Shown here: positions 1 to 64,000 of the stretch, piece after piece | Layout of the letters: each line of letters begins with the position of its first letter | How positions within the stretch are numbered: the stretch's first letter is position 1 | Assembly (NCBI GenBank): GCA_965263035.1 | Contig: OZ253580.1 | Span: 6,112,001 to 6,176,000, forward strand | Reading direction: 5' to 3' | DNA from: Acidobacteriota bacterium | GTDB taxonomy: Bacteria; Acidobacteriota; UBA6911; RPQK01; JAJDTT01 | DNA: 64,000 nucleotides | The notes under the pieces: generated by a model | What the model saw: the letters and a program-made list of their open reading frames with translations, nothing else | The model's database searches: none | What the model was told of the DNA's origin: nothing | Translations under genes and position numbers: made by a program

Positions 1-1635
1 ATCGACAGTTTCAGCCGCACCTTCGGAAAACATGACCTCAAGCTGGGAGGCGACCTGAACTCCAACGCGTCCAACCAGACCTTCATCGGGTTTGCCGGGG
101 GCGTCTACACTTTTTTCAGCCTGGAGGATTTTGTGGCCCGCACTCCGGCCTTCCTGCTCCAACGGGTAGGAATCAACGGTGTCAGTGTGGTGGAGAGCGG
201 CACCTTGCGGGATTTCTGGCAACACGAACTGTCGTTTTACGTGCAGGACAACTGGCGGGTGCATCCCGATTTCAACCTGAACCTGGGATTGCGATGGGAC
301 GGAGTCTGGAACCCGAAGTCCGGATTCGGCCTGCCCGAGGCGATGCTGCCGATCGGCAAGCCTCGCATCAATGGAAACAGGGTCTCAGTCGACGTGGCTC
401 CAGCCTCCTCCGATGTACCCGACGACTTCAACAACTTCGCGCCCCGCGTCGGATTCGCCTGGGACGTGGGCGGCCGGCGCAGCACCATCGTCCGGGGCGG
501 CGGCGGCATTTACTACGCCGCGACTCCCACCATCTTCGTTGCCGCAATGCTTTCCGGACCGGGACTGCGTTCCGCCGTCGTCTTCGTCCCCTTCTTCGGT
601 TCCCGTACCGACCTGCTCGGATTCGGCCTGAGTTATCCCGGCCTGCTCCCTTCGACGGCGACTCCCGAGGTCGAGAGCCTCATCGGCCCCCCTCCCATCG
701 ACTACGTGGATCCCAACTATCAGAGCGCCCGTGTGATCAACGGCCAGGTCGGAATCGAACAGCAGATCGCAGGAGACCTGAGCATCACCGGCACCTATAC
801 CTTCAACCGGTCGGCCAATCTGCGGACCGGCGGTTTCTTCTCCACGCCTTGGGACCGCAACCTGGACCCGTCCGGCGTGACTCTGGACGAGTACGGCCGC
901 ACGGTGGGCGGATTCAACCTCCCGCGCCTGGATCCGAACGTCGGCAACGCCAACGCCATCGCCAGCTTCGGAGAGGCCGAGTATCACGCCTTGATCGTCC
1001 AGTTGAAGAAGGATTTCCGAAATCGCACCCAGTTCGGGGTGAACTACTCGTTCTCCAACAACAGAGACAACGCCGCCAGCGACCGCTCCAGCGATGCCTA
1101 CTTCGGACCGTCGGATCCCTTCAACTTCCTGGAGTTGGATTGGGGGCGCAGTCAACTGGACATCACCCACCAGTTCTCGTTTTTCGGCTATTTCGAGCTG
1201 CCGGGGAAACTCCAGTTCAGCACCCTGGTGTCCGCCCGCAGCGGCCGACCTTTTCCGGCGTATTCGGGCCGTTGCGGAGATCCCGGCGTGGCCGACGGGT
1301 CCCCGGGATCCGCCTTCGAAAACAGCTTCCAATGCTCCAACGATTTCAATCCGATCCGCCCGGTGCAAGACGGCGCCCTGCTCGAACGCTACCCGTTCAC
1401 CACCGGCGCCTTCTTTCGCTGGGATTTCCGCCTCAGCCGAGAGTTTGCCTTGGCGGCCAGTGACGCCGCCTTGATTCGTTTCACCTTCGAGGTCTTCAAC
1501 CTGACCAATTCCGGCAACTACTACAGCACGCCCTTGGCGGCGCGAAACGCCATCTTGGGCGACCCCAACTTCATGCAGTTGGACCAGACCCCGGGTCCCA
1601 TCTCGGCCCAGTTCGGGTTGAAGGTGGTTTTCTAG
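1..1635 (+). CDS. TonB-dependent receptor, Oar/Acidobacteria type (C-terminal part; start lies outside window)
   Basis: YVQDNWRV..LNLGLRWD, NNFAPRVGFAWD, EVFNLTN motifs and C-terminal QFGLKVVF; frame open from base 1. Confidence 0.9.
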   Translation: MDSFSRTFGKHDLKLGGDLNSNASNQTFIGFAGGVYTFFSLEDFVARTPAFLLQRVGINGVSVVESGTLRDFWQHELSFYVQDNWRVHPDFNLNLGLRWDGVWNPKSGFGLPEAMLPIGKPRINGNRVSVDVAPASSDVPDDFNNFAPRVGFAWDVGGRRSTIVRGGGGIYYAATPTIFVAAMLSGPGLRSAVVFVPFFGSRTDLLGFGLSYPGLLPSTATPEVESLIGPPPIDYVDPNYQSARVINGQVGIEQQIAGDLSITGTYTFNRSANLRTGGFFSTPWDRNLDPSGVTLDEYGRTVGGFNLPRLDPNVGNANAIASFGEAEYHALIVQLKKDFRNRTQFGVNYSFSNNRDNAASDRSSDAYFGPSDPFNFLELDWGRSQLDITHQFSFFGYFELPGKLQFSTLVSARSGRPFPAYSGRCGDPGVADGSPGSAFENSFQCSNDFNPIRPVQDGALLERYPFTTGAFFRWDFRLSREFALAASDAALIRFTFEVFNLTNSGNYYSTPLAARNAILGDPNFMQLDQTPGPISAQFGLKVVF

Positions 1636-1659
1636 ATCCGGCTCCCGCGGCGGCGGCTT

Positions 1660-1686
1660 GGAGCGGCAACTTTCTTGTCGCCGACC
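1660..1686 (+). repeat. REP-like hairpin (GGAG foot), uninterrupted copy
   Basis: GGAGCGGCAACTTTCTTGTCGCCGACC resembles the two units AGGAGCGGCGACTTCCAGTCGCCGAAC / AGGAGCGGCGGTTTCCAACCGCCGAGC reconstructed at 2870-3562. Confidence 0.6.
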
Positions 1687-1716
1687 CGGGGGCTTGGTTT
1701 ACGGAGGATGACTGAA

Positions 1717-1830
1717 ATGGCCAAGTTGACGGTCCGGCTTCCTGATGCCCATCGTGATCGCTTGAAGGCCATGGCCGCGCAGCGTGGCCTGAGTTTGAAT
1801 AGGCTGATGGAGGAAATTTCCGTCCGCTCA
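1717..1830 (+). pseudogene. Ribbon-helix-helix (HicB/Arc-like antitoxin) N-terminal fragment
   Basis: GGAGG RBS, then MAKLTVRLPDAHRDRLKAMAAQRGLSLNRLMEEIS; runs into the convergent gene, no toxin partner. Confidence 0.6.
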
Positions 1831-2595
1831 GAACCGAAACTCGTGATCCGGACCCTGGACATGCCGCACAAAGGCTTCCGCGAACTCGCACCGGTACTCG
1901 GCGCCGCGGAATCGGTTCATCAGGTCATGCCGCCGATACATCCCCTCCGGGTTCTGACTGGCGTGGGCATAGGTAGCCTTCTTCTTCAGGGACTCGGTCG
2001 CCGTAATATCCACGTAGTGGGTGGGTGAAAAGGTCTGGCTCTGGATCCCCGAGTAGACCTCGTAGAAGTAGAGGTCGAACTTCCGGTCCATTTTCAGCCA
2101 GGCATCGAAAGCCAGCGTGCCGGCCGCGCGGTGATCGCGGTGGCGGTCGATGGGCCAGTGCGTGAAGAGAAGGTCCGGGTCTTCTCCCTGGATGATCTTC
2201 AGGAAATCCTCGTAGCGCCGATTTCCGGTCTCGGTGTCGCCGTCGATCTGCCCGGCGAAGAGGGGACGCGCTCCCAGAATCCGGCACGCTGCCTGAGCCT
2301 CGGCAGTGCGGATGCGGGCGGCCTCTTCCAGCGACTTTCCCCGGATCCCCCGCTCGCCTCGGGTCAGGTAGAGGGCCGTCACCCGGTGTCCCGCGCCGGC
2401 GTAACGGGCGATGGTCCCGCCGCAACCGGTTTCGGGGTCGTCCGGATGGGCTCCCACGACTACGACCTTGAGTCGGTGGTTGCCCTCGGATTGCTCCGCA
2501 GGGGTCTCGCCCTCGCCTGCGGCGAGCCCTAACAGCGTCCCGCCGGCCAATACTGCCGGAACACCCAACAGGTCACGTCTCGGGATCGATGGCAT
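1828..2595 (-). CDS. PIG-L/LmbE family deacetylase with Tat signal
   Basis: RRDLL Tat motif, GAHPDD, LTRGE, HRDH motifs. Confidence 0.9.
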   Translation of the reverse strand: MPSIPRRDLLGVPAVLAGGTLLGLAAGEGETPAEQSEGNHRLKVVVVGAHPDDPETGCGGTIARYAGAGHRVTALYLTRGERGIRGKSLEEAARIRTAEAQAACRILGARPLFAGQIDGDTETGNRRYEDFLKIIQGEDPDLLFTHWPIDRHRDHRAAGTLAFDAWLKMDRKFDLYFYEVYSGIQSQTFSPTHYVDITATESLKKKATYAHASQNPEGMYRRHDLMNRFRGAEYRCEFAEAFVRHVQGPDHEFRF

Positions 2596-2622
2596 CTCAT
2601 GCCTCCTTGGAGGAGCGACGTT

Positions 2623-2789
2623 CTAGGAGCCTGCGCCGCAGAAATTAATCTACTGCGAAAGCGGTAGAATCGGTCCATATTTCCTCGATTTCTCGGCGAA
2701 TAGAACAACTATGCACCTCCAAATCGAGAAAATCTGGCCTCGATTCCCCACTTTCTCGCTACGATCATTTCTACCGCGCAGACTCCTAG
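2623..2789 (+). mobile_element. MITE family A, copy 1 (~167 bp)
   Basis: Terminal inverted repeats CTAGGAGCCTGCGC...GCGCAGACTCCTAG; near-identical inverted copy at 22711-22877. Confidence 0.85.
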
Positions 2790-2885
2790 TCGCCCAAATC
2801 CTTCGCTTATATTCCCCCTCGCACCAGTTTCCCTCTTCATCCGTCGCCTTGTCGCTTCAAGCTCCTCCGGAGTTCGGCGACTGGA

Positions 2886-3527
2886 GTCGCGGTAGGGACG
2901 CCGGTTGCCCAGCGCCCCCCGCGCAGATCCGTGCGTGCCCGTTAAGGCACACGGCTCCTACCTCAGGTAATGACGGCAGGTCGCGACGCCCGCCGTATCC
3001 GACCCCCGCCTGTGTCACGGTAGCCCGGCTCTGAGTCCGGTCCGTACTTTGGTGAGCCGAATTCCCCTTGGTTCCACCCCTTCGCTCCACCGACTCCGCA
3101 GAGAGTTCCCCCTCCTTGTTCGCCCGCTTCATCACTACTATGGGTGAATCCGATTGCTTCCTCTCTCCCCTCATGGGTTACGGCTTTCCCCTTTCCCACA
3201 AGGCCCCGGCTCTCGCCGGGGAGAGAGTAAGCCCTCCCAGGTCCCGACACCAGATGTACGTACGTGCATGGGTTCTTTGACACCGCAGAGCCCGGCTGCC
3301 CCTCACCCTGGCGGTCCAGCCGGTGTTGCCTTCGACCGCGACTACAGCCTCGGCACTTCCGATCAGGGAGCTTTCGATGCTCAATAGCCTGCCCATACGC
3401 ACCGCTACCGACGCTTCGCCGACACCCTCACGGGTGCCCACGCACGGCTCGCGGAGAAACGTGGATGGTTAGTCCTTCGTTTCAGCGGACTTTCACCGCC
3501 TATCTTGTGCCAGTTAGCCTGGCGCAC
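2886..3527 (-). ncRNA. ORF-less group II intron (~642 nt)
   Basis: 5' GUGCG at 3527; domain V GAGCCGUGUGCCUUAACGGGCACGCACGGAUC; domain VI ending CCCUACCGCGAC at 2886; only IEP N/C-terminal scraps remain in domain IV; EBS1/EBS2 match the 5' exon. Confidence 0.9.
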
Positions 3528-3580
3528 AGTCGCCGCTCCTGCTCGGCGGTTGGAAACCGCCGCTTGTCTGTTTAAATGGG

Positions 3581-3742
3581 GCCGTCCGGGTCGCTCATGA
3601 GCGACCCGGACGGCGGTGGCTGGACCGTACCGCCGCGGACTGTTACGAACCGTATGGGAGTGAGGTCGGCCACCGTCTTTCCCGATGTCCTGAATGGATA
3701 CGAGGGCATCAAGGCCCGAATGACAAGCACAGGAGACAGGAA
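3581..3742 (+). ncRNA. Predicted IS110 bridge RNA
   Basis: 34-bp perfect palindrome (3581-3614), then two stem/internal-loop domains holding ACCGCCGC (3629-3636) and GGGAG (3656-3660) target guides, and ATGGATAC (3694-3701) and GACAAG (3722-3727) donor guides. Confidence 0.75.
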
Positions 3743-3744
3743 AG

Positions 3745-4692
3745 ATGAAACAGCATACCGTAGGCATCGACATCTCGAAAGCGCACCTGGACGCGCACCG
3801 GCTGGCCGACGGCCATTCCGCCCAGTTCGACAATGACCCGGCCGGCTTCCGGGCGCTGATTGATTGGATCGGAACTCCGGTCGAGTGCGTCGCGTACGAG
3901 GCCACCGGTCCCTACCACCGGGACCTCGAGGAAGCGCTGTCCAAAGCGAAGCTGCCGCTGGCGAAGGTGAACCCCTGGCAGGCGCGGCGCTTCGCCGAGG
4001 CGACCGGGAGCCGCGCCAAGACCGACGCCGTAGACGCTCGGAAACTGGCCCAGCTGGCCGCCACGCTGGAGCCGCGCCGGACCCAGGTGCCGTCCAAAAC
4101 GCAACGCCGGCTCCAGGATCTGCAGACGTCCCGGGACGCGCTGATGCGCCAGCGCACGGCCGCGCTCAACCGCCGCCGACAGCTCCGCGAACCCCTGCTC
4201 AAACAGCAGAACCAGATCCAGATCAACATGTTCGAGCGCCACCTGCGCGCCATCGACCGCAAAATGCAGCAGCTGATTGCGGCCGACGAGGCGCGGGCCC
4301 GCAAGTTGGAGATCCTCACCTCCATCCCGGGGATCGCGGCCACCACCGCCGCCGGTCTGCTGGCCGAGATGCCCGAGCTGGGCGCCCTCAGCGGCAAGGC
4401 CGCCGCCAGTCTGGCCGGGTTGGCCGCCGTTCCGCGCGAGTCGGGGGCTTGGCAGGGCCGGGCCTTCATCCGGGGCGGACGGGCGCGGGCGCGACGGCTC
4501 CTGTACATGCCGGCGGTGGCCGCCCTGCGTTGGAACCCCGACTTGGCCGAGGTGTACCGGAGGCTGAGCGAGCGCGGCAAGCCCGGCAAGGTGGCCCTCG
4601 TCGCCGTCATGCGCAAGCTTATCGTCCTGGCCAACACCCTCGTCCGGCAGGACCGCACCTGGTTGCCCGTAGCGCCCCGAGCGACCTTCTGA
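3745..4692 (+). CDS. IS110 family DEDD recombinase/transposase
   Basis: GIDISK, YEATG, KTDAVDA, SIPGI, PRESG, AVMRKL motifs. Confidence 0.95.
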   Translation: MKQHTVGIDISKAHLDAHRLADGHSAQFDNDPAGFRALIDWIGTPVECVAYEATGPYHRDLEEALSKAKLPLAKVNPWQARRFAEATGSRAKTDAVDARKLAQLAATLEPRRTQVPSKTQRRLQDLQTSRDALMRQRTAALNRRRQLREPLLKQQNQIQINMFERHLRAIDRKMQQLIAADEARARKLEILTSIPGIAATTAAGLLAEMPELGALSGKAAASLAGLAAVPRESGAWQGRAFIRGGRARARRLLYMPAVAALRWNPDLAEVYRRLSERGKPGKVALVAVMRKLIVLANTLVRQDRTWLPVAPRATF

Positions 4693-5086
4693 GGCCACGG
4701 AGAAACCCCGTGAGGAAAGGGAGCGTGTGGACCCCCTGATGGCCGTCTGTCGAACTTCCGGTCAAGTCTGGCCGGAAGCTTGCTTACGGCCATGAAAGCT
4801 CTTCACGCCCTGGGGAGCGCCGGGTCACCCGAAGGGTCGCAGCGAAGCGGAGGAGCCGGAGGCTTGACCCGACGCTCCCCAGGGCGTATCCGGACCTCCC
4901 GGAGGACTGACGTCGACGATCTCAGGTCCCTCGATCCAGTTATCGGTCCACTCATCGCCCCCTGCACGGCGCCCGGCGGATCCAGCTCGATCTCCGCCTC
5001 ACCTCCGGCGGAAGAACGCTCCTCCTAACCCTGTGCCCTTTGGACCGGACAGATCACGTACTAACGACACGGGATGGAAACACCGA

Positions 5087-7330
5087 TTAGCACCCACCAC
5101 TTGCAACATGGATACTCCTCTCCAGAAACCGGTCGGTGCTGTCGGGATCGATCCGGCGGCAACTCCGGCGCAGGGCGAGAGCCACCACTTCCAGGTCCCG
5201 GCTGCAGGCGGTGTCCCACTTGGAGAGCGCGGCGAACTCGCCGCACAGCAGGGCCAACCGGAGCATATGGCGAAACAGAATCCCCTCCTGCTTGACCAGA
5301 CCGCGGCTGTGGACGAACCGGTTGAAGTTCCCGCCGAGATCCAGGAGGTGCCCGGCGGCCCAGACCGGCCGAACCCTCAACTGGGAGACCTGGGGCAATC
5401 GCCCATTGAAGACGAGCCGCAGCTTGGCGGCCAGAGTCGGACCCGGACCCGCCTGCATGAGTTCCTCCCGCAACCTCGTCTCCGTCCCCCCGGCCGGTCC
5501 CAGCCGCGCCAACTCGGGATTGAGACAGTTCGTCTCCAGCGGTCCGGGGTCCAACCTTCGAGCGTCCGGTACCGGAACGGATCGGGCGACGGCTCCCGAG
5601 AGCTCCAGCACGCTCTCCAGGGCCTGAATTCGCTCGCTCCGGCTGGCCCGGGGGAGCAGATCCCTCAGGAAGTCGCCGTAGAGGGGATTGATGCCGCGAA
5701 AGGCCAGCAGCCGATCCAGCCGCGGCGTGGCCTGGGCCAACACCGGCCGGTAGTCTCCGCGGTCCTCCGGATCCGGAGGCGGCTCCGGGTCCAACGTCAC
5801 ATAACCTCCCAGCCGGAGGGTGAGCAGCATGTCATTCAGGGCTCTCTGGGCCGACTGCACCGCTCGGGCGCTGAGCAACCGCTTCCCGACCATGGCTCGG
5901 ACCTCGCCGACCCGGGGGGAACGTTTCAACAGGTAAGCCAGATACCTCCAAGGCAGGGGGCCCCGGCTGGCCAGGGCCGCCGGCCGCGCGGCGACCAGAC
6001 GGCGAAACTGGGCCTGGTCCCAAGCGGGCCGGTTCTGCCTCCCGGACCTCATCTTCCGGGCCAGGGACTTGCGAGCCTGGCGAAACGCGGACTTGCGGGT
6101 GCGGGCGGGGATCGACTCCAACCGCCGCTTGCGGCGCAGGAGTTTCACCTGTTCCTCCGGCGCCAGGGCCAGGACAAAGCCCCGCCGGTCCCATTGGGGC
6201 CGTCCGGCCCGGCCGAAGATCTGGTGGGCGGTGGTGGCGTCCAGCGCCCGTTTCTGCCGGGGCGGGCCCTTGACCAGGCTCTTCAGCACCACGGACCTGG
6301 CCGGCAGATTGATCCCGGCCGACAGGGTCTCGGTGCAGATGACCACGGGGAGAAGCCGGCGCTGGAACAACTCCTCCACCACGCGCCGGTACTTGGGGAG
6401 GATCCCGGCATGATGAACCCCCACGCCGCGCAGCAGGAGTTGCCGCAGGACGGGTCCGGCTCCGTCGGACAGGTCCAGGTCCCGTACCCGGGCGGCCAGC
6501 GTCCGCTTCCGGCTCCCGTCCACCAGGGGCCGGCCCTTGAGCCGTACCGCCATCGACCAACACTCCCGGCGGTTGAAACAGAACACCAGACAGGGGCTCC
6601 TTCGCCCCTTCTTCCCTCCCCGGACCAGTTCCACCAGCAGCTCTTCCAGCAGCAGGTCGCCGACCCACTGGTACGTCAACGGCACCCGCCGTTCCCTTCC
6701 CTGGAGCAGCTGCATTTGCCGGCCGTGGCTGTTCCGAAGCCAGCGCGTGAAGGACTCGGGACGGCCCACCGTGGCCGAGAGCAGCAGCAGCCTCACGTGC
6801 TTGGGAAGCAGCGAAAGGGACAACTCCCAGACGATGCCGCGTTCCGGGTCCCGGAACGTGTGGAATTCGTCCTTGACCACCACGGCGACGCGATCGAAAT
6901 CGAAGTTGTCGGGTCGCAGCAGGCGATTGAGGAGGATCTCGGCCACCACCACCCGTACCGGCGCGTCAGGGTTGACCTGCCGGTTCCCGGTCACCAGCCC
7001 CACGGTGTCGCCGGGGAATCCCCAGCGTACGGCGGCGGCCTGCATCTCCCGGAATTTCTGCTCGGTCAGCGCGATGAGCGGAGTGGTGTAGTAGGCCGTT
7101 CGGCCGCTGTGGAGAGCCTCGAAGAGGGCCCCTTCGGCGATCAAGGTCTTGCCGGTGCCGGTGGGCGCGGTCACCAGCAGGTCCTCTTCCGAGGCGTACC
7201 AAGCCTCCAGAGCGTCCCTCTGAAAAGGATAGGGTTTGAAAGGAAGAGACTGCAGGTAACGATCCAGCAGCTCTCGCCGCCGGGTCGAGGCTGTTTCGAT
7301 CACTCGCTGGGAGTCAGCCGTGGACCTCAC
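5087..7330 (-). CDS. Ski2/HelY-like DEAD/DEAH-box helicase (DUF3516-like); C-terminal tail replaced by IS110 sequence
   Basis: APTGTGKT, DEFH, LSAT, HHAG, GINLPA, QIFGRAGR. Confidence 0.9.
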   Translation of the reverse strand: MRSTADSQRVIETASTRRRELLDRYLQSLPFKPYPFQRDALEAWYASEEDLLVTAPTGTGKTLIAEGALFEALHSGRTAYYTTPLIALTEQKFREMQAAAVRWGFPGDTVGLVTGNRQVNPDAPVRVVVAEILLNRLLRPDNFDFDRVAVVVKDEFHTFRDPERGIVWELSLSLLPKHVRLLLLSATVGRPESFTRWLRNSHGRQMQLLQGRERRVPLTYQWVGDLLLEELLVELVRGGKKGRRSPCLVFCFNRRECWSMAVRLKGRPLVDGSRKRTLAARVRDLDLSDGAGPVLRQLLLRGVGVHHAGILPKYRRVVEELFQRRLLPVVICTETLSAGINLPARSVVLKSLVKGPPRQKRALDATTAHQIFGRAGRPQWDRRGFVLALAPEEQVKLLRRKRRLESIPARTRKSAFRQARKSLARKMRSGRQNRPAWDQAQFRRLVAARPAALASRGPLPWRYLAYLLKRSPRVGEVRAMVGKRLLSARAVQSAQRALNDMLLTLRLGGYVTLDPEPPPDPEDRGDYRPVLAQATPRLDRLLAFRGINPLYGDFLRDLLPRASRSERIQALESVLELSGAVARSVPVPDARRLDPGPLETNCLNPELARLGPAGGTETRLREELMQAGPGPTLAAKLRLVFNGRLPQVSQLRVRPVWAAGHLLDLGGNFNRFVHSRGLVKQEGILFRHMLRLALLCGEFAALSKWDTACSRDLEVVALALRRSCRRIDPDSTDRFLERSIHVASGGC

Positions 7331-8288
7331 CCCCGGCCCGGTCCAGGCCGGCTCGTTCCGGATCTCGCTTCCAGTCCTCCAGCTCGGGCCCCGCCAGCCG
7401 GCGGGCGCGATCCCTGAGGGCTGCCATCTGCGGTTCCTCCAGAGCGGCGAAGCGCTGGGCGATCCGGACGTCGTCCTCGATCTGCCCCAGTGTGGTGGCG
7501 CCCATGGTCAGGCAATGGATGGGGAGGCTGAGGACGTACTGGAGGCACTGTTCGACGCTGAAGGATTGGAGCAGCTTGGCGTTGGCCAGACTCTTCATGC
7601 CCTGGATGCCCAGTCCCTGGCGGACGGCCTCGGGAAGCACGACCTGCTCGAAGCTCAGGTAGGAGGGGTCCGCGGGATTCAGGGGCATCAGGATGGTGTC
7701 GAACTGGTCGTAGCGCTTCAGCATCTCCATGTGGACGTGGGGATCCGTATGCCCGGTGAAGCCGATGAACCGGGTCTTGCCGCTCCGCTTGGCCTCCTCG
7801 AAGGCCTCGATGGCGCCGCCGGGACCGAAGATCTGGTCCACCTCCTCCATCCGGCCGACGGAGTGGATCTGCCACAGGTCCACGTAGTCCATCTTGAGCC
7901 GCTTCAGGGAGATCTCCAATTCCTTGGCGGCTCCGTCCCGGGTCCGATCGGCACTCTTGGTGGTCACGAAGACCTCCTTGCGGAAGGCGGGCAGCACCTC
8001 GCCGTACACCTCTTCGGAACGTCCGGACCAGTAGGTATGGGCGTTGTCGAAGTAGTTGATCCCGAGCTCGTAGGCCCGAAGCGTCACCGCCTTGGCGTCC
8101 TCGAAGGAGATCAGAGGAAAGCGTCCTCCGGCCTGCCCAACGATGGTCAGCTTTTCTCCCGTCTTGCCGAAGACGCGCTTGGGGATGTCCCCGCCGGTCG
8201 CCGACGGGACCGGGTTCCGGCCCCAAGCCTTGCTCCTGAGAGCAAACAAACCGGTCAGGGCGCTGCCAAAAAAGGTTCTGCGACGCAT
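7314..8288 (-). CDS. Aldo/keto reductase with Tat signal
   Basis: MRRRTFF Tat motif; GINYFDNAHTY, SLKRLKMDYVDLWQIH, FIGFTGH. Confidence 0.9.
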   Translation of the reverse strand: MRRRTFFGSALTGLFALRSKAWGRNPVPSATGGDIPKRVFGKTGEKLTIVGQAGGRFPLISFEDAKAVTLRAYELGINYFDNAHTYWSGRSEEVYGEVLPAFRKEVFVTTKSADRTRDGAAKELEISLKRLKMDYVDLWQIHSVGRMEEVDQIFGPGGAIEAFEEAKRSGKTRFIGFTGHTDPHVHMEMLKRYDQFDTILMPLNPADPSYLSFEQVVLPEAVRQGLGIQGMKSLANAKLLQSFSVEQCLQYVLSLPIHCLTMGATTLGQIEDDVRIAQRFAALEEPQMAALRDRARRLAGPELEDWKRDPERAGLDRAGGEVHG

Positions 8289-8590
8289 ATTCTTTCCTCC
8301 AGAAGCACTGGCCTTAGATTGCCGCCATAATATCGCATGTTCCCGACGGTCGAAAGCCCGGCGGTCCCCGTCCATCGGCTGTTCGACTCCCGTCTCCGGC
8401 CATGGATACGAACATCCGGTGGCAACCGCCCACCAGCGTGATTCGACTTCTTCCCCTCCCGTTCCGCGCTCCTCCCGGCCGGTGCCGTCAGCATGTCAGG
8501 TTGTCCGTCCTCAGCTTCGGACCTCACTGAAACACTCGCTACGGAAATGCAGTTTGCAATGGGAAACACTCCTTGAATCTCCTAAACTCC

Positions 8591-8756
8591 TAACAGCCCG
8601 TGGCGAAAGTCCCGCGAGCACCGAGACCGGTCCTGCGCCCGCCGGACCAGGCGCGATGAGGGAGCATACCGGGAGTATGTGAGCCGATAGCAACGCAGTC
8701 CGCGCACGATGCAGGGACGGTCGAATGCCGTGACGACTTTTGCCACGGGCTGCTAA
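8591..8756 (+). mobile_element. MITE family B, copy 1 (~165 bp)
   Basis: TIR CAGCCCGTGGCGAAAGTC...GACTTTTGCCACGGGCTG; two further copies in window. Confidence 0.85.
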
Positions 8757-8822
8757 TCCTGAAGGCTGTTCTCAAGACACCACCGAGATTCCTCAGGATC
8801 GGAACATTTTGGAGATTATTCG

Positions 8823-18494: not shown

Positions 18495-20210
18495 GTGATG
18501 CCTGGAGAAGCTGACATGTCGAGTCCGATCCGTCCGGCGGTGAGACGAATCCGGATCCTGTTTCTGGGCGGCCTGCTGATCTCGTTCGCCTATTCCATGC
18601 AACTGCGCCGCCACCGGCAGGTGGAAGTTCCGACGCCGTCGCCCCCTCCGGCGGTGGAAGTCGGAACCGACGCGGCAACCCTGAACCTGAAGCTCGTCGA
18701 GCGCGGCTCGGAAGCTCCCGTCAGCGCCACCGTGAGCGTCAACGGAGGAGCCGTCGAGGGGGAAAGGGCCTACCTGGAACACTCCCTGAGACTTTCCGCC
18801 AATCGGCACAAGGGACCGATCCGGTTCCGCCCGCTGAACTACTACTTTTTCGCCGACGGCACTCTCAGCCTGAAGGTCCCGCCCGGGCGGTGTACGGTGG
18901 AGGTCCGCAAGGGCTACGAATACATCCCCTCGCACCGCACCTTCGAGCTGGATCAGGGGCAGGTCCTGGACGCCACCGTCTCCCTCTCCCGCTGGATCGA
19001 CATGGCGGCCCTGGGCTGGTACTCGGGCGACACCCACATCCACTTCGAACGCACCGGAACCAACGACGACGACCTGCTGACTCTGACCTCGGCCCGGGAC
19101 ATCCGCTACGCTTTCAGTCTTTCCATGAACACCCGGGGCTACTCCCTGGGCAGGGCGTTCGAGTCGTGGCACCAGGCCCACGGTCTGGGCGACGGCTCCG
19201 TGCGCAACCGTGGCCCCTATTTCCTGACCTCCGGCCAGGAGTATCGAACCCGGACCCTGGGGCACGTCACCATCCTCATGGGCAGGGAATACGTCCCGGG
19301 AGCCGGTCACACTCGAAGCACCGACAGCGGGCCGTCGCTGGGAGTCATCGGCGATCAGGCCCGGAAGCTGGGGGGAGCGATCGGCCTCAATCACGGTGGC
19401 TACACGCGCCTGGAGGCGGACTCCCTGGCTCTTGCCGGCAAGATGGACTTCCTGGAGCTGCTCCAGTTCGGAGGCTATCGCGGGTTGGGTCTGGACGGAT
19501 GGTACGATTTCCTGAATCTGGGTTACCGCTGGCCCATCGTCGGCGCCTCCGACTATCCCTACACGCGCGAGTTGGGAGACTGCCTGACCTATGTGCGAGC
19601 TTCCCGTCCACCTACGCCCCGGGAATTCGTCGAGGGACTGGTCCGGGGAGAGAGCTTCGCCACCTCCGGCCCCATGCTTCGAGTGACCGTCAACGGGAAG
19701 CAGCCGGGCGAGTCGATCCTGGCCGAAGGGAAGACCGGATTGGAGCTGCAGGTGGAGATCCGAGTTTCCAGTCCCCTTTATCCGGTCCGTTACGTGGACC
19801 TGATCCGGAACGGACGCGTCGTCTCCCGGGAATTTGCAGCCGAAGGCCGAGCCTACTGGGAGCTGACCCGCCGGATCGAGGCCTCCTCCAGCGGTTGGGT
19901 GGCGGTGCGAGCTTATTCCGACGCCGGCACCGAGGCCCACTCCAATCCGGTCTACGTCTACCTGGACGGAAAACTCCCCTTCGATGACGACGCCTGCGGC
20001 CAGATTCTGGCCCGCCTGGACTCCTCCATCCGCACCATCCCCGAAGCGACCCTGGCCGAGCAGGTCCGAACCCTGCGGGACCGGCTGGCCCGTTACCGGG
20101 ATTCCGGCGATTCCCAGGGCCTGGCTCTACCCTCCGTCGCCCGGATCGCGGAGGCTGAGAGAAAACGATCCACCGCGGGTCCGGCGGCGAGAGGAGCGAC
20201 GTCGAGATGA
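18495..20210 (+). CDS. CehA/McbA-like (PHP-fold) metallohydrolase, paralogue 1
   Basis: N-terminal TM; GWYSGDTHIH, GQEYR..LGH, WYDFLNLGYR, GASD, TSGP, AHSNPVY; true start may be slightly downstream. Confidence 0.8.
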   Translation: MMPGEADMSSPIRPAVRRIRILFLGGLLISFAYSMQLRRHRQVEVPTPSPPPAVEVGTDAATLNLKLVERGSEAPVSATVSVNGGAVEGERAYLEHSLRLSANRHKGPIRFRPLNYYFFADGTLSLKVPPGRCTVEVRKGYEYIPSHRTFELDQGQVLDATVSLSRWIDMAALGWYSGDTHIHFERTGTNDDDLLTLTSARDIRYAFSLSMNTRGYSLGRAFESWHQAHGLGDGSVRNRGPYFLTSGQEYRTRTLGHVTILMGREYVPGAGHTRSTDSGPSLGVIGDQARKLGGAIGLNHGGYTRLEADSLALAGKMDFLELLQFGGYRGLGLDGWYDFLNLGYRWPIVGASDYPYTRELGDCLTYVRASRPPTPREFVEGLVRGESFATSGPMLRVTVNGKQPGESILAEGKTGLELQVEIRVSSPLYPVRYVDLIRNGRVVSREFAAEGRAYWELTRRIEASSSGWVAVRAYSDAGTEAHSNPVYVYLDGKLPFDDDACGQILARLDSSIRTIPEATLAEQVRTLRDRLARYRDSGDSQGLALPSVARIAEAERKRSTAGPAARGATSR

Positions 20211-21841
20211 GCCGGTCGGGCCGGACACGCCTGCGGCTGATTCTCCCCTTTGCCGGGTTGCTGTTTCTGACCTTCGTCCACTCCATGCAGACCCGCCGCA
20301 AGGCCCAGATCAGCGAGGATCATCCCCTTCCGCCTCCCCTGCCGGATCCCGGCCCCGACGCCGCCACGCTCCAGCTGTGGATCGTCGACGGGCGGACCGG
20401 ACGCCCGGTCAGCGGCACGGTCAGCATCAACGGAGGCACCCAGGAGCCCCAAGAGGATCCTTATCTCCCCTACTCGCTGCGCCGTACCAACGGAGAGCGG
20501 CAGGGGCCCATGCGGTTCCGGAAACTCGACGACTACTTCTTCACCGATGGCTCCGTCAGCGTCCGGGTCCCTCCCGGCCAGTGTGTGGTGGAGGCCGGCA
20601 AGGGGTACGAATACCAACGGACCCGCCGCGTCTTTCAACTGGCGAAGCAAGAGGTCCGCCAAGCCACGATTGCCGTTTCCCGCTGGATCGACATGGCGGA
20701 GCTGGGCTGGTACTCGGGCGACACCCACATCCATTTCGAGCGGGACGGAAGCAACGACGATCGGCTGCTGGTGCTCACCTCCGCCAAGGGAATCCGCTAT
20801 GCCTACAGCCTGTCCATGAACACGGGCGGGTATGCCCTGGGCCGGGAGTTCGAATCGTGGCGCCAAGCCCATGGTCTCGGACCGGCGTCCGACGTGAGGC
20901 GGGGAGATTATTTCCTGTCGTCGGGCCAGGAGTACCGCAACTCCTCCATGGGACACGTCACCATCGTTCTGGCCGATGATTACGTGCCGGCCCAGGGATG
21001 GTCCGCGAACGCCAACCTGGGACCTTCACTGGCCGTCATCGGCGATCAGGCCCGGGAACTGGGCGGCTACATGGGCCTCAATCACGGCGGGTACTACCGC
21101 CGGGAGGCCGACTATCTGGGCCTCACCGGCAAATCGGACTTCCTGGAACTGCTGCAGTTGGGCGGTTACCGCGGCCTGAGACTGGATGGCTGGTACGATT
21201 TCCTGAACCTGGGGTACCGCTGGCCCATCGTGGGCGCCTCCGACTTCCCCTACAGCCGGGAATTGGGGGACAGCCTCACCTACGTCTTCTCGGAGACGGA
21301 ACCGACGCCGCGCAGTTTCATGGAGGGCGTGGTCCAGGGACGCAGCTTCGTCACCAGCGGTCCCATGCTTCTGGTCTCGGTCAACGGGAAGGGTCCGGGA
21401 GAATCGCTTCATTTCCCGGGCGACCAGCCCGCCGGTCTGGAGTTGGAGGTCCGGGTCCGGAGCCCGCTCTATCCGGTCCGGTACCTGGAGATCGTGTGGA
21501 ACGGAAGGGTCGTCTCCCGGTATTTCGACGCGGAGGGACGAAGCGTCTGGGACCATGCCGAAAGGCTTCGGGTCACCGAGAGCGGTTGGGTGGCCGTGAG
21601 GGTCCAGGGAGATCCGGGAACCGAAGCTCACTCCAACCCGGTCTATGTCGATGTCGAAGGCCGGTTGCCCTTCGACGACGACGCCTGCGGGCAGATTCTG
21701 GCGCGCCTGGAGGGCTCCATACGCTCGGCCATGACTCCCCAGATTCGGGAGCGGTACCGGGACATCCACGCCCGTTTGAAGCGCTATCGAGAAACCCGGG
21801 ACGCCGCTGGACTGGCACTTCCCGCGAATCTCCGGCCCTGA
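20207..21841 (+). CDS. CehA/McbA-like metallohydrolase, paralogue 2
   Basis: Same motifs as upstream tandem paralogue; ATGA coupling. Confidence 0.8.
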   Translation: MSRSGRTRLRLILPFAGLLFLTFVHSMQTRRKAQISEDHPLPPPLPDPGPDAATLQLWIVDGRTGRPVSGTVSINGGTQEPQEDPYLPYSLRRTNGERQGPMRFRKLDDYFFTDGSVSVRVPPGQCVVEAGKGYEYQRTRRVFQLAKQEVRQATIAVSRWIDMAELGWYSGDTHIHFERDGSNDDRLLVLTSAKGIRYAYSLSMNTGGYALGREFESWRQAHGLGPASDVRRGDYFLSSGQEYRNSSMGHVTIVLADDYVPAQGWSANANLGPSLAVIGDQARELGGYMGLNHGGYYRREADYLGLTGKSDFLELLQLGGYRGLRLDGWYDFLNLGYRWPIVGASDFPYSRELGDSLTYVFSETEPTPRSFMEGVVQGRSFVTSGPMLLVSVNGKGPGESLHFPGDQPAGLELEVRVRSPLYPVRYLEIVWNGRVVSRYFDAEGRSVWDHAERLRVTESGWVAVRVQGDPGTEAHSNPVYVDVEGRLPFDDDACGQILARLEGSIRSAMTPQIRERYRDIHARLKRYRETRDAAGLALPANLRP

Positions 21842-22010
21842 TTAGCAGTCCGTGGTGAAAGTCCCACGCAGCACCGAGACCGGGGCTGCGCCCGCCGGAC
21901 AAGGCGCTTCGGAGGGAGCATACCGGGAGTATGTGACCGAGGAGCAACGCAGTCCGCGCACGATGCAGACCCGGTCGAATGCCGTGACGACTTTTGCCAC
22001 GGGCTGTTAG
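21842..22010 (+). mobile_element. MITE family B, copy 3
   Basis: Same TIRs and body, a few more substitutions. Confidence 0.85.
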
Positions 22011-22039
22011 GGCTCTGCAATCGACCGATCGGCCGTTTC

Positions 22040-22714
22040 ATGAAGGCGTTGCACTCCTGGGACCTCACTCCGAAGCAGGCGGTCCAACTCCAGAAGCGGC
22101 TTCGCTCTCGCATCCACACCGATCTGCCCTTGTCTGACCCGGGAAGAATCGCCGGCGTGGACGTGGGGTACAGCCGGTCCCTCGGCCTTTCCGTCGCGAC
22201 CGCGACGGTCCTTTCGTTCCCCTCCCTGGAACTTGTGGAATCGGCGGTGGCCACTACTCCCACGCCATTTCCGTACGTCCCGGGATTGCTGAGCTTTCGG
22301 GAGCTGCCCCCCATTCTGGAGGCCCTCGACCAGCTCTCGGCGCCGCCGGAGATGATCCTGGTGGACGGCCATGGACGGGCCCATCCCAGGCGATTCGGCA
22401 TCGCCTGCCACCTGGGCCTGTGGCTCCGGATTCCCACCATCGGCGTGGGCAAAACCCGCCTCTGCGGAGAGTACGAGGAGCCGGGTCTGACCAAGGGATC
22501 GGCCAGTCCCCTGCGAGACGGATCCGAAACTCTGGGTGTGGTCCTGCGCACCCGCACCCGGGTCCGGCCCGTCTTCGTTTCGGTGGGATACGGGCTGCCC
22601 CTGGAAGCCTGCGTGAATTGGACCCTGGCCGTCACTCCCCGTTACCGAATTCCCGAACCGGTCCGCCAAGCCCACAACTTGGCGGCCCGGCAGACCGGGA
22701 ACCGGCCGTGTTAG
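22040..22714 (+). CDS. nfi: Endonuclease V (deoxyinosine 3' endonuclease)
   Basis: IAGVDVGY, FPYVPGLLSFRE, VDGHGRAHPRRFGIACHLG, YRIPEPVRQAH. Confidence 0.95.
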   Translation: MKALHSWDLTPKQAVQLQKRLRSRIHTDLPLSDPGRIAGVDVGYSRSLGLSVATATVLSFPSLELVESAVATTPTPFPYVPGLLSFRELPPILEALDQLSAPPEMILVDGHGRAHPRRFGIACHLGLWLRIPTIGVGKTRLCGEYEEPGLTKGSASPLRDGSETLGVVLRTRTRVRPVFVSVGYGLPLEACVNWTLAVTPRYRIPEPVRQAHNLAARQTGNRPC

Positions 22715-22877
22715 GAGTCTGCGCGGTAGAAATGATCGTAGCGAGAAAGTGGGGAATCGAGGCCGGATTTTCTCGTTTTGGAGGTGCATAGTTGTTCTAT
22801 TCGCCGAGAAATCGGGGAAATATGGACCGATCCTACCGCTTTCGCAGTAGATCAATTTCTGCGGCGCAGGCTCCTAG
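22711..22877 (-). mobile_element. MITE family A, copy 2 (inverted)
   Basis: Reverse complement of 2623-2789; boundary TTAG includes the nfi stop codon. Confidence 0.85.
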
Positions 22878-22886
22878 GTCCGTATA

Positions 22887-24161
22887 ATGGCCCCCATGCC
22901 TGATCGAGAGGAAACCGAATCTGTACTGGCTCCCCTGGGACTCCACCGTCCTTCCGAGCTGATCTACCGAGCCTGCTACGCGCCGGTGGACTTGGCGGGT
23001 CTGCTGGAGACGGCGGAGAACCGCTCCCGGATCCGGCGCCTGTCCGTGCCCCAGCTCTATTTCGGACTCAAGGAGCTGGGCGAGCACCAGGTCCACGCGC
23101 TGCTGCCCCACATCACCGAGACGCAATGGCAGGGGGTTCTGGATCTCGATCTCTGGAATCGGGACCGGGCCAACGCGGGTAAGTTTCTCTTCTGGGCGGG
23201 GCAGATCATCCAAGCCGAGAACCCGGTGGCCGCCAAGATCGTCCGGGGCACGGACCGTCAACTTCTGGAACTCTGGTTCAAACGCCGGATCAGGATCGAG
23301 GAGATCGTCGAGGACGATCCGGGACTCGCTCCGAAAGGCGACTTTATGGAAACGCCGGACCGCTCCTTTCTGGTCCATCTGCCCAGGAACCCGGAGGAAT
23401 CCCGGCTCGCTCGCGGCCTGCTGTTGAAGCTGTACGAGTTGAGCCCGGAGGAGACCAGCCTCTGGATCCAGGAATCCCGGTACCGGACCTCCATCGAGCT
23501 GGAGGAGAGCGCCTACCAGAATCGGAAACGGCGGATCGAGGTCATGGGATTCCAGGACTACTTCGACGCCTTGGACGTGTATACCTATCTTCCTCACGGA
23601 ACGCCGCTTCCAGAGAAAATACGGGACAAATTGCGAGCCGTCGGCACCCTGCCCGCGCCAGTCGCCCGGATGAAGTCGGGTCCCCTTCTCCTGTTCCAGG
23701 CCCTGGCCGCCTTCGCCCGGCCCCACGAGTTGGAACCGCTGATGGAGGAGCTGTTCTTCGTCTGCAACAAGATCCTCTCCGCCGACCGGACGCCTCCCAA
23801 CCGAACCTCCCGGGTGAAGCGGGCCATTCGCAAGGCGCTCAGCGGCATCAACCTGGGACTGGAGATCTGGGCCGAAGGAGACCTGAACCGTGCTCGGGAC
23901 GGACTCAGGCGCCACTACCTGCAGTCCTTCTTCCATACCGGCTACAGCCGGTTGGTGGAACTGCGCGACCGGGCCCGAGAGATTCGAGCGCAGGTCCCCC
24001 TCGAACCCGGGTCACCGCTGGATGACGCCCTGGCGGAGCTGGCCCGGAATTATCCGCTTCTGCTGGTGGAGATCCGGGAAAAGAGGCGGCGGCGATTCCT
24101 CAAGAACACCGCGGACCTGGAACGCGCCAGCGGTTATCTGGCGGCGGCCCAAGAGGCGTAG
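22887..24161 (+). CDS. Conserved hypothetical protein (DUF6178-like)
   Basis: Long ORF with host-like codon usage; LDLDLW.RD, ELEESAYQ.R.RR...GF motifs. Confidence 0.7.
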   Translation: MAPMPDREETESVLAPLGLHRPSELIYRACYAPVDLAGLLETAENRSRIRRLSVPQLYFGLKELGEHQVHALLPHITETQWQGVLDLDLWNRDRANAGKFLFWAGQIIQAENPVAAKIVRGTDRQLLELWFKRRIRIEEIVEDDPGLAPKGDFMETPDRSFLVHLPRNPEESRLARGLLLKLYELSPEETSLWIQESRYRTSIELEESAYQNRKRRIEVMGFQDYFDALDVYTYLPHGTPLPEKIRDKLRAVGTLPAPVARMKSGPLLLFQALAAFARPHELEPLMEELFFVCNKILSADRTPPNRTSRVKRAIRKALSGINLGLEIWAEGDLNRARDGLRRHYLQSFFHTGYSRLVELRDRAREIRAQVPLEPGSPLDDALAELARNYPLLLVEIREKRRRRFLKNTADLERASGYLAAAQEA

Positions 24162-24169
24162 GGGCGCCC

Positions 24170-24564
24170 CTCGTGGGTACGGTGGTTCGCCGGGAGCGTT
24201 CATTTATCCAGACTTGATGATACGAGTGAGGTTTTCTCCAGAAGTTAACTTAAGATTTGTTCATCTTTTCTGTGTATCTCCGGTGGCTAGGAGCTACTTT
24301 TCGGAGAATACAACAGGGGCGCAGAAGACCATGTCTAAGATTAATCAGGCTATTCTTCGAGCCTTGCCGATTCCCCTTCCGCCCCTCTCCGAGCAACGCC
24401 GCATCGTCGCCACGGTCGATGAACTCATGGCGCTCTGCGACCGGCTGGAGACCGGTCTTGCTACCGCAGATGGCACTCGCAATCGCCTTCTCGAATCCCT
24501 TCTGCATGACGCTCTGGCATTCGCCATATACGAAGCCGCGATCGCCAGGAGGGTTGAGGCATGA
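24170..24564 (+). pseudogene. hsdS: Type I R-M specificity subunit, C-terminal fragment
   Basis: KINQAILRALPIPLPPLSEQRRIVATVDELMALCDRLE; no start, lower GC. Confidence 0.85.
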
Positions 24565-24672
24565 AGTACCTGGGCCGCGAGGGCACGAAGGGGAGACACC
24601 CCAACCAGGCGCTAGACTACTGCGGTGCGCGCTACGTCCGGTCCAGCCGGGATGGTGTCGCGAGGATAAGGG

Positions 24673-24930
24673 TATGATCCGCGTCCCAGTGCCCCCGAGA
24701 TGTTTCGCTGGGCCTGCGAACGTGCCGGCTACGACATAACGCACGTTGTGGAGCGCATGCCACAACTCCCGGCCTGGGTCCGACGCGAGAGACAGCTGAC
24801 GCTGAAGCAGCGGGAGAAGCTGGCCAAACTTACGCATACGCCGCTCGGCTACCTGTTCCTCCCCGAGCCCCCCGACGAATGCCTCCCGGTTCCTGACTAT
24901 CGCACCTCACGGATGGATCAGGTGTGGTGA
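24673..24930 (+). pseudogene. XRE-HTH/ImmA-IrrE peptidase N-terminal fragment
   Basis: RWACERAG...LTLKQ.EKLAK.THTPLGYLFLPEPP.E.LPVPDYRT; frameshifted start, peptidase domain missing. Confidence 0.75.
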
Positions 24931-24973
24931 TGAGGGGTGACACCGCGAGGAAGAGGCTCCCAAGAGAGGTTCG

Positions 24974-26164
24974 CTACTGGGCGCGACGTGGACGCCTCGC
25001 TCTAGGCCGCAGGGTTAGCACCGTTTCAATGCGCATGCGGGTATCCAGAGCGTTCATGCCCTCGCCCGGCGGCGGCAAGTAGCGCCGCCGCGCGGGTATT
25101 TCCCGGATTCGTCGGTCTTGGACTCGGAAGCCAACCCTCATGGCCAACGCCTCGATCAGCGCCGCGTTGTTGACTATCGTCCCACGAATGAACGAGTTGC
25201 CGAGAACCATAACGACGTGCCCAGTCTGTTTGACGGTTCTGTGGACCTGCTTCAGTACGGCCTCCATGTCTGCCGCGTATCGCCGAATCCATCCCAAGTG
25301 GCGGGAACCGATGGTCGAGCCCTCAGCCTTCACCAAATAGGGTGAGAGCTCCAGCGACATCGCCGACGGCGAGAGAATTCTCTCTGCCCCGACGTTCGAG
25401 GCACGCGTGTGTCTCAGCGACGCCATCACATGCCCCATCCATACCAAGGCCAATCTGTGACCCCGGATGTAGTCGATTGCGTTCAGGTAAGGTGGCGATG
25501 TCAGCACTAGGTCGAATCCTTCGTCGCTAATGCCTTCAAGCGTACGTGCGTCACCAAGGCAAATGTTCGCCTTGCCAACGATGAGATCGGGTAGTAGTCG
25601 GCGGGCGACAAGCTGAGCGGACTGTCGGAACCCAGGATACACATCGAAAGGGTTCTCCTCGGCAACCTTATGCGGCCGGCTGTGCGATGTGTCTCGTGCC
25701 AAAGATGCCATCATCTCCTTCGAAACGATGATTCTGCTCAGTGCGATCATCAAAGCTTGCTTTGTCGGTCCATCATGCCGTCCAAGAACCGTCGTAAGCC
25801 TTGCGATTTCGTCTTCCTGCTTGGCTGCGAACCAATAGAAGATGAACTTCCGGGTCTCGGCATCGGCCGGCCGCTGGACCGCGCTGGAAGAGAGCGACTC
25901 CGCTCTCTTCACGAGATCCCCAGCATCGACACGTATATCCTCTGGATCCAAACGACTGGTCCATACTTGGGACATCATCACGGCCAAAGGATCGATGTCA
26001 ATGCCGACGCACCTGAGGCCTGTTTCTACGGCCGCGCGTGGAACAGTCCCGGAACCACACATCGGATCCAGAACCTGACCGCCTGGGGGAACCATCTTGA
26101 GCGCGTCACGTGCCAATTCCGGTGCCATGCGAGCCGGAAACGGATGTATGGTAGCGAGTTCCAT
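24974..26164 (-). CDS. Amino-DNA methyltransferase (probably N4-cytosine, alpha order)
   Basis: IHPFPARM, VLDPMCGSGT, GDAR, LTSPPY. Confidence 0.9.
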   Translation of the reverse strand: MELATIHPFPARMAPELARDALKMVPPGGQVLDPMCGSGTVPRAAVETGLRCVGIDIDPLAVMMSQVWTSRLDPEDIRVDAGDLVKRAESLSSSAVQRPADAETRKFIFYWFAAKQEDEIARLTTVLGRHDGPTKQALMIALSRIIVSKEMMASLARDTSHSRPHKVAEENPFDVYPGFRQSAQLVARRLLPDLIVGKANICLGDARTLEGISDEGFDLVLTSPPYLNAIDYIRGHRLALVWMGHVMASLRHTRASNVGAERILSPSAMSLELSPYLVKAEGSTIGSRHLGWIRRYAADMEAVLKQVHRTVKQTGHVVMVLGNSFIRGTIVNNAALIEALAMRVGFRVQDRRIREIPARRRYLPPPGEGMNALDTRMRIETVLTLRPRARRPRRAQ

Positions 26165-26834
26165 TACTTAGGCTCCAGCTGACCGTGTCCATCTGGCGAA
26201 TCCATTTTCCCAATCTGTCGGTCAAGCTCCGCCAGGATCTGCTCCCCTGTCTGATACATTACAACATCATCAGAATCGTCTACCTGAAGCCATCTCTCAC
26301 CGATAATGTTCTCCACCGCCTTCAGGCGGGCGGTCAGCCGACTCGGCGAAAATTCTCGTAGGCCCGGGGTCATTACACGAGCGACTTTAACGTTCGGTAC
26401 AGCCTTTTTGTCATTCTTCAAGCGCTCAAGTGCCTCGATCAAGAAGGCGAGAGGGATTTCACTTTTCGAGAGGCTGTGTTGCTTTTCACCTATCCACTGG
26501 TCTACATGAGCGACGGTACGGCACTCTTCGAACATGTTCCAAAGGTCCGTCAGAGTCAGGCCATGGTGAAAGTGCAACCGGATCAGGCGATCCAGATGTA
26601 CAATCTTGAGCAAGGTCAGGTACCGATAGGCTTTTCGGCGCGGTTCCGGGAACATCTTTCGATTAACCTTTCCCGCCGGATCGTCTTCCGCTGCGTACTT
26701 GGCCGCGATAAAGAAGCCGTACGCTGCGCATTCCTGCGAACGAAAGTCTTCCAGGCTCGATGGATCAATTTTGTCCGCCGGCACGGATGGTTTGTCGGTG
26801 TGCTTCGCATCGTAGACTAGCTTATAGTCCCTAT

Positions 26835-28599
26835 CCTGCATTTCTCATCAGTAGAACAATAAACGGAAGTTGAACCGTCGTCTGGGTGATTCTTTATCCA
26901 TACGAGTTCAAGAGGCAGTTTTCGTGCTCGAACGTGCCGACCAACGGCCAGATGCAGCGCTTCTCCAGAGCCTTTTGACGCCCATCCTGCGCTTCTGAGC
27001 GACGACTCTCGACCCGGTGCCCACTCCGGGGCGCAGTCCATCCTGGGGACTCCCAAGTCGCCATCGTCCAAAGAGTTCTTTCCATCCGTTGCTAACAGCG
27101 AAGCGGGAGGGCTTGCACTTGCGTCAGAGCCGTCCTCAACAGCGCCGCATACGGATAGCTCTCGGAAAAGGACAACCAGACCTTGCGGCTGGTGATCCGG
27201 ACCTGTGCCCCGATCTTCAGCAATCTCACCCGCAGGGTCCAGCTCTGCGCCCGCGCCAGCTTCGTCCCCGCCAGCCCCACCCGTCGCAACGTCTCCATCA
27301 TCACGTAGGCGAATGCCGAGAAATACAACCGCAGTTGATTCCCCGCCAGCTTCCGGGTCGACGTGCGGTCCGCAAACAGACCCATCTGCTGTTCCTTTAT
27401 CCGATTCTCCATGTCTCCCCGCGCGCAGTAGACCTCCTCGTACAATCTTCGCCCATCGCATTCCTGGACCGGGACCGAAGTCACGATGAATCGCGGGTTC
27501 TTTCCCCGGGGCAGGTGCTCCACCTTCGCCACCACCCGGCGCTCGCACGACCAACTCTTGTGCGTCTGATAGCGCAGTTCCTGGAACTGCCTCACGGCCT
27601 TCCCGATCGCCCGCTGCAACTGCCGGACGGTCTCCATCCGGGTCGCGATCCTCCGCTTCAGCCGATCGTTCTGCGCCAACCCCAGGACGTAATCGATCCC
27701 TTCCTTCTCGCACCAGACCATCAACTCGTCGTTGGAGAAGGCACTGTCCCCTCGAACCGTGATCCGCACCTGGGGCCACGCTTCACGCAGCCGCCTCACG
27801 ATTGGTTCCAACTCCGCCACCACCCCGTGGGCCGCGCCTCGATCCGCCGTGCGCAGCCGCGCACGCAACAGGTGTTCCCCACAGAAGACGTACAGCGGCA
27901 GGTAGCAGTAGCGTTTGTAATAGCCGTGGAAGAACCGTCCCTCCTGCTTCCCATGCAGCGGATCGTCCGTGGCGTCTACATCCAGGATCACCTCCTCCGG
28001 GGGCTCCGGATGCGCTTCCACAAACACCTCCAGCAGCAGCTCGTCCATCCCCGCCGGGTCGGCCACGATCTTCTTGTACGCGCCCTCCGGTCCCTCCAAC
28101 GGAGTCCGCTCCAGTCGGTTCAGGGTGCTCTTGCCTGCCAGCGGCTTGCCTCGATCCGACTCCACGCGCCGGAACTCCCCCGTCAGATCATCTCGATCAC
28201 ACAACAGCGCCAAGAGCCGGTCCCGGCACAACTCGTCGTGGTCGTTGAGGTCCTCGTAGCCCAGGCACAGCCCCAGCACCCGCTGTTTGATCAACGCCTC
28301 CACCGGGTGTTCGACTCGATCCGAGTCTCGATAGTCGGTGAAGCATTCGCTCAGACGACCCAGAATCCGGGTCCGCTGCTCCACTTCGCGCAGGAGCACG
28401 CCACCGGCGTCGGAGGTGATCTCGCCGCCGTCGAACCGGCCCACGACATCCCGTCCGTCCAGGCCCTGAAATCTGAGCTTTATTCTGGTACACTCTGCGG
28501 TCATAAGGTCGCGTCCCTTCTGCTTTGTAAGTTATTGATTACACAACACTTATAGCAGAAAACGCGGCCTTTATCAATCTTTCTGATGAGATATCCGGG
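26835..28599 (-). mobile_element. IS1380-family element
   Basis: 17-bp IRs CCTGCATTTCTCATCAG / CTGATGAGATATCCGGG (14/17); CTAT target duplication at 26831 and 28600. Confidence 0.92.
27092..28504 (-). CDS. IS1380 family transposase
   Basis: FDGGEITSDAG, GYEDLND, LDVDATDDPLHG.QEG, RGDSAF, YCARGDMENRIKE. Confidence 0.95.
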   Translation of the reverse strand: MTAECTRIKLRFQGLDGRDVVGRFDGGEITSDAGGVLLREVEQRTRILGRLSECFTDYRDSDRVEHPVEALIKQRVLGLCLGYEDLNDHDELCRDRLLALLCDRDDLTGEFRRVESDRGKPLAGKSTLNRLERTPLEGPEGAYKKIVADPAGMDELLLEVFVEAHPEPPEEVILDVDATDDPLHGKQEGRFFHGYYKRYCYLPLYVFCGEHLLRARLRTADRGAAHGVVAELEPIVRRLREAWPQVRITVRGDSAFSNDELMVWCEKEGIDYVLGLAQNDRLKRRIATRMETVRQLQRAIGKAVRQFQELRYQTHKSWSCERRVVAKVEHLPRGKNPRFIVTSVPVQECDGRRLYEEVYCARGDMENRIKEQQMGLFADRTSTRKLAGNQLRLYFSAFAYVMMETLRRVGLAGTKLARAQSWTLRVRLLKIGAQVRITSRKVWLSFSESYPYAALLRTALTQVQALPLRC

Positions 28600-30367
28600 C
28601 TATGGTCACGGGCTGCATCGCCATGCCGGCCCAAACGGGCAAAGAGTACTCCATCCGTTCCGGGCTTGCTGCCTCCCCTCCGCTCGTATTCGAATCCAAG
28701 AACACGAAACGCGGCACCGGTGGCGCGCTCAAGTACGTTCTCATTCTGATTGGCAACCTGGAGTAACCTAACGGCTTCGCTCGCGGTTGGCGGTGCTTCG
28801 CCTGCCATGAGCCTCAGGATACGGTCCCGATCGCGAAGGATCTCCGCAATCGCGCCGGTTTCGACGCCTTGCTCTTGAAGCAGTCCTTCCAGTAGCACTT
28901 CTGATGGAGCGAACAGCTTTGCCGGATTTCGATTCTTGCCGTCACCTGTGAGCTTGTCGACAAATGGATGCTCAAGATTGATTGCGAGGCGCCGCGTACT
29001 GGGATCGTAGCGAACCGCAGCGGCGTGAGGGCCATATCGGCCGAAAGTAGGATCTTCAAATGGCCTACTCGTGACCTCGTCGCAAAAACCGTCGAACCAA
29101 TCGGAGGCATCGTCTTCGGCCACGTCCTTGGGAGCGGCGATGTAAAACGACTCCTCACCGGATTCTACTGTGGTGCGAACCCCACGAAGCAGAGGCTCGA
29201 GGATATGAGTGCTAGGCTCGTCAGACAGGAGCAAATGGATATCCAGATCCTTGACTTGTGTTCGCAGCCACTCCTCATACGCGCTGCGACATTGATTGAA
29301 AACCGTCAACAAGTACTGACGGAACTCGCGCACAAGCTTCGAATCCCTTACCCCTTCGCGTGACGACAGAAGATGGTTCCGCAGTCCTTCGGCGCGCACC
29401 TCCAAGGCGAATCGAGCCCATGCGGCGTAATTTGGCTGAGTGATTCCGAACAGTTCATCTTCGAGGTTAATGACACGTTCTCGGACTCGTACGAAGAATC
29501 CGTGACTCCGGGCAAGGTCGGCTGATTTTCCTCCGGTCAGAGGTTTTTCGTATATCCGAGCGTCGCCTTTAATGACTCCGATGCCTGACAAGTTCTCATC
29601 GATCTCGATAGTCTTTATTGGCTCAAGCCTCTCCTTGCTGGAAACGACACGCTCACCGTCGAGATAGATTTGAAAATCTAAATGGAGTGGCAAACCGGTG
29701 CTCAACACCCATCGCAATGTCCCGACCGAAAGCTGATTATAGAGATCCCGAAAGTCAGATAATCCGGCCACTGTCCACGATCTATCTCGGCCATTCACGC
29801 CAAATAAGAGGTCCCACGCAATCGCATCGCGTTCTTCGACGTCAGCCAGAAGGGCCCTAGCCGTTTGCTCGTCAACTTCACGAAGCGAGATTGTGGCTGG
29901 CTCAGGGTTGTCGGCTTGCCGTCCCGTGACCGTTCGAAAATCCATCACTGTCAAGAGGAAGCGATCGCGGACACGACTTAGATGCATGAGATGCCATGCA
30001 AGGACGTAGGCGGCAAGCTTTCCGATGCCGAATTGCCCAATGGGAAGACGCCCATTGGATGGAGATGCGTCGGTCTTGTCGGAGTCAGCCACCCGCCAGA
30101 GCTGGTGGAATCCATCGGCATTCATGCCGTGTCCGTCGTCAATAACCCAGAGGGGTGAGAGGGGAGTGACCTCGTTTTGGGGGTCCGGAAGCAGCACATG
30201 AACGCTGCCGGCCCCGGCGTCATAGCTGTTGCTAACGAGTTCCTCAATTGCCTTGTGCGGACTCTTATACAGGCCTTCCGAAAAGAGGCGAATGATGTCG
30301 TAGCTTATGAAAACAGAAATCTCGTCGACTTCATCGCCGACGTGCCCGAAGTCCGACATGGCCGAGG

Positions 30368-31760
30368 TCATTGCTTTCTCCTTTCATCTCGCTCCAAGTT
30401 GCCAAACGGATCCGGCATCGTGTCTACGATCTTCTCGGTCTCGAATCTGAAGCAGACAATCCGCACGATGGTTAGTGACCGAGTCGTTGGGGTGGGGGGG
30501 GAAGAAATTCGTTGGCGTCGTTCACCGTTGCGCTTGTCGGTGGTGGTCGTGTAGGAGTAGATCAGCCACTTAGAAAGCGTTCGTCCGTTGACGGCGTAGC
30601 AGTGGGCTTCCACGGGACTCCCGGTCAGCCGCGCGCGGTCGTTCAGGATCAGGATGGCGCGAGCCTTGTCGGCCGGACCCATCCGACCCGTCCCGAGACG
30701 GTAGTCGCCGGGCCGAAGCGTGTGGCCCGTGGAGGACAGGACTTCGAACGGATGCTCCGGGAAGTCCGTGTCCTCGTATCGCAGGTGCAGTTTTGCCAGC
30801 GCGGCCCGTGTGTCAACGAAGGCGCGGAAGTCCGGAGCGAAGAGGATGCGCGGCAAGTCCTTGCCATCCTGTAGGTGTCGTGCAGGCTGTCTTTGGGGGT
30901 CGCCATGAAGCGCGCCGCGTATGTGTGCGCGATGCGAGTTTCTATCTCGGGTAAGCGCGGGTTGAGGTTGTCGTCTGCGGAGTTCTTCTGTCAAGCCGAC
31001 CACGGGCAGATTGTCCAGGATCACCAGAATGGGCGGTTCTTCCGCCGCCAAGAGCGCGCGCTGTTCTCCGACAAAAAGACCGTGCTCTGGGAGTTGTTCA
31101 GGTTGGACGTATCGGTTAGCACGGTTCCGCCAAGGGCTCTTGGCGGCGTTCGTCCCACGCCGCTCTCGGTACGATTCCTCAACGTTTAACGCCGCAATGC
31201 AATAGTGACGGTTTCGCAAGACTCTCGTCGCCCACCCAGATCCATCCAAACACCGCTCCTTGTCCATTTGCCGACTCCTCGCGCGTCAAGCACGCTCCGC
31301 AAGAACTGGAAGATAGTCTACCGCCCCTCAAATGCGGCGATCAGCTCCGCCCACGCTCCCGGTTCGCAGTTCCAGTCGCTCTGCAGCCTGCACGTTGAAC
31401 CACTTCTCCATGAAATACGGAAGGCCGGCCCCCGCCGGAATACCGTGGGCTAGCACCCCCGTGAGCGGAGGTGCCAAGCCACATGCGACGCCTCAATGTT
31501 ACACGGGAATACAGGCGACCGGCCCGTTTCAGCCGTTCGAGTGAGGAGCCAGGGTGCTCGGTTTTCCCCTGAGAAACTGGAATCCTTTCGGACTATGTCG
31601 TTAAGTGTGTCCCGAATGGGAGGTCGGCCGCCAGGGCCTGGCTTAGGCGACATCAGTAAAACATCTTAAGGAAAGAACAGGGCTCGTGGAGGGCGGCGAG
31701 AGACTTGGCAAGAGGGTCGAGCACTTTGCGGACGGGTCCCTCCACAAATTCCGCCTTGTG
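30368..31760 (-). pseudogene. Degraded Type ISP restriction-modification enzyme
   Basis: Scattered remnants FLKMFY, FNVQAAERL, YCIAALNVE, ILVILDNLP, DLPRI...LAKLHLRYE, YAVNGRT..KWLI..Y..TTDK; deletions and frameshifts. Confidence 0.7.
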
Positions 31761-32027
31761 GGGGAAGAGTAGTGTGGAGAGCCGGTTTCTCGCGACTTGG
31801 ACGGGGCCGACGGCTCGTTCGGAGAACAGTCGGATCCGCGTCGCGGAAGATGATGGTGCCATCTTGGTGCTTGTCACGGGCGGGATAAGCGCGCTTGATA
31901 CTCGGTAGCGTGCGCGTGCGCTGCGCTTGGGGCTCAACGCACGGATGCCCGGCCCACTGCGGCAGCGCATGCTCCGGACCGGCCACATTGGATTGAGGGG
32001 ATCGACCATGCATCATTCGATAAGAAG

Positions 32028-33129
32028 GGGGATTATAGACAAAGCTAGACGGTAGAACCCTGTCTGAGTGCTGCGCTGTATTTCTTTTTGTGAAAACCCA
32101 CGCAGCTTTCCAATGCCGGGCGAAGCTCTCCAAACGGGGATTCCGCCGATTGGATTGGATCAGGGGCGTCCTGAATCGAATCTACAATTCCGCACTGGAG
32201 GAACGCAAGGCCGCTTGGGAAGACGACAAGCGTGGCATCAGCATGTACGACCAGATGAAGCGTCTGACGCAAGCGCGGAAATCGGACCCGGATGGGATCG
32301 GGTCCGTCTCCGTGACTGCGGAACGCGGGATGCTGCGCCGTCTGGAAGGGGCGTTCCAAGCCTTCTTCCGACGCTACAAGGCGGGAGAGAATCCAGGTTA
32401 CCCCCGGTTCCGTCCTCTGGCCCGGATGGAGACGATCGATCTCGTTGATCCGAGGACGACAATGGTCAAGAAGCGGGCACGTGGGTACGCCATCAAGCCC
32501 AAAGGGTTCCCGACGATCCGCATCTTTCCGTCCCGTCTCTTGCCGGCCGGCTGCCCGTTGAAGGCCCTGCGGATCGAACGCCGCCGGCGCGCCTGGCCGG
32601 AGATCAAGCGTCAGCAGAGAATGATTGCCCGTTGCAAGCGGGGATCGAACCTCCGAAAGAAGCGGGTCCGGCAACTGGCACGGCTCCACTACGGCGAGAG
32701 GGTCGGGAACCGGAATGCGTGCCACCGGGCCACGACTCGGATCGTCCGTTTTCACGGACTCATCGCCGTCGAGAAACTGAACGTCAAGGGGATGACCACC
32801 AAGGGCCTCAAGAAGAAGCGCCTGATTCGGGAGATCCTCACACAATCTTGGGGGCTTCTTCCAGTACAAGGCCGAGTGGGCCGGGCGGGAGTTCGTCGAA
32901 GTGGACCCGAAATACACGTCGCAGGACTGCCACCGGTGTGGTGCCAGGATCCGACCTGGGCGAAGCGAACGGTACGCTTGCGCAGCCTGCGGACTCAGGA
33001 TGGACAGGGACGAGAACACCGCCCTGAACATTCTCAGGGCAGGGGTTCTCGCCCTGGGTGCCGAAACGTGGGGCGTCAGCCCGTGCGTGGCACCGGAATT
33101 GTAGTCGTCAAGTAATGTCTATAAGCCCC
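32028..33129 (+). mobile_element. Non-autonomous TIR element (IS1595/ISNwi-like ends) carrying tnpB
   Basis: TIR GGGG(A/C)TTATAGACA.nnCT(A/T)GACG; perfect 8-bp duplication ATAAGAAG at 32020-32027 and 33130-33137. Confidence 0.85.
32090..33104 (+). pseudogene. tnpB: TnpB RNA-guided endonuclease, degenerate
   Basis: YNSALEERK.AW, AFQAFFRR...GYPRF, IAVEKLNVKGM, VDPKYTSQDCHRCG, CAACGLRMDRDENTALNI; RuvC-I missing near 32580, frameshift near 32860. Confidence 0.88.
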
Positions 33130-34254
33130 ATAAGAAGCGTCGCCCGGAATGCCGACGCCCTGGCCGCGGTCTGGAGCGGTGGCGAACGGACCGATCTTCC
33201 CTACCTCTGGCTGCGCGACAATTGCGGTTGCAGCGAGTGCCGCGTCGTGCAGACCACGGAGAAGCGTTTCCACATCTTCCGGGTCGCCGGGGACCTGAGA
33301 CCGCTACAGGTCAGCATCGAACGCGCCGGATCCGAGGACGAGGCGATCTCGATCATTTGGCCGGACGGGCACCGCACCCGCTACCGGTCGAGCGAGATCC
33401 ACGGCCATTTGAGCCAGCCTCGTTTCGACCTGCGCTACTGGGATTGCCGGTTCCAGCCGCGGCAGTTCGACTATCGGCGGTTCCTGGCGAGCGACAGCAA
33501 AGCGGCGGAGCTGATCGCGGAGTTTCTGTGGACCGGGGTCTGCCTGCTGGTCGACGCCCCTACCGACCCCGATTCTTCGGAGCAGCTCGCGACCCGGTTG
33601 GGCCCGATCCGCGAGGTCGTGTTCGAGCGCATCCACAATGTCGTGGTCGACCCAAAGGGATACAGCATCGCACACACGGATCTGGCGATCGCACCGCATA
33701 ACGACTTTACCAGCTACACCTGGCCGCCGAGCGTGCAGGTGCTGCACATGCTGGTGAACGAGTGCGAAGGCGGCGAGTCTCGCGTCGTGGACGGCTTCGG
33801 CGTGCTCAACGAGCTGCGCAACGATCACCCCGAAAAGTTCGACGTGCTTTGCGCGGTACCGGTGCCTTTCCGCGTCGTCAGCGAGGAATACGAGAGCTAC
33901 GCGGCCAACCCCATGGTCGAGCTGGACAGCGACGGCGACGTCAGGTTGTTGCGCTTCAACACCCAGCAGATGCAGGTCATTCCCCTCTCGGAACCTCGGC
34001 TGGCCGACTTCTACGCCGCGTACCACGAGTTCTACGCCGCGTACCACGAGCTGTCCAAGCGCGTCAATGCCGCCAGCGCCCAGGTTTCCGTCCGGTTGGA
34101 GGGCGGGCAGATTCTGCTGGCCGCCGGGCACCGGATGCTGCACGGTCGCACCGCCTTCCGCTCGATCGGGCGGCGCCACCTGCAGGACGCCTACTTCGAG
34201 CACGATAACGTGCGCAACCACCTGAGGCTGCTGCGCCGCACCGGCCGAATCTGA
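33115..34254 (+). CDS. Gamma-butyrobetaine/trimethyllysine-type 2OG-Fe(II) dioxygenase (DUF971 + TauD)
   Basis: WLRDNCGCSEC, PHND, VDGF, LHGRTAF; native start (MHHS) at 32008 separated by the TIR element; 21-bp tandem duplication at 34009-34050. Confidence 0.85.
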   Translation: MSISPIRSVARNADALAAVWSGGERTDLPYLWLRDNCGCSECRVVQTTEKRFHIFRVAGDLRPLQVSIERAGSEDEAISIIWPDGHRTRYRSSEIHGHLSQPRFDLRYWDCRFQPRQFDYRRFLASDSKAAELIAEFLWTGVCLLVDAPTDPDSSEQLATRLGPIREVVFERIHNVVVDPKGYSIAHTDLAIAPHNDFTSYTWPPSVQVLHMLVNECEGGESRVVDGFGVLNELRNDHPEKFDVLCAVPVPFRVVSEEYESYAANPMVELDSDGDVRLLRFNTQQMQVIPLSEPRLADFYAAYHEFYAAYHELSKRVNAASAQVSVRLEGGQILLAAGHRMLHGRTAFRSIGRRHLQDAYFEHDNVRNHLRLLRRTGRI

Positions 34255-34344
34255 AGGCCGCAAATCCGCGCTATCGGACGGACAGCCTGTCGAATCTGAC
34301 CGTTTCTTGCCGCGGACAGGTCAACTCTTCTACCGTGTTTTTGC

Positions 34345-34623
34345 GGCGCAGACTCGGGGAGCTCGTCCAAAAACCGGCTGGCCAAGCCGGGGGTCACCTG
34401 GTGCAACTCCAGCCTCTCATCCTCGCGCCAGGCGAGGAACCGCCCCACCTGGGTGGGCGTAGGCGGTCCGGGTGTGGGGATTGGAGAGCCGGACGGAGAA
34501 GAACTCATCGGCCGCGAAGCAGGCCGCCTTCCCGGCTCTCACGAGAACAGCCGGGAAGGCCCCTTCGAGGTCATTTCAGGAGAGCGAATCGGCGGTTTTC
34601 GGGAGGAGTTCCAAGTCCGCCAT
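34345..34623 (-). pseudogene. Tyrosine recombinase N-terminal remnant
   Basis: ATG 34623: MADLELLPKTADSLS*...AGKAACFAADEFFSVRLSNPHTRTAYA, frameshift, QVGRFLAW...LELHQVTPG; catalytic domain absent. Confidence 0.75.
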
Positions 34624-34629
34624 AAAAGA

Positions 34630-34652
34630 TACGTATAATATACTTTATCGTA
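34630..34652. other. B-type palindromic recombination-like site directly upstream of the recombinase remnant
   Basis: TACGTATAATATACTTTATCGTA; related sites at 39251, 44965, 45448, 50846. Confidence 0.65.
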
Positions 34653-34870
34653 ATCTATACCATGCTCCGGACCTTCTGATTTTGCGCGCCGGCCGATGTC
34701 CGGAGCCGTCCTCTCCTTCCCGCATCCGGTGATCCCACTGGGGTGAAAAACGAGGTCAGAGACCCATCCATTGAGTCGGTGGCACCGTTTACACTTCGGC
34801 CAGAAAGGATTCCCCCGCATCCCTGAATACTGTTGCCGACGCTACCGTCTACCTGGAGGAACCGTTCCAG
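34653..34870 (+). repeat. Conserved ~220-bp leader of LRR genes
   Basis: Aligned copy at 45470-45687 and 3' half at 51820-51927, ending CTGGAGGAACC..ATG. Confidence 0.85.
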
Positions 34871-37153
34871 ATGTCAGTCCACTTTCCGAAGCCCTCGCAT
34901 CTTAGCCGTCACTCCACGACTTCTCTAAGGGTCCTCGTTTTGAGCTTGGGCCTGCTGGCCACGCCAGAGGCAGCCACGGCTGAGATCGTCCCCGTCTGCG
35001 ACCGGACCCCAGAGGTGCGCGACGAGATCGTGAAGCTCGTGCCAGAAGTCAGCGATTGTGCCGATGTGACCGAGTCGCACCTAGCCGAGATTAGACGGGA
35101 TTTCTTTCACGGCGGCCTGGAGCGAGTATACGTCTTAGGGTTTCCCAGTACTCGCAGGCTTCCCCCGCCCCCACTCAGAGAGTTGAAAGTGGGCGATTTT
35201 TCTGGACTTTCTTCACTGCGCACACTCTATTTGGATCGCACTGGATTGATGACCCTGCCGGAAGAGATTTTCTCCGGCCTCTCCTCCCTGGAAGCTCTCC
35301 TCCTGGGTAACAATGGGCTGAGCACCCTGCCGGCGGAGGTCTTCTCCGGCCTCTCCTCCCTGGAGACGCTCTACCTGCATAACAATGGGCTGAGCACCCT
35401 GCCGGCGGAGGTCTTCTCCGGCCTCTCCTCCCTGGTATATTTCCGCCTGGATGGCAACCTGGCGGCTCCCCTACCTGTCAACGTTTCATTGGAGTGGGTT
35501 GATCCCGGCCGATTCCAGGCCAGAGCGCCAACAGGCGCGCCCTTTGAGATCCACCTTCCTATAACTGTAACCAACGGCATGCTTCACAGGGGGGCGTCCC
35601 ATCTCACGATTCCCGCAGGGCGGGAATCCAGCGACGTGCTTTCGGTATCTCGACAGCCCGGAACGACCTCGCCGGTCACCGTCGAGATTGCACAATTCCC
35701 GGAGAAACCTGTGCGCCACATCGGTTACGAGCTGGTCAGACCCTCTTTGCCCCTGACTTTACTGACACCGCTTTCTCTGGACTTCCCCCATTTCGCCAAC
35801 GGGGCGGCCATCACCTCCGAGTTGGTGATCGTGAATGTCGCGGCCACCCCCCTCCAGCCGGCCCTCTACTTCTTCGACAGAGAGGGAGACCTCATGGCCC
35901 CAGCATCCATGGTAGACGTCGGGGAAGACTGGTTCATCCGGTCCGACGGAGCCTTGACCGTGAGGAAGGAAATAGAGCCCCTGGGAGAGCTCACGATCTC
36001 GACCCACGGGCGAGGACCGTTGGTGACCGGCTCGGCGAGGGCCCTGGCCGACGGTCCCATAGGCGGGGTCTTGCGCTTTGACAGCCCGGATATCGGCGTC
36101 GCCGGGGTGGGAACGGGGTCCCCCTCACCCGACGCCATCTTCCCCGTGCGCCGCCAGGAATCCGGAATCAACACCGGGGCGGCGATTCGGAATCTGGGAG
36201 ACGATCCAGTGACCGTCCAATGCCAACTAATGCAAGATGGCCAGGTCTTGGAAGAGAGGGACATTCCCCTGGCCGGCGAGGGGCAGACCGCCCGGTTCAT
36301 CGACGAGTTGTTCCCTGCGACCGATACGTTGGACTTTGTGGGATCGGTGCGCTGCACCGAATCCGAAGGCGGCCTGTTCACCGGCGTGGCTTTGGAGATG
36401 GATTTCCAGAACCGGGTGTTCACCACCTTGCCTGTAGTCCCCGTTCCGCCGATGCGGACCCAGGATTACACGCAACTGCACTTCGCCCATTTTGCCAACG
36501 GTGCCTCCATCACTTCCGACCTGGTATTCGTGAACGTGGCCAACACGGCCGTGGCGCCGGCCATCTATTTTTACGATGGCTCAGGCCGTCTCATCGCCCC
36601 GGAAATGGTGGTGGACGTCGGGGAAGATCTCCAGGTCCGGATGGACGGATCTCTGACCGTTCAGGCGGACGTGGCCCCGCTGGGGGAACTCACGGTCTCC
36701 ACCCACGGCCGGGGGAATCTGGTGACCGGGTCGGTGAAAGTCATCGCCAATGGTCCCATCGGTGGATTCCTGCGCTTCGACAACCCCGAGATCGGAGTCG
36801 CGGGGGTCGGGGCCAGCGGGGCGGTCCAGGACGCGATCTTCCCGGCTCGACATCAGGCGGGAGGAATCCGCACGGGAGTGGCCATCCGCAATCTGAAGCC
36901 GGCCGCCATCGAAGTCAGCTGCCAACTGATGCAAAACGGCAGGGGTGTGGAAGAGAAGGAAATCCCTCTGTCCGGCAATGGGCAGACGGCCCAGTTCATC
37001 CACGAGTTGTTCACCAAGACCATCACAGCCGACTTTGTGGGATCGGTGCGCTGCACCGCCTCAGAGGACGGGAGGTTCACCGGATTGGCGCTGGAGATGG
37101 ACGAGGACAACCGCATCTTCACCACCTTGCCCGTGGTGCCGGTCCGGCGATGA
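34871..37153 (+). CDS. Secreted LRR protein (4 LRRs) + 2 copies of conserved C-terminal module
   Basis: Signal peptide, VCDRTP..C cap, LSSL..L.L..N.L..LP..F repeats, LDFPHFANG...FTTLPVVP x2. Confidence 0.88.
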   Translation: MSVHFPKPSHLSRHSTTSLRVLVLSLGLLATPEAATAEIVPVCDRTPEVRDEIVKLVPEVSDCADVTESHLAEIRRDFFHGGLERVYVLGFPSTRRLPPPPLRELKVGDFSGLSSLRTLYLDRTGLMTLPEEIFSGLSSLEALLLGNNGLSTLPAEVFSGLSSLETLYLHNNGLSTLPAEVFSGLSSLVYFRLDGNLAAPLPVNVSLEWVDPGRFQARAPTGAPFEIHLPITVTNGMLHRGASHLTIPAGRESSDVLSVSRQPGTTSPVTVEIAQFPEKPVRHIGYELVRPSLPLTLLTPLSLDFPHFANGAAITSELVIVNVAATPLQPALYFFDREGDLMAPASMVDVGEDWFIRSDGALTVRKEIEPLGELTISTHGRGPLVTGSARALADGPIGGVLRFDSPDIGVAGVGTGSPSPDAIFPVRRQESGINTGAAIRNLGDDPVTVQCQLMQDGQVLEERDIPLAGEGQTARFIDELFPATDTLDFVGSVRCTESEGGLFTGVALEMDFQNRVFTTLPVVPVPPMRTQDYTQLHFAHFANGASITSDLVFVNVANTAVAPAIYFYDGSGRLIAPEMVVDVGEDLQVRMDGSLTVQADVAPLGELTVSTHGRGNLVTGSVKVIANGPIGGFLRFDNPEIGVAGVGASGAVQDAIFPARHQAGGIRTGVAIRNLKPAAIEVSCQLMQNGRGVEEKEIPLSGNGQTAQFIHELFTKTITADFVGSVRCTASEDGRFTGLALEMDEDNRIFTTLPVVPVRR

Positions 37154-37192
37154 CCTGCCGGGAATAGCTGGAGTTGGCGACTCTCTTTAGGA

Positions 37193-37218
37193 CGTCCGTT
37201 AACTGAAATTATCGGACG
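37193..37218. other. A-type palindromic site
   Basis: CGTCCGTTAA-CTGAAA-TTATCGGACG. Confidence 0.75.
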
Positions 37219-37545
37219 GTCCCCCGGGAAAAGGGAGGATGTCGGGGGGGTGCGAATCAGCCCCAAGCTGCCCGAAAACATGGGTCAGAAGAAGACGGCT
37301 CGTCCCCGTCATTTTTCATCCCTCTTCGTCGCTGAGACTCAGGATCAGCAGCTCAGAAATGGCTGGAGTGGGCTCCATTCCAGCCGCGGGATGTCCGCTC
37401 GGATTTACTCCTCTGGCCAAGTCACGGACCCGATCTTCCCGAAACCGACGTCGTTGGCAGGCCAGACTTCGATGCGGCGAACGACCACCGACACTCAGCG
37501 CATGGCTCGATCGCAAAATGTGGAGAACGCCACTATCATTCGGCC

Positions 37546-39057
37546 ATGAGACAAATACTGCTAGCTGTATTCCTGCTGGCCCCGCTCGCCCGAGAGGTTC
37601 AGAGCAAGGACCAGACCGATCCACCCTATGCGGGCACCGTCTGGATCGACCCGGACATCATCACACCATCAGATCCGACTGCGCTCGTGAGCGTGACGGA
37701 TGCCGGACGGGGACAACGGACGATGTTCGACCTGCGGGTCAAGGACTGGATCGTGGTCAACGCCTATTTGTTCATGGCCCGATTTGATGATGGCCTGACC
37801 GCGGAGATTCAGGTCAACCCAGAGTTCGGCAGTGCATCGGACGCGATGGTGGAAGCAAGCAAATATGGGAGATCCATCGGCCAATTGCCGACGCTACTTC
37901 GAACCAATGTCGAGACGGTCTGGATCCATAAAGGAAATGCGCCTCTCGGGGGTGGAAACAACAGTATTCTCATCCATACAGATTTTCCGGACGAGTATTT
38001 GGAGGAGGGATTGGTCCACGAGGGGGCGCACACTTCCCTGGACCCACCCTGGATGGGGATTGTCAACGCCGTCGATTGGCGCGCCGCCCAGACGGCCGAT
38101 GATAACTTCATTTCCGACTACGCACGAGATCATCCGGACCGAGAAGACATCGCCGAGTCGTTCCTGCCGTACCTGGCTGTCCGATATCGTTCGGCTCGAA
38201 TCTCCCGATCTTACGAGCGGACAATATTGGAGACGATGCCGAATCGGATCGCTTACCTTGACCGACTTCTCCAGGCTCAATCGGACAACGCGTTGCATCC
38301 AATCACGTTGGACCTTCGACAGTATCTGAGCTTTGCGCATTTCGGGAATGGAGGGTCCATCACCTCGGACCTGGTGTTAGTGAACGTGGAGCCCTCGGCG
38401 ACTTACCCGGCCATCTACTTCTACGATCGAATGGGTGAACTCATCGACCCCGAATCGGTGGTGGACGTGACGGAAGATCTGGAAGTCCGGGAGGATGGAG
38501 CGTTGACCGCCCGGACGGGGATTGAGCCTCTGGGTGAACTGGTGATTTCGACCCATGGACGAGGGAAGTTGGTGACCGGATCGGTGACGGTGTTCTCCGA
38601 CATCGTGCGCTCTAATCTCTGGGGCGACAAAAACCGAGAGGACGCGGGCGGCGCGGCCCGCATCGGCGGGGTCCTGCGGTTCGACGCCCCGTCCCTGGGC
38701 GTGGCCGGCGTGGGGGCCAGTGCGCCCGTAAACGACGTCATTTTCCCGGCGCGCCGCCAAGAGGGCGGAATCAACACCGGAGCCGCAATCCGGAACCTGG
38801 GAGAGAACCCGATCGAAGTGAGTTGCCAATTGATGAAAAAAGGCGCGGTATTGGAGATGAAGGACATTTCACTGGCCGGTAACGGCCAGACGGCCAAGTT
38901 CATCCACGAGTTGTTCACCCAGACCGATACGTCCGATTTCGTCGGGTCGGTTCGTTGCACCGCTCCTGATGGTGAACGATTCACCGGAATCGCCCTGGAG
39001 TTGGATGATAGAAACCGGATCTTCACTACCTTGCCAGTGGTGCCCATCCAGCGATGA
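37546..39057 (+). CDS. Secreted zincin-like protein + 1 conserved C-terminal module
   Basis: Signal peptide, LVHEGAHT (HExxH), EDIAESF; FAHFGNG...FTTLPVVP. Confidence 0.8.
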   Translation: MRQILLAVFLLAPLAREVQSKDQTDPPYAGTVWIDPDIITPSDPTALVSVTDAGRGQRTMFDLRVKDWIVVNAYLFMARFDDGLTAEIQVNPEFGSASDAMVEASKYGRSIGQLPTLLRTNVETVWIHKGNAPLGGGNNSILIHTDFPDEYLEEGLVHEGAHTSLDPPWMGIVNAVDWRAAQTADDNFISDYARDHPDREDIAESFLPYLAVRYRSARISRSYERTILETMPNRIAYLDRLLQAQSDNALHPITLDLRQYLSFAHFGNGGSITSDLVLVNVEPSATYPAIYFYDRMGELIDPESVVDVTEDLEVREDGALTARTGIEPLGELVISTHGRGKLVTGSVTVFSDIVRSNLWGDKNREDAGGAARIGGVLRFDAPSLGVAGVGASAPVNDVIFPARRQEGGINTGAAIRNLGENPIEVSCQLMKKGAVLEMKDISLAGNGQTAKFIHELFTQTDTSDFVGSVRCTAPDGERFTGIALELDDRNRIFTTLPVVPIQR

Positions 39058-39250
39058 CCTGTCGAGAGTAACTGCAGACGGTGGTCAGAAGGCACTAGGA
39101 TGTTGTCTTCTGGATTTTGGAGGATGGGGAGTCGATAGCGATCGGTCAGAAAGCTGTTGATCCGGCCTTCTCAGGCGGAGGAAGGATCAGCCCCGAACTG
39201 GCCGGAAACATGGGCTAGAAGAAGAGGCCCAGACCCCTCTCGGAGGGTCC

Positions 39251-39281
39251 AGAGTACGATAATTGCACTTTATCGTACTCT
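39251..39281. other. B-type site, perfect 12-7-12 palindrome
   Basis: AGAGTACGATAA-TTGCACT-TTATCGTACTCT. Confidence 0.8.
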
Positions 39282-39490
39282 CCACCACGCTCCTGACTGC
39301 CTCGGGAGAGCGTCCCTCGGCATCGGTCTGGAAACCGCTGTCGCCTCTCTGGTGGACGTCGCCCGCCGGTACCGGTGGCCTGAGCCACCCCTTCGGCAAG
39401 TCGTTTCCGAGTTTTGGTCCCTGGGGCGGCGGGCTGGTATTCTCCAAGGCACGCCATGTCCACTCGTTCCAGGCGGCAGCAGGAGTCCGC

Positions 39491-42400
39491 TTGATCAGTC
39501 CTCTACTCGGTTCATTCTCGGTTCCGTTTTTTGCCTGGTGGCTGTTTTTCGTCCTGTCGCCACCGCAAACCGGCGGCCCCTCGTCAGAGCACGGGCGCCG
39601 GACGGACGACTCGATCGCACCTCAGGCGCAGGAACCGGGGGAGACGATTCTGTACTTCCCGGATTACGTGGATGGGGGCGGCTGGTCGGTGCAGCTGGTG
39701 CTCAGCAACGTCGACCCGGAGACCGCGGCCGAGGTTCGGGTGGATGTCTACGACCCGGACGGACAGCCGGTCCGGGATCTGTTCGATTCCGATTTGACGT
39801 TGGAAATCCCCTCACTGGGCAGTCGAGTCTTGAGAAGCGCCGGCTCCGGAGCCCTTCGGCGAGGGTGGATCGAGGTCCAGACCCGTTCGGCCGCAGTGAG
39901 TGGATTGTTGACCTACCGAGACACCCAATCGGGGATCGAAGTCGGCGTCAAACCCGTTGCGTTGGGACAACGGTTCGCTTTGTTCGTGGAGGAATCGCCG
40001 ACGGTCGGCGCCGGAGTCGCCGTGTACAAGACGGACGCCGCGGCCCGCGTCGAGCTTCGAATCCGCAACGAGGAAGGCCACGACCCCATGGAGGGAGGGG
40101 TCGTCCGCTGGGGGGATTTCCGCCAAGCGGCTCGGACGCTTCCGGAATGGTTCGATGTCCCCGGGGTCGACACGGAATTCCTGAGGGATTTTCGCGGCCT
40201 GTTGTTCCTGGAGACCGAGGACGATTCCCGGTTCGCCCCGCTGGGGTTGCGGTTCGGGAAGGGAACCTCTTCGCTTTCGGCGGTACCGGCGATCCGGACC
40301 CAGAGTCAGGAACCTCAAGAGGCGGCCCTGGTCTTTCCCGACTACGTGGATGGCGGCGGCTGGTCGGTGCAGTTGGTGCTCAGCAACGTCGACCCGGATG
40401 CTGCGGCCGAGGTTCGGGTGGATGTCTACGACCCGGACGGACAACCGGTCCGGAATCTGCTCGATTCCGATTTGACGTTCGAGGTTCCGAGCCAGGGCAG
40501 TCGAGTCTTGAGAAGTGCCGGCTCGGGCGCCATTCGGCGAGGTTGGATTCAGGTCGAGACCGATGCGGCCGCAGTCGGTGGACTGTTAACCTACCGAGAC
40601 GCCCGAACGGGGATCGAGGTCGGCGTCGAGCCCATCCGGTTGGGGAATGAATTCGCTCTGTTCGTGGAGGAATCGGAGACGATCGGGGCGGGTCTGGCCC
40701 TCTTCAACCCGGAGGCGTCATCCAGGATCGAACTGAGGCTCCGCGACGAGGAAGGCAACGATCCGTTGGACGGAGTGTACGTCCCCTGGAGAGACTTCCA
40801 CCAGGCGGCGCGCACACTCCCGGAATGGTTCGACGTCGAAGGCGTGGATACGGGATTTCTGAGGGACTTTCGCGGTCTCCTGTTCCTGCGAACGGAGGAC
40901 GAATCCGGGTTCGCCCCGCTGGGGCTGCGGTTCGGGAAGAGGTCCTCGTCGCTCTCGGCGGTGCCGGCGATTCGGATCCCGGAGGGAGGCGGGATCGACG
41001 GCGGCCAGGCCCCGCCCCCGACGGTGACGCTTTCGGCATCGCCGCCGTCGATCGATCGGGGCCAGAGCACGACGTTGACCTGGTCGTCCACGAATGCGGA
41101 GAGCGCCGAGATCACTCCGGACATCGGCGGGGTGCCGACTTCGGGCACGCGGAAGGTGTCGCCGAACGTGACCACGACCTACCGCATCACGGCGACGGGA
41201 GCCGACGGACAGACGGCGACGGCATCGGCGACGGTGACGGTGGCCGTTTCCGAGCGGGCGGCGCTGAGGGCGCTGTTCGATGCGCTGGGCGGATCGGGTT
41301 GGAGCCACAGTAACAACTGGCTGACGGACACTCCCCTGGGCGACTGGTACGGGGTCGAAGTCGATAGCCAGGGGCGGGTGATCGGACTGCGGATGGCGGT
41401 CTGGGTCGATACTGAAGACGGTGGAAGAGAAAAACTCGGGAACGGATTGACCGGGGTGATCCCGCCGGAACTGGGTTCGCTCCCCCACCTGAGGGTCCTG
41501 GATCTCAGTCATAACCGACTGGAGGGGCCGATCCCGGCGCAACTCGGGAGCCTCTCCAGCCTGCAGGTGCTGGACCTCAGTGGGAACCAGCTGACGGGCC
41601 CGATCCCGCCCGAACTGGGGAGCCTTTCCAACCTGCAGCGGCTGAACCTCGGGGGGAACCGGCTGACGGGCCCGATCCCGCCCGAACTCGGTTCGCTTTC
41701 CAATCTGCAGTGGCTGTTCCTCAGTGGGAACCAGCTGACGGGCCCGATCCCGCCCGAACTCGGTTCGCTTTCCAATCTGCAGTGGCTGTTCCTCAGTGGG
41801 AACCAGCTGACCGGTCCGATCCCGCCCAGTTTTTTGCAGCTTGAGCAACTAGGATATTTCTATTTCTCCGATAATTTGGGACTCTGCGCCCCCGGTACAA
41901 CCGGTTTCGTCGATTGGCTGAAAGGGATCGAGCAACACGACGGTCCGTACTGTAACCAGTCCGACGTGGCCGTGATCGAGTCCCTCTACCAAGCCACCGG
42001 CGGAGCGAATTGGACGAACTCCGACGGCTGGCTCGGGGAGGGCGCCGTGAGTGATTGGTACGGGATCCGAGCCGACTCCCTGGGACGGGTGACGGGTCTC
42101 GATCTGAGTGACAACGGACTGGAGGGCCGGGTTCCGGGCAACTTGGGCCAACTGTCGCAGATGACCGAGTTGCGGATCGGTGGCAACGCCCTTTCCGGCC
42201 GGTTGCCGCTCATCTTGACCCGCCTCCCTCTTCACGAGTTCCATTACGCGGACACCGAGTTGTGTGCTCCGACCGAGGCGTCGTTCCAGGCTTGGCTGAA
42301 CGCCATTCCGTCGCACGACGGAACCAACATGGATTGTGCGCCGCTCACGGACCGCGACATCCTCGTGTCGCTCTACGACGCAACTGGCGGGCCGGACTGG

Positions 42401-44788
42401 ACCAACAACGAGAACTGGCTGACCGATACGTCGCTGGGAGATTGGTCCGGGGTCGAGGTCGATGGCCGAGGTCGAGTGATCGGGCTACGCTTCTCCCAAA
42501 ACGGTCTAGCGGGCCCGATCCCGCCCGAACTCGGTTCGCTTTCCAATCTGCAGTCGCTGTCCCTCGGGGGGAACCAGCTAGCGGGCCCGATCCCGCCCGA
42601 TCTCGGTTCGCTTTCCAATCTGCAGAGGCTGGACCTCAGTGAGAACCAGCTGACGGGCCCGATCCCGCCCGATCTCGGTTCGCTTTCCAATCTGGGGTCG
42701 CTGTACCTCTGGGAGAACCAGCTGACCGGTCCCATCCCGCCCGATCTCGGTTCGCTTTCCAATCTGCGGTGGCTGGACCTCGGGGGGAACCAGCTAACCG
42801 GTCCCATCCCGCCCGATCTCGGTTCGCTTTCCAATCTGGGGTCGCTGTACCTCTGGGAGAACCAGCTGACCGGTCCCATCCCGCCCGATCTCGGTTCGCT
42901 TTCCAATCTGGGGGCGCTGTACCTCAGTGGGAACCAGCTGACCGGTCCCATCCCGCCCGATCTCGGTTCGCTTTCCAATCTGCGGACGCTGTACCTCAGT
43001 GGGAACCAGCTGACCGGTCCCATCCCGCCCGATCTCGGTTCGCTTTCCAATCTGCGGGCGCTGTCCCTCGATGGGAACCAGCTGACCGGTCCCATCCCAC
43101 CGGAACTGGGCGGAATGGAGCACCTGCGCACCCTGTCCCTGTCGAGGAACGCCGAGATGTCCGGAGCACTGCCCGCCCGCCTGACCGATCTGCTCCGTCT
43201 CGAAGCGCTTCTGGCTGGGGACACCCGTCTTTGCGTCCCCTCCGACGCACGCTTCCAGAACTGGCTGGAGCGGGTCTGGAAACGGCGGATTGCCCCTTGC
43301 TTCCGCGACGGCCTGCCGAAGGCGTACTTGACCCAGGCCGTGCAGTCACGAGAGTTTCCGGTGCCGCTTGTTGCCGGCGAGGACGCCCTGCTGCGGATGT
43401 TCGTGACGGCCCCGCGAGCGGGCGGGCATAAGATGCCCCCGGTCCGGGCCCGATTCTACGTCGATGGACGGGAAACGCACGTGTTAGACATCCCGGGAAA
43501 GTCCACTCCGGTACCGACCGGAGTGGACGAGGGAGCGCTTTCGGCTTCGGCCAACGCCGAAGTTCCAGGAGAGATCGTGCAGCCAGGCCTTGAAATGGTG
43601 ATCGAGGTCGATCCGGAGGGGATACTGGACCCTGGACTGGGGGTGACGAAGCGCATTCCCGAGGAGGGCCGCCTCGCGGTGGACGTCCAAACGATGCCTC
43701 TTTTCGACCTGACGCTGATTCCGTTCCTCTGGAGCCAGGATCCCGATTCGTCGATTGTGGACTTGGTCGAGGCTATGGCCGAGGACGCCGAGGGCCACGA
43801 AATGCTCTGGCAGACCCGAACGCTGCTGCCGATCGGCGAGCTGGAGGTAACCGCCCACGAACGGGTTCTGAGCACGAGCAACAATGCGTTCGACCTGCGC
43901 GCTAACGCAGGGGCCATCCGGGCCATGGAGGGCGGAACGGGTTATTACATGGGATTGATGTCAAGGCCCGTCACGGGCGCGTCGGGAGTCGGGTTCATCG
44001 CCGGCTGGGTGAGTTTCTCGATTCCTTACGTCGCCACCATCGCACACGAACTCGGCCATAACCTGAGTCTTCACCACGCGCCGTGCGGGGGCGCCGGCGG
44101 TCCAGACCCGTCGTATCCCCAGACCGACGGTTCCATCGGTGCGTGGGGGTACGATTTGCACGAGGGCGGACAACTGGTGCCGCCGTCACGACCCGATCTG
44201 ATGAGCTATTGTGGCCCCTATTGGATTAGCGATTACCATTTCACCAACGCGCTCCGGTACCGGTTGCACACCGCCGCCAGTGGCGGACCGTCGTCCCTGG
44301 TGGCCGCCCCGGCGAGATCCCTCCTGCTGTGGGGCGGCGTGGACGCCGGAGGGACACCGTTCCTGGAACCGGCGTTCGTGGTCGAGGCCCCGGCGTCACT
44401 GCCCCGTTCCACCGGTGAGTACGAGATCGTCGGACGAACCGCCGACGGAGACGAGTTGTTCTCGCTTCCATTCCAGATGCCAGAGGTGGCCGACGGAGAC
44501 GGGAGTTCCTCCTTCGCCTTCGTCCTTCCCGTACAGCCCGAATGGCCGGAATCCCTGGCCAGTATCACCCTCTCCGGACCCGGCGGTTCGGCCACGCTGG
44601 ATGACAAGACCGACCGTCCGGTGACCATCCTGCGCAATTCCCGGACCGGTCAGATTCGCGGCATCCTGCGCGATGGGTCAGCCGCTGCCCTGGCCCGCGA
44701 TGATGCGGTCTCCGCGTTGTCTCGGGAGCCGGACATGGAGGCGTTGAACAGCCGCGGAATCCCGGATTCGGAAGACTGGACGCGATAG
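39491..44788 (+). CDS. Large secreted protein: 2 divergent module copies, Ig-like domain, plant-RLK-type LRR blocks, M66-like metallopeptidase
   Basis: AGGAG + TTG start conserved in paralogue at 59418; FPDYVDGGGWSVQL x2; LTGPIPPELGSLSNL repeats; AHELGHNLSLHH, DLMSYC. Confidence 0.85.
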   Translation: MISPLLGSFSVPFFAWWLFFVLSPPQTGGPSSEHGRRTDDSIAPQAQEPGETILYFPDYVDGGGWSVQLVLSNVDPETAAEVRVDVYDPDGQPVRDLFDSDLTLEIPSLGSRVLRSAGSGALRRGWIEVQTRSAAVSGLLTYRDTQSGIEVGVKPVALGQRFALFVEESPTVGAGVAVYKTDAAARVELRIRNEEGHDPMEGGVVRWGDFRQAARTLPEWFDVPGVDTEFLRDFRGLLFLETEDDSRFAPLGLRFGKGTSSLSAVPAIRTQSQEPQEAALVFPDYVDGGGWSVQLVLSNVDPDAAAEVRVDVYDPDGQPVRNLLDSDLTFEVPSQGSRVLRSAGSGAIRRGWIQVETDAAAVGGLLTYRDARTGIEVGVEPIRLGNEFALFVEESETIGAGLALFNPEASSRIELRLRDEEGNDPLDGVYVPWRDFHQAARTLPEWFDVEGVDTGFLRDFRGLLFLRTEDESGFAPLGLRFGKRSSSLSAVPAIRIPEGGGIDGGQAPPPTVTLSASPPSIDRGQSTTLTWSSTNAESAEITPDIGGVPTSGTRKVSPNVTTTYRITATGADGQTATASATVTVAVSERAALRALFDALGGSGWSHSNNWLTDTPLGDWYGVEVDSQGRVIGLRMAVWVDTEDGGREKLGNGLTGVIPPELGSLPHLRVLDLSHNRLEGPIPAQLGSLSSLQVLDLSGNQLTGPIPPELGSLSNLQRLNLGGNRLTGPIPPELGSLSNLQWLFLSGNQLTGPIPPELGSLSNLQWLFLSGNQLTGPIPPSFLQLEQLGYFYFSDNLGLCAPGTTGFVDWLKGIEQHDGPYCNQSDVAVIESLYQATGGANWTNSDGWLGEGAVSDWYGIRADSLGRVTGLDLSDNGLEGRVPGNLGQLSQMTELRIGGNALSGRLPLILTRLPLHEFHYADTELCAPTEASFQAWLNAIPSHDGTNMDCAPLTDRDILVSLYDATGGPDWTNNENWLTDTSLGDWSGVEVDGRGRVIGLRFSQNGLAGPIPPELGSLSNLQSLSLGGNQLAGPIPPDLGSLSNLQRLDLSENQLTGPIPPDLGSLSNLGSLYLWENQLTGPIPPDLGSLSNLRWLDLGGNQLTGPIPPDLGSLSNLGSLYLWENQLTGPIPPDLGSLSNLGALYLSGNQLTGPIPPDLGSLSNLRTLYLSGNQLTGPIPPDLGSLSNLRALSLDGNQLTGPIPPELGGMEHLRTLSLSRNAEMSGALPARLTDLLRLEALLAGDTRLCVPSDARFQNWLERVWKRRIAPCFRDGLPKAYLTQAVQSREFPVPLVAGEDALLRMFVTAPRAGGHKMPPVRARFYVDGRETHVLDIPGKSTPVPTGVDEGALSASANAEVPGEIVQPGLEMVIEVDPEGILDPGLGVTKRIPEEGRLAVDVQTMPLFDLTLIPFLWSQDPDSSIVDLVEAMAEDAEGHEMLWQTRTLLPIGELEVTAHERVLSTSNNAFDLRANAGAIRAMEGGTGYYMGLMSRPVTGASGVGFIAGWVSFSIPYVATIAHELGHNLSLHHAPCGGAGGPDPSYPQTDGSIGAWGYDLHEGGQLVPPSRPDLMSYCGPYWISDYHFTNALRYRLHTAASGGPSSLVAAPARSLLLWGGVDAGGTPFLEPAFVVEAPASLPRSTGEYEIVGRTADGDELFSLPFQMPEVADGDGSSSFAFVLPVQPEWPESLASITLSGPGGSATLDDKTDRPVTILRNSRTGQIRGILRDGSAAALARDDAVSALSREPDMEALNSRGIPDSEDWTR
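42505..43110 (+). repeat. Eight near-identical 72-bp LRR tandem repeats
   Basis: Nearly invariant AACCAGCTGACCGGTCCCATCCCGCCCGATCTCGGTTCGCTTTCCAATCTG scaffold plus variable ~21-nt window. Confidence 0.9.
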
Positions 44789-44833
44789 GAGGGACGGATC
44801 GTCCTCCACTCGGATAACAAACTCCGTAGACTG

Positions 44834-44987
44834 ACGTCCGTTAACTGAAATTGACGGACGTTCTCTGGGAAAAGGGAGGATGCCGGGGGGTGCGAATCAG
44901 CCCCAAGCCGACCGGAAACACGGGTCAGAAGAAGACGGCCTGTCCCCGTCAGGAGGGATCAGGATACGATAATTGCACTTTATCGTA
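44834..44987. other. Complete A-site / spacer / B-site module
   Basis: ACGTCCGTTAA-CTGAAA-TTGACGGACGT (44834-44861) and TACGATAA-TTGCACT-TTATCGTA (44965-44987). Confidence 0.8.
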
Positions 44988-45401
44988 ATGAGGAGCGACT
45001 GGATCGAGGACCTGGAGCCCCAGTGATCCACCGGCGCCAGACCAGATCGAACTATTTGAGGTCTTCTCGGGAAATAGATTGCCGATTCGTGGAGACTGAT
45101 CCCCAACCGTCGGACCGGAAGGCCATCGATGGCCTTCCACCCGGAGTCCCCAGGGCCAGTCAACTGCCCCTGGAACCGAAGGTTCCAACACACGCGGCCC
45201 ATCCTCGGCGGCCCTCTGGAGACCCATGTAGACCCTGTTCACGCGCCCAGGGAAGTAAATCAGCAGGAGGTCACCTTTCTTCACATGCTTCCTTAACCGG
45301 CGGCCTGTGTCCTCGCTGAAGTGCTGATGCCGGAGATCGTTGCAAATCCACTCCTGCTTTGGGTTTTCGTTGGCCCCTTTCATCGCTTGCCAGATAGCCA
45401 T
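44949..45401 (-). CDS. Hypothetical protein (weakly EVE/PUA-like) between two B sites
   Basis: GAGAGGA RBS; VKKGDLLLIYFPG; 3' end runs across the B site, probably truncated. Confidence 0.55.
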   Translation of the reverse strand: MAIWQAMKGANENPKQEWICNDLRHQHFSEDTGRRLRKHVKKGDLLLIYFPGRVNRVYMGLQRAAEDGPRVLEPSVPGAVDWPWGLRVEGHRWPSGPTVGDQSPRIGNLFPEKTSNSSIWSGAGGSLGLQVLDPVAPHYDKVQLSYPDPS

Positions 45402-45447
45402 TGACGGTCCTCTCCTCTTGACATTCCTGCCCAGTCGAAAATACTCT

Positions 45448-45469
45448 CCGGGTAACGTACTTTACCGTA
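45448..45469. other. Degenerate B-type site
   Basis: CCGGGTAA-CGTACT-TTACCGTA, followed by the same leader that follows 34652. Confidence 0.6.
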
Positions 45470-45687
45470 ATCTAAACCACGCCCCTGACCTTCTGATTTT
45501 GCGCGCCGGCCGACGTCCGGAGCCGTCCTCTTTTTCCCGCATCCGGTGAGCCCATTGGGGTGAAAAACGAGGCCAGGACCTGATCCGCCGAGTCGGGGAT
45601 CCGTTCTACACTTCGGCCAGAAGGAGCTTCCCCGCATCCCTGAATACTGTTGCAGGCGCTCCCATCCACCTGGAGGAACCGTTCTGG

Positions 45688-48600
45688 ATGTCAGTCCACA
45701 CCCCGAAGACCTCGCATCTTTGCCGCCGCCGATCCCCGACTTTTCTCCCGGCCATTGCCCTGACCGTGGGTCTACTGGTCACAACGAAGCACGCCACGGC
45801 GCAGATCGTCCCCGTCTGCGACCGGACCCCGGACGTGCGCGCCGAGATCGTGAGGCTTGTGCCCGGAGTCAGCGATTGTGCCGACGTGACCGAGGCGCAT
45901 CTGGCTGCGATTGAGGGAGAGTTTTTCCACGGCGGCTGGTATGACGCTTTGCCCACTTGGGCTGGCGGACCCCACCTCGCGCGGGGGGCCCCTCCACAGG
46001 TAGAAAAGTTGAGAGCCGGAGATTTTTCTGGTCTCTCCTCGCTGAAAATTCTCTATTTGGACCGAACTCCATTAGCCAGTTTGCCCCAGGGAGTCTTCGC
46101 TGGCCTTTCCTCGTTGGAAGAGCTCCACCTTGATCGCACTCAGTTGAGCACGTTGCCGGAGGGGGTCTTCGTCGGCCTCTCCTCACTGAAACGGCTCAAT
46201 CTGTTCCAAAGCCAGTTAACTATCCTGCCGGAGGGGGTCTTCGCCGGCCTCTCCTCATTGGAACGCCTTACCCTGAGTCACAATCAATTGGACACTCTGC
46301 CAAAGGGGATTTTCTCCGACCTGGCCTCGTTGAAGGAACTCGATCTGAATAACAATGATCTGATCAGTCTCCCAGTCAACGTCTTTTCGAGTCTCTCCTC
46401 CCTGGAACGGCTCAATCTGAATCACAATTTGCTGGACACTCTGTCACAGGGGGTCTTTGCTGGACTCTCTGCGCTCGAATCACTCAACCTGTCGGCCAAT
46501 CAACTGACCCAGCTACCCGCTGGGGTCTTTGCCGTCCTCTTCTCGCTGGAAGGTCTCTCGCTGAGTCACAATCAACTGACCCGTCTACCGGTCGGGGTCT
46601 TTGCTGGACTCTCTGCGCTCAAATCACTCTCCCTTTCGACCAATCAACTAACCCAGTTACCCGCTGGGGTCTTCGCCGGACTCTTCTCGCTGGAAGGTCT
46701 CTCGCTGAGTCGCAATCAATTGACCCATTTACCGGTTAGGGTCTTTGCTGGACTCTCTGCGCTCGAATCACTCGACCTGTCGGACAATCAACTGACCCAG
46801 CTACCCGCTGGGGTCTTTGCCGTCCTCTTCTCGCTGGAATATCTCTCGTTGAGTCGCAATCAATTGACCCATTTACCGGTTGGGGTCTTCTCAGGTCTTT
46901 TTGCGCTTAAAAAGCTCCTTCTGGATCACAATCGCCTGACCCATTTTCCGGAGGGCATCTTCTCCGGCCTCTCCAGTCTAAGAGAGGTGGAGGCAGAGAG
47001 AAACGCCGCGACCCCCTTGGGCATTCGGGTTTCACTGGAGCGGGTGGGAAGAGGCCGGTTCAAAGCCAGGGCTGACACTGGAGCCCCCCGCACTATCTTC
47101 GTGACGGTTTCTGTCGTCAATGGTGTCATCAATGGTGGCTCAAACAGCATCGTTATTCCCACTGGAAGCATGGAAAGCTCCGTCGTCACGGTCTCCCGCC
47201 ACCCAAGAACATCCGCCGCCGTCTCCGTGGATATCGACAGCTTTCGCCGGAACCACTATCTTTATTCCTATCCCTATCTTCCGGGCCTCGAACCCGTCAG
47301 GTCCCCCGATTTGCCGCTGGTCGTTTTGGAGCCTGGTGTTGATCCGGTTGTTGATCTGACCTTTGCACATTTTGGGAACGGAACATCGATCCGATCCGAA
47401 CTCGTGCTGGTGAACCTGGGCTCGCTCCCGCTTCTTCCCGCCATCTTCTTTTACGACAAGGCGGGACACCTCATTGACTCAACTTCGGTGGTGGATATCC
47501 GGAACAATCTGTATCTCCGAGCCGACGGAGGCTTGGGCGTGTGGACAGCCATCCCCCCCCTGGGAGAGCTTACGATCTCCACCCATGGGAGAGGAGATTT
47601 GATCACGGGATCGGCAAGGGTTGTGGCAGCCGGTCCCATGGGCGGGGTCTTGCGCTTTGACGGCTCGGATCTCGGAGTCGCCGGAGTCGGGTCCAGCCCG
47701 GCCCTCCAAGACATCGTCTTCCCCGTGCGCCGCCAACTCTCAGGAGTCAATACCGGAGCAGCATTCCATAACCTGGAGCCCCATCCCACGATTGTGAACT
47801 GCCAACTGATGCAAGACGGAGAGATGCTTGAAGAAACGGCGGTTCTGCTGGCCGCCAACGGTCAAACAGCTCGGTTCATTGATGAGATGTTCTCTGCAAC
47901 CGAGACATCGAGCTTTGTAGGGTCAGTGCGCTGTGCTGCTCCTGGAGATGAGTTGTTCACCGGCTTGGCCCTGGAGATGGACTTCCAGAACCGAGTGTTC
48001 ACCACCTTGCCGATGGTCCCTGTTCCGGCGGGGCGGACACAAGACTACACGCAACTGCACTTCCCTCATTTCGCCAACGGTTCCTCCATCACTTCCGACC
48101 TGGTGTTCGTGAACGTGGCCGCAGGACCGATTCACCCGGCCATCTATTTCTACGATCGTGCAGGCCGTCTCATTGCCCCGGAATTAGTGGTGGACATCGG
48201 GGAAGACCTTCAGGTCCGCGCGGACGGAGCCCTGACCATGCAGGCGGAAGTGGCCCCGCTGGGAGAACTCACGATCTCCACGCACGGGCGGGGAGATCTG
48301 GTGACCGGGTCGGTGAAAGTCATTGCCGATGGTCCCATCGGTGGGTTCCTGCGATTCGACAACCCCGAGATCGGAGTCACTGGGGTCGGCGCCAGTGAGG
48401 ATGTCCACGCCGCCATCTTTCCAGTTCGACACCAAGCGAGGGGAATCCGTACCGGAACGGCAATCCGCAATCTGCAGGACAATTCGGTGCCAGTCACATG
48501 CCAACTGACACAGTCTGGCAGGGTGCTGGAAGAGAAGAAATTTCGTCTGCCGAGCAACGGACAGACCACCCGGTTCGTTGACGAGTGGTTCCCTGAGGCC

Positions 48601-48732
48601 GTTACATCCGACTTTGAGGGAGCGGTGCGTTGTACCGTACCCGACCGCGGTAGGTTCACCGGATTGGCTCTGGAGATGGATGCCGACAACCGCATCTTCA
48701 CAACGTTGCCGGTGGTGCCGTTTCGGCGTTGA
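45688..48732 (+). CDS. Secreted LRR protein (14 LRRs) + 2 C-terminal modules
   Basis: Paralogue of 34871-37153 with expanded LRR tract. Confidence 0.9.
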   Translation: MSVHTPKTSHLCRRRSPTFLPAIALTVGLLVTTKHATAQIVPVCDRTPDVRAEIVRLVPGVSDCADVTEAHLAAIEGEFFHGGWYDALPTWAGGPHLARGAPPQVEKLRAGDFSGLSSLKILYLDRTPLASLPQGVFAGLSSLEELHLDRTQLSTLPEGVFVGLSSLKRLNLFQSQLTILPEGVFAGLSSLERLTLSHNQLDTLPKGIFSDLASLKELDLNNNDLISLPVNVFSSLSSLERLNLNHNLLDTLSQGVFAGLSALESLNLSANQLTQLPAGVFAVLFSLEGLSLSHNQLTRLPVGVFAGLSALKSLSLSTNQLTQLPAGVFAGLFSLEGLSLSRNQLTHLPVRVFAGLSALESLDLSDNQLTQLPAGVFAVLFSLEYLSLSRNQLTHLPVGVFSGLFALKKLLLDHNRLTHFPEGIFSGLSSLREVEAERNAATPLGIRVSLERVGRGRFKARADTGAPRTIFVTVSVVNGVINGGSNSIVIPTGSMESSVVTVSRHPRTSAAVSVDIDSFRRNHYLYSYPYLPGLEPVRSPDLPLVVLEPGVDPVVDLTFAHFGNGTSIRSELVLVNLGSLPLLPAIFFYDKAGHLIDSTSVVDIRNNLYLRADGGLGVWTAIPPLGELTISTHGRGDLITGSARVVAAGPMGGVLRFDGSDLGVAGVGSSPALQDIVFPVRRQLSGVNTGAAFHNLEPHPTIVNCQLMQDGEMLEETAVLLAANGQTARFIDEMFSATETSSFVGSVRCAAPGDELFTGLALEMDFQNRVFTTLPMVPVPAGRTQDYTQLHFPHFANGSSITSDLVFVNVAAGPIHPAIYFYDRAGRLIAPELVVDIGEDLQVRADGALTMQAEVAPLGELTISTHGRGDLVTGSVKVIADGPIGGFLRFDNPEIGVTGVGASEDVHAAIFPVRHQARGIRTGTAIRNLQDNSVPVTCQLTQSGRVLEEKKFRLPSNGQTTRFVDEWFPEAVTSDFEGAVRCTVPDRGRFTGLALEMDADNRIFTTLPVVPFRR

Positions 48733-48855
48733 TCTGTCGAGAATAGCCACCGCCGCCAGCGTTTTGGAGAATATTCGTTCGTTCAAGGAGCTACGGGCCA
48801 AGATGGACTCTCCTCCGCGCTTTCCAGGACTGGATAGACCTCGAGAATTAAGAAC

Positions 48856-49212
48856 ATGATCTGGAACCTGGTTCTCATTGGGGGATTTCTTCACTTAGCC
48901 GTCGTCCTCCAGAGCCAAATCCGGTTCCTGAAACAGATGGAGTCGCGCTTGGATGTCCGCATCACCAAACTGGAGACACTACTCGGAGATCTGCGGGATT
49001 GCGTCCACCGGATCGAGGAAACGCTGGCTGCGTCCAAAGAGTCCTGCGGAGGAACTGTTTCGGATGCCCGCGCGCTCGCCCCCGATCCACAGACCTTGTT
49101 CTGGGATTCGGCCTGGAGGGGTTCCCCTGCATCAATGAAAGTGAGGTATAGATCCGAATGCCAGCCGACGCCCGAAGCAAACCGCATCTCCTACGGTCGA
49201 AATTCCCGATAG
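48856..49212 (+). CDS. Small TM/coiled-coil hypothetical protein
   Basis: Hydrophobic N-terminus, then heptad pattern MESRLDVRITKLETLLGDLRDCVHRIE. Confidence 0.4.
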   Translation: MIWNLVLIGGFLHLAVVLQSQIRFLKQMESRLDVRITKLETLLGDLRDCVHRIEETLAASKESCGGTVSDARALAPDPQTLFWDSAWRGSPASMKVRYRSECQPTPEANRISYGRNSR

Positions 49213-50657
49213 TTCTCTTGGCTGCAATGCTGAGAGTAAGCCTGTTGACTGCGACGCCGGCCCAGGAACTCCCGACTTATAAGGTGCAGTTCTTTCTACC
49301 GATGGATCTGTATCGAGAATCCAAAACGCCCGAACAGCTGAATCCTGCTGCAGTCAGCCGGATGCGAGATCAGATCCGAGAGATCGATCCGAGGGTCACA
49401 CAGCTCGGCACCCTCCCTACCTGGGTCTTCCCACTCTTTGCGCACGCGGCTTTGGAGCCGAACTTCGATCCACATCGCGACATCACTGGCGTTGACACGC
49501 CCGAGGCATTGGTGCAGTGCATTCCGTCCCTCAAGAGTCCCGAATATCGCCGATTGATCGGCATTCGAAATCGAGTGTGGGCCGCAATCGTTAGGGAATT
49601 CCCTGAAATCAATAACTGGCTTGTGGGTGTAGAAGAGGGTCTCGACAGGAAAGGTGTCCACTCTCCACTCGTTGACTGCCAAGGGAGATACCTTACGGAC
49701 ACCGATCTCATTGAGTTTATCGTCGACACCCTGGAGGAACTGTACCCCACCATCAAGCAGGGGAATCGCTGCGCCAAGGTTATCGCCTTTTTTACGAATG
49801 GCCCCCTCGATATCGAGCCCTACATTGATATTCCCCGCTTAATCCAAGTGGAAATTCAGCGCCGGGGGAATGACCCAATGGAGTACTATGACCTGTTCGC
49901 GGACCAGCTGGCACCTCAGTTCGAGTTCCTCCCTTGGGGGGGAGTCCTGTTGGATCGCTTTCCCGACGGACGTTGCACGTTGGACTTTGCCCATTTCGGG
50001 AACGGATCTTCAATCCGTTCCGATTTGGTGCTGGTAAACCGAACCACCTCGGCAGTACGTCCCTTCGTATTTTTTTTCGATCAGAAAGGAAATCCGGTAC
50101 CCCCCGACTCGTTGGCCGACGTGGCGGAAGGTTTGGAATTCGACCAGGGTGGTGCCTTGAGCGTTCGGACGGAGTTGGCGCCCTTAGGGGAGACGACAAT
50201 TACGACCCATGGTCGAGGCGGCCTGGTGACCGGTTCGGTGAGGATTGTCTCCGACGGTCCCGTCGGCGGGGCGCTGCGTTTCAATGTTTCGAATGTCGGC
50301 GTGTCCGGGGTGGGTATCAGTCGACCCGTCGATGACGCGCTATTTCCGGTCCGGCGACAAGAAGGCGGTGTCCGTACCGCGGCAGCTATCCACAACCTCA
50401 GTACGAAGAAGATTGAGTTGACCTGCCAATTGATGAAGGAGGGCATCATCCTGGAAGAAGTCGGGGTCTCTGTGGAAGCCAACGGACAGGTGGCCCGGTT
50501 CATCGAAGAAATGTTCACCGAGACCGATACATCGGACTTCGCTGGGTCGGTAAGGTGTACGGCTCCATGGAGGGAGTTGTTCACCGGAGTGGCGGTAGAA
50601 ATGGATGCCAATAATCGAATCTTCACCACACTGCCCATAGTGCCGGTCCGGCGGTGA
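49158..50657 (+). CDS. Secreted protein, unknown N-domain + 1 C-terminal module
   Basis: Signal-like segment; LDFAHFGNG...FTTLPIVPVRR. Confidence 0.8.
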   Translation: MPADARSKPHLLRSKFPIVLLAAMLRVSLLTATPAQELPTYKVQFFLPMDLYRESKTPEQLNPAAVSRMRDQIREIDPRVTQLGTLPTWVFPLFAHAALEPNFDPHRDITGVDTPEALVQCIPSLKSPEYRRLIGIRNRVWAAIVREFPEINNWLVGVEEGLDRKGVHSPLVDCQGRYLTDTDLIEFIVDTLEELYPTIKQGNRCAKVIAFFTNGPLDIEPYIDIPRLIQVEIQRRGNDPMEYYDLFADQLAPQFEFLPWGGVLLDRFPDGRCTLDFAHFGNGSSIRSDLVLVNRTTSAVRPFVFFFDQKGNPVPPDSLADVAEGLEFDQGGALSVRTELAPLGETTITTHGRGGLVTGSVRIVSDGPVGGALRFNVSNVGVSGVGISRPVDDALFPVRRQEGGVRTAAAIHNLSTKKIELTCQLMKEGIILEEVGVSVEANGQVARFIEEMFTETDTSDFAGSVRCTAPWRELFTGVAVEMDANNRIFTTLPIVPVRR

Positions 50658-50694
50658 GCAGCCGGGATTAGCTGGCGGGGCGATCTCTGGAGAA

Positions 50695-50868
50695 CCTCCT
50701 TTAACTGAAATTAACGGCCGTCCCCCGGAAAAAAGGGAGGCTGGCGGCGTTTCTCCGCTTCTCTCGGAGGTCGTGAATCAGCCTCGATCTGCCCGCAAAA
50801 CGGTCCAGAAGAAGATGGCCAGACGCCCCCAGAAAAGGGTCAGCTTACAATAAGATCAACTTATCGTA
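50695..50868. other. A-site / spacer / B-site module
   Basis: CCTCCTTTAA-CTGAAA-TTAACGGCCG (50695-50720); TACAATAA-GATCAAC-TTATCGTA (50846-50868). Confidence 0.75.
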
Positions 50869-51075
50869 CCCTATAGCCTGTCAGAACAGCCCCCGCTGGG
50901 CCTGGTACTGCCGGGGGGCCTCCAGCTTCTCTGTTCCAGCGCCCAACGAATTCGTACCCTGTGGATACCAATCTCTGTGCCCAGGGGGGACCTCGTAGAT
51001 TTTTCGCATCCAAGGAATGAGGGAAACAGACTTCGCTCTGCCCTGTCCTTCGTCCATTTGGTGGTCCCCGAAAAA

Positions 51076-51465
51076 TCACCTCGAGCGGCCACGTCGCACA
51101 AGCCGAAGAAATACGAACCAGACCAAGGGGATGCAGTAAACAGCAAGTGCCGACCAGTGACCGAGGCGGAAGTCGAAGCCAAGCTCGGTGGCCCAAAGCA
51201 CACCCGCCACTAGGAAGAATCCTCCTGTATACAGCTTGTCCTGGCGGGTCCAGGTGAATCTCGGTCTTGTCCAGATGTGGGAAGCGACCACTGCGAACGC
51301 CACAAACCAGAGGAAGTGGGCGGGCCGATAAAACGTGGGAATCACATACTCATCGAGCCGATCCCAGGTCTTAGTCAGGGGCTGCATCCAGACCGCCAGA
51401 GAGAAGGCCACGACCGTGCGCAGGATCCTCAGAAGTATCTTCACGATCGACCACTCCCGACTCAT
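51076..51465 (-). CDS. Hypothetical 4-TM membrane protein, possibly frameshifted
   Basis: GAGGAGGGG RBS, four hydrophobic segments. Confidence 0.55.
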   Translation of the reverse strand: MSREWSIVKILLRILRTVVAFSLAVWMQPLTKTWDRLDEYVIPTFYRPAHFLWFVAFAVVASHIWTRPRFTWTRQDKLYTGGFFLVAGVLWATELGFDFRLGHWSALAVYCIPLVWFVFLRLVRRGRSR

Positions 51466-51636
51466 CTCTCCCCCCTCCTCATTCGCAGCGGCCCGAGTGT
51501 TCGTGATCTTCCGGGTGCTGCACAACTGAATCCTCCGGTTCCCTCAGTTTTATCGATGGCGTGATGCTCTACACTACACCGCGTCACGCGCCAGAACCTG
51601 TGAGCAGACGGCGGACCATCAAATGAAGAAACGAGC

Positions 51637-51762
51637 ATGTCGAGAAAAGTCGCAGACGTAGCCACATTTCAGAAATACCTCCAGCGCGTGATAGACCGCA
51701 CTCTCCATCACGGCCACAACGTGCAGGCGATCCTCCTCACCCTGGCTGTGTCCGTTAACTGA
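51637..51762 (+). pseudogene. Truncated homologue of an integron-cassette protein (VCH_CASS14-like)
   Basis: MSRKVADVATFQKYLQRVIDRTLHHGHNVQAILLTLA resembles (from memory) the Y..GV..RADHHAGNV..I.LALA family; cut at the A site. Confidence 0.55.
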
Positions 51763-51774
51763 AATTAACGGACA
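51749..51774. other. A-type site, perfect 10-6-10 palindrome
   Basis: TGTCCGTTAA-CTGAAA-TTAACGGACA. Confidence 0.8.
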
Positions 51775-51927
51775 GTCTCTGGGAAAAGGGAGGATGCCGG
51801 GGGCGGGGTCGAATCAGCCCCGATCCGCCGAGTCGGTGGTCCATTCTAGAATTCGGCCAGAAGGAACTCCCCTGCATCCCTGAATACTGTTGCCGACGCT
51901 CCCATCTACCTGGAGGAACCATTCCGG

Positions 51928-54909
51928 ATGTCAATTCACTCCCCGAAGACCTCGTATCCTAGGCCTCAGCGATCCACGAGTTCTCTCCTGGCAGTGACGT
52001 TGGTCCTGCTGGCCGCTCCAGAGCCTGCCACAGCACAAATCGTCCCCGTCTGCGACCGGACCCCGGCAGTGCGCGACGGGATCGTGAATCTAGTGCCAGA
52101 GGTAAATGACTGCGCCGATGTCACCGAGGCGCATCTGGTCGAAGTCCACGGCACCCTCGACTTGAGGGGGCCGGAGTTGCGTAGGGATATATTGAGCGGT
52201 ACACCCTATCAGGTGGGTCTTCCCAAACCCATCGGGGAGTTGAAGGCGGGGGATTTTTCTGGACTGACCGGACTACAACATCTCATGTTGTCTCGCAACC
52301 GCTTTACCACACTGCCGACGGGACTCTTTGCCGGCCTCTTATCGCTGAAGACACTCGACTTGGCCGGCAACAACCGACTGACCACGCTGCCGGAGGGGGT
52401 CTTCTCCGGACTCCCCTCGCTAAATTCGCTCAGTCTTGTGCTGGACGATGATTACCCGAACAGTATTCTGTTAGATCTTTTCTCTGAGCTCTACTCACTC
52501 CCATCATTGGAAGGCTTCTCGCTGGCCTACAATCGAGTGTATGCGCTCCCGGCAGGGATCTTCTCGGGCTTCTCCTCCCTTACAGAACTGACCCTATACA
52601 GCGCCGCGGGCGTTCTGCCGGAGGGGCTTTTGTCGGGGCTATCCTCGCTCCAGCGCCTCCACCTAGGAGTCTATTCCCTGTTCAAATTTCCAGAGGGACT
52701 TTTGTCGGAACTGCCTTCACTTCAGCATCTCCACCTAGTGGCCCGCCGCCAAACCACCCTCCCGCCGGACATCTTCTCAGACCTCCCTTCACTGAAATCG
52801 CTCAAGATCAATATCAACAGACTGATGGCTTCGGGATCGTATCGGGAACCGACAATCCTCCCAGCCCGGATCTTCTCGGGGCTAAGCTCGTTACAACACC
52901 TCGACCTGGAGCACATCGGACTGTCCTCCCTCCCGGCGGACATCTTTTCCAACCTCCACGCATTGACGACACTCAACTTACGGTTCAACCAAATGAAAAC
53001 GCTCCCGCCGGGAATATTCTCGGGTCTCTCCTCGCTGACGACACTCAACTTGAAATCCAATTGGCTACGTACACTGCCGGAAGGCCTATTCTCCGGCCTC
53101 TCCGCCCTCGAAGAACTCTATCTGGAAGACAATGCAATAAAATCTCTGCCGGAGGGGATCTTCTCCGGTCTTTTCTCGCTGAAGCAGCTTCGGCTGCGCA
53201 ATAATCGAAAGGCTCCCATTTACTACCTGCCCATATTTGTTTCATTGGAGCAGGTGGGGGAGGATGGATTCCAGGCTCGCGTCAATACTGGCGCACCCTT
53301 TGATATCGTTCTCCCACTCACTGTGGCCAACGGTACTGTCGACGTGGGGTCAGACCTCCTCACGATCCCCACGGGTCACGAGACCAGCCGCGTCCTTTCG
53401 GTATCTCGGCTTCCCGGTACGACCTCTGCCGTGACCGTCGACGTTTTACGGTTCCCATACCCGCCTCGAGACCAGAGTGGGTACACTCTCGTAAGGGCGT
53501 TCAACTTTCCAGAGACTGTCTTGGAAACTCATTCCCTAGACTTTCCCCATTTCGTCAACGGGTTCTCCATCACTTCTGACCTAGTGTTTGTGAATGTCGC
53601 TGCGACCCCAATCCAGCCCGCCCTCTTCTTTTTCGACAAGCAGGGAGATCTCATAGACCCCGCATCGGTGGTGGATGTCGGCCAAGACCTTCAGGTCCGG
53701 GGGGATGGCGGCCTGACCGTGCGGACGGAAATAGAACCCCTGGGAGAACTCACGATTTCTACCCACGGCCGAGGGAGGCTCGTGACCGGTTCGGTGCGAG
53801 TCGCGGCCGACGGTCCCATTGGTGGGGCCCTGCGTTTCAACAACCCGACGGTCGGGGTCGCTGGCGTGGGAACGGGATCCCCCGTGCAGGACGCTATCTT
53901 CCCCGTGCGCCGCCAGCAATCAGGAATCAATACTGGTGCAGCGATCCGTAACCTGGGAGAGGATCCGATGACCGTGACATGCCAACTAATGAAACGCGGC
54001 AGGGTATTGGAAGAGACGGATATTCCCCTGGCCGGCCACGGACAGACCGCCCAGTTCATCGGCGAGTTGTTCGCTGCGACCGATACGTCGGACTTTGTGG
54101 GGTCCGTGCGCTGCACTGCTCCCGAAGCCGGCCTGTTTACCGGCGTGGCCTTGGAGATAGACTTCGAGAACCCGGTGTCCACCACCTTGCCGCTGGTTCC
54201 CGTTCCACAGATGCGGACACGGGATTACACGCAACTGCACTTCGCCCATTTCGCCAACGGGACGTCCATCACTTCCGATCTGGTGTTCGTGAATGTGGCC
54301 TCGAAGCCGATTCGTCCCGTCATCTATTTCTACGATGGCACAGGCCATCTCATTGCCCCGGAATCGGTGGTGGACCTGGATTACTTTGAGGCCTATGCGG
54401 ATGGAGGCCTGACCATACGGTCGGACATTGCCCCGCTGGGGGAACTCACGATTTCGACCCACGGGCGGGGGCGTCTGGTGACCGGATCGGTGAAAGTCAT
54501 CGCCCCTGGTCCTATCGGTGGATTCCTGCGGTTTGACAACCCCAACGTCGGAGTCGCCGGAGTCGGGGCCAGTGAGGCTGTCCAGGATGCGATCTTTCCA
54601 GCTCGACACCAGGCGCGAGGAATTCGCACGGGAATGGCCATCCGCAACCTGAAAAAGGACGCGATCGACATCATCTGCCAACTGATGCGCGACGGCAGGG
54701 GTTTGGAAGAGAAGGAAATCCCCTTGGCCGGCCACGGACAGACCGCCCAATTCATCCACGAGCTATTCCCCCAGACCGTCACCTCCGATTTCGTGGGATC
54801 GGTGCGCTGCACCGCACCAGAGGACGGCAGGTTCACGGGATTGGCCCTGGAGATGGACGTCGGCAACCGCATCTTCACGACCTTGCCCGTGGTGCCGGTC
54901 CGGCGATGA
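51928..54909 (+). CDS. Secreted LRR protein (~13 LRRs) + 2 C-terminal modules
   Basis: Third paralogue with same cap and modules, more irregular LRRs. Confidence 0.9.
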   Translation: MSIHSPKTSYPRPQRSTSSLLAVTLVLLAAPEPATAQIVPVCDRTPAVRDGIVNLVPEVNDCADVTEAHLVEVHGTLDLRGPELRRDILSGTPYQVGLPKPIGELKAGDFSGLTGLQHLMLSRNRFTTLPTGLFAGLLSLKTLDLAGNNRLTTLPEGVFSGLPSLNSLSLVLDDDYPNSILLDLFSELYSLPSLEGFSLAYNRVYALPAGIFSGFSSLTELTLYSAAGVLPEGLLSGLSSLQRLHLGVYSLFKFPEGLLSELPSLQHLHLVARRQTTLPPDIFSDLPSLKSLKININRLMASGSYREPTILPARIFSGLSSLQHLDLEHIGLSSLPADIFSNLHALTTLNLRFNQMKTLPPGIFSGLSSLTTLNLKSNWLRTLPEGLFSGLSALEELYLEDNAIKSLPEGIFSGLFSLKQLRLRNNRKAPIYYLPIFVSLEQVGEDGFQARVNTGAPFDIVLPLTVANGTVDVGSDLLTIPTGHETSRVLSVSRLPGTTSAVTVDVLRFPYPPRDQSGYTLVRAFNFPETVLETHSLDFPHFVNGFSITSDLVFVNVAATPIQPALFFFDKQGDLIDPASVVDVGQDLQVRGDGGLTVRTEIEPLGELTISTHGRGRLVTGSVRVAADGPIGGALRFNNPTVGVAGVGTGSPVQDAIFPVRRQQSGINTGAAIRNLGEDPMTVTCQLMKRGRVLEETDIPLAGHGQTAQFIGELFAATDTSDFVGSVRCTAPEAGLFTGVALEIDFENPVSTTLPLVPVPQMRTRDYTQLHFAHFANGTSITSDLVFVNVASKPIRPVIYFYDGTGHLIAPESVVDLDYFEAYADGGLTIRSDIAPLGELTISTHGRGRLVTGSVKVIAPGPIGGFLRFDNPNVGVAGVGASEAVQDAIFPARHQARGIRTGMAIRNLKKDAIDIICQLMRDGRGLEEKEIPLAGHGQTAQFIHELFPQTVTSDFVGSVRCTAPEDGRFTGLALEMDVGNRIFTTLPVVPVRR

Positions 54910-54948
54910 CCTGCCGGGGATAGCGGGAGACGGCGACACTCTGGAGAG

Positions 54949-54974
54949 CGTCCGCTAATTGAAATTAACGGACG
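54949..54974. other. A-type site
   Basis: CGTCCGCTAA-TTGAAA-TTAACGGACG; sequence to the right is not the usual spacer. Confidence 0.7.
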
Positions 54975-55162
54975 TCGACCCTCTCCCACACCTGAATCGG
55001 AACCCTAAACACCGTAACCACTCTCGGTTTCAGTGAGCCCCTTAGCCCAAAAAAATCACATTTCTCGGTGTCGTGAAGATGAAGTCATTTCGGGAAACCA
55101 GTCGGGGAGAACCACGGACCCGCTCCGTGGGTCCCCGGTTCCCCAAGACAGGAGGAAGACCT

Positions 55163-55711
55163 ATGAAGCGATGGAGTCAAAATGAAGGAACCCGTCGGCA
55201 TCTATGGAACCGGGCCCTCATCCTGCCGCTGTGCGCTTGCCTGGTACTCGCCAGCAGTGCGACGCATCCCGTCTGGTCCGCCGGAGCATCCAAGGACGAT
55301 CGGCTGCAGGATCAGCTCCAGGGCCAAACGGTTCAAGTTGCCTTCAAGGGCTACGGCTTCATGGAGGGCCAAGTACTGGACGTCCAGAAGAACGCCCTGA
55401 GAATCGATGTCACTAAGAGTTTCAATCCCAGTTTGATTTCGACTGGGGTTCAGGACATCCCCATCGAGCGGATTTCCACCGTGCGCTGGACGGCAGGGTC
55501 CAAGAACAGAAAGATTTTCTTCACGGTGGGCTTTGCAATCGGAATTGTTGGGGGGCTTTGGCTTACGGGAAGTGGAGCTAATGTACTCGCATTTATGGGA
55601 ACTACAGCGGGGGGAGGACTATTCGGTTACGCCGTGGGCTGGGGGCTGGACCAGAAAAGCATCACGTTGGAGACCCATCGACCGAAGGTGGCTCGCGCGA
55701 CCAGGAAATAA
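55163..55711 (+). CDS. Hypothetical secreted/membrane protein with Gly-rich C-terminal TM segments
   Basis: AGGAGG RBS, signal peptide, small beta domain, GxxxG-rich helices. Confidence 0.7.
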   Translation: MKRWSQNEGTRRHLWNRALILPLCACLVLASSATHPVWSAGASKDDRLQDQLQGQTVQVAFKGYGFMEGQVLDVQKNALRIDVTKSFNPSLISTGVQDIPIERISTVRWTAGSKNRKIFFTVGFAIGIVGGLWLTGSGANVLAFMGTTAGGGLFGYAVGWGLDQKSITLETHRPKVARATRK

Positions 55712-56144
55712 GAGTGCGAGCCAAGTGAAATCGCCCTACCGTACATGAACGGAAACCACAGCGATGACTTGTCGAGAACAGTTCAGAGGGGAACCCGAGT
55801 GACCACTGGGCGCGGTCCGGCCGCTGGTGCAGAGGGTTTAGGCCGCCAACTCAATCAGTCGTTTCTTGTCCTGAGTTTCCCCCTGCAGTATTCTTGGTTT
55901 CCCGAAGGCGAGCCCGCCAAGTGTAGCAGCACCCGGCAGGCTCTAAGCCAACTCGACCTATGCCGGAGGAAGAGCCAGCTTGGCAGATATTCTATTCCAC
56001 CCCCCTCCCTGGTTTCATTCCGGCATAGGTCCCCTCATCGGAGTCAGGATCTTCCGACTGCGGAGAATGAAGTCCTCCAACCCGCGCCAAGCCCACTCCT
56101 AATTGGGCACACATGGATCCCGACCCATTAACGAGGGAGAAACC

Positions 56145-58518
56145 ATGACCACCTTTGAACAGACCGAAGGCAACCCCGTGTTTCGGTGCCGCTCCGGCTC
56201 GTGGGGAGGCGGATTTTTCCGAACGAGCATATTGCAAGACAAACTCGTCTCTTTCGTTTTGTCCTCGGCAGTGGGGTGCCTCACGGTCGTCTTGCTGCTG
56301 GCGGCGGCGCCCCCTTTGCAAGCCTGCGACGATGGTTGGACGGTGCCGAATCCCGAGAACAATCCCGGTCTGGTGGAGGACTGTAGAGTCCTTCTCGCTA
56401 TACGCGATGACTTGGCCGGGACCGGCTTCTTGAACTGGGAGTTTGGTTTGCCCATGGACCGCTGGGGCGGTATCCGCGTCTCGGGATCTCCCAGCCGCGT
56501 GCGGCAGTTGGTCCTGTTTGGGGACGACCGGCCAGGGTCGATTCCGTCGGGACTGGGTCGGCTGTCCCAACTGCAGACGTTGATGCTCTCTAGCCGGCAG
56601 CTGATGGGGCCGATTCCGCCGGAATTGGGACAACTGTCGAATCTGGAGGAGTTGAGCCTCTCCGGCGACCGGCTGGGATCGATTCCAGCCGAGTTGGGGC
56701 AGCTTTCCCGCCTCCGTCGGCTGGGACTCGTCGGCAATCAGTTAACGGGATCCATACCCGCCGAATTGGGACGGTTGTCCAATCTCCAGCGCTTACACCT
56801 CGCTGACAATCAGCTGACGGGGCCAATCCCGCCAGAACTAGGCCAACTGCTTCAGTTGAAGGCAATGACGCTTGACGACAATCAGCTCACGGGGCCGATA
56901 CCGCCCGAACTGGGGCAACTCTCTTCGTTGGCGGATCTTCACCTTCAGAACAATCAGTTGACGGGATCGATACCGGCCGAACTGGGACAGCTCTCTTCGC
57001 TGTTTGAATTACAACTCCAAAACAACGAGCTGTCAGGATCGATCCCGCCGGAGCTAGGGCAACTCTCCTCGTTGTTCGAGCTGGATCTCCAATACAACCA
57101 ACTCACGGGGCCGATACCGGCCGAACTGGGACGATTGTCCCAACTCCGGAGAGGATTATATCTCCACAGCAATGAACTGACAGGATCGATTCCGGCCGAG
57201 TTGGGGCAACTCTCCCAGCTGTGGCGCTTGCACCTCCAGAACAACGAGTTGACAGGATCGATTCCGGCCAAACTCGGGCAACTCTCCGAGTTACAGGAGT
57301 TCAGTTTCCGGGGCAACCGGCTGACGGGAGCGGTTCCCACCGAGTTGGGTCATTTGCCCGATGTGTACGTATTGAACTTGGCCGCGCGCCGGATCACCCC
57401 AGAACAAGTTAAGGTCACCTGGGATGATCCGGGTGACCCCAGTGCCAGTTACGAGTACCGGCTCGTGCTGCGGGATGAGAACCTGAACTATACGGTGACA
57501 GACTGGACCGAAATTGAAGATCCGGAGGCGACACTGGGTCCGGGCGAAGGAATCACCATCGAATGGATTTTGACGAACCTGCCAGCCGATCTCGATGTCG
57601 TCTCCGTCCGTTTGAGGGCGAAGAACGAGAACGGACCAAGTCCGCCAACATCGGCTCCAGTCGAACCCCTCCAGGTTTCCGAGGATGCGGATCTCCCCTA
57701 CTGCCGTTCGCTGTGGACGGGACGGGCGCGTTGCACCACCACTGCCGTCCTGCCACACGTCTTCATGGGACCTCTCGGCGAGGATCAGGCCCGAGCCGAA
57801 ATCCTTATTACCAACCGCAGCGGGTTTGTAGCTTGCGACCTGGCGCTGCTCTTTCACCAGGGAACTTCCGAAGCTCCGCAGGTATTGTTCGACAACGAGC
57901 CGCTCGAGGGGAACCTGTTCGAGGCCACTTTTTCCAGGAGAACTGCACGGATCCTGACCTTGACGTCGGATTCGGAAGAGCTGGTGGTCGGGGCAGTCTC
58001 GGTCTTCGTCCGCGCGCCCTGCTCGATCACCTCGTTCCAGATTCGGGGACGCTACCTCGTGGAAGAGTCGGATGAACGGGGATATCCAAGAGCTCTTTTC
58101 CGTTCCCGGCCAGTCTCCGCGGGAGTGGCTCGGAAATGGGGATTGTCAAGTCTTGACCGGAGTCTTCGGCCCGGGGCGAAATCTCGGTTTTGCCTCGGTG
58201 ACGACCGAACCGGGGCTTGGTGCTCCGGCCGGGACCCAACTCCATCTCCAGGCCTTCGATCTGGAGGGGAATCCCGTAGAGAGCCCACCCAGCATGGAGG
58301 TCTCCGGCGCACAGACCGCCTCCTTTCCCTGGAGCTTCCAGGAACCCACCATCCTCAAGATGTGCCTGGAGGTTCCGGACCCGGACAGTCAATTCCAGCT
58401 CTCGACCATCGCCATCGGCGTCGTCCAGAAGGGGGATAACGTGCAGTGGAGTGATGAACCCGCCGTGGAAGTTGAGCCATCAGATCACCCGTCGCCATGG
58501 CCGAACGTCGGTCCCTGA
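56145..58518 (+). pseudogene. Secreted plant-type LRR + FN3-like + divergent C-terminal module; frameshift near 58075
   Basis: LTGSIPAELGQLS repeats; VTWDDPG..YEYR; VLPHVFMG module continues in ORF 58072-58518. Confidence 0.8.
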
Positions 58519-59058
58519 ACACCAGAAACACCCATCAGGGGTAAAGAGTGGCTACGGTGGGGGAACTCTGACCACTTTTAGGTAGGTTCAAAAAATTGTT
58601 GGGATTGCCGATATGAAGGAGGCGACACTATGATCACTGAATCCGCCATCTTTCCTGACCTGCCCCGCGGCAGGATCCAACCCAGCCAGTCCCACCCGAG
58701 TCGACTCCCGGTGGGTTGACCCTCCCCACCCGGTGAGCCCATCCCAACCCAAAACTCACATCTCCTTGCATCGGGCCGGAGGAAGGGCCCGCCCTCAGAA
58801 GCCTTCGGCTTCGAGGACACGCCTGCCGGGTGTAGCAGCACCCGTCAGGCTCTCACCTCGACGTGGGCCTCCCCCTGGACGGACAGCTCCCCTTCCCTGG
58901 AGTCCTTCGCCCGGCGGGACACAACGGCACGGGCCAAGCGTCGAAGCGGAGCGTCTCTTCCGGGGTCTTCACAGCGGCCTTCCCGCAGGGATCAATGAGA
59001 AGTGAGCGCCCCCCCGCAGGGCAAGGGTGTGTTACACAGACGGGGATCTTCTGGACAA

Positions 59059-59084
59059 CATCCGTTAACTGAAATTAACAGACG
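59059..59084. other. A-type site
   Basis: CATCCGTTAA-CTGAAA-TTAACAGACG followed by conserved spacer; downstream B site deleted near 59160. Confidence 0.75.
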
Positions 59085-59417
59085 TTCTCTGGAAAAAGGA
59101 AGGAAGCCAGGGGGTGCGAATCAGCCCCAATCCTCCGGGAAACACGGTCCAGGAAAAGACCACCACGCCCCTGACTTCCCCGTGTTCTGCGGTGCCCGCC
59201 AAGGGCGAGTGTCCTTCGGCATCGGTCCGGAAACCGCTGTTGCCTCGCTGGTGGATGTCGCCCGCCGGTTCTGGTGGTCTGAGCCACCCCTTCGCTGAGT
59301 CATTTCCGGGTCTGGTCCCCGGGCCGTATGGCTAGTATTCTCCAAGACCGGCGTCCGGGTGGGAGAGGACCCGGGAAACGCTATGTCCACTCGTTCTAGA
59401 CTGCAGTAGGAGTCCGC

Positions 59418-62400
59418 TTGATCAATCCTCTACTCGGCTCATTCTCGAGTTCTTTTTTTGCCTGGTGGCTGTTTTTCGTTCTGTCGCCGCCGCAAGCCGG
59501 CGGCCCCCCGTCAGAGCAAGGTCACCCGACGGACGACTCAATTTCCCGTCAGGCGCAGGAACCGGGGGAGACGATTCTGTACTTCCCGGATTACGTGGAT
59601 GGGGGCGGATGGTCGGTGCAGTTGGTCCTCAGCAACGTCGACCCGGACGCCGCGGCCGAGGTCCTGGTGGAAGTCTACGACCCGGACGGGCAACCGATCC
59701 TGGATCTGTTCAATTCTGATTTGACGTTGGAGATTCCAGCGCTCGGCAGTCGCGTCTTGAGAAGCACCGGATCAGGGGCCATTCGGCGGGGTTGGATCCA
59801 GGCCGAGACCGATGCGGATACGATCAGTGGACTATTGGCCTACCGGAACGCCCAATCGGGGATCGAAGTCGGCGTCAAACCCGTCGAGTTGGGCCCGCAG
59901 TTCGCCTTGTTCGTTGAGGAATCGCCGACGGTCGGCGCCGGAGTCGCCGTTTACAAGCCGGACGCCTCGTCTCGCCTCGAGCTTCGAATCCGCGACGAGG
60001 ATGGGAGCGATCCCCTGGAGGGTGGGTTCGTCCCCTGGGGGGACTTCCACCAATCGGCGCTCACACTCCCGGAATGGTTCGCAGTGGAAGGAGTCGATAC
60101 GGGATTCCTGACGGACTTTCGCGGGCTGTTGTTCCTGGAGACCGAGGACGAGTCTGAGTTCGCCCCGCTCGGTCTTCGGTTCGGGAAGCGGACCTCCTCG
60201 CTCTCGGCGGTGCCGGCGATCCGGACCCAAAGCGAGGAACCTCAAGAGACGCTTCTGGTCTTTCCCGACTACGTGGACGGAGGTGGGTGGTCGGTGCAGC
60301 TGGCGCTGACCAACGTCGATCCGGACGCCGCGGTCGAGGTTCGGGTTGAAGTCTATGACCCGGACGGACAGCCCGTCCTGGATCTGTTCGATTCCGATTT
60401 GACGTTCGAGATCCCGTCCCAGGGCAGTCGAGTCTTGAAGAGTGCCGGCTCCGGAGCCATTCGGCGGGGTTGGATCCAGGTCGGGACCGATGCGCCCACG
60501 ATCAGTGGACTATTGACCTACCGGCACTCCCAATCGGGGATCGAAGTCGGCGTCGAGCCCGCCCGGTTGGGGAAGCAATTCGCTCTGTTCGTGGAGGAAT
60601 CGGGAACCGTCGGGGCGGGACTGGCCCTCTTCAAACCAGATGCAGAATCCAGGATCGATCTGAGAATCCGCGACGAGGAGGGAAACGACCCGTTGAACGG
60701 GGTGTTCCTCCCCTGGAGAGACTTCCACCAAGCGGCTCGCACGCTCCCGGAATGGTTCGATGTGCACGGAGTGGATGCGGGATTTCTGGCAGACTTTCGA
60801 GGCCTCCTGTTCCTGCGCACCGAGGACGAGTCTCCGTTCGCCCCGCTCGGGCTGCGGTTCGGGAAGGAGACCTCCTCGCTCTCGGCAGTGCCGGCGATCG
60901 GGATCCCGGACGGAGGCGGGATCGACGACGGCCGCGCTCCCCCTCCCACGGTGACGCTGTCAGCATCGCCGAAGTCGATCGATCGGGGCCAGAGCACGAC
61001 GTTGACCTGGTCGTCCACGAATGCGGAAAACGCCGAGATCACCCCGGACATCGGCAGGGTGCCGACATCCGGGTCTCGGACGGTGTCGCCGAGCGTCACC
61101 ACGACCTACCGCATCACGGTGACGGGAGCGGACGGACAGACAGCCCCGGCGGCGGTCACGGTGACGGTGGCCGTTTCCGAGCGGGCGGCGCTGGTCGCGC
61201 TGTACGAAGCGCTGGGCGGATCGATGTGGACCCACAGCGAGAACTGGCTGACGGACGCCCCGCTGGGGGAGTGGTACGGGGTCGAGGTCGATATCCAGGG
61301 CCGGGTGATCGGACTGCAATTATTCACAGTGATTGAGACTGAAGAGGGGCACCGAATAAAAATAGGGATCGGATTGACCGGCGTGCTCCCGCCGGAACTG
61401 GGTTCGCTTTTCCACCTGAGGGTCCTGGATCTCAGTGAGAACCAAGTGGAGGGGCCGATCCCGCCGGAACTGGGCGCGCTCGGCCAACTGGAGTTCCTGT
61501 CTCTCGGGGGGAACAATCTGACAGGGGAGATTCCAGCGGAGTTGGGCGCGCTTGCCCAACTGAAGACCCTGTATCTCAGGTTGAATCAGCTGACGGGGGC
61601 GATCCCACCGGAGCTGGGCGCGCTCGCCGAACTGAGGACCCTGAATCTTGGTGAGAACCAGCTGACGGGAGAGATCCCGGTTGAGCTGGGCGCGCTCGCC
61701 CAACTGGAGCTCCTGTCTCTCGCCGGGAACCAGCTGGCGGGAGAGATCCCGCCAAGTTTCCTGAATCTGGACCAACTCAACAACTTTAACTTTCACGATC
61801 TTAGAGCCGCAGGTCTTTGCGTCCCCGGTACGTCCGATTTCGTCACATGGCTGCAAGGGATGGAACGATACAATGGATCGTACTGTAACGAGTCTGACGG
61901 GGCCGTGCTCGACTACCTGTACCGAAGTACCGGCGGAGAGGATTGGACAAACTCTGACGGCTGGGTTGAGGATGGCGCATTGGGTGAACGGTACGGGGTT
62001 CAGACCGACTCGCTGGGACGCGTAACAGGACTCGACCTGAGCGGCAACGGACTTGCGGGGCGGTTCCCGGGTAGCTTGCTTCGCCTGGGCCAGTTGACTG
62101 AATTGCGGGTCGACGGAAACGCCCTCTCTGGCCGGTTACCGTGGTCTTTGACCCGTCTGTCCCTGCAAGAATTCCACTACGCGAACTCGGATCTGTGTGT
62201 CCCGAACGAGGCATCGTTCCGCTCTTGGTTGGACACCATTCCCTCTCACGAAGGCACAGGAATGACGTGCGGACCGCCTTCGAGCCGAGATTTCCTGATG
62301 GCGCTGTACGATATGACCGACGGACCGAACTGGGCTCAGGACGACCAGTGGGGAGCCCCTGCTCCACTGAAGGATTGGCACGGGGTCCGGGTAGACGAAA

Positions 62401-64000
62401 GCGGTCAAGTGACCGCGTTGATTCTCGGATGGAACCGACTGGAGGGTGAGATCCCGGCGGCACTCCTCTCGCTCTCCAAGCTGAGGCACCTGAATCTCAG
62501 TGGAAACAACCTGACAGGGGAGATCCAGGTGGAACTAAGCCGCCTCTCCAACCTGGAAGTGCTGTATCTCGATGGAAACGAACTGACGGGTTCTGTGCCC
62601 CCGGAACTCGGTCAGATGCGCACTCTAAAAACGTTGGGCCTGACGAACAACACTCGGTTGTCGGGGGACCTGCCAGCCAGCTTGACTTCTCTTAGCCGGC
62701 TCGAAGCGTTTCTGGCGGGAGGCACCGATCTCTGCGCTCCCGCCGACGCCAGATTCCGGAACTGGTTGGACGGTGTCTGGAAGCGGCAGATCGTCCCCTG
62801 CTCCCGTGATGGTCTGCCGAAGGCGTATCTGACCCAAGCCGTCCAGTCGCAGGAGTTCCCGGTTCCGCTGGTCGCTGGGGAGAAAGCCCTGCTCCGGGTG
62901 TTCGTAACGTCCGAACGCGACACTGACGTCACTCTCCCACCGGTGCAAGCGACATTCTATCGGGATGGAGCGCCGCCGCACGTGGTGAACATCCCAGGAA
63001 AATCAGCTTCCATCCCGAACGAAGTGGAGGAGGGAGACCTGACCGACTCCGTCAACGCCGAGATCCCTGACTGGGTAATTCAGCCGGGGCTCGAGATGGT
63101 CGTCGACATCGACCCGCAGGGGACACTGGATTCCAGCCTGGGTGTGACGAAGAGGATCCCGGAGAGTGGTCGTTTGGCAGTCGAAGTTCAGATGATGCCC
63201 GACTTTCATTTGACGGTGATCCCCCTTTTGTGGCGTCAGAACCCCGATTCATCGACCGTGGACATGGCCAAGGCCATGGAGCAGGATCCTGAAAGCCACG
63301 AATTGCTCCAGGACACGCGGACTCTTCTGCCCATCAGCAAGCTTGAAGTTACGGCCCACGCTCCCGTATTGACCTCAACCAACAATACCGCTGAGTTGGA
63401 ACTCGAATTGAGAGTAATTCGTGCCATGGAGGGCTCCAGTCGCTATTACCTGGGCATGATAACAGGAGCATTTGATGGTATAGCCGGAAGGGCCTCCCTT
63501 CCCGGCTGGACGGCTGTCACGACACCCAATTCGGAAGTGATCGCGCACGAACTCGGACACAACCTGAATCTCCGGCACGCGCTGTGCGGCGGTACTCCAA
63601 ATGCGGATCCCTCGTTTCCCGACACCTACGGGTCCATCGGCACTTGGGGATACGACTTCCGCGAGGGCGGCCGACTTGTGCCGCCGCAATGGCGAGATCT
63701 GATGGTCTATTGCGACGTCAAATGGATCACCAATTATCATTTCACCAAATGGATCGGCGATTATCATTTCACCAACGCGCTCCGTTACCGCTTGCAGACG
63801 GCAACCCGAAGTGAACTGTCCTCCCTGGTCGCCGCGCCGGCGAATGCTCTTATGCTCTGGGGCGGCGTGGACTCTGCGGGGGTTCCTTTCCTGGAACCAG
63901 CGTTCGTCGTAGATGCTCCCGCGTCGCTGCCGCGGTCCACTGGTGATTATAAGATCACCGGACGAACCTCCGCCGGTGGCGAGTTGTTCTCACTGAGCTT
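59418..64000 (+). CDS. Paralogue of 39491-44788 (modules + Ig + LRR + M66-like peptidase), runs off window
   Basis: TTG start after AGGAG; start and window end in the same frame with collinear protein similarity; AHELGHNLNLRH; 27-bp duplication near 63720-63775. Confidence 0.88.
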   Translation, partial: MINPLLGSFSSSFFAWWLFFVLSPPQAGGPPSEQGHPTDDSISRQAQEPGETILYFPDYVDGGGWSVQLVLSNVDPDAAAEVLVEVYDPDGQPILDLFNSDLTLEIPALGSRVLRSTGSGAIRRGWIQAETDADTISGLLAYRNAQSGIEVGVKPVELGPQFALFVEESPTVGAGVAVYKPDASSRLELRIRDEDGSDPLEGGFVPWGDFHQSALTLPEWFAVEGVDTGFLTDFRGLLFLETEDESEFAPLGLRFGKRTSSLSAVPAIRTQSEEPQETLLVFPDYVDGGGWSVQLALTNVDPDAAVEVRVEVYDPDGQPVLDLFDSDLTFEIPSQGSRVLKSAGSGAIRRGWIQVGTDAPTISGLLTYRHSQSGIEVGVEPARLGKQFALFVEESGTVGAGLALFKPDAESRIDLRIRDEEGNDPLNGVFLPWRDFHQAARTLPEWFDVHGVDAGFLADFRGLLFLRTEDESPFAPLGLRFGKETSSLSAVPAIGIPDGGGIDDGRAPPPTVTLSASPKSIDRGQSTTLTWSSTNAENAEITPDIGRVPTSGSRTVSPSVTTTYRITVTGADGQTAPAAVTVTVAVSERAALVALYEALGGSMWTHSENWLTDAPLGEWYGVEVDIQGRVIGLQLFTVIETEEGHRIKIGIGLTGVLPPELGSLFHLRVLDLSENQVEGPIPPELGALGQLEFLSLGGNNLTGEIPAELGALAQLKTLYLRLNQLTGAIPPELGALAELRTLNLGENQLTGEIPVELGALAQLELLSLAGNQLAGEIPPSFLNLDQLNNFNFHDLRAAGLCVPGTSDFVTWLQGMERYNGSYCNESDGAVLDYLYRSTGGEDWTNSDGWVEDGALGERYGVQTDSLGRVTGLDLSGNGLAGRFPGSLLRLGQLTELRVDGNALSGRLPWSLTRLSLQEFHYANSDLCVPNEASFRSWLDTIPSHEGTGMTCGPPSSRDFLMALYDMTDGPNWAQDDQWGAPAPLKDWHGVRVDESGQVTALILGWNRLEGEIPAALLSLSKLRHLNLSGNNLTGEIQVELSRLSNLEVLYLDGNELTGSVPPELGQMRTLKTLGLTNNTRLSGDLPASLTSLSRLEAFLAGGTDLCAPADARFRNWLDGVWKRQIVPCSRDGLPKAYLTQAVQSQEFPVPLVAGEKALLRVFVTSERDTDVTLPPVQATFYRDGAPPHVVNIPGKSASIPNEVEEGDLTDSVNAEIPDWVIQPGLEMVVDIDPQGTLDSSLGVTKRIPESGRLAVEVQMMPDFHLTVIPLLWRQNPDSSTVDMAKAMEQDPESHELLQDTRTLLPISKLEVTAHAPVLTSTNNTAELELELRVIRAMEGSSRYYLGMITGAFDGIAGRASLPGWTAVTTPNSEVIAHELGHNLNLRHALCGGTPNADPSFPDTYGSIGTWGYDFREGGRLVPPQWRDLMVYCDVKWITNYHFTKWIGDYHFTNALRYRLQTATRSELSSLVAAPANALMLWGGVDSAGVPFLEPAFVVDAPASLPRSTGDYKITGRTSAGGELFSLS

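Follow-up and report, generated by a model that had tools for sequence, protein, structure and literature searches.

An IS110-family element and an ORF-less group II intron in tandem REP hairpins at the 3' end of a helicase gene

A Hel308-like DEAD/DEAH helicase gene in a 64,000-nucleotide stretch of DNA from an Acidobacteriota bacterium (hereafter the window) has two adjacent 27-bp REP hairpins as its 3' end, and each of these is occupied, one by an IS110-family element and the other by a group II intron. Two unrelated RNA-guided elements have very probably landed here independently, since each is programmed by base-pairing for the conserved 5' half of the REP, namely its GGAG head and 5' arm. 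A first-pass annotation had proposed that both elements are aimed at the same REP family, and this is borne out by guide-target complementarity and by the location at REPs of 10 of 13 IS110 copies and of all seven intron copies in the genome.

The helicase gene lies on the minus strand, and in its present reading (positions 5087-7330) the final 10 codons extend into the right end of the IS110 element (3563-5116, plus strand). Beyond that element, and on the same strand as the helicase, come the REP1 hairpin and a spacer (3540-3562), the head of REP1 being interrupted by the IS110 element; the 5' exon of the intron (3528-3539), which comprises the REP2 head and 5' arm (IBS2, one unpaired nucleotide, and IBS1); the intron itself (2886-3527); and the 3' exon (2857-2885), with the REP2 loop and 3' arm followed by the final codons of the reconstructed helicase frame and a stop at 2857-2859. 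The third, empty repeat that had been reported at position 1660 is a hairpin of the same family (1660-1685, plus strand; GGAG head, 7-bp arms, 6-nt loop), downstream of an outer-membrane barrel gene. In silico excision of 2886-3527, and of 3565-5116 so as to leave one copy of the CT core, reproduces exactly the in-frame helicase tail that the first-pass annotation had reconstructed, with the same stop. The insertions alter only this non-conserved, REP-encoded tail.

The boundaries given earlier for both elements are confirmed by end-to-end BLAST matches within the 6.198-Mb genome, and also by two metagenomic runs from a single study (X15 and X16), each with one contig that lacks exactly both elements. 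These contigs skip 2886-3527 (642 nt) and 3563-5114 (1552 nt), and the two letters of the IS110 gap that can be placed on either side are the CT core. The contigs derive from RNA libraries, but as an insertion sequence cannot be removed by splicing their source must be a related strain with an empty allele in its DNA, and a reading of them as spliced RNA was rejected. A search for an empty helicase allele in relatives had been suggested, and a sister species (G003) also bears on it: its orthologous helicase gene ends in a single copy of the intron's REP, which is empty. No REP was found at the 3' end of the orthologous genes of G006 and G007.

The IS110-family element is 1,554 bp long, with the CT core at 3563-3564 and again at 5115-5116. 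Its recombinase (3745-4692, plus strand; 315 aa) matches PF01548 (81.5 bits), PF02371 (68 bits) and NF033542 (208 bits, cut-off 140). BLAST against the genome revealed nine full-length copies, three internally deleted copies, one truncated copy and one right-end fragment; CT is present at both junctions in 13 of 13 copies, and there is no target duplication. The left end (182 nt), which houses the guides, is shorter than the non-coding right end (4693-5116; 424 nt), and in this the element differs from typical members of the IS110 group (as opposed to the IS1111 group), in which the left end contains the bridge RNA and is the longer of the two. The right end includes a segment of about 130 nt that is also found alone elsewhere in the genome.

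The 10 IS110 copies at REPs share an identical core dinucleotide within the REP foot, in the order arm-CT-head, and in nine of them the complete hairpin lies in the left flank; the copy in the window is inside the GGAG foot of the first hairpin, where the first-pass annotation had put it. A putative bridge RNA (3612-3744, plus strand) can be recognised in the left end. It is predicted to fold into two stem/internal-loop modules (z = -6.1) that carry four guide segments of 8, 7, 8 and 6 nt: the left and right target guides (3629-3636 and 3654-3660) and the left and right donor guides (3694-3701 and 3722-3727). Their order and loops follow the polarity described for IS621 (PMC11208160); an Rfam search of this stretch gave no family match. 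In the first internal loop the 5' side repeats the left target and core, and the 3' side complements the core and right target; several flanks are matched by the right target guide over the core and 2-3 nt only. Guide and target change together, both within the genome and between genomes. Three IS110 copies lie in another repeat, whose arm 7-mer is ACCGACG in place of ACCGCCG, and their left target guide shows the matching single change. GTCGCCG is the guide sequence in G007 and G004; of the five copies there that carry it, four are at GTCGCCG arms and one is at GCCGCCG.

The intron (minus strand; 642 nt, 5' GTGCG...GAC 3') does not encode the reverse transcriptase/maturase that mobile group II introns have in domain IV; of the intron protein it retains only remnants, from the first ~56 codons and the last ~30. 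It matches RF02005 (165.4 bits, E = 9e-49), and its domains V-VI (2886-2959, minus strand) match RF00029 with 36.9 bits, under the gathering score of 40. The genome contains seven full-length copies and one 67-nt 5' fragment; the termini are GTGCG...GAC in six of the seven, the other having GTGTG, and they agree with the GUGYG and AY ends of group II introns. Full-length relatives in G002, G004, G005 and G007 encode a reverse transcriptase; the protein of the parent intron has 519 aa, with RVT_1 as its only domain and an endonuclease domain not detectable. No cognate intron protein was found by tblastn in the complete chromosome, where the closest matches of the parent protein have 31-37% identity, and for this reason the current mobility of the intron in this genome is unexplained. 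Matches to TIGR04416 were considered as the cognate protein and rejected; they belong to other Rfam intron subfamilies.

All seven intron copies lie in REP hairpins, at the point where the 5' arm meets the loop, and in all seven the 5' arm pairs with EBS1 and the head with EBS2. In the window both EBS segments are on the minus strand and in domain I: EBS2 (GCTCC on the intron strand; 3367-3371) occupies an internal loop and pairs with the head GGAGC, and EBS1 (AGTCGC; 3338-3343) occupies a terminal loop and pairs with the final 6 nt of the 5' arm. The first-pass annotation was right to place the intron in the second hairpin, though not at mid-apex, and right that EBS2 is aimed at the REP foot, though covariation supports a pairing of five nucleotides and not six. 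Pairings were counted by eye at 41 intact junctions in six genomes of the genus. IBS1 is paired at six of six positions in 37 junctions and at five of six in the other four; the corresponding figures for IBS2 are five of five in 21, four of five in 19, and three of five in one. Seven EBS1 types and three EBS2 types occur among these junctions, each on its own target type, and a 92%-identical copy in a GTAG-headed repeat bears compensating changes in both EBS2 and EBS1. With EBS1-IBS1 and EBS2-IBS2 pairings and IBS2 one nucleotide upstream of IBS1, target recognition is of the IIA/IIB type. Class IIC introns insert just past a stem-loop and lack EBS2; the window intron has an EBS2 and lies inside the hairpin. 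The sense strands of all seven copies are on the leading-strand sequence, with replication judged from GC skew to start near 2.86 Mb and to end near 5.86 Mb. This is no evidence for targeting of the lagging-strand template, because a bias of 120:52 already exists among the empty REPs that match (Fisher p = 0.11).

The REP 5' half occurs 365 times in the genome, against about 31 occurrences expected from base composition, and a narrower seed is part of a hairpin with at most one mismatch at 294 of 343 matches. The conserved head tetranucleotide of described REP superfamilies is GTAG or CGTC (PMC3733652); here it is GGAG, and a minor GTAG family exists in the genus. The first-pass annotation had recommended a search for a RAYT gene flanked by these repeats, and there is indeed a RAYT-like Y1 HUH transposase gene (PF01797, 35 bits, cut-off 23; NF047646, 73.8 bits, under the cut-off of 80) with inverted REPs on each side. 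Both of these REPs are occupied, one by an intron copy and one by an IS110 copy. Each genome of the genus has 2-5 matches to the RAYT-like protein, of which some are fragmentary or interrupted by stops.

The convergence of two such elements on one repeat had been called unusual, which is only partly right. The insertion of IS110 elements into REPs is textbook knowledge, and the stack in the window is one of several, since a class IIC intron family with 25 copies in the genome and a second IS110-family element with four copies also use the REP foot.

The following scheme would account for these results. The helicase gene ends in two tandem REPs of the ~365-copy family, which has its own RAYT-type HUH transposase. 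The IS110 element encodes a DEDD/serine recombinase and would supply, from its left end, a bridge RNA whose target loop recognises the REP arm and the REP head, one on each side of the CT core, and whose donor loop recognises the joined ends of the element itself; recombination at CT would then place the element inside the GGAG head without duplication. The mini-intron is probably a deletion derivative of the 1.9-kb IIB-like intron of the sister species, whose protein, as noted above, is a reverse transcriptase with no detectable endonuclease domain, and it has retained the ribozyme, EBS1 and EBS2. It would reverse-splice after the final nucleotide of the REP 5' arm and would need a protein provided in trans. 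We infer both the expression of the bridge RNA with its recombination chemistry and the retrohoming of the intron with its trans-acting protein; REPs may be used in this way because they are numerous, conserved and harmless as landing sites.

Other explanations were weighed against independent, guide-directed landing. The intron copies might have spread passively with REP-containing DNA, through RAYT-mediated or recombinational events and not by retrohoming, as could be suspected from a genome without a cognate reverse transcriptase in which three copies are at least 99.8% identical and every copy lies within REPs, themselves thought to be mobile. This is very improbable, given that each copy is precisely delimited at 642-643 nt and lies in a different REP variant, beyond which the flanks are unrelated, that EBS1 and EBS2 fit each site, compensatory changes included, and that the empty allele differs by exactly the intron. 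There is similarly little to recommend the idea that the hairpins are transcription terminators and the intron a class IIC intron that recognises hairpin structure and not sequence. Class IIC introns are described as inserting after terminators or other inverted repeats (PMC1702495, PMC4424553), and the best solved relatives of the parent protein are IIC-type reverse transcriptases. However, the hairpins have no T tract, number about 365 and are accompanied by a RAYT; the window intron has a covarying EBS2 and lies inside the hairpin and not after it; a sublineage in G004 uses a target without the REP head-and-arm motif, yet its EBS1 and EBS2 match; and the true IIC family of the same genome behaves differently, inserting after the REP foot and on the other strand.

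It is tempting to go further and to view the IS110 elements and introns as interacting hyperparasites of the REP/RAYT system, which compete for REPs or disable them, including those needed by RAYT, and whose guides co-evolve with REP subfamilies. Consistent with this, both REPs beside the RAYT-like gene are occupied, one by each kind of element; four lineages use the same ~14 nt; guides follow REP arm variants across species; in G000 the IS110 element keeps to a single type of arm, and the arms that hold the intron are of other types; and in other genomes copies of IS110 or of the intron have RAYT genes or fragments nearby. Against it, a RAYT gene has flanking REPs by definition, and such occupancy is thus expected from target density alone; overall occupancy is low, at about 10 of ~100 perfect IS110 sites and 6 of ~170 intron-compatible sites; and a second RAYT paralogue is a pseudogene whose flanks are without such insertions. 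We regard this reading as rather unlikely. A broader proposal, also rather unlikely, is that at least four RNA-guided lineages (two IS110, the IIB-like intron and the IIC intron) share one REP/RAYT family of this sponge-associated genus as their landing pad, with guides diversifying alongside REP subfamilies, and that the IIB-like intron has become a MITE-like mini-intron that spread recently without a cognate reverse transcriptase. If so, the mini-intron would owe its mobility to a heterologous intron protein, such as the one of the IIC family, or to a protein whose gene is not on the chromosome.

Discussion of REPs usually treats them as targets of DNA transposons. In the present case two RNA guides that differ in chemistry, a bridge RNA and a ribozyme, read the same dozen nucleotides, which offers a natural comparison of two RNA-guided insertion systems faced with one targeting problem. 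Natural 'reprogramming' of both guides is visible across sister species and provides guide/target pairs ready for testing. Multicopy ORF-less introns without a protein of their own are a rare bacterial case that bears on the loss of intron autonomy, and REPs, including those beside the RAYT gene, can serve as hubs of nested parasitism.

Among known systems, IS621 of E. coli and ISPpu9 and ISPpu10 of Pseudomonas putida, as described in the accounts cited here (PMC11208160, PMC1525189, PMC12288879), resemble the window IS110 element in having DEDD and serine domains, a CT core, no target duplication, a left-end RNA with target and donor loops of the same polarity, and a REP as natural target. 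The window element differs from them in its REP family, with a GGAG head; in a right end that exceeds the left in length and contains a passenger repeat; and in natural guide variants, within one genome and between sister species, that correspond to variants of the REP arm and to another repeat.

For the intron, the open-access literature searched yielded no description of a IIB-type intron that EBS pairing directs to REPs. Class IIC introns (B.h.I1, the E.r. intron, attC introns) likewise combine an endonuclease-less protein with a palindromic repeat as target, but they target DNA stem-loops, exactly as the second intron family of this genome does, whereas EBS1 and EBS2 of the window intron pair with the 5' arm and head, so that the hairpin must melt and insertion falls within it. 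Group IIB introns in integron attC arrays (PMC7923331) are also IIB-type introns at palindromic recombination sites; those sites are attC and not REP, the copies are few and partly truncated, and the abstract reports no guide-target covariation. The ORF-less introns of cyanobacteria that are mobilised in trans are, like the window intron, multicopy deletion derivatives keeping the ribozyme and the start of the ORF. Group II introns that lack an ORF are reported nearly always to share a genome with a related intron protein (PMC4424553), whereas the cognate protein of the window intron was not found in the complete chromosome. The closest parallel for the co-occurrence itself is P. putida KT2440, where ISPpu9 and ISPpu10 are REP-associated in seven of seven copies each and a group II intron in two of nine (Tobes and Pareja 2006, PMC1525189), so that there too IS110-family elements and a group II intron are at REPs in one genome. 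The association of that intron with REPs is weak and the cited text gives no pairing rule for it; the window intron, by contrast, is at REPs in seven of seven copies, with guides that covary with their targets.

The helicase gene whose 3' end carries the two insertions is a DEAD/DEAH ORF of 747 codons (window positions 7330..5087, minus strand; PF00270 and PF00271), whose matches to Hel308-like NCBIfam models score far under their cut-offs. Its 3' end enters the 1,554-bp IS110 element at 3563-5116, which is separated by 35 bases from the group II intron at 2886-3527. The first-pass annotation had claimed that removal of both elements restores the end of the helicase, and in-silico excision by coordinates indeed gave the identical frame and tail, ending at the stop codon at 2857-2859. 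It had also proposed that an empty allele be sought in relatives, and this is now in hand: two RNA libraries from one study (X15 and X16) each yielded one contig that spans 2763-2885, omits the 642 nt of the intron, spans 3528-3562, then omits a further 1552 nt (two letters, corresponding to the CT core, fit either side) and goes on to 5600. The few base differences of these contigs from the window point to a close relative. Spliced RNA was considered as their source and ruled out: the IS110 is missing along with the intron and an insertion sequence cannot be spliced out, so that the contigs represent the empty allele. In another genome of the genus, G003, the REP hairpin that holds the intron in the window is present, unoccupied, and followed by the same downstream tail. 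Eight genomes of the genus share the helicase as far as this point, where it is followed by no REP (G006 and G007), one (G003 and G008), two (G002 and G005), three (G004) or about four (G001). The tail is therefore a variable REP-encoded extension, and only this extension of the helicase is replaced by the insertions.

The two adjacent hairpins belong to a REP family with a GGAG head, G+C-rich arms of 7-8 bp and a loop of 3-6 nt. The 5' half of the REP occurs 365 times on the two strands, against about 31 occurrences expected from composition, and 294 of the 343 matches to a narrower seed (with G fixed at arm position 4) can form a hairpin that has no more than one mismatch. A further unoccupied copy lies in the window at 1660-1685. 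The suggestion that a gene for a REP-associated tyrosine transposase (RAYT) might be found flanked by these repeats was borne out by a Y1/HUH transposase gene at genome position 2482816-2483502 (minus strand; PF01797, 35 bits against a cut-off of 23; NF047646 'REP-associated tyrosine transposase', 73.8 bits, under the cut-off of 80), which has inverted REPs on both sides. The first REP downstream of it is occupied by a copy of the intron (2482159-2482801) and the REP upstream by a copy of the IS110 (2483504-2485057). Each genome of the genus holds 2-5 matches to the RAYT-like protein, some of them fragments or interrupted by internal stops. A second RAYT paralogue (genome contig C1, 3477745-3478419) contains an internal TAG. 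The REPs on its flanks are of a second family, with G-only arms, which intron sublineages of G002 and G005 use as their target. Copies of the IS110 or the intron are likewise found no more than a few kb from RAYT genes or fragments in G007 (C2, 4662165-4666262), G002 (C1, 1403999-1406729) and G004 (C1, 782657-786077).

Between the helicase tail and the gene for a PIG-L deacetylase lies a MITE-like repeat of 167 bp (2623-2789), bounded by terminal inverted repeats, with 184 BLAST matches in the genome; its summed contig depth reached at least 10^4 in three of four metagenomic runs and by far exceeded that of the flanks in every one of them. At 1717-1830, the start of a short ORF with similarity to HicB/ribbon-helix-helix antitoxins (E about 2e-4) is cut into by the PIG-L gene, which is convergent with it, and looks like a remnant.

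The IS110 encodes a 315-aa recombinase on the plus strand (PF01548 and PF02371; NF033542, 208 bits against a cut-off of 140). BLAST searches of the complete chromosome (one contig of 6,198,070 bp, 62% G+C) recovered nine end-to-end copies at 96-100% identity, together with three internally deleted copies, one truncated copy and one right-end fragment. The claim that IS110 and intron target one REP family was upheld, since ten of 13 IS110 copies lie at the junction of arm, CT and head, and all seven end-to-end copies of the intron directly follow the last base of the REP 5' arm. In element orientation, the ten IS110 copies show the arm 7-mer ACCGCCG, the core CT, the element, CT and the CC of the head, and in nine of them the hairpin is complete in the left flank. 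The left end of the element is predicted to fold into two stem/internal-loop modules (z = -6.1, 200 shuffles), as a putative bridge RNA. In the target loop, the 5' side (ACCGCCGC, 3629-3636) repeats the left target and the first core base, and the 3' side complements the core and the right target (ATGGGAG, 3654-3660); the donor loop has, on its 5' side, a repeat of the element's right terminus (ATGGATAC, 3694-3701) and, on its 3' side, the complement of the left terminus (GACAAG, 3722-3727). The guide polarity is the same as that described for IS621 (PMC11208160).

Three IS110 copies (genome C1 653129, 1125870 and 3695500) lie instead at ACCGACG-CT, at the end of another repeat of about ten copies, and their left guide bears the exact C-to-A change; a second change affects their right guide. 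GTCGCCG is the guide sequence in G007 and G004, and four of the five copies that have it are found at GTCGCCG arms, the fifth at GCCGCCG. To judge from these sequences, guide and target of the IS110 change together; the right guide often fits the flanks over the core and 2-3 nt only. The start motif of the ten-copy repeat is the terminal motif of the MITE, and the 17-nt site of the three copies has one exact unoccupied copy left in the genome. A segment of about 130 nt of the IS110 right end (window 4770-4899) also stands alone at several places here and in relatives, and may be a passenger repeat; three IS110 copies lack some 67 nt just downstream of it.

The 642-nt intron (2886-3527, minus strand; GTGCG...GAC) has no intact ORF, and the window copy retains about 51 start codons and 30 end codons of the intron protein. 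It matches Rfam RF02005 (165 bits, E = 9e-49), and its domains V-VI score 36.9 bits against RF00029, slightly below the gathering score of 40. The seven end-to-end copies in the genome are 92-100% identical, six being inserted at GGAG-headed REPs and the 92% copy at a GTAG-headed palindrome. Alignment to the Rfam model places the guide segment EBS2 (GCTCC, 3371..3367) in a domain I internal loop, where it pairs with the head GGAGC, and EBS1 (AGTCGC, 3343..3338) in a terminal loop, where it pairs with the last six arm bases; one unpaired base separates the two target segments, IBS2 and IBS1, as in introns of the IIA/IIB type. In the divergent copy, CCTAC stands opposite GTAGG and GGGTGC opposite GTGCCC. 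Pairing was tallied by eye, counting G-T as a pair, over a non-exhaustive collection of 41 intact, distinct junctions from the window's own genome and from G002, G004, G005, G006 and G007, three further junctions with truncated or interrupted introns being excluded. IBS1 was paired at six of six positions in 37 junctions and at five in four, and IBS2 at five of five in 21, four in 19 and three in one. Seven EBS1 types and three EBS2 types were distinguished, each with its own kind of target, and in 40 of the 41 targets a head of GGAG or GTAG type precedes an arm-like 5' exon (some judged from 5' ends only); the exception belongs to a sublineage in G004, with matching EBS changes. BLAST also detected a 67-nt 5' fragment of the intron (genome C1 4424636-4424702), which recurs with the same cut point in G007 (C2 3009691-3009757) and G006 (C23 189762-189828) and may represent an ancient truncated copy common to the three genomes.

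A form of the same intron of about 1.9 kb is present in G002, G004, G005 and G007, with an ORF of 519 codons that contains RVT_1 and in which no endonuclease domain was detected; among solved structures, its product is closest to IIC-type reverse transcriptases (7uim, 169 bits). End-to-end alignments of the 642-nt form were obtained in the window's genome, G005, G006 and G007, and one deletion is therefore indicated as its source. No cognate intron protein was found in the window's genome, where the proteins closest to that of the 1.9-kb form are only 31-37% identical and come from introns of other Rfam subfamilies. Three intron copies in this genome are at least 99.8% identical, and the window site is unoccupied in a close strain. 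Bacterial ORF-less introns are described as rare and nearly always co-resident with a related protein in the review by Zimmerly and Semper (PMC4424553), and this genome departs from that pattern.

The same REP foot is used by further elements. A second intron family of this genome encodes a 497-aa class IIC protein (451 bits to the GsI-IIC reverse transcriptase), and 24 of its 25 5' ends lie immediately after the REP foot, on the other strand, no more than about one base away from the IS110 core. Classified by position, 19 are ORF-less (631 nt; for example C1 6059982-6060612 and 2455915-2456545), two full length (1,849 nt; for example 529487-531335), three interrupted and one a fragment, so that the genome holds some 26 ORF-less introns, 19 of class IIC and seven of the window type. 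A second, unrelated IS110-family element of about 1.75 kb is present in four copies (C1 2037970-2039718, 3359524-3361272, 2456655-2458401 and 4847505-4849249, ends approximate), its left junction immediately following a REP-type hairpin or foot. Close pairs of elements occur elsewhere too: near 3.067 Mb, for example, a window-type intron lies about 110 bp from a IIC copy, and near 2.456 Mb a IIC copy adjoins the second IS110-family element; the stack of two elements in the window is not unique in the genome.

Independent convergence of the IS110 and the window intron on the REP 5' half is the most likely reading of these data, and a highly probable one. Elements that owe their specificity to a few RNA bases would have drifted onto this sequence, because it is plentiful and conserved and can mostly be interrupted without harm, and would then follow its variants. 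Arm variants are partitioned in the window's genome, the IS110 occupying arms that end in GGT or GGC and the intron those that end in ACT or GCT; in G007 and G004 the IS110 guide matches the arm type used by the intron. Insertion of the IS110 separates IBS2 from IBS1, and insertion of the intron keeps the IS110 site whole. Expression, recombination, reverse splicing and trans-mobilisation are steps that we infer.

No description of a IIB-type lineage that is directed to REPs by covarying EBS1 and EBS2 came up in a search of the open-access literature. IIB introns are on record from attC arrays (PMC7923331). Insertion into REPs is established for the IS110-family elements IS621, ISPpu9 and ISPpu10 (PMC11208160, PMC1525189, PMC12288879), as is insertion of IIC introns after inverted repeats (PMC1702495, PMC4424553), and in Pseudomonas putida KT2440 two of nine copies of a group II intron lie at REPs, beside ISPpu9/ISPpu10 (Tobes and Pareja, PMC1525189). 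The arrangement described here is therefore a variant on known themes.

Follow-up and report, generated by a model that had tools for sequence, protein, structure and literature searches.

To our knowledge, among bacterial platforms for storing and reshuffling gene cassettes, only integrons are well understood. Their operation depends on a specialised integrase and on attC sites folded as single strands, and integron arrays can outlast a working integrase, CALIN elements being an example. Among other tyrosine recombinase systems, loxP and difSL adjoin the genes of their own recombinases, Cre and XerS. The pdif modules of Acinetobacter plasmids and the IMEX arrays at dif are bounded by Xer-type sites whose 6-bp spacer lies between an inner TAA and TTA; they use host XerC/XerD, tandem arrays are built at one site, and pdif orientation alternates. 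Tycheposons, like other integrative islands grown by tandem accretion, carry a tyrosine recombinase at one end, tandem cargo and decayed recombinase fragments, and empty sites are found in related strains. A full-text literature search, taken at the level of its result listings, returned integrons, Xer systems and unrelated mobile elements only.

We analysed a window of 64,000 nucleotides (contig OZ253580.1) from the genome of an Acidobacteriota bacterium, which an initial annotation had read as containing a recombinase-shuffled cassette array of integron or pdif type. Our computations partly support this reading, four of the checks proposed for it having come out in its favour, with the integron/pdif comparison holding as an analogy of architecture only. 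On balance, we lean towards the view that the B-type palindromes described below are cognate double-stranded core sites of a multi-copy Xer-like recombinase family and that arrays have been rebuilt through them. At the level of sequence, the locus points to new integron-like gene shuffling.

Organization of the array and its cargo

The array is headed by a divergent fragment of an Xer-like tyrosine recombinase gene, annotated initially as a pseudogene and confirmed as such on the minus strand from 34623 to 34335. It encodes residues 1–96 of 326, is disrupted by one TGA, one frameshift and a truncation, and matches an intact paralogue with 74% identity in two frames (tblastn). A site termed B' (TACGTATAATATACTTTATCGTA, 34630–34652) lies 6 nt from its ATG, close to the 7 bp first reported. 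B' and all features that follow are on the plus strand. The first gene, g1 (34871–37153), encodes a 760-aa LRR protein (Pfam LRR_8, E 9e-19) whose C-terminus holds two copies of an unnamed repeat of ~233 aa, with repeat families D2, D4 and D5. Behind it lies a site of the second type, A (37194–37217), with a spacer truncated at about +117 and without B (profile positions 1–118). The next gene, g2 (37546–39057, 503 aa), has no Pfam family, and a protein atlas search gave no usable match for it. In its 3' unit, A is decayed, while the second half of the spacer and a B1 site are kept (profile positions 53–154 at 39176–39277); this B1 (TACGATAATTGCACTTTATCGTA, 39255–39277) is an exact match.

A large LRR/PKD protein with a marginal peptidase M66 match is encoded by g3 (39263–44788), an ORF listed from a TTG, with the true start probably at an ATG near 39457. 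It is followed by a complete unit (44836–44987) of A (44836–44859), a 105-bp spacer and B1 (44965–44987), and then by a 478-bp segment (44990–45469) that is 96% identical to genome positions 2102899–2102423 and ends in a hybrid B site (45449–45469). Downstream lie g4 (45688–48732), encoding a 1014-aa LRR protein (LRR_8, E 2e-73), and g5 (49158–50657), whose 499-aa product bears the common C-terminal repeat and has no Pfam family. The unit behind g5 (50696–50868) consists of A with 3 mismatches (50696–50719), a 126-bp spacer and a B2-type site (TACAATAAGATCAACTTATCGTA, 50846–50868). A perfect A site (51750–51773), its partial spacer fused to the leader of g6 and without B, precedes g6 itself (51928–54909, a 993-aa LRR protein). 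The next A site (54950–54973) has the spacer TTGAAA and is followed by a second leader type without unit spacer or B. The cassette behind it (55073–58439), comprising a 212-aa ORF and g7 (a 778-aa LRR protein), shares 88–90% identity with the cassette that comes first after the recombinase at genome 6.02 Mb. The last A site in the window (59060–59083) has a truncated spacer, and g8 (59418–64000), encoding an LRR/PKD protein, runs off the window. The array goes on for ~36 kb, across the linearised contig start to genome ~14,285.

Cassette genes are very large and have leaders of their own (180–440 bp). Regarding the proposed LRR/peptidase cargo, the LRR assignment was borne out by Pfam in 6 of the 8 large ORFs tested, while the peptidase M66 matches were marginal (21.5 and 15.3 bits; cut-off 20.6). 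Most array cargo consists of LRR proteins; TPR, LuxR-like, Calx-beta, Slr4-like and NACHT genes also occur.

Two classes of palindromic sites

A sites were searched in the window with the pattern GTCCGTTAA-N6-TTAACGGAC, a 9-6-9 palindrome, allowing up to 3 mismatches. All six A sites reported initially were recovered, at 37194, 44836, 50696, 51750, 54950 and 59060 (1–2 nt higher than first given), and all six lie on the plus strand, as had been claimed. By comparison, 100 shuffles yielded no match. In a genome scan with at most 2 mismatches, the pattern matched 17 places and the reversed control pattern none. The A spacer is CTGAAA in five of the six window sites and TTGAAA in the other; over 25 sites these counts are 23 and 2. 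Altered letters were found at 2/150 spacer positions versus at least 33/400 arm positions. The letters directly 3' of A read GTTCTCTGGGAAAAGGG.

The repeated unit had been described as A, a spacer of ~105 bp and B. This held at 44836/44965 (105 bp); the spacer at 50696/50846 measured 126 bp, and the other units were incomplete. A complete spacer and B follow A at only 2 of the 6 window A sites; of the others, 37194, 51750 and 59060 belong to truncated units and 54950 is a solo A.

The B1 pattern TACGATAA-N7-TTATCGTA matched the window exactly at 39255 and 44965, with 1 mismatch at 50846 and with 3 mismatches at 34630, giving 4 matches versus 0.02 expected by chance. Four of the five B sites of the initial annotation were thus recovered; the one placed at 39251 is real but starts at 39255, and the one at 45448 falls outside the pattern and belongs to a different B subclass (CGGGTAA-CGTACT-TTACCGTA, 45449–45469). 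B sites have an 8-6/7-8 geometry, nCGnTAA arms in inverted orientation flanking an asymmetric 6–7 bp spacer that varies by subclass (TATACT, TGCACT or TTGCACT, CGTACT, GATCAAC) and is identical inside the B1 subclass. Inverted arms around an asymmetric 6–8 bp spacer form the core architecture of lox/FRT-type sites, here with spacers that differ among B subclasses. Classical tyrosine recombinases require identical overlap regions; because the subclasses differ in spacer, exchange between B' and B1 would probably be inefficient.

A and B are both self-palindromic, and neither is an inverted copy of the other. They are alike in arm pattern and 9-6-9 geometry, but the A spacer is different and nearly invariant. 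We read A as a second, non-cross-reacting site class that marks cassette 3' ends.

Genome-wide distribution and orientation

Across the genome, ~10 clusters contain 26 A sites, ~20 B sites and, whole or as fragments, 11 recombinase genes. The window array is the largest (~66 kb), and many of its units are decayed. Instead of palindromes upstream of unrelated single genes genome-wide, we found arrays of uniform orientation, most of which have a divergent recombinase gene, or a fragment of one, at their head. Within one array, every site is oriented alike and opposite to the recombinase, the sole exception being one convergent array at 2.10 Mb. In the window array, 15/15 sites downstream of B' lie on the strand opposite to the recombinase; in relatives, the sites found 5' of the recombinase are all co-oriented. 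Two distant homologue loci (L092 and L093) have a second, inverted site.

A recombinase family with a site at its start codon

Six intact copies and five fragments of the recombinase are present in the genome. NCBIfam XerC/XerD models scored best (115 bits), and the closest solved structure was XerD (1a0p, E 1.7e-13). The scores lay below the cut-offs of the Xer families (XerC 115.8/335, XerD 115.4/330, XerS 32/267 and XerA 89/220 bits) and of the IntI models (TIGR02249, 63.3 versus 265 bits; PRK15417, 29 versus 435). R173, K202, H275, R278, H301 and Y310 are invariant in 11/11 aligned copies, a set that we read as the putative catalytic residues. The recombinase is under purifying selection (dN/dS 0.16–0.30 for intact clade-1 copies). 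A Cre-like recombinase near an A site at genome 5660618 was also considered and dropped, its 9 paralogues being unlinked to A sites.

Intact homologues with a B-type site upstream were present in this genome, elsewhere in its genus and in further phyla. A site lies beside the recombinase ATG in 8 of the 9 copies in this genome that keep the N-terminus, in 12/14 cases from same-genus genomes, and at 17/21 loci across genome contigs (plus one half site), among them loci from Terriglobia, Bryobacterales, Nitrospinota, Vicinamibacteraceae, Gemmatimonadota and Acidimicrobiia MAGs. Among metagenome loci the count was 7/18, all in homologues of at least 43% identity. The distance from palindrome to ATG is 3–9 bp in nearly every copy. 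The two arms shift symmetrically with recombinase clade (GGACGATAA/TTATCGTCC, TTTGATAA/TTATCAAA, GTGTGATAA/TTATCACAC, ACGGTAA/TTACCG), as expected for the enzyme's own site, while the inner TAA/TTA (or GATAA/TTATC) and a 6-bp spacer of type YRYACT stay constant across clades. Most homologues outside the genus have one gene-adjacent site and no array, so in these the site could serve resolution or autoregulation only. At E 1e-40 or better, the family takes in at least 3582 protein clusters, labelled just "XerD" or "tyrosine-type recombinase".

Homology breakpoints and variable array content

Homology between units had been claimed to switch at the sites. We found 20 of 183 BLAST endpoint clusters within 35 bp of a site, compared with 4.4 expected. 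Sites are themselves islands of conservation, which this excess partly reflects, and the related genomes are not independent of one another. Window positions 44834–44989 match 2.108 Mb at 98% identity, and from 44990 the partner becomes 2.1029 Mb, at 96%. The unit at 44836 itself is 98% identical to genome 2108011–2107856, the homology spanning A-2 to B1+24. One end of the deletion at 44989/44990 lies 2 nt beyond the B1 right arm and the other in non-site DNA. At the A site at 37194, the left flank matches an A-like site at genome 14262 and the right flank matches the A at 44836. The hybrid B at 45449–45469 has a left flank, arm and spacer of clade-3 type and a right flank of B1/B' type, with the inner right arm still of the left partner's type. 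Both site clades are found with either a recombinase gene or a spacer as left neighbour, the right flank being unchanged.

For comparison between species, arrays were anchored at a common flanking dioxygenase gene. Array content differs at this gene, with junctions at A sites. The array is absent in G005 and consists of a single cassette in G007; different genes are found in G003 and G002, and G000 has 15 sites over >48 kb. The orthologous arrays of G003 and G002 contain LRR genes, and their sites are B' alone, without further A/B units (G003), and B' plus one A (G002). Homology between G002 and G000 stops at the final base of an A site, and between two G007 copies of another locus it resumes at A-3. 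A truncated recombinase fragment matching that of the window adjoins the flanking gene in G007, G003 and G002 too. The window array's own recombinase has been dead since before the species split, and only the six intact copies found at other places in the genome could supply any activity.

A cassette at 3.14 Mb is absent from the empty sites of G002 and G003 and matches a cassette from a different G007 locus at 96% identity, its flanks reaching only 90%. Its left end is a remnant of an IS1380-type element and its right end lies ~70–110 bp past A; against the empty sites of G002 and G003, no att-type junction was readable.

In metagenome data, one 2874-nt contig from run X1 joins two non-adjacent cassettes at an A site, aligning to 44494–44860 (ending at A) and, after 211 unaligned letters, to 52000–54298. 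Neither a circular cassette nor a clean empty A/B junction was found in assembled Logan contigs, where rare junctions escape view. Other joints were set aside. At 34657>44837 (X2, X3) and 44989>51750 (X2), the shorter side measured just 22–31 letters, and these joints probably come from other loci with conserved sites. Joints at 37059, 38483, 48121 and similar positions reflect paralogue mapping within the repeated C-terminal domain.

Under the interpretation we favour, each recombinase gene would carry its own core site 3–9 bp before the start codon, and in this genus sites would have come to lie between genes, mostly LRR-coding. Recombinase dimers would bind two direct-repeat sites of one class, and strand exchange in the spacer would delete or insert the block between them. 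Exchange between arrays would swap site-adjacent content, so that arrays would be rebuilt gradually. That the enzyme binds these sites, where it cuts, that circles form as intermediates, what A does and that the system is active today are all inferred.

A further-reaching interpretation, which we put forward tentatively, is that these arrays are a double-stranded DNA counterpart of integrons: Xer-like recombinases with their own 9-6-9 site may have built the ~10 arrays by natural cassette exchange, diversifying an LRR repertoire. Every gene would be bracketed by a 5' B-class and a 3' A-class site with different spacers, permitting fixed-orientation excision, insertion or swap, as in engineered RMCE with heterospecific lox sites. 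The outcome would be a diversified repertoire of secreted or surface LRR proteins.

Alternative explanations

The alternative that survives best, though we consider it unlikely, is that A and B act as cis-regulatory DNA elements within a single, expanding gene family. A would then form a terminator-like hairpin after each gene and B an operator or -10 region ahead of the following one, also present in the recombinase promoter; arrays would have grown by tandem or dispersed duplication, and mosaics would stem from homologous recombination or gene conversion from conserved islands. The placement of the sites suits such roles, A lying 39–48 bp past the stop codons of g1, g3, g5 and g6 and B ~180–240 bp ahead of the next start codon. 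The region right of B is conserved in a promoter-like manner (35 bp, TCTAAnCCACGcCCCTGAC, plus a further motif, CGGTGAGCCC-N-AAAATCAC). B' includes a perfect TATAAT and could thus act as a promoter or operator; GATAAT and TACAAT occur in B1 and B2. A consensus scan of 34300–54000, however, recognised none of four A sites as an intrinsic terminator (G+C-rich hairpin plus T run) and none of five B sites as a sigma-70 promoter; terminator-like matches numbered 22 versus 17.3 expected, none of them an A site, and promoter-like sites 4 versus 4.2. The A spacer is also better conserved than the arms, an uncommon pattern in operators and terminator loops. The predominance of one cargo family, LRR proteins, agrees with regulatory elements, but the non-LRR cargo types do not. 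Some homology boundaries fall outside the cores (~27 bp before A, or ~70–110 bp after A), and ~24 bp of identity about suffices for homologous exchange, both of which count in favour of this alternative. Against it, a like site stands beside recombinase genes in other phyla with no LRR genes or arrays nearby, and its arms co-vary with recombinase clade.

Somewhat less probable again is that small integrative elements accreted in tandem to form the arrays, the cassettes being dead autonomous elements rather than passive ones of integron type. An ancestral circle of B, leader, cargo gene, A and recombinase would have integrated into the preceding B, and redundant recombinase genes would have been deleted later. 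The recombinase gene at genome 5.708 Mb fits this scheme, lying exactly between A (100 bp past its stop) and B (at its ATG), as do the five recombinase fragments alongside six intact copies and the end of mutual homology among recombinase loci at the stop codon. Compared with the empty sites in G002, G003 and G005, the block of recombinase fragment, B', cassette and A is inserted. Across nine related genomes, which are not independent, more intact recombinases go with more unit matches, and the family occurs across many phyla at 57–69% identity, a spread that suggests horizontal transfer. Accretion with later deletion is opposed by the spacer, which we compared as a possible remnant of a deleted recombinase: all 36 Smith-Waterman scores of the 105-bp spacer against six recombinase modules stayed within shuffle range. 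Nor was an element with two clean matching end sites found, the left end at 3.14 Mb being masked by the IS1380-type remnant.

It is improbable that the ~155-bp A-spacer-B unit is a non-autonomous MITE- or REP-like repeat spread without a tyrosine recombinase. The unit does occur in 27 copies or part-copies confined to this genus (nhmmer), begins abruptly at A-2 or A-3, and is found far from any recombinase gene at 3.14, 4.27, 5.17 and 5.97 Mb. Yet no target-site duplication or terminal inverted repeats were seen at the units, A and B also occur apart from each other, orientation is fixed relative to genes and recombinase, and the B part is common to the site at the recombinase ATG.

Least credible of all is a structured RNA (a leader, small RNA or processing signal) in which A and B act as hairpins, for although each could form a hairpin of 8–9 bp and the A loop is conserved, RNAalifold on 12 units from 4 genomes gave -0.81 kcal/mol and 4 pairs with neither hairpin predicted, Rfam had no match inside the array (its sole window match being a group II intron at 3271–3493), arm changes are one-sided in almost all of 33 A variants, and hybrid B sites with mismatched arms persist. 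The unit signal resides in DNA rather than RNA. A small ORF in the spacer was likewise rejected on inspection by eye, the 33-codon ATG...TAA of one unit being out of frame or absent in others.

Comparison with known systems

If B-type sites are indeed the recombinase's own cores, these arrays would be a second cassette platform, made from an ordinary Xer-like recombinase and lox-like duplex sites, and such platforms would have evolved repeatedly. This would explain hypervariable LRR gene islands in a major, poorly studied phylum and assign a function to a recombinase family that is very large and unnamed. It would also supply new recombinase/site pairs, with spacers that are apparently non-cross-reacting, for genome engineering.

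The array resembles an integron in that a divergent tyrosine recombinase with an adjacent site, in an attI-like position, heads a co-oriented array, a recombination-type element lies behind each gene, and content varies between related genomes. It differs in its recombinase, which is not IntI (63.3 versus 265 bits), and in an inter-gene unit without an attC hairpin fold or R''/R' pairing. The sites here are short self-palindromic double-stranded cores, each genome has several recombinase copies and arrays, and the genes are very large with leaders of their own. As in Cre/loxP and XerS/difSL, a simple two-domain tyrosine recombinase has, directly next to its gene, a site made of inverted arms and an asymmetric spacer. 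The geometry is 9-6-9, compared with 13-8-13 for loxP and 11-6-11 for dif, and many sites per replicon lie between cargo genes, with many recombinase paralogues. Dimer resolution through Xer/dif uses one terminus site per replicon, versus 26 A and ~20 B here; such a role could account for the homologues with one site in other phyla, though it leaves the arrays unexplained. Like pdif modules and IMEX, the array consists of discrete gene modules bounded by Xer-type sites with inner TAA/TTA; unlike them, it has direct repeats, a dedicated multi-copy recombinase family and two alternating site classes. The array shares with tycheposons a recombinase at one end, tandem cargo, decayed recombinase fragments and empty sites in relatives. 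Tycheposon sites are the 3' parts of tRNA genes, whereas dedicated palindromes stand here at the recombinase start codon. Shufflons, finally, have inverted sites, while the arrays of the window and of the genus are built of direct repeats.

Sites and units in the window and genome

We scanned the window with the A pattern, a 9-6-9 palindrome (GTCCGTTAA-CTGAAA-TTAACGGAC), and with the B pattern of the second palindrome class. With ≤3 mismatches, the A pattern matched at 37194, 44836, 50696, 51750, 54950 and 59060, recovering all six A sites proposed in the initial annotation; all six were on the + strand, five carrying the spacer CTGAAA and one TTGAAA, and 100 shuffles yielded 0 matches. The A and B sites have the 9-6-9 geometry and the arm pattern (CGnTAA) in common and differ in the spacer. 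The B pattern was exact at 39255 and 44965, with 1 mismatch at 50846 and 3 mismatches at 34630 (expected by chance, 0.02). These are four of the five B sites listed initially, but the fifth, near 45448, fell outside the pattern and belongs to a related B subclass (45449-45469, CGGGTAA-CGTACT-TTACCGTA). A near-consensus sigma-70 promoter (TTGACA, 16 nt, AATACT; 10 of 12 positions) lies on the + strand at 45418-45445, ends 3 nt before this hybrid B site and is directed into the leader of g4, the fourth of the window cassette genes (g1-g8). The unit of trailer, A, ~105 bp, B and leader described earlier was complete at 44836-44987 and 50696-50868, but the remaining four A sites were followed by a truncated spacer or a different leader.

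The genome to which the window belongs (G000) is a single contig of 6.198 Mb with 62% G+C. It contained 26 oriented A sites (≤4 mismatches), approximately 20 B-type sites and 27 unit copies or part-copies (nhmmer), many units being decayed. The A/B sites fell in approximately 10 clusters, at 0.16, 2.09-2.11, 2.91, 3.14, 3.68-3.69, 5.17, 5.22-5.25, 5.55, 5.66, 5.71, 6.02-6.04 and 6.146-6.198 Mb, and the last ran on across the contig start to ~14.3 kb. The A and B sites of any one array were all oriented alike, with the recombinase gene or fragment opposite; the sole exception was a second, convergent array at 2.10-2.108 Mb, without its own recombinase. The unit was present in six of the eight other genomes of the genus, and a search of 32 genomes from 21 other genera of the order found it in none. 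In relatives, sites 5' of the recombinase were co-oriented in every case found. Outside the genus, most recombinase homologues had one site and no array, and two homologue loci had a second, inverted site. In these two distant loci, from Nitrospinota and Vicinamibacteraceae MAGs (L092, sites at 463 and 1919; L093, 9889 and 19033), the two sites stand on either side of the recombinase gene, which is the layout of an invertible segment.

The recombinase family and its adjoining B-type site

The divergent recombinase pseudogene claimed beside the array proved to be real. It runs from 34623 to 34335 on the - strand, corresponds to residues 1-96 of a 326-aa protein, is interrupted by one TGA and one frameshift, and has its ATG 6 nt from the B-type site at 34630 (B'). 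Using an intact 326-aa paralogue (genome 5655989-5656966) as tblastn query, we found six intact copies in G000, four in what we call clade 1 (85-100% identity) and two in clade 3 (61-62%; one at 5708243-5709214), together with one frameshifted copy and five fragments, the window's included. Two domains make up this simple tyrosine recombinase, Pfam Phage_integrase and an N-terminal SAM-like domain; its nearest solved structure is XerD 1a0p (E 1.7e-13). Residues R173, K202, H275, R278, H301 and Y310, which we read as the putative catalytic residues, were unchanged in 11 of 11 aligned copies. The dN/dS among clade 1 recombinases was 0.16-0.30, indicating that selection maintains the intact copies. 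Among 8000 candidates scored, the family comprised at least 3582 protein clusters at E 1e-40 or better, named only 'XerD' or 'tyrosine-type recombinase'. At the 3.14, 2.09 and 5.54 Mb arrays, recombinase genes are cut short by an IS1380-type remnant (DDE_Tnp_1_4 transposase, 470 aa). The genome also carries a second, unrelated Cre-like tyrosine recombinase family (L072, genome 5660871-5661875, - strand; 10 genome copies, 32-38% identity), one copy of which lies 245 bp behind an A site, beside a NACHT ATPase gene.

Intact recombinase homologues with a B site upstream, which the initial annotation had named as a check, were found in G000, in the genus and in other phyla. In eight of the nine G000 copies with the N-terminus kept, a B-type site lay 4-7 nt ahead of the ATG, the ninth having a site of subclass B1 170 bp distant. 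A gene-adjacent B-type site was likewise found in 12 of 14 copies in same-genus genomes and in 17 of 21 loci from genome_contigs, plus one half site; these loci include homologues of 57-69% identity from Terriglobia, Bryobacterales, Nitrospinota, Vicinamibacteraceae, Gemmatimonadota, 'Deltaproteobacteria' and Acidimicrobiia MAGs. In metagenome loci it was present in 7 of 18, all seven among homologues at ≥43% identity and none among those at ≤41%. The site arms differed symmetrically between recombinase clades (TACGATAA-CATACT-TTATCGTA, GGACGATAA-CATACT-TTATCGTCC, TTTGATAA-TGTCCT-TTATCAAA, GTGTGATAA-CATCCT-TTATCACAC and ACGGTAA-CGTACT-TTACCG), and all variants kept the inner TAA/TTA and a 6-bp spacer ending in ...ACT/CCT. 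Since a dimer-type site co-varies with one neighbouring gene across phyla, the gene-adjacent palindrome is best read as the putative own site of the neighbouring recombinase. Similarity among recombinase loci ended at the stop codon; on the other side it crossed the site into the leader common to the cassette genes. The A/B sites are real, specific and tied to the recombinase family whose own site they resemble.

Homology breakpoints and mosaic cassettes

In the main array, 20 of 183 BLAST alignment endpoint clusters lay within 35 bp of a site compared to 4.4 expected (binomial p 2e-8), an excess that comes partly from the sites being conserved islands. Partner switches say more than this excess. 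Window 44834-44989 was 98% identical to genome 2108011-2107856, and from 44990 the partner switched to 2102899-2102423 (96% identity). At the site at 45449, the left flank, arm and spacer were of the clade-3 type found at 2.10 Mb and the right flank was of the B1/B' type; the 2.10 and 2.91 Mb copies had common sequence only rightwards from GGTAACGTACTTT. Each site clade occurred in one version with the recombinase gene at the left and one with the unit spacer, with the same right flank. To its left, the A site at 37194 matched a degenerate A at genome position 14262; to its right it matched the A at 44836, the switch falling at A+17. Entire cassettes were also found again in other arrays: window 55033-58518 was 88-90% identical to 6021011-6024569, where it is the cassette next to another recombinase and the first of its array, and genome 6192483-6193687 matched 5708233-5706972 at 88%. 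The claim that homology switches at the sites holds for several partner switches in or near them, but some boundaries lay outside, ~27 bp before A or ~70-110 bp after A. The 44989/44990 deletion had one end 2 nt beyond the B1 arm and the other in non-site sequence, and the spacers differed among the B subclasses.

Array content in related genomes

All nine genomes of the genus have the dioxygenase gene that flanks the array on its left (window 33115-34251). G007, G003 and G002 also share the truncated recombinase fragment with its adjoining B', and the recombinase was therefore dead before these species split. Array content differed between related genomes at this same flanking gene: G005 had no array and passed directly into the conserved right flank, G007 had one cassette with an A site at its end, G003 and G002 had other LRR genes with few recognisable sites, and G000 had 15 sites over >48 kb. 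Homology between G002 and G000 stopped at the last base of the A behind the g3 orthologue. In G005 (L166), where the site is empty, ~400 bp within the 560 bases next to the dioxygenase gene consist of a short repeat, GGGGACAGTCCCGATTCC, and its variants, resembling a REP-type element. In G000, the counterpart of the right flank of the ancestral locus is now at 5.70 Mb, indicating a large rearrangement with one end in or beside the array. In G007, G003, G002 and G005, the dioxygenase gene adjoins the genes that in G000 lie at 5705593 downward; in G000 they are ~440 kb apart and inverted. At the 3.14 Mb locus, G002 and G003 had empty sites, the two G007 copies measured 1.85 versus 9.1 kb with homology back at A-3, and the G000 cassette had 96% identity to one from a different G007 locus, with flanks at 90%.

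Read evidence was taken from assembled contigs of public runs, in which rare junctions are invisible and no circular or excision junctions were seen. In one contig of run X1 (2874 nt, depth 19), letters 1-364 aligned to 44494-44860 (g3 end and A site) and letters 576-2874 to 52000-54298 in g6. The 211 intervening letters had no alignment at ≥90% identity; the window has 226 nt between the A at 51750 and 52000. The contig would fit a relative with one A site between g3 and a directly following g6.

Cargo and neighbouring elements

The array had been described as LRR/peptidase genes; LRR proteins were confirmed in six of eight large window ORFs tested, but the peptidase M66 matches were marginal. 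Genes between sites mostly encoded LRR proteins, 327-2397 aa long, and in some of these PKD, subtilase or marginal M66 domains were also present. The remaining cargo included one TPR, one Calx-beta and one Slr4-like protein, a LuxR-type regulator and a NACHT ATPase, as well as several ORFs that matched no family. The cargo is putatively secreted, judging by eye from hydrophobic N-termini, and a role in host interaction is conjecture. Long runs of 72-nt (24-residue) LRR repeats (35193-35443, 41408-43126, 46019-46983, 52291-53190, 56792-57359 and 61335-61706) are at most 90% identical within a gene and could vary in repeat number independently of the sites. An unnamed C-terminal domain of ~233 aa (699 nt) occurs in one or two copies in g1, g2, g4, g5 and g6 (35782-37129, 38326-39033, 47361-48708, 49985-50633 and 53541-54885), with no Pfam family and no protein-atlas match. 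An IS605-type OrfB/TnpB-like ORF (32039-33115, + strand; Pfam OrfB_IS605, E 1e-8), probably a remnant, overlaps the start of the dioxygenase-like gene. Just past the window, the array is broken by two IS families (genome 6191182-6192408 and 6196512-6198070), one with ~15 genome copies (DDE_3 transposase) and the other with ~11.

Site constancy and alternative explanations

RNAalifold on 12 units from four genomes gave no conserved fold (-0.81 kcal/mol, four pairs), and neither palindrome was predicted as a hairpin. Rfam had no match in the array. Its sole window match was a group II intron (domains D1-D4, 3271-3493, - strand; RF02005, 165 bits, E 7e-48), far upstream. Of the arm changes seen across 33 distinct A variants, nearly all were one-sided. 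An arms-only scan gave 25 good A sites, with the spacer CTGAAA in 23 and TTGAAA in 2; changed letters numbered 2 of 150 in the spacer versus at least 33 of 400 in the arms. A spacer more constant than its arms fits the need of strand exchange between partner sites, and such constancy is unexpected for the loop of a terminator or the spacer of an operator.

We lean towards site-specific recombination, at B sites and probably also at A sites, as the process that built the arrays and is still remodelling them; the window array would then be large and partly fossil, and served in trans. Observations that sit poorly with this reading are the spacer differences among the B subclasses, the ends of the 44989/44990 deletion, the boundaries away from the sites, the many decayed units and the single-site homologues outside the genus. 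A live but unlikely rival is that the sites are purely regulatory and that exchange proceeds by homologous recombination: B' contains a perfect TATAAT and may act as a promoter or operator, but a consensus scan of 34300-54000 scored none of the four A sites there as a terminator and none of the five B sites as a sigma-70 promoter. Tandem accretion of once-autonomous elements seems less plausible still. An origin of the unit spacer between A and B from a lost recombinase gene was tested and rejected.

Comparison with known systems

At the level of abstracts, the literature yielded no description of such a recombinase/site system. The recombinase scored highest against the NCBIfam models XerC and XerD, but its 115 bits fell well short of their cut-offs (~330); the IntI model scored 63 bits against a cut-off of 265. 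An integron- or pdif-like system had been suggested initially. Membership was not borne out, as the IntI and attC tests failed for the integron, the family cut-offs for Xer and the orientation test for pdif, but by analogy of architecture the array system would work like an integron or like lox-based cassette exchange, without being a member of either.
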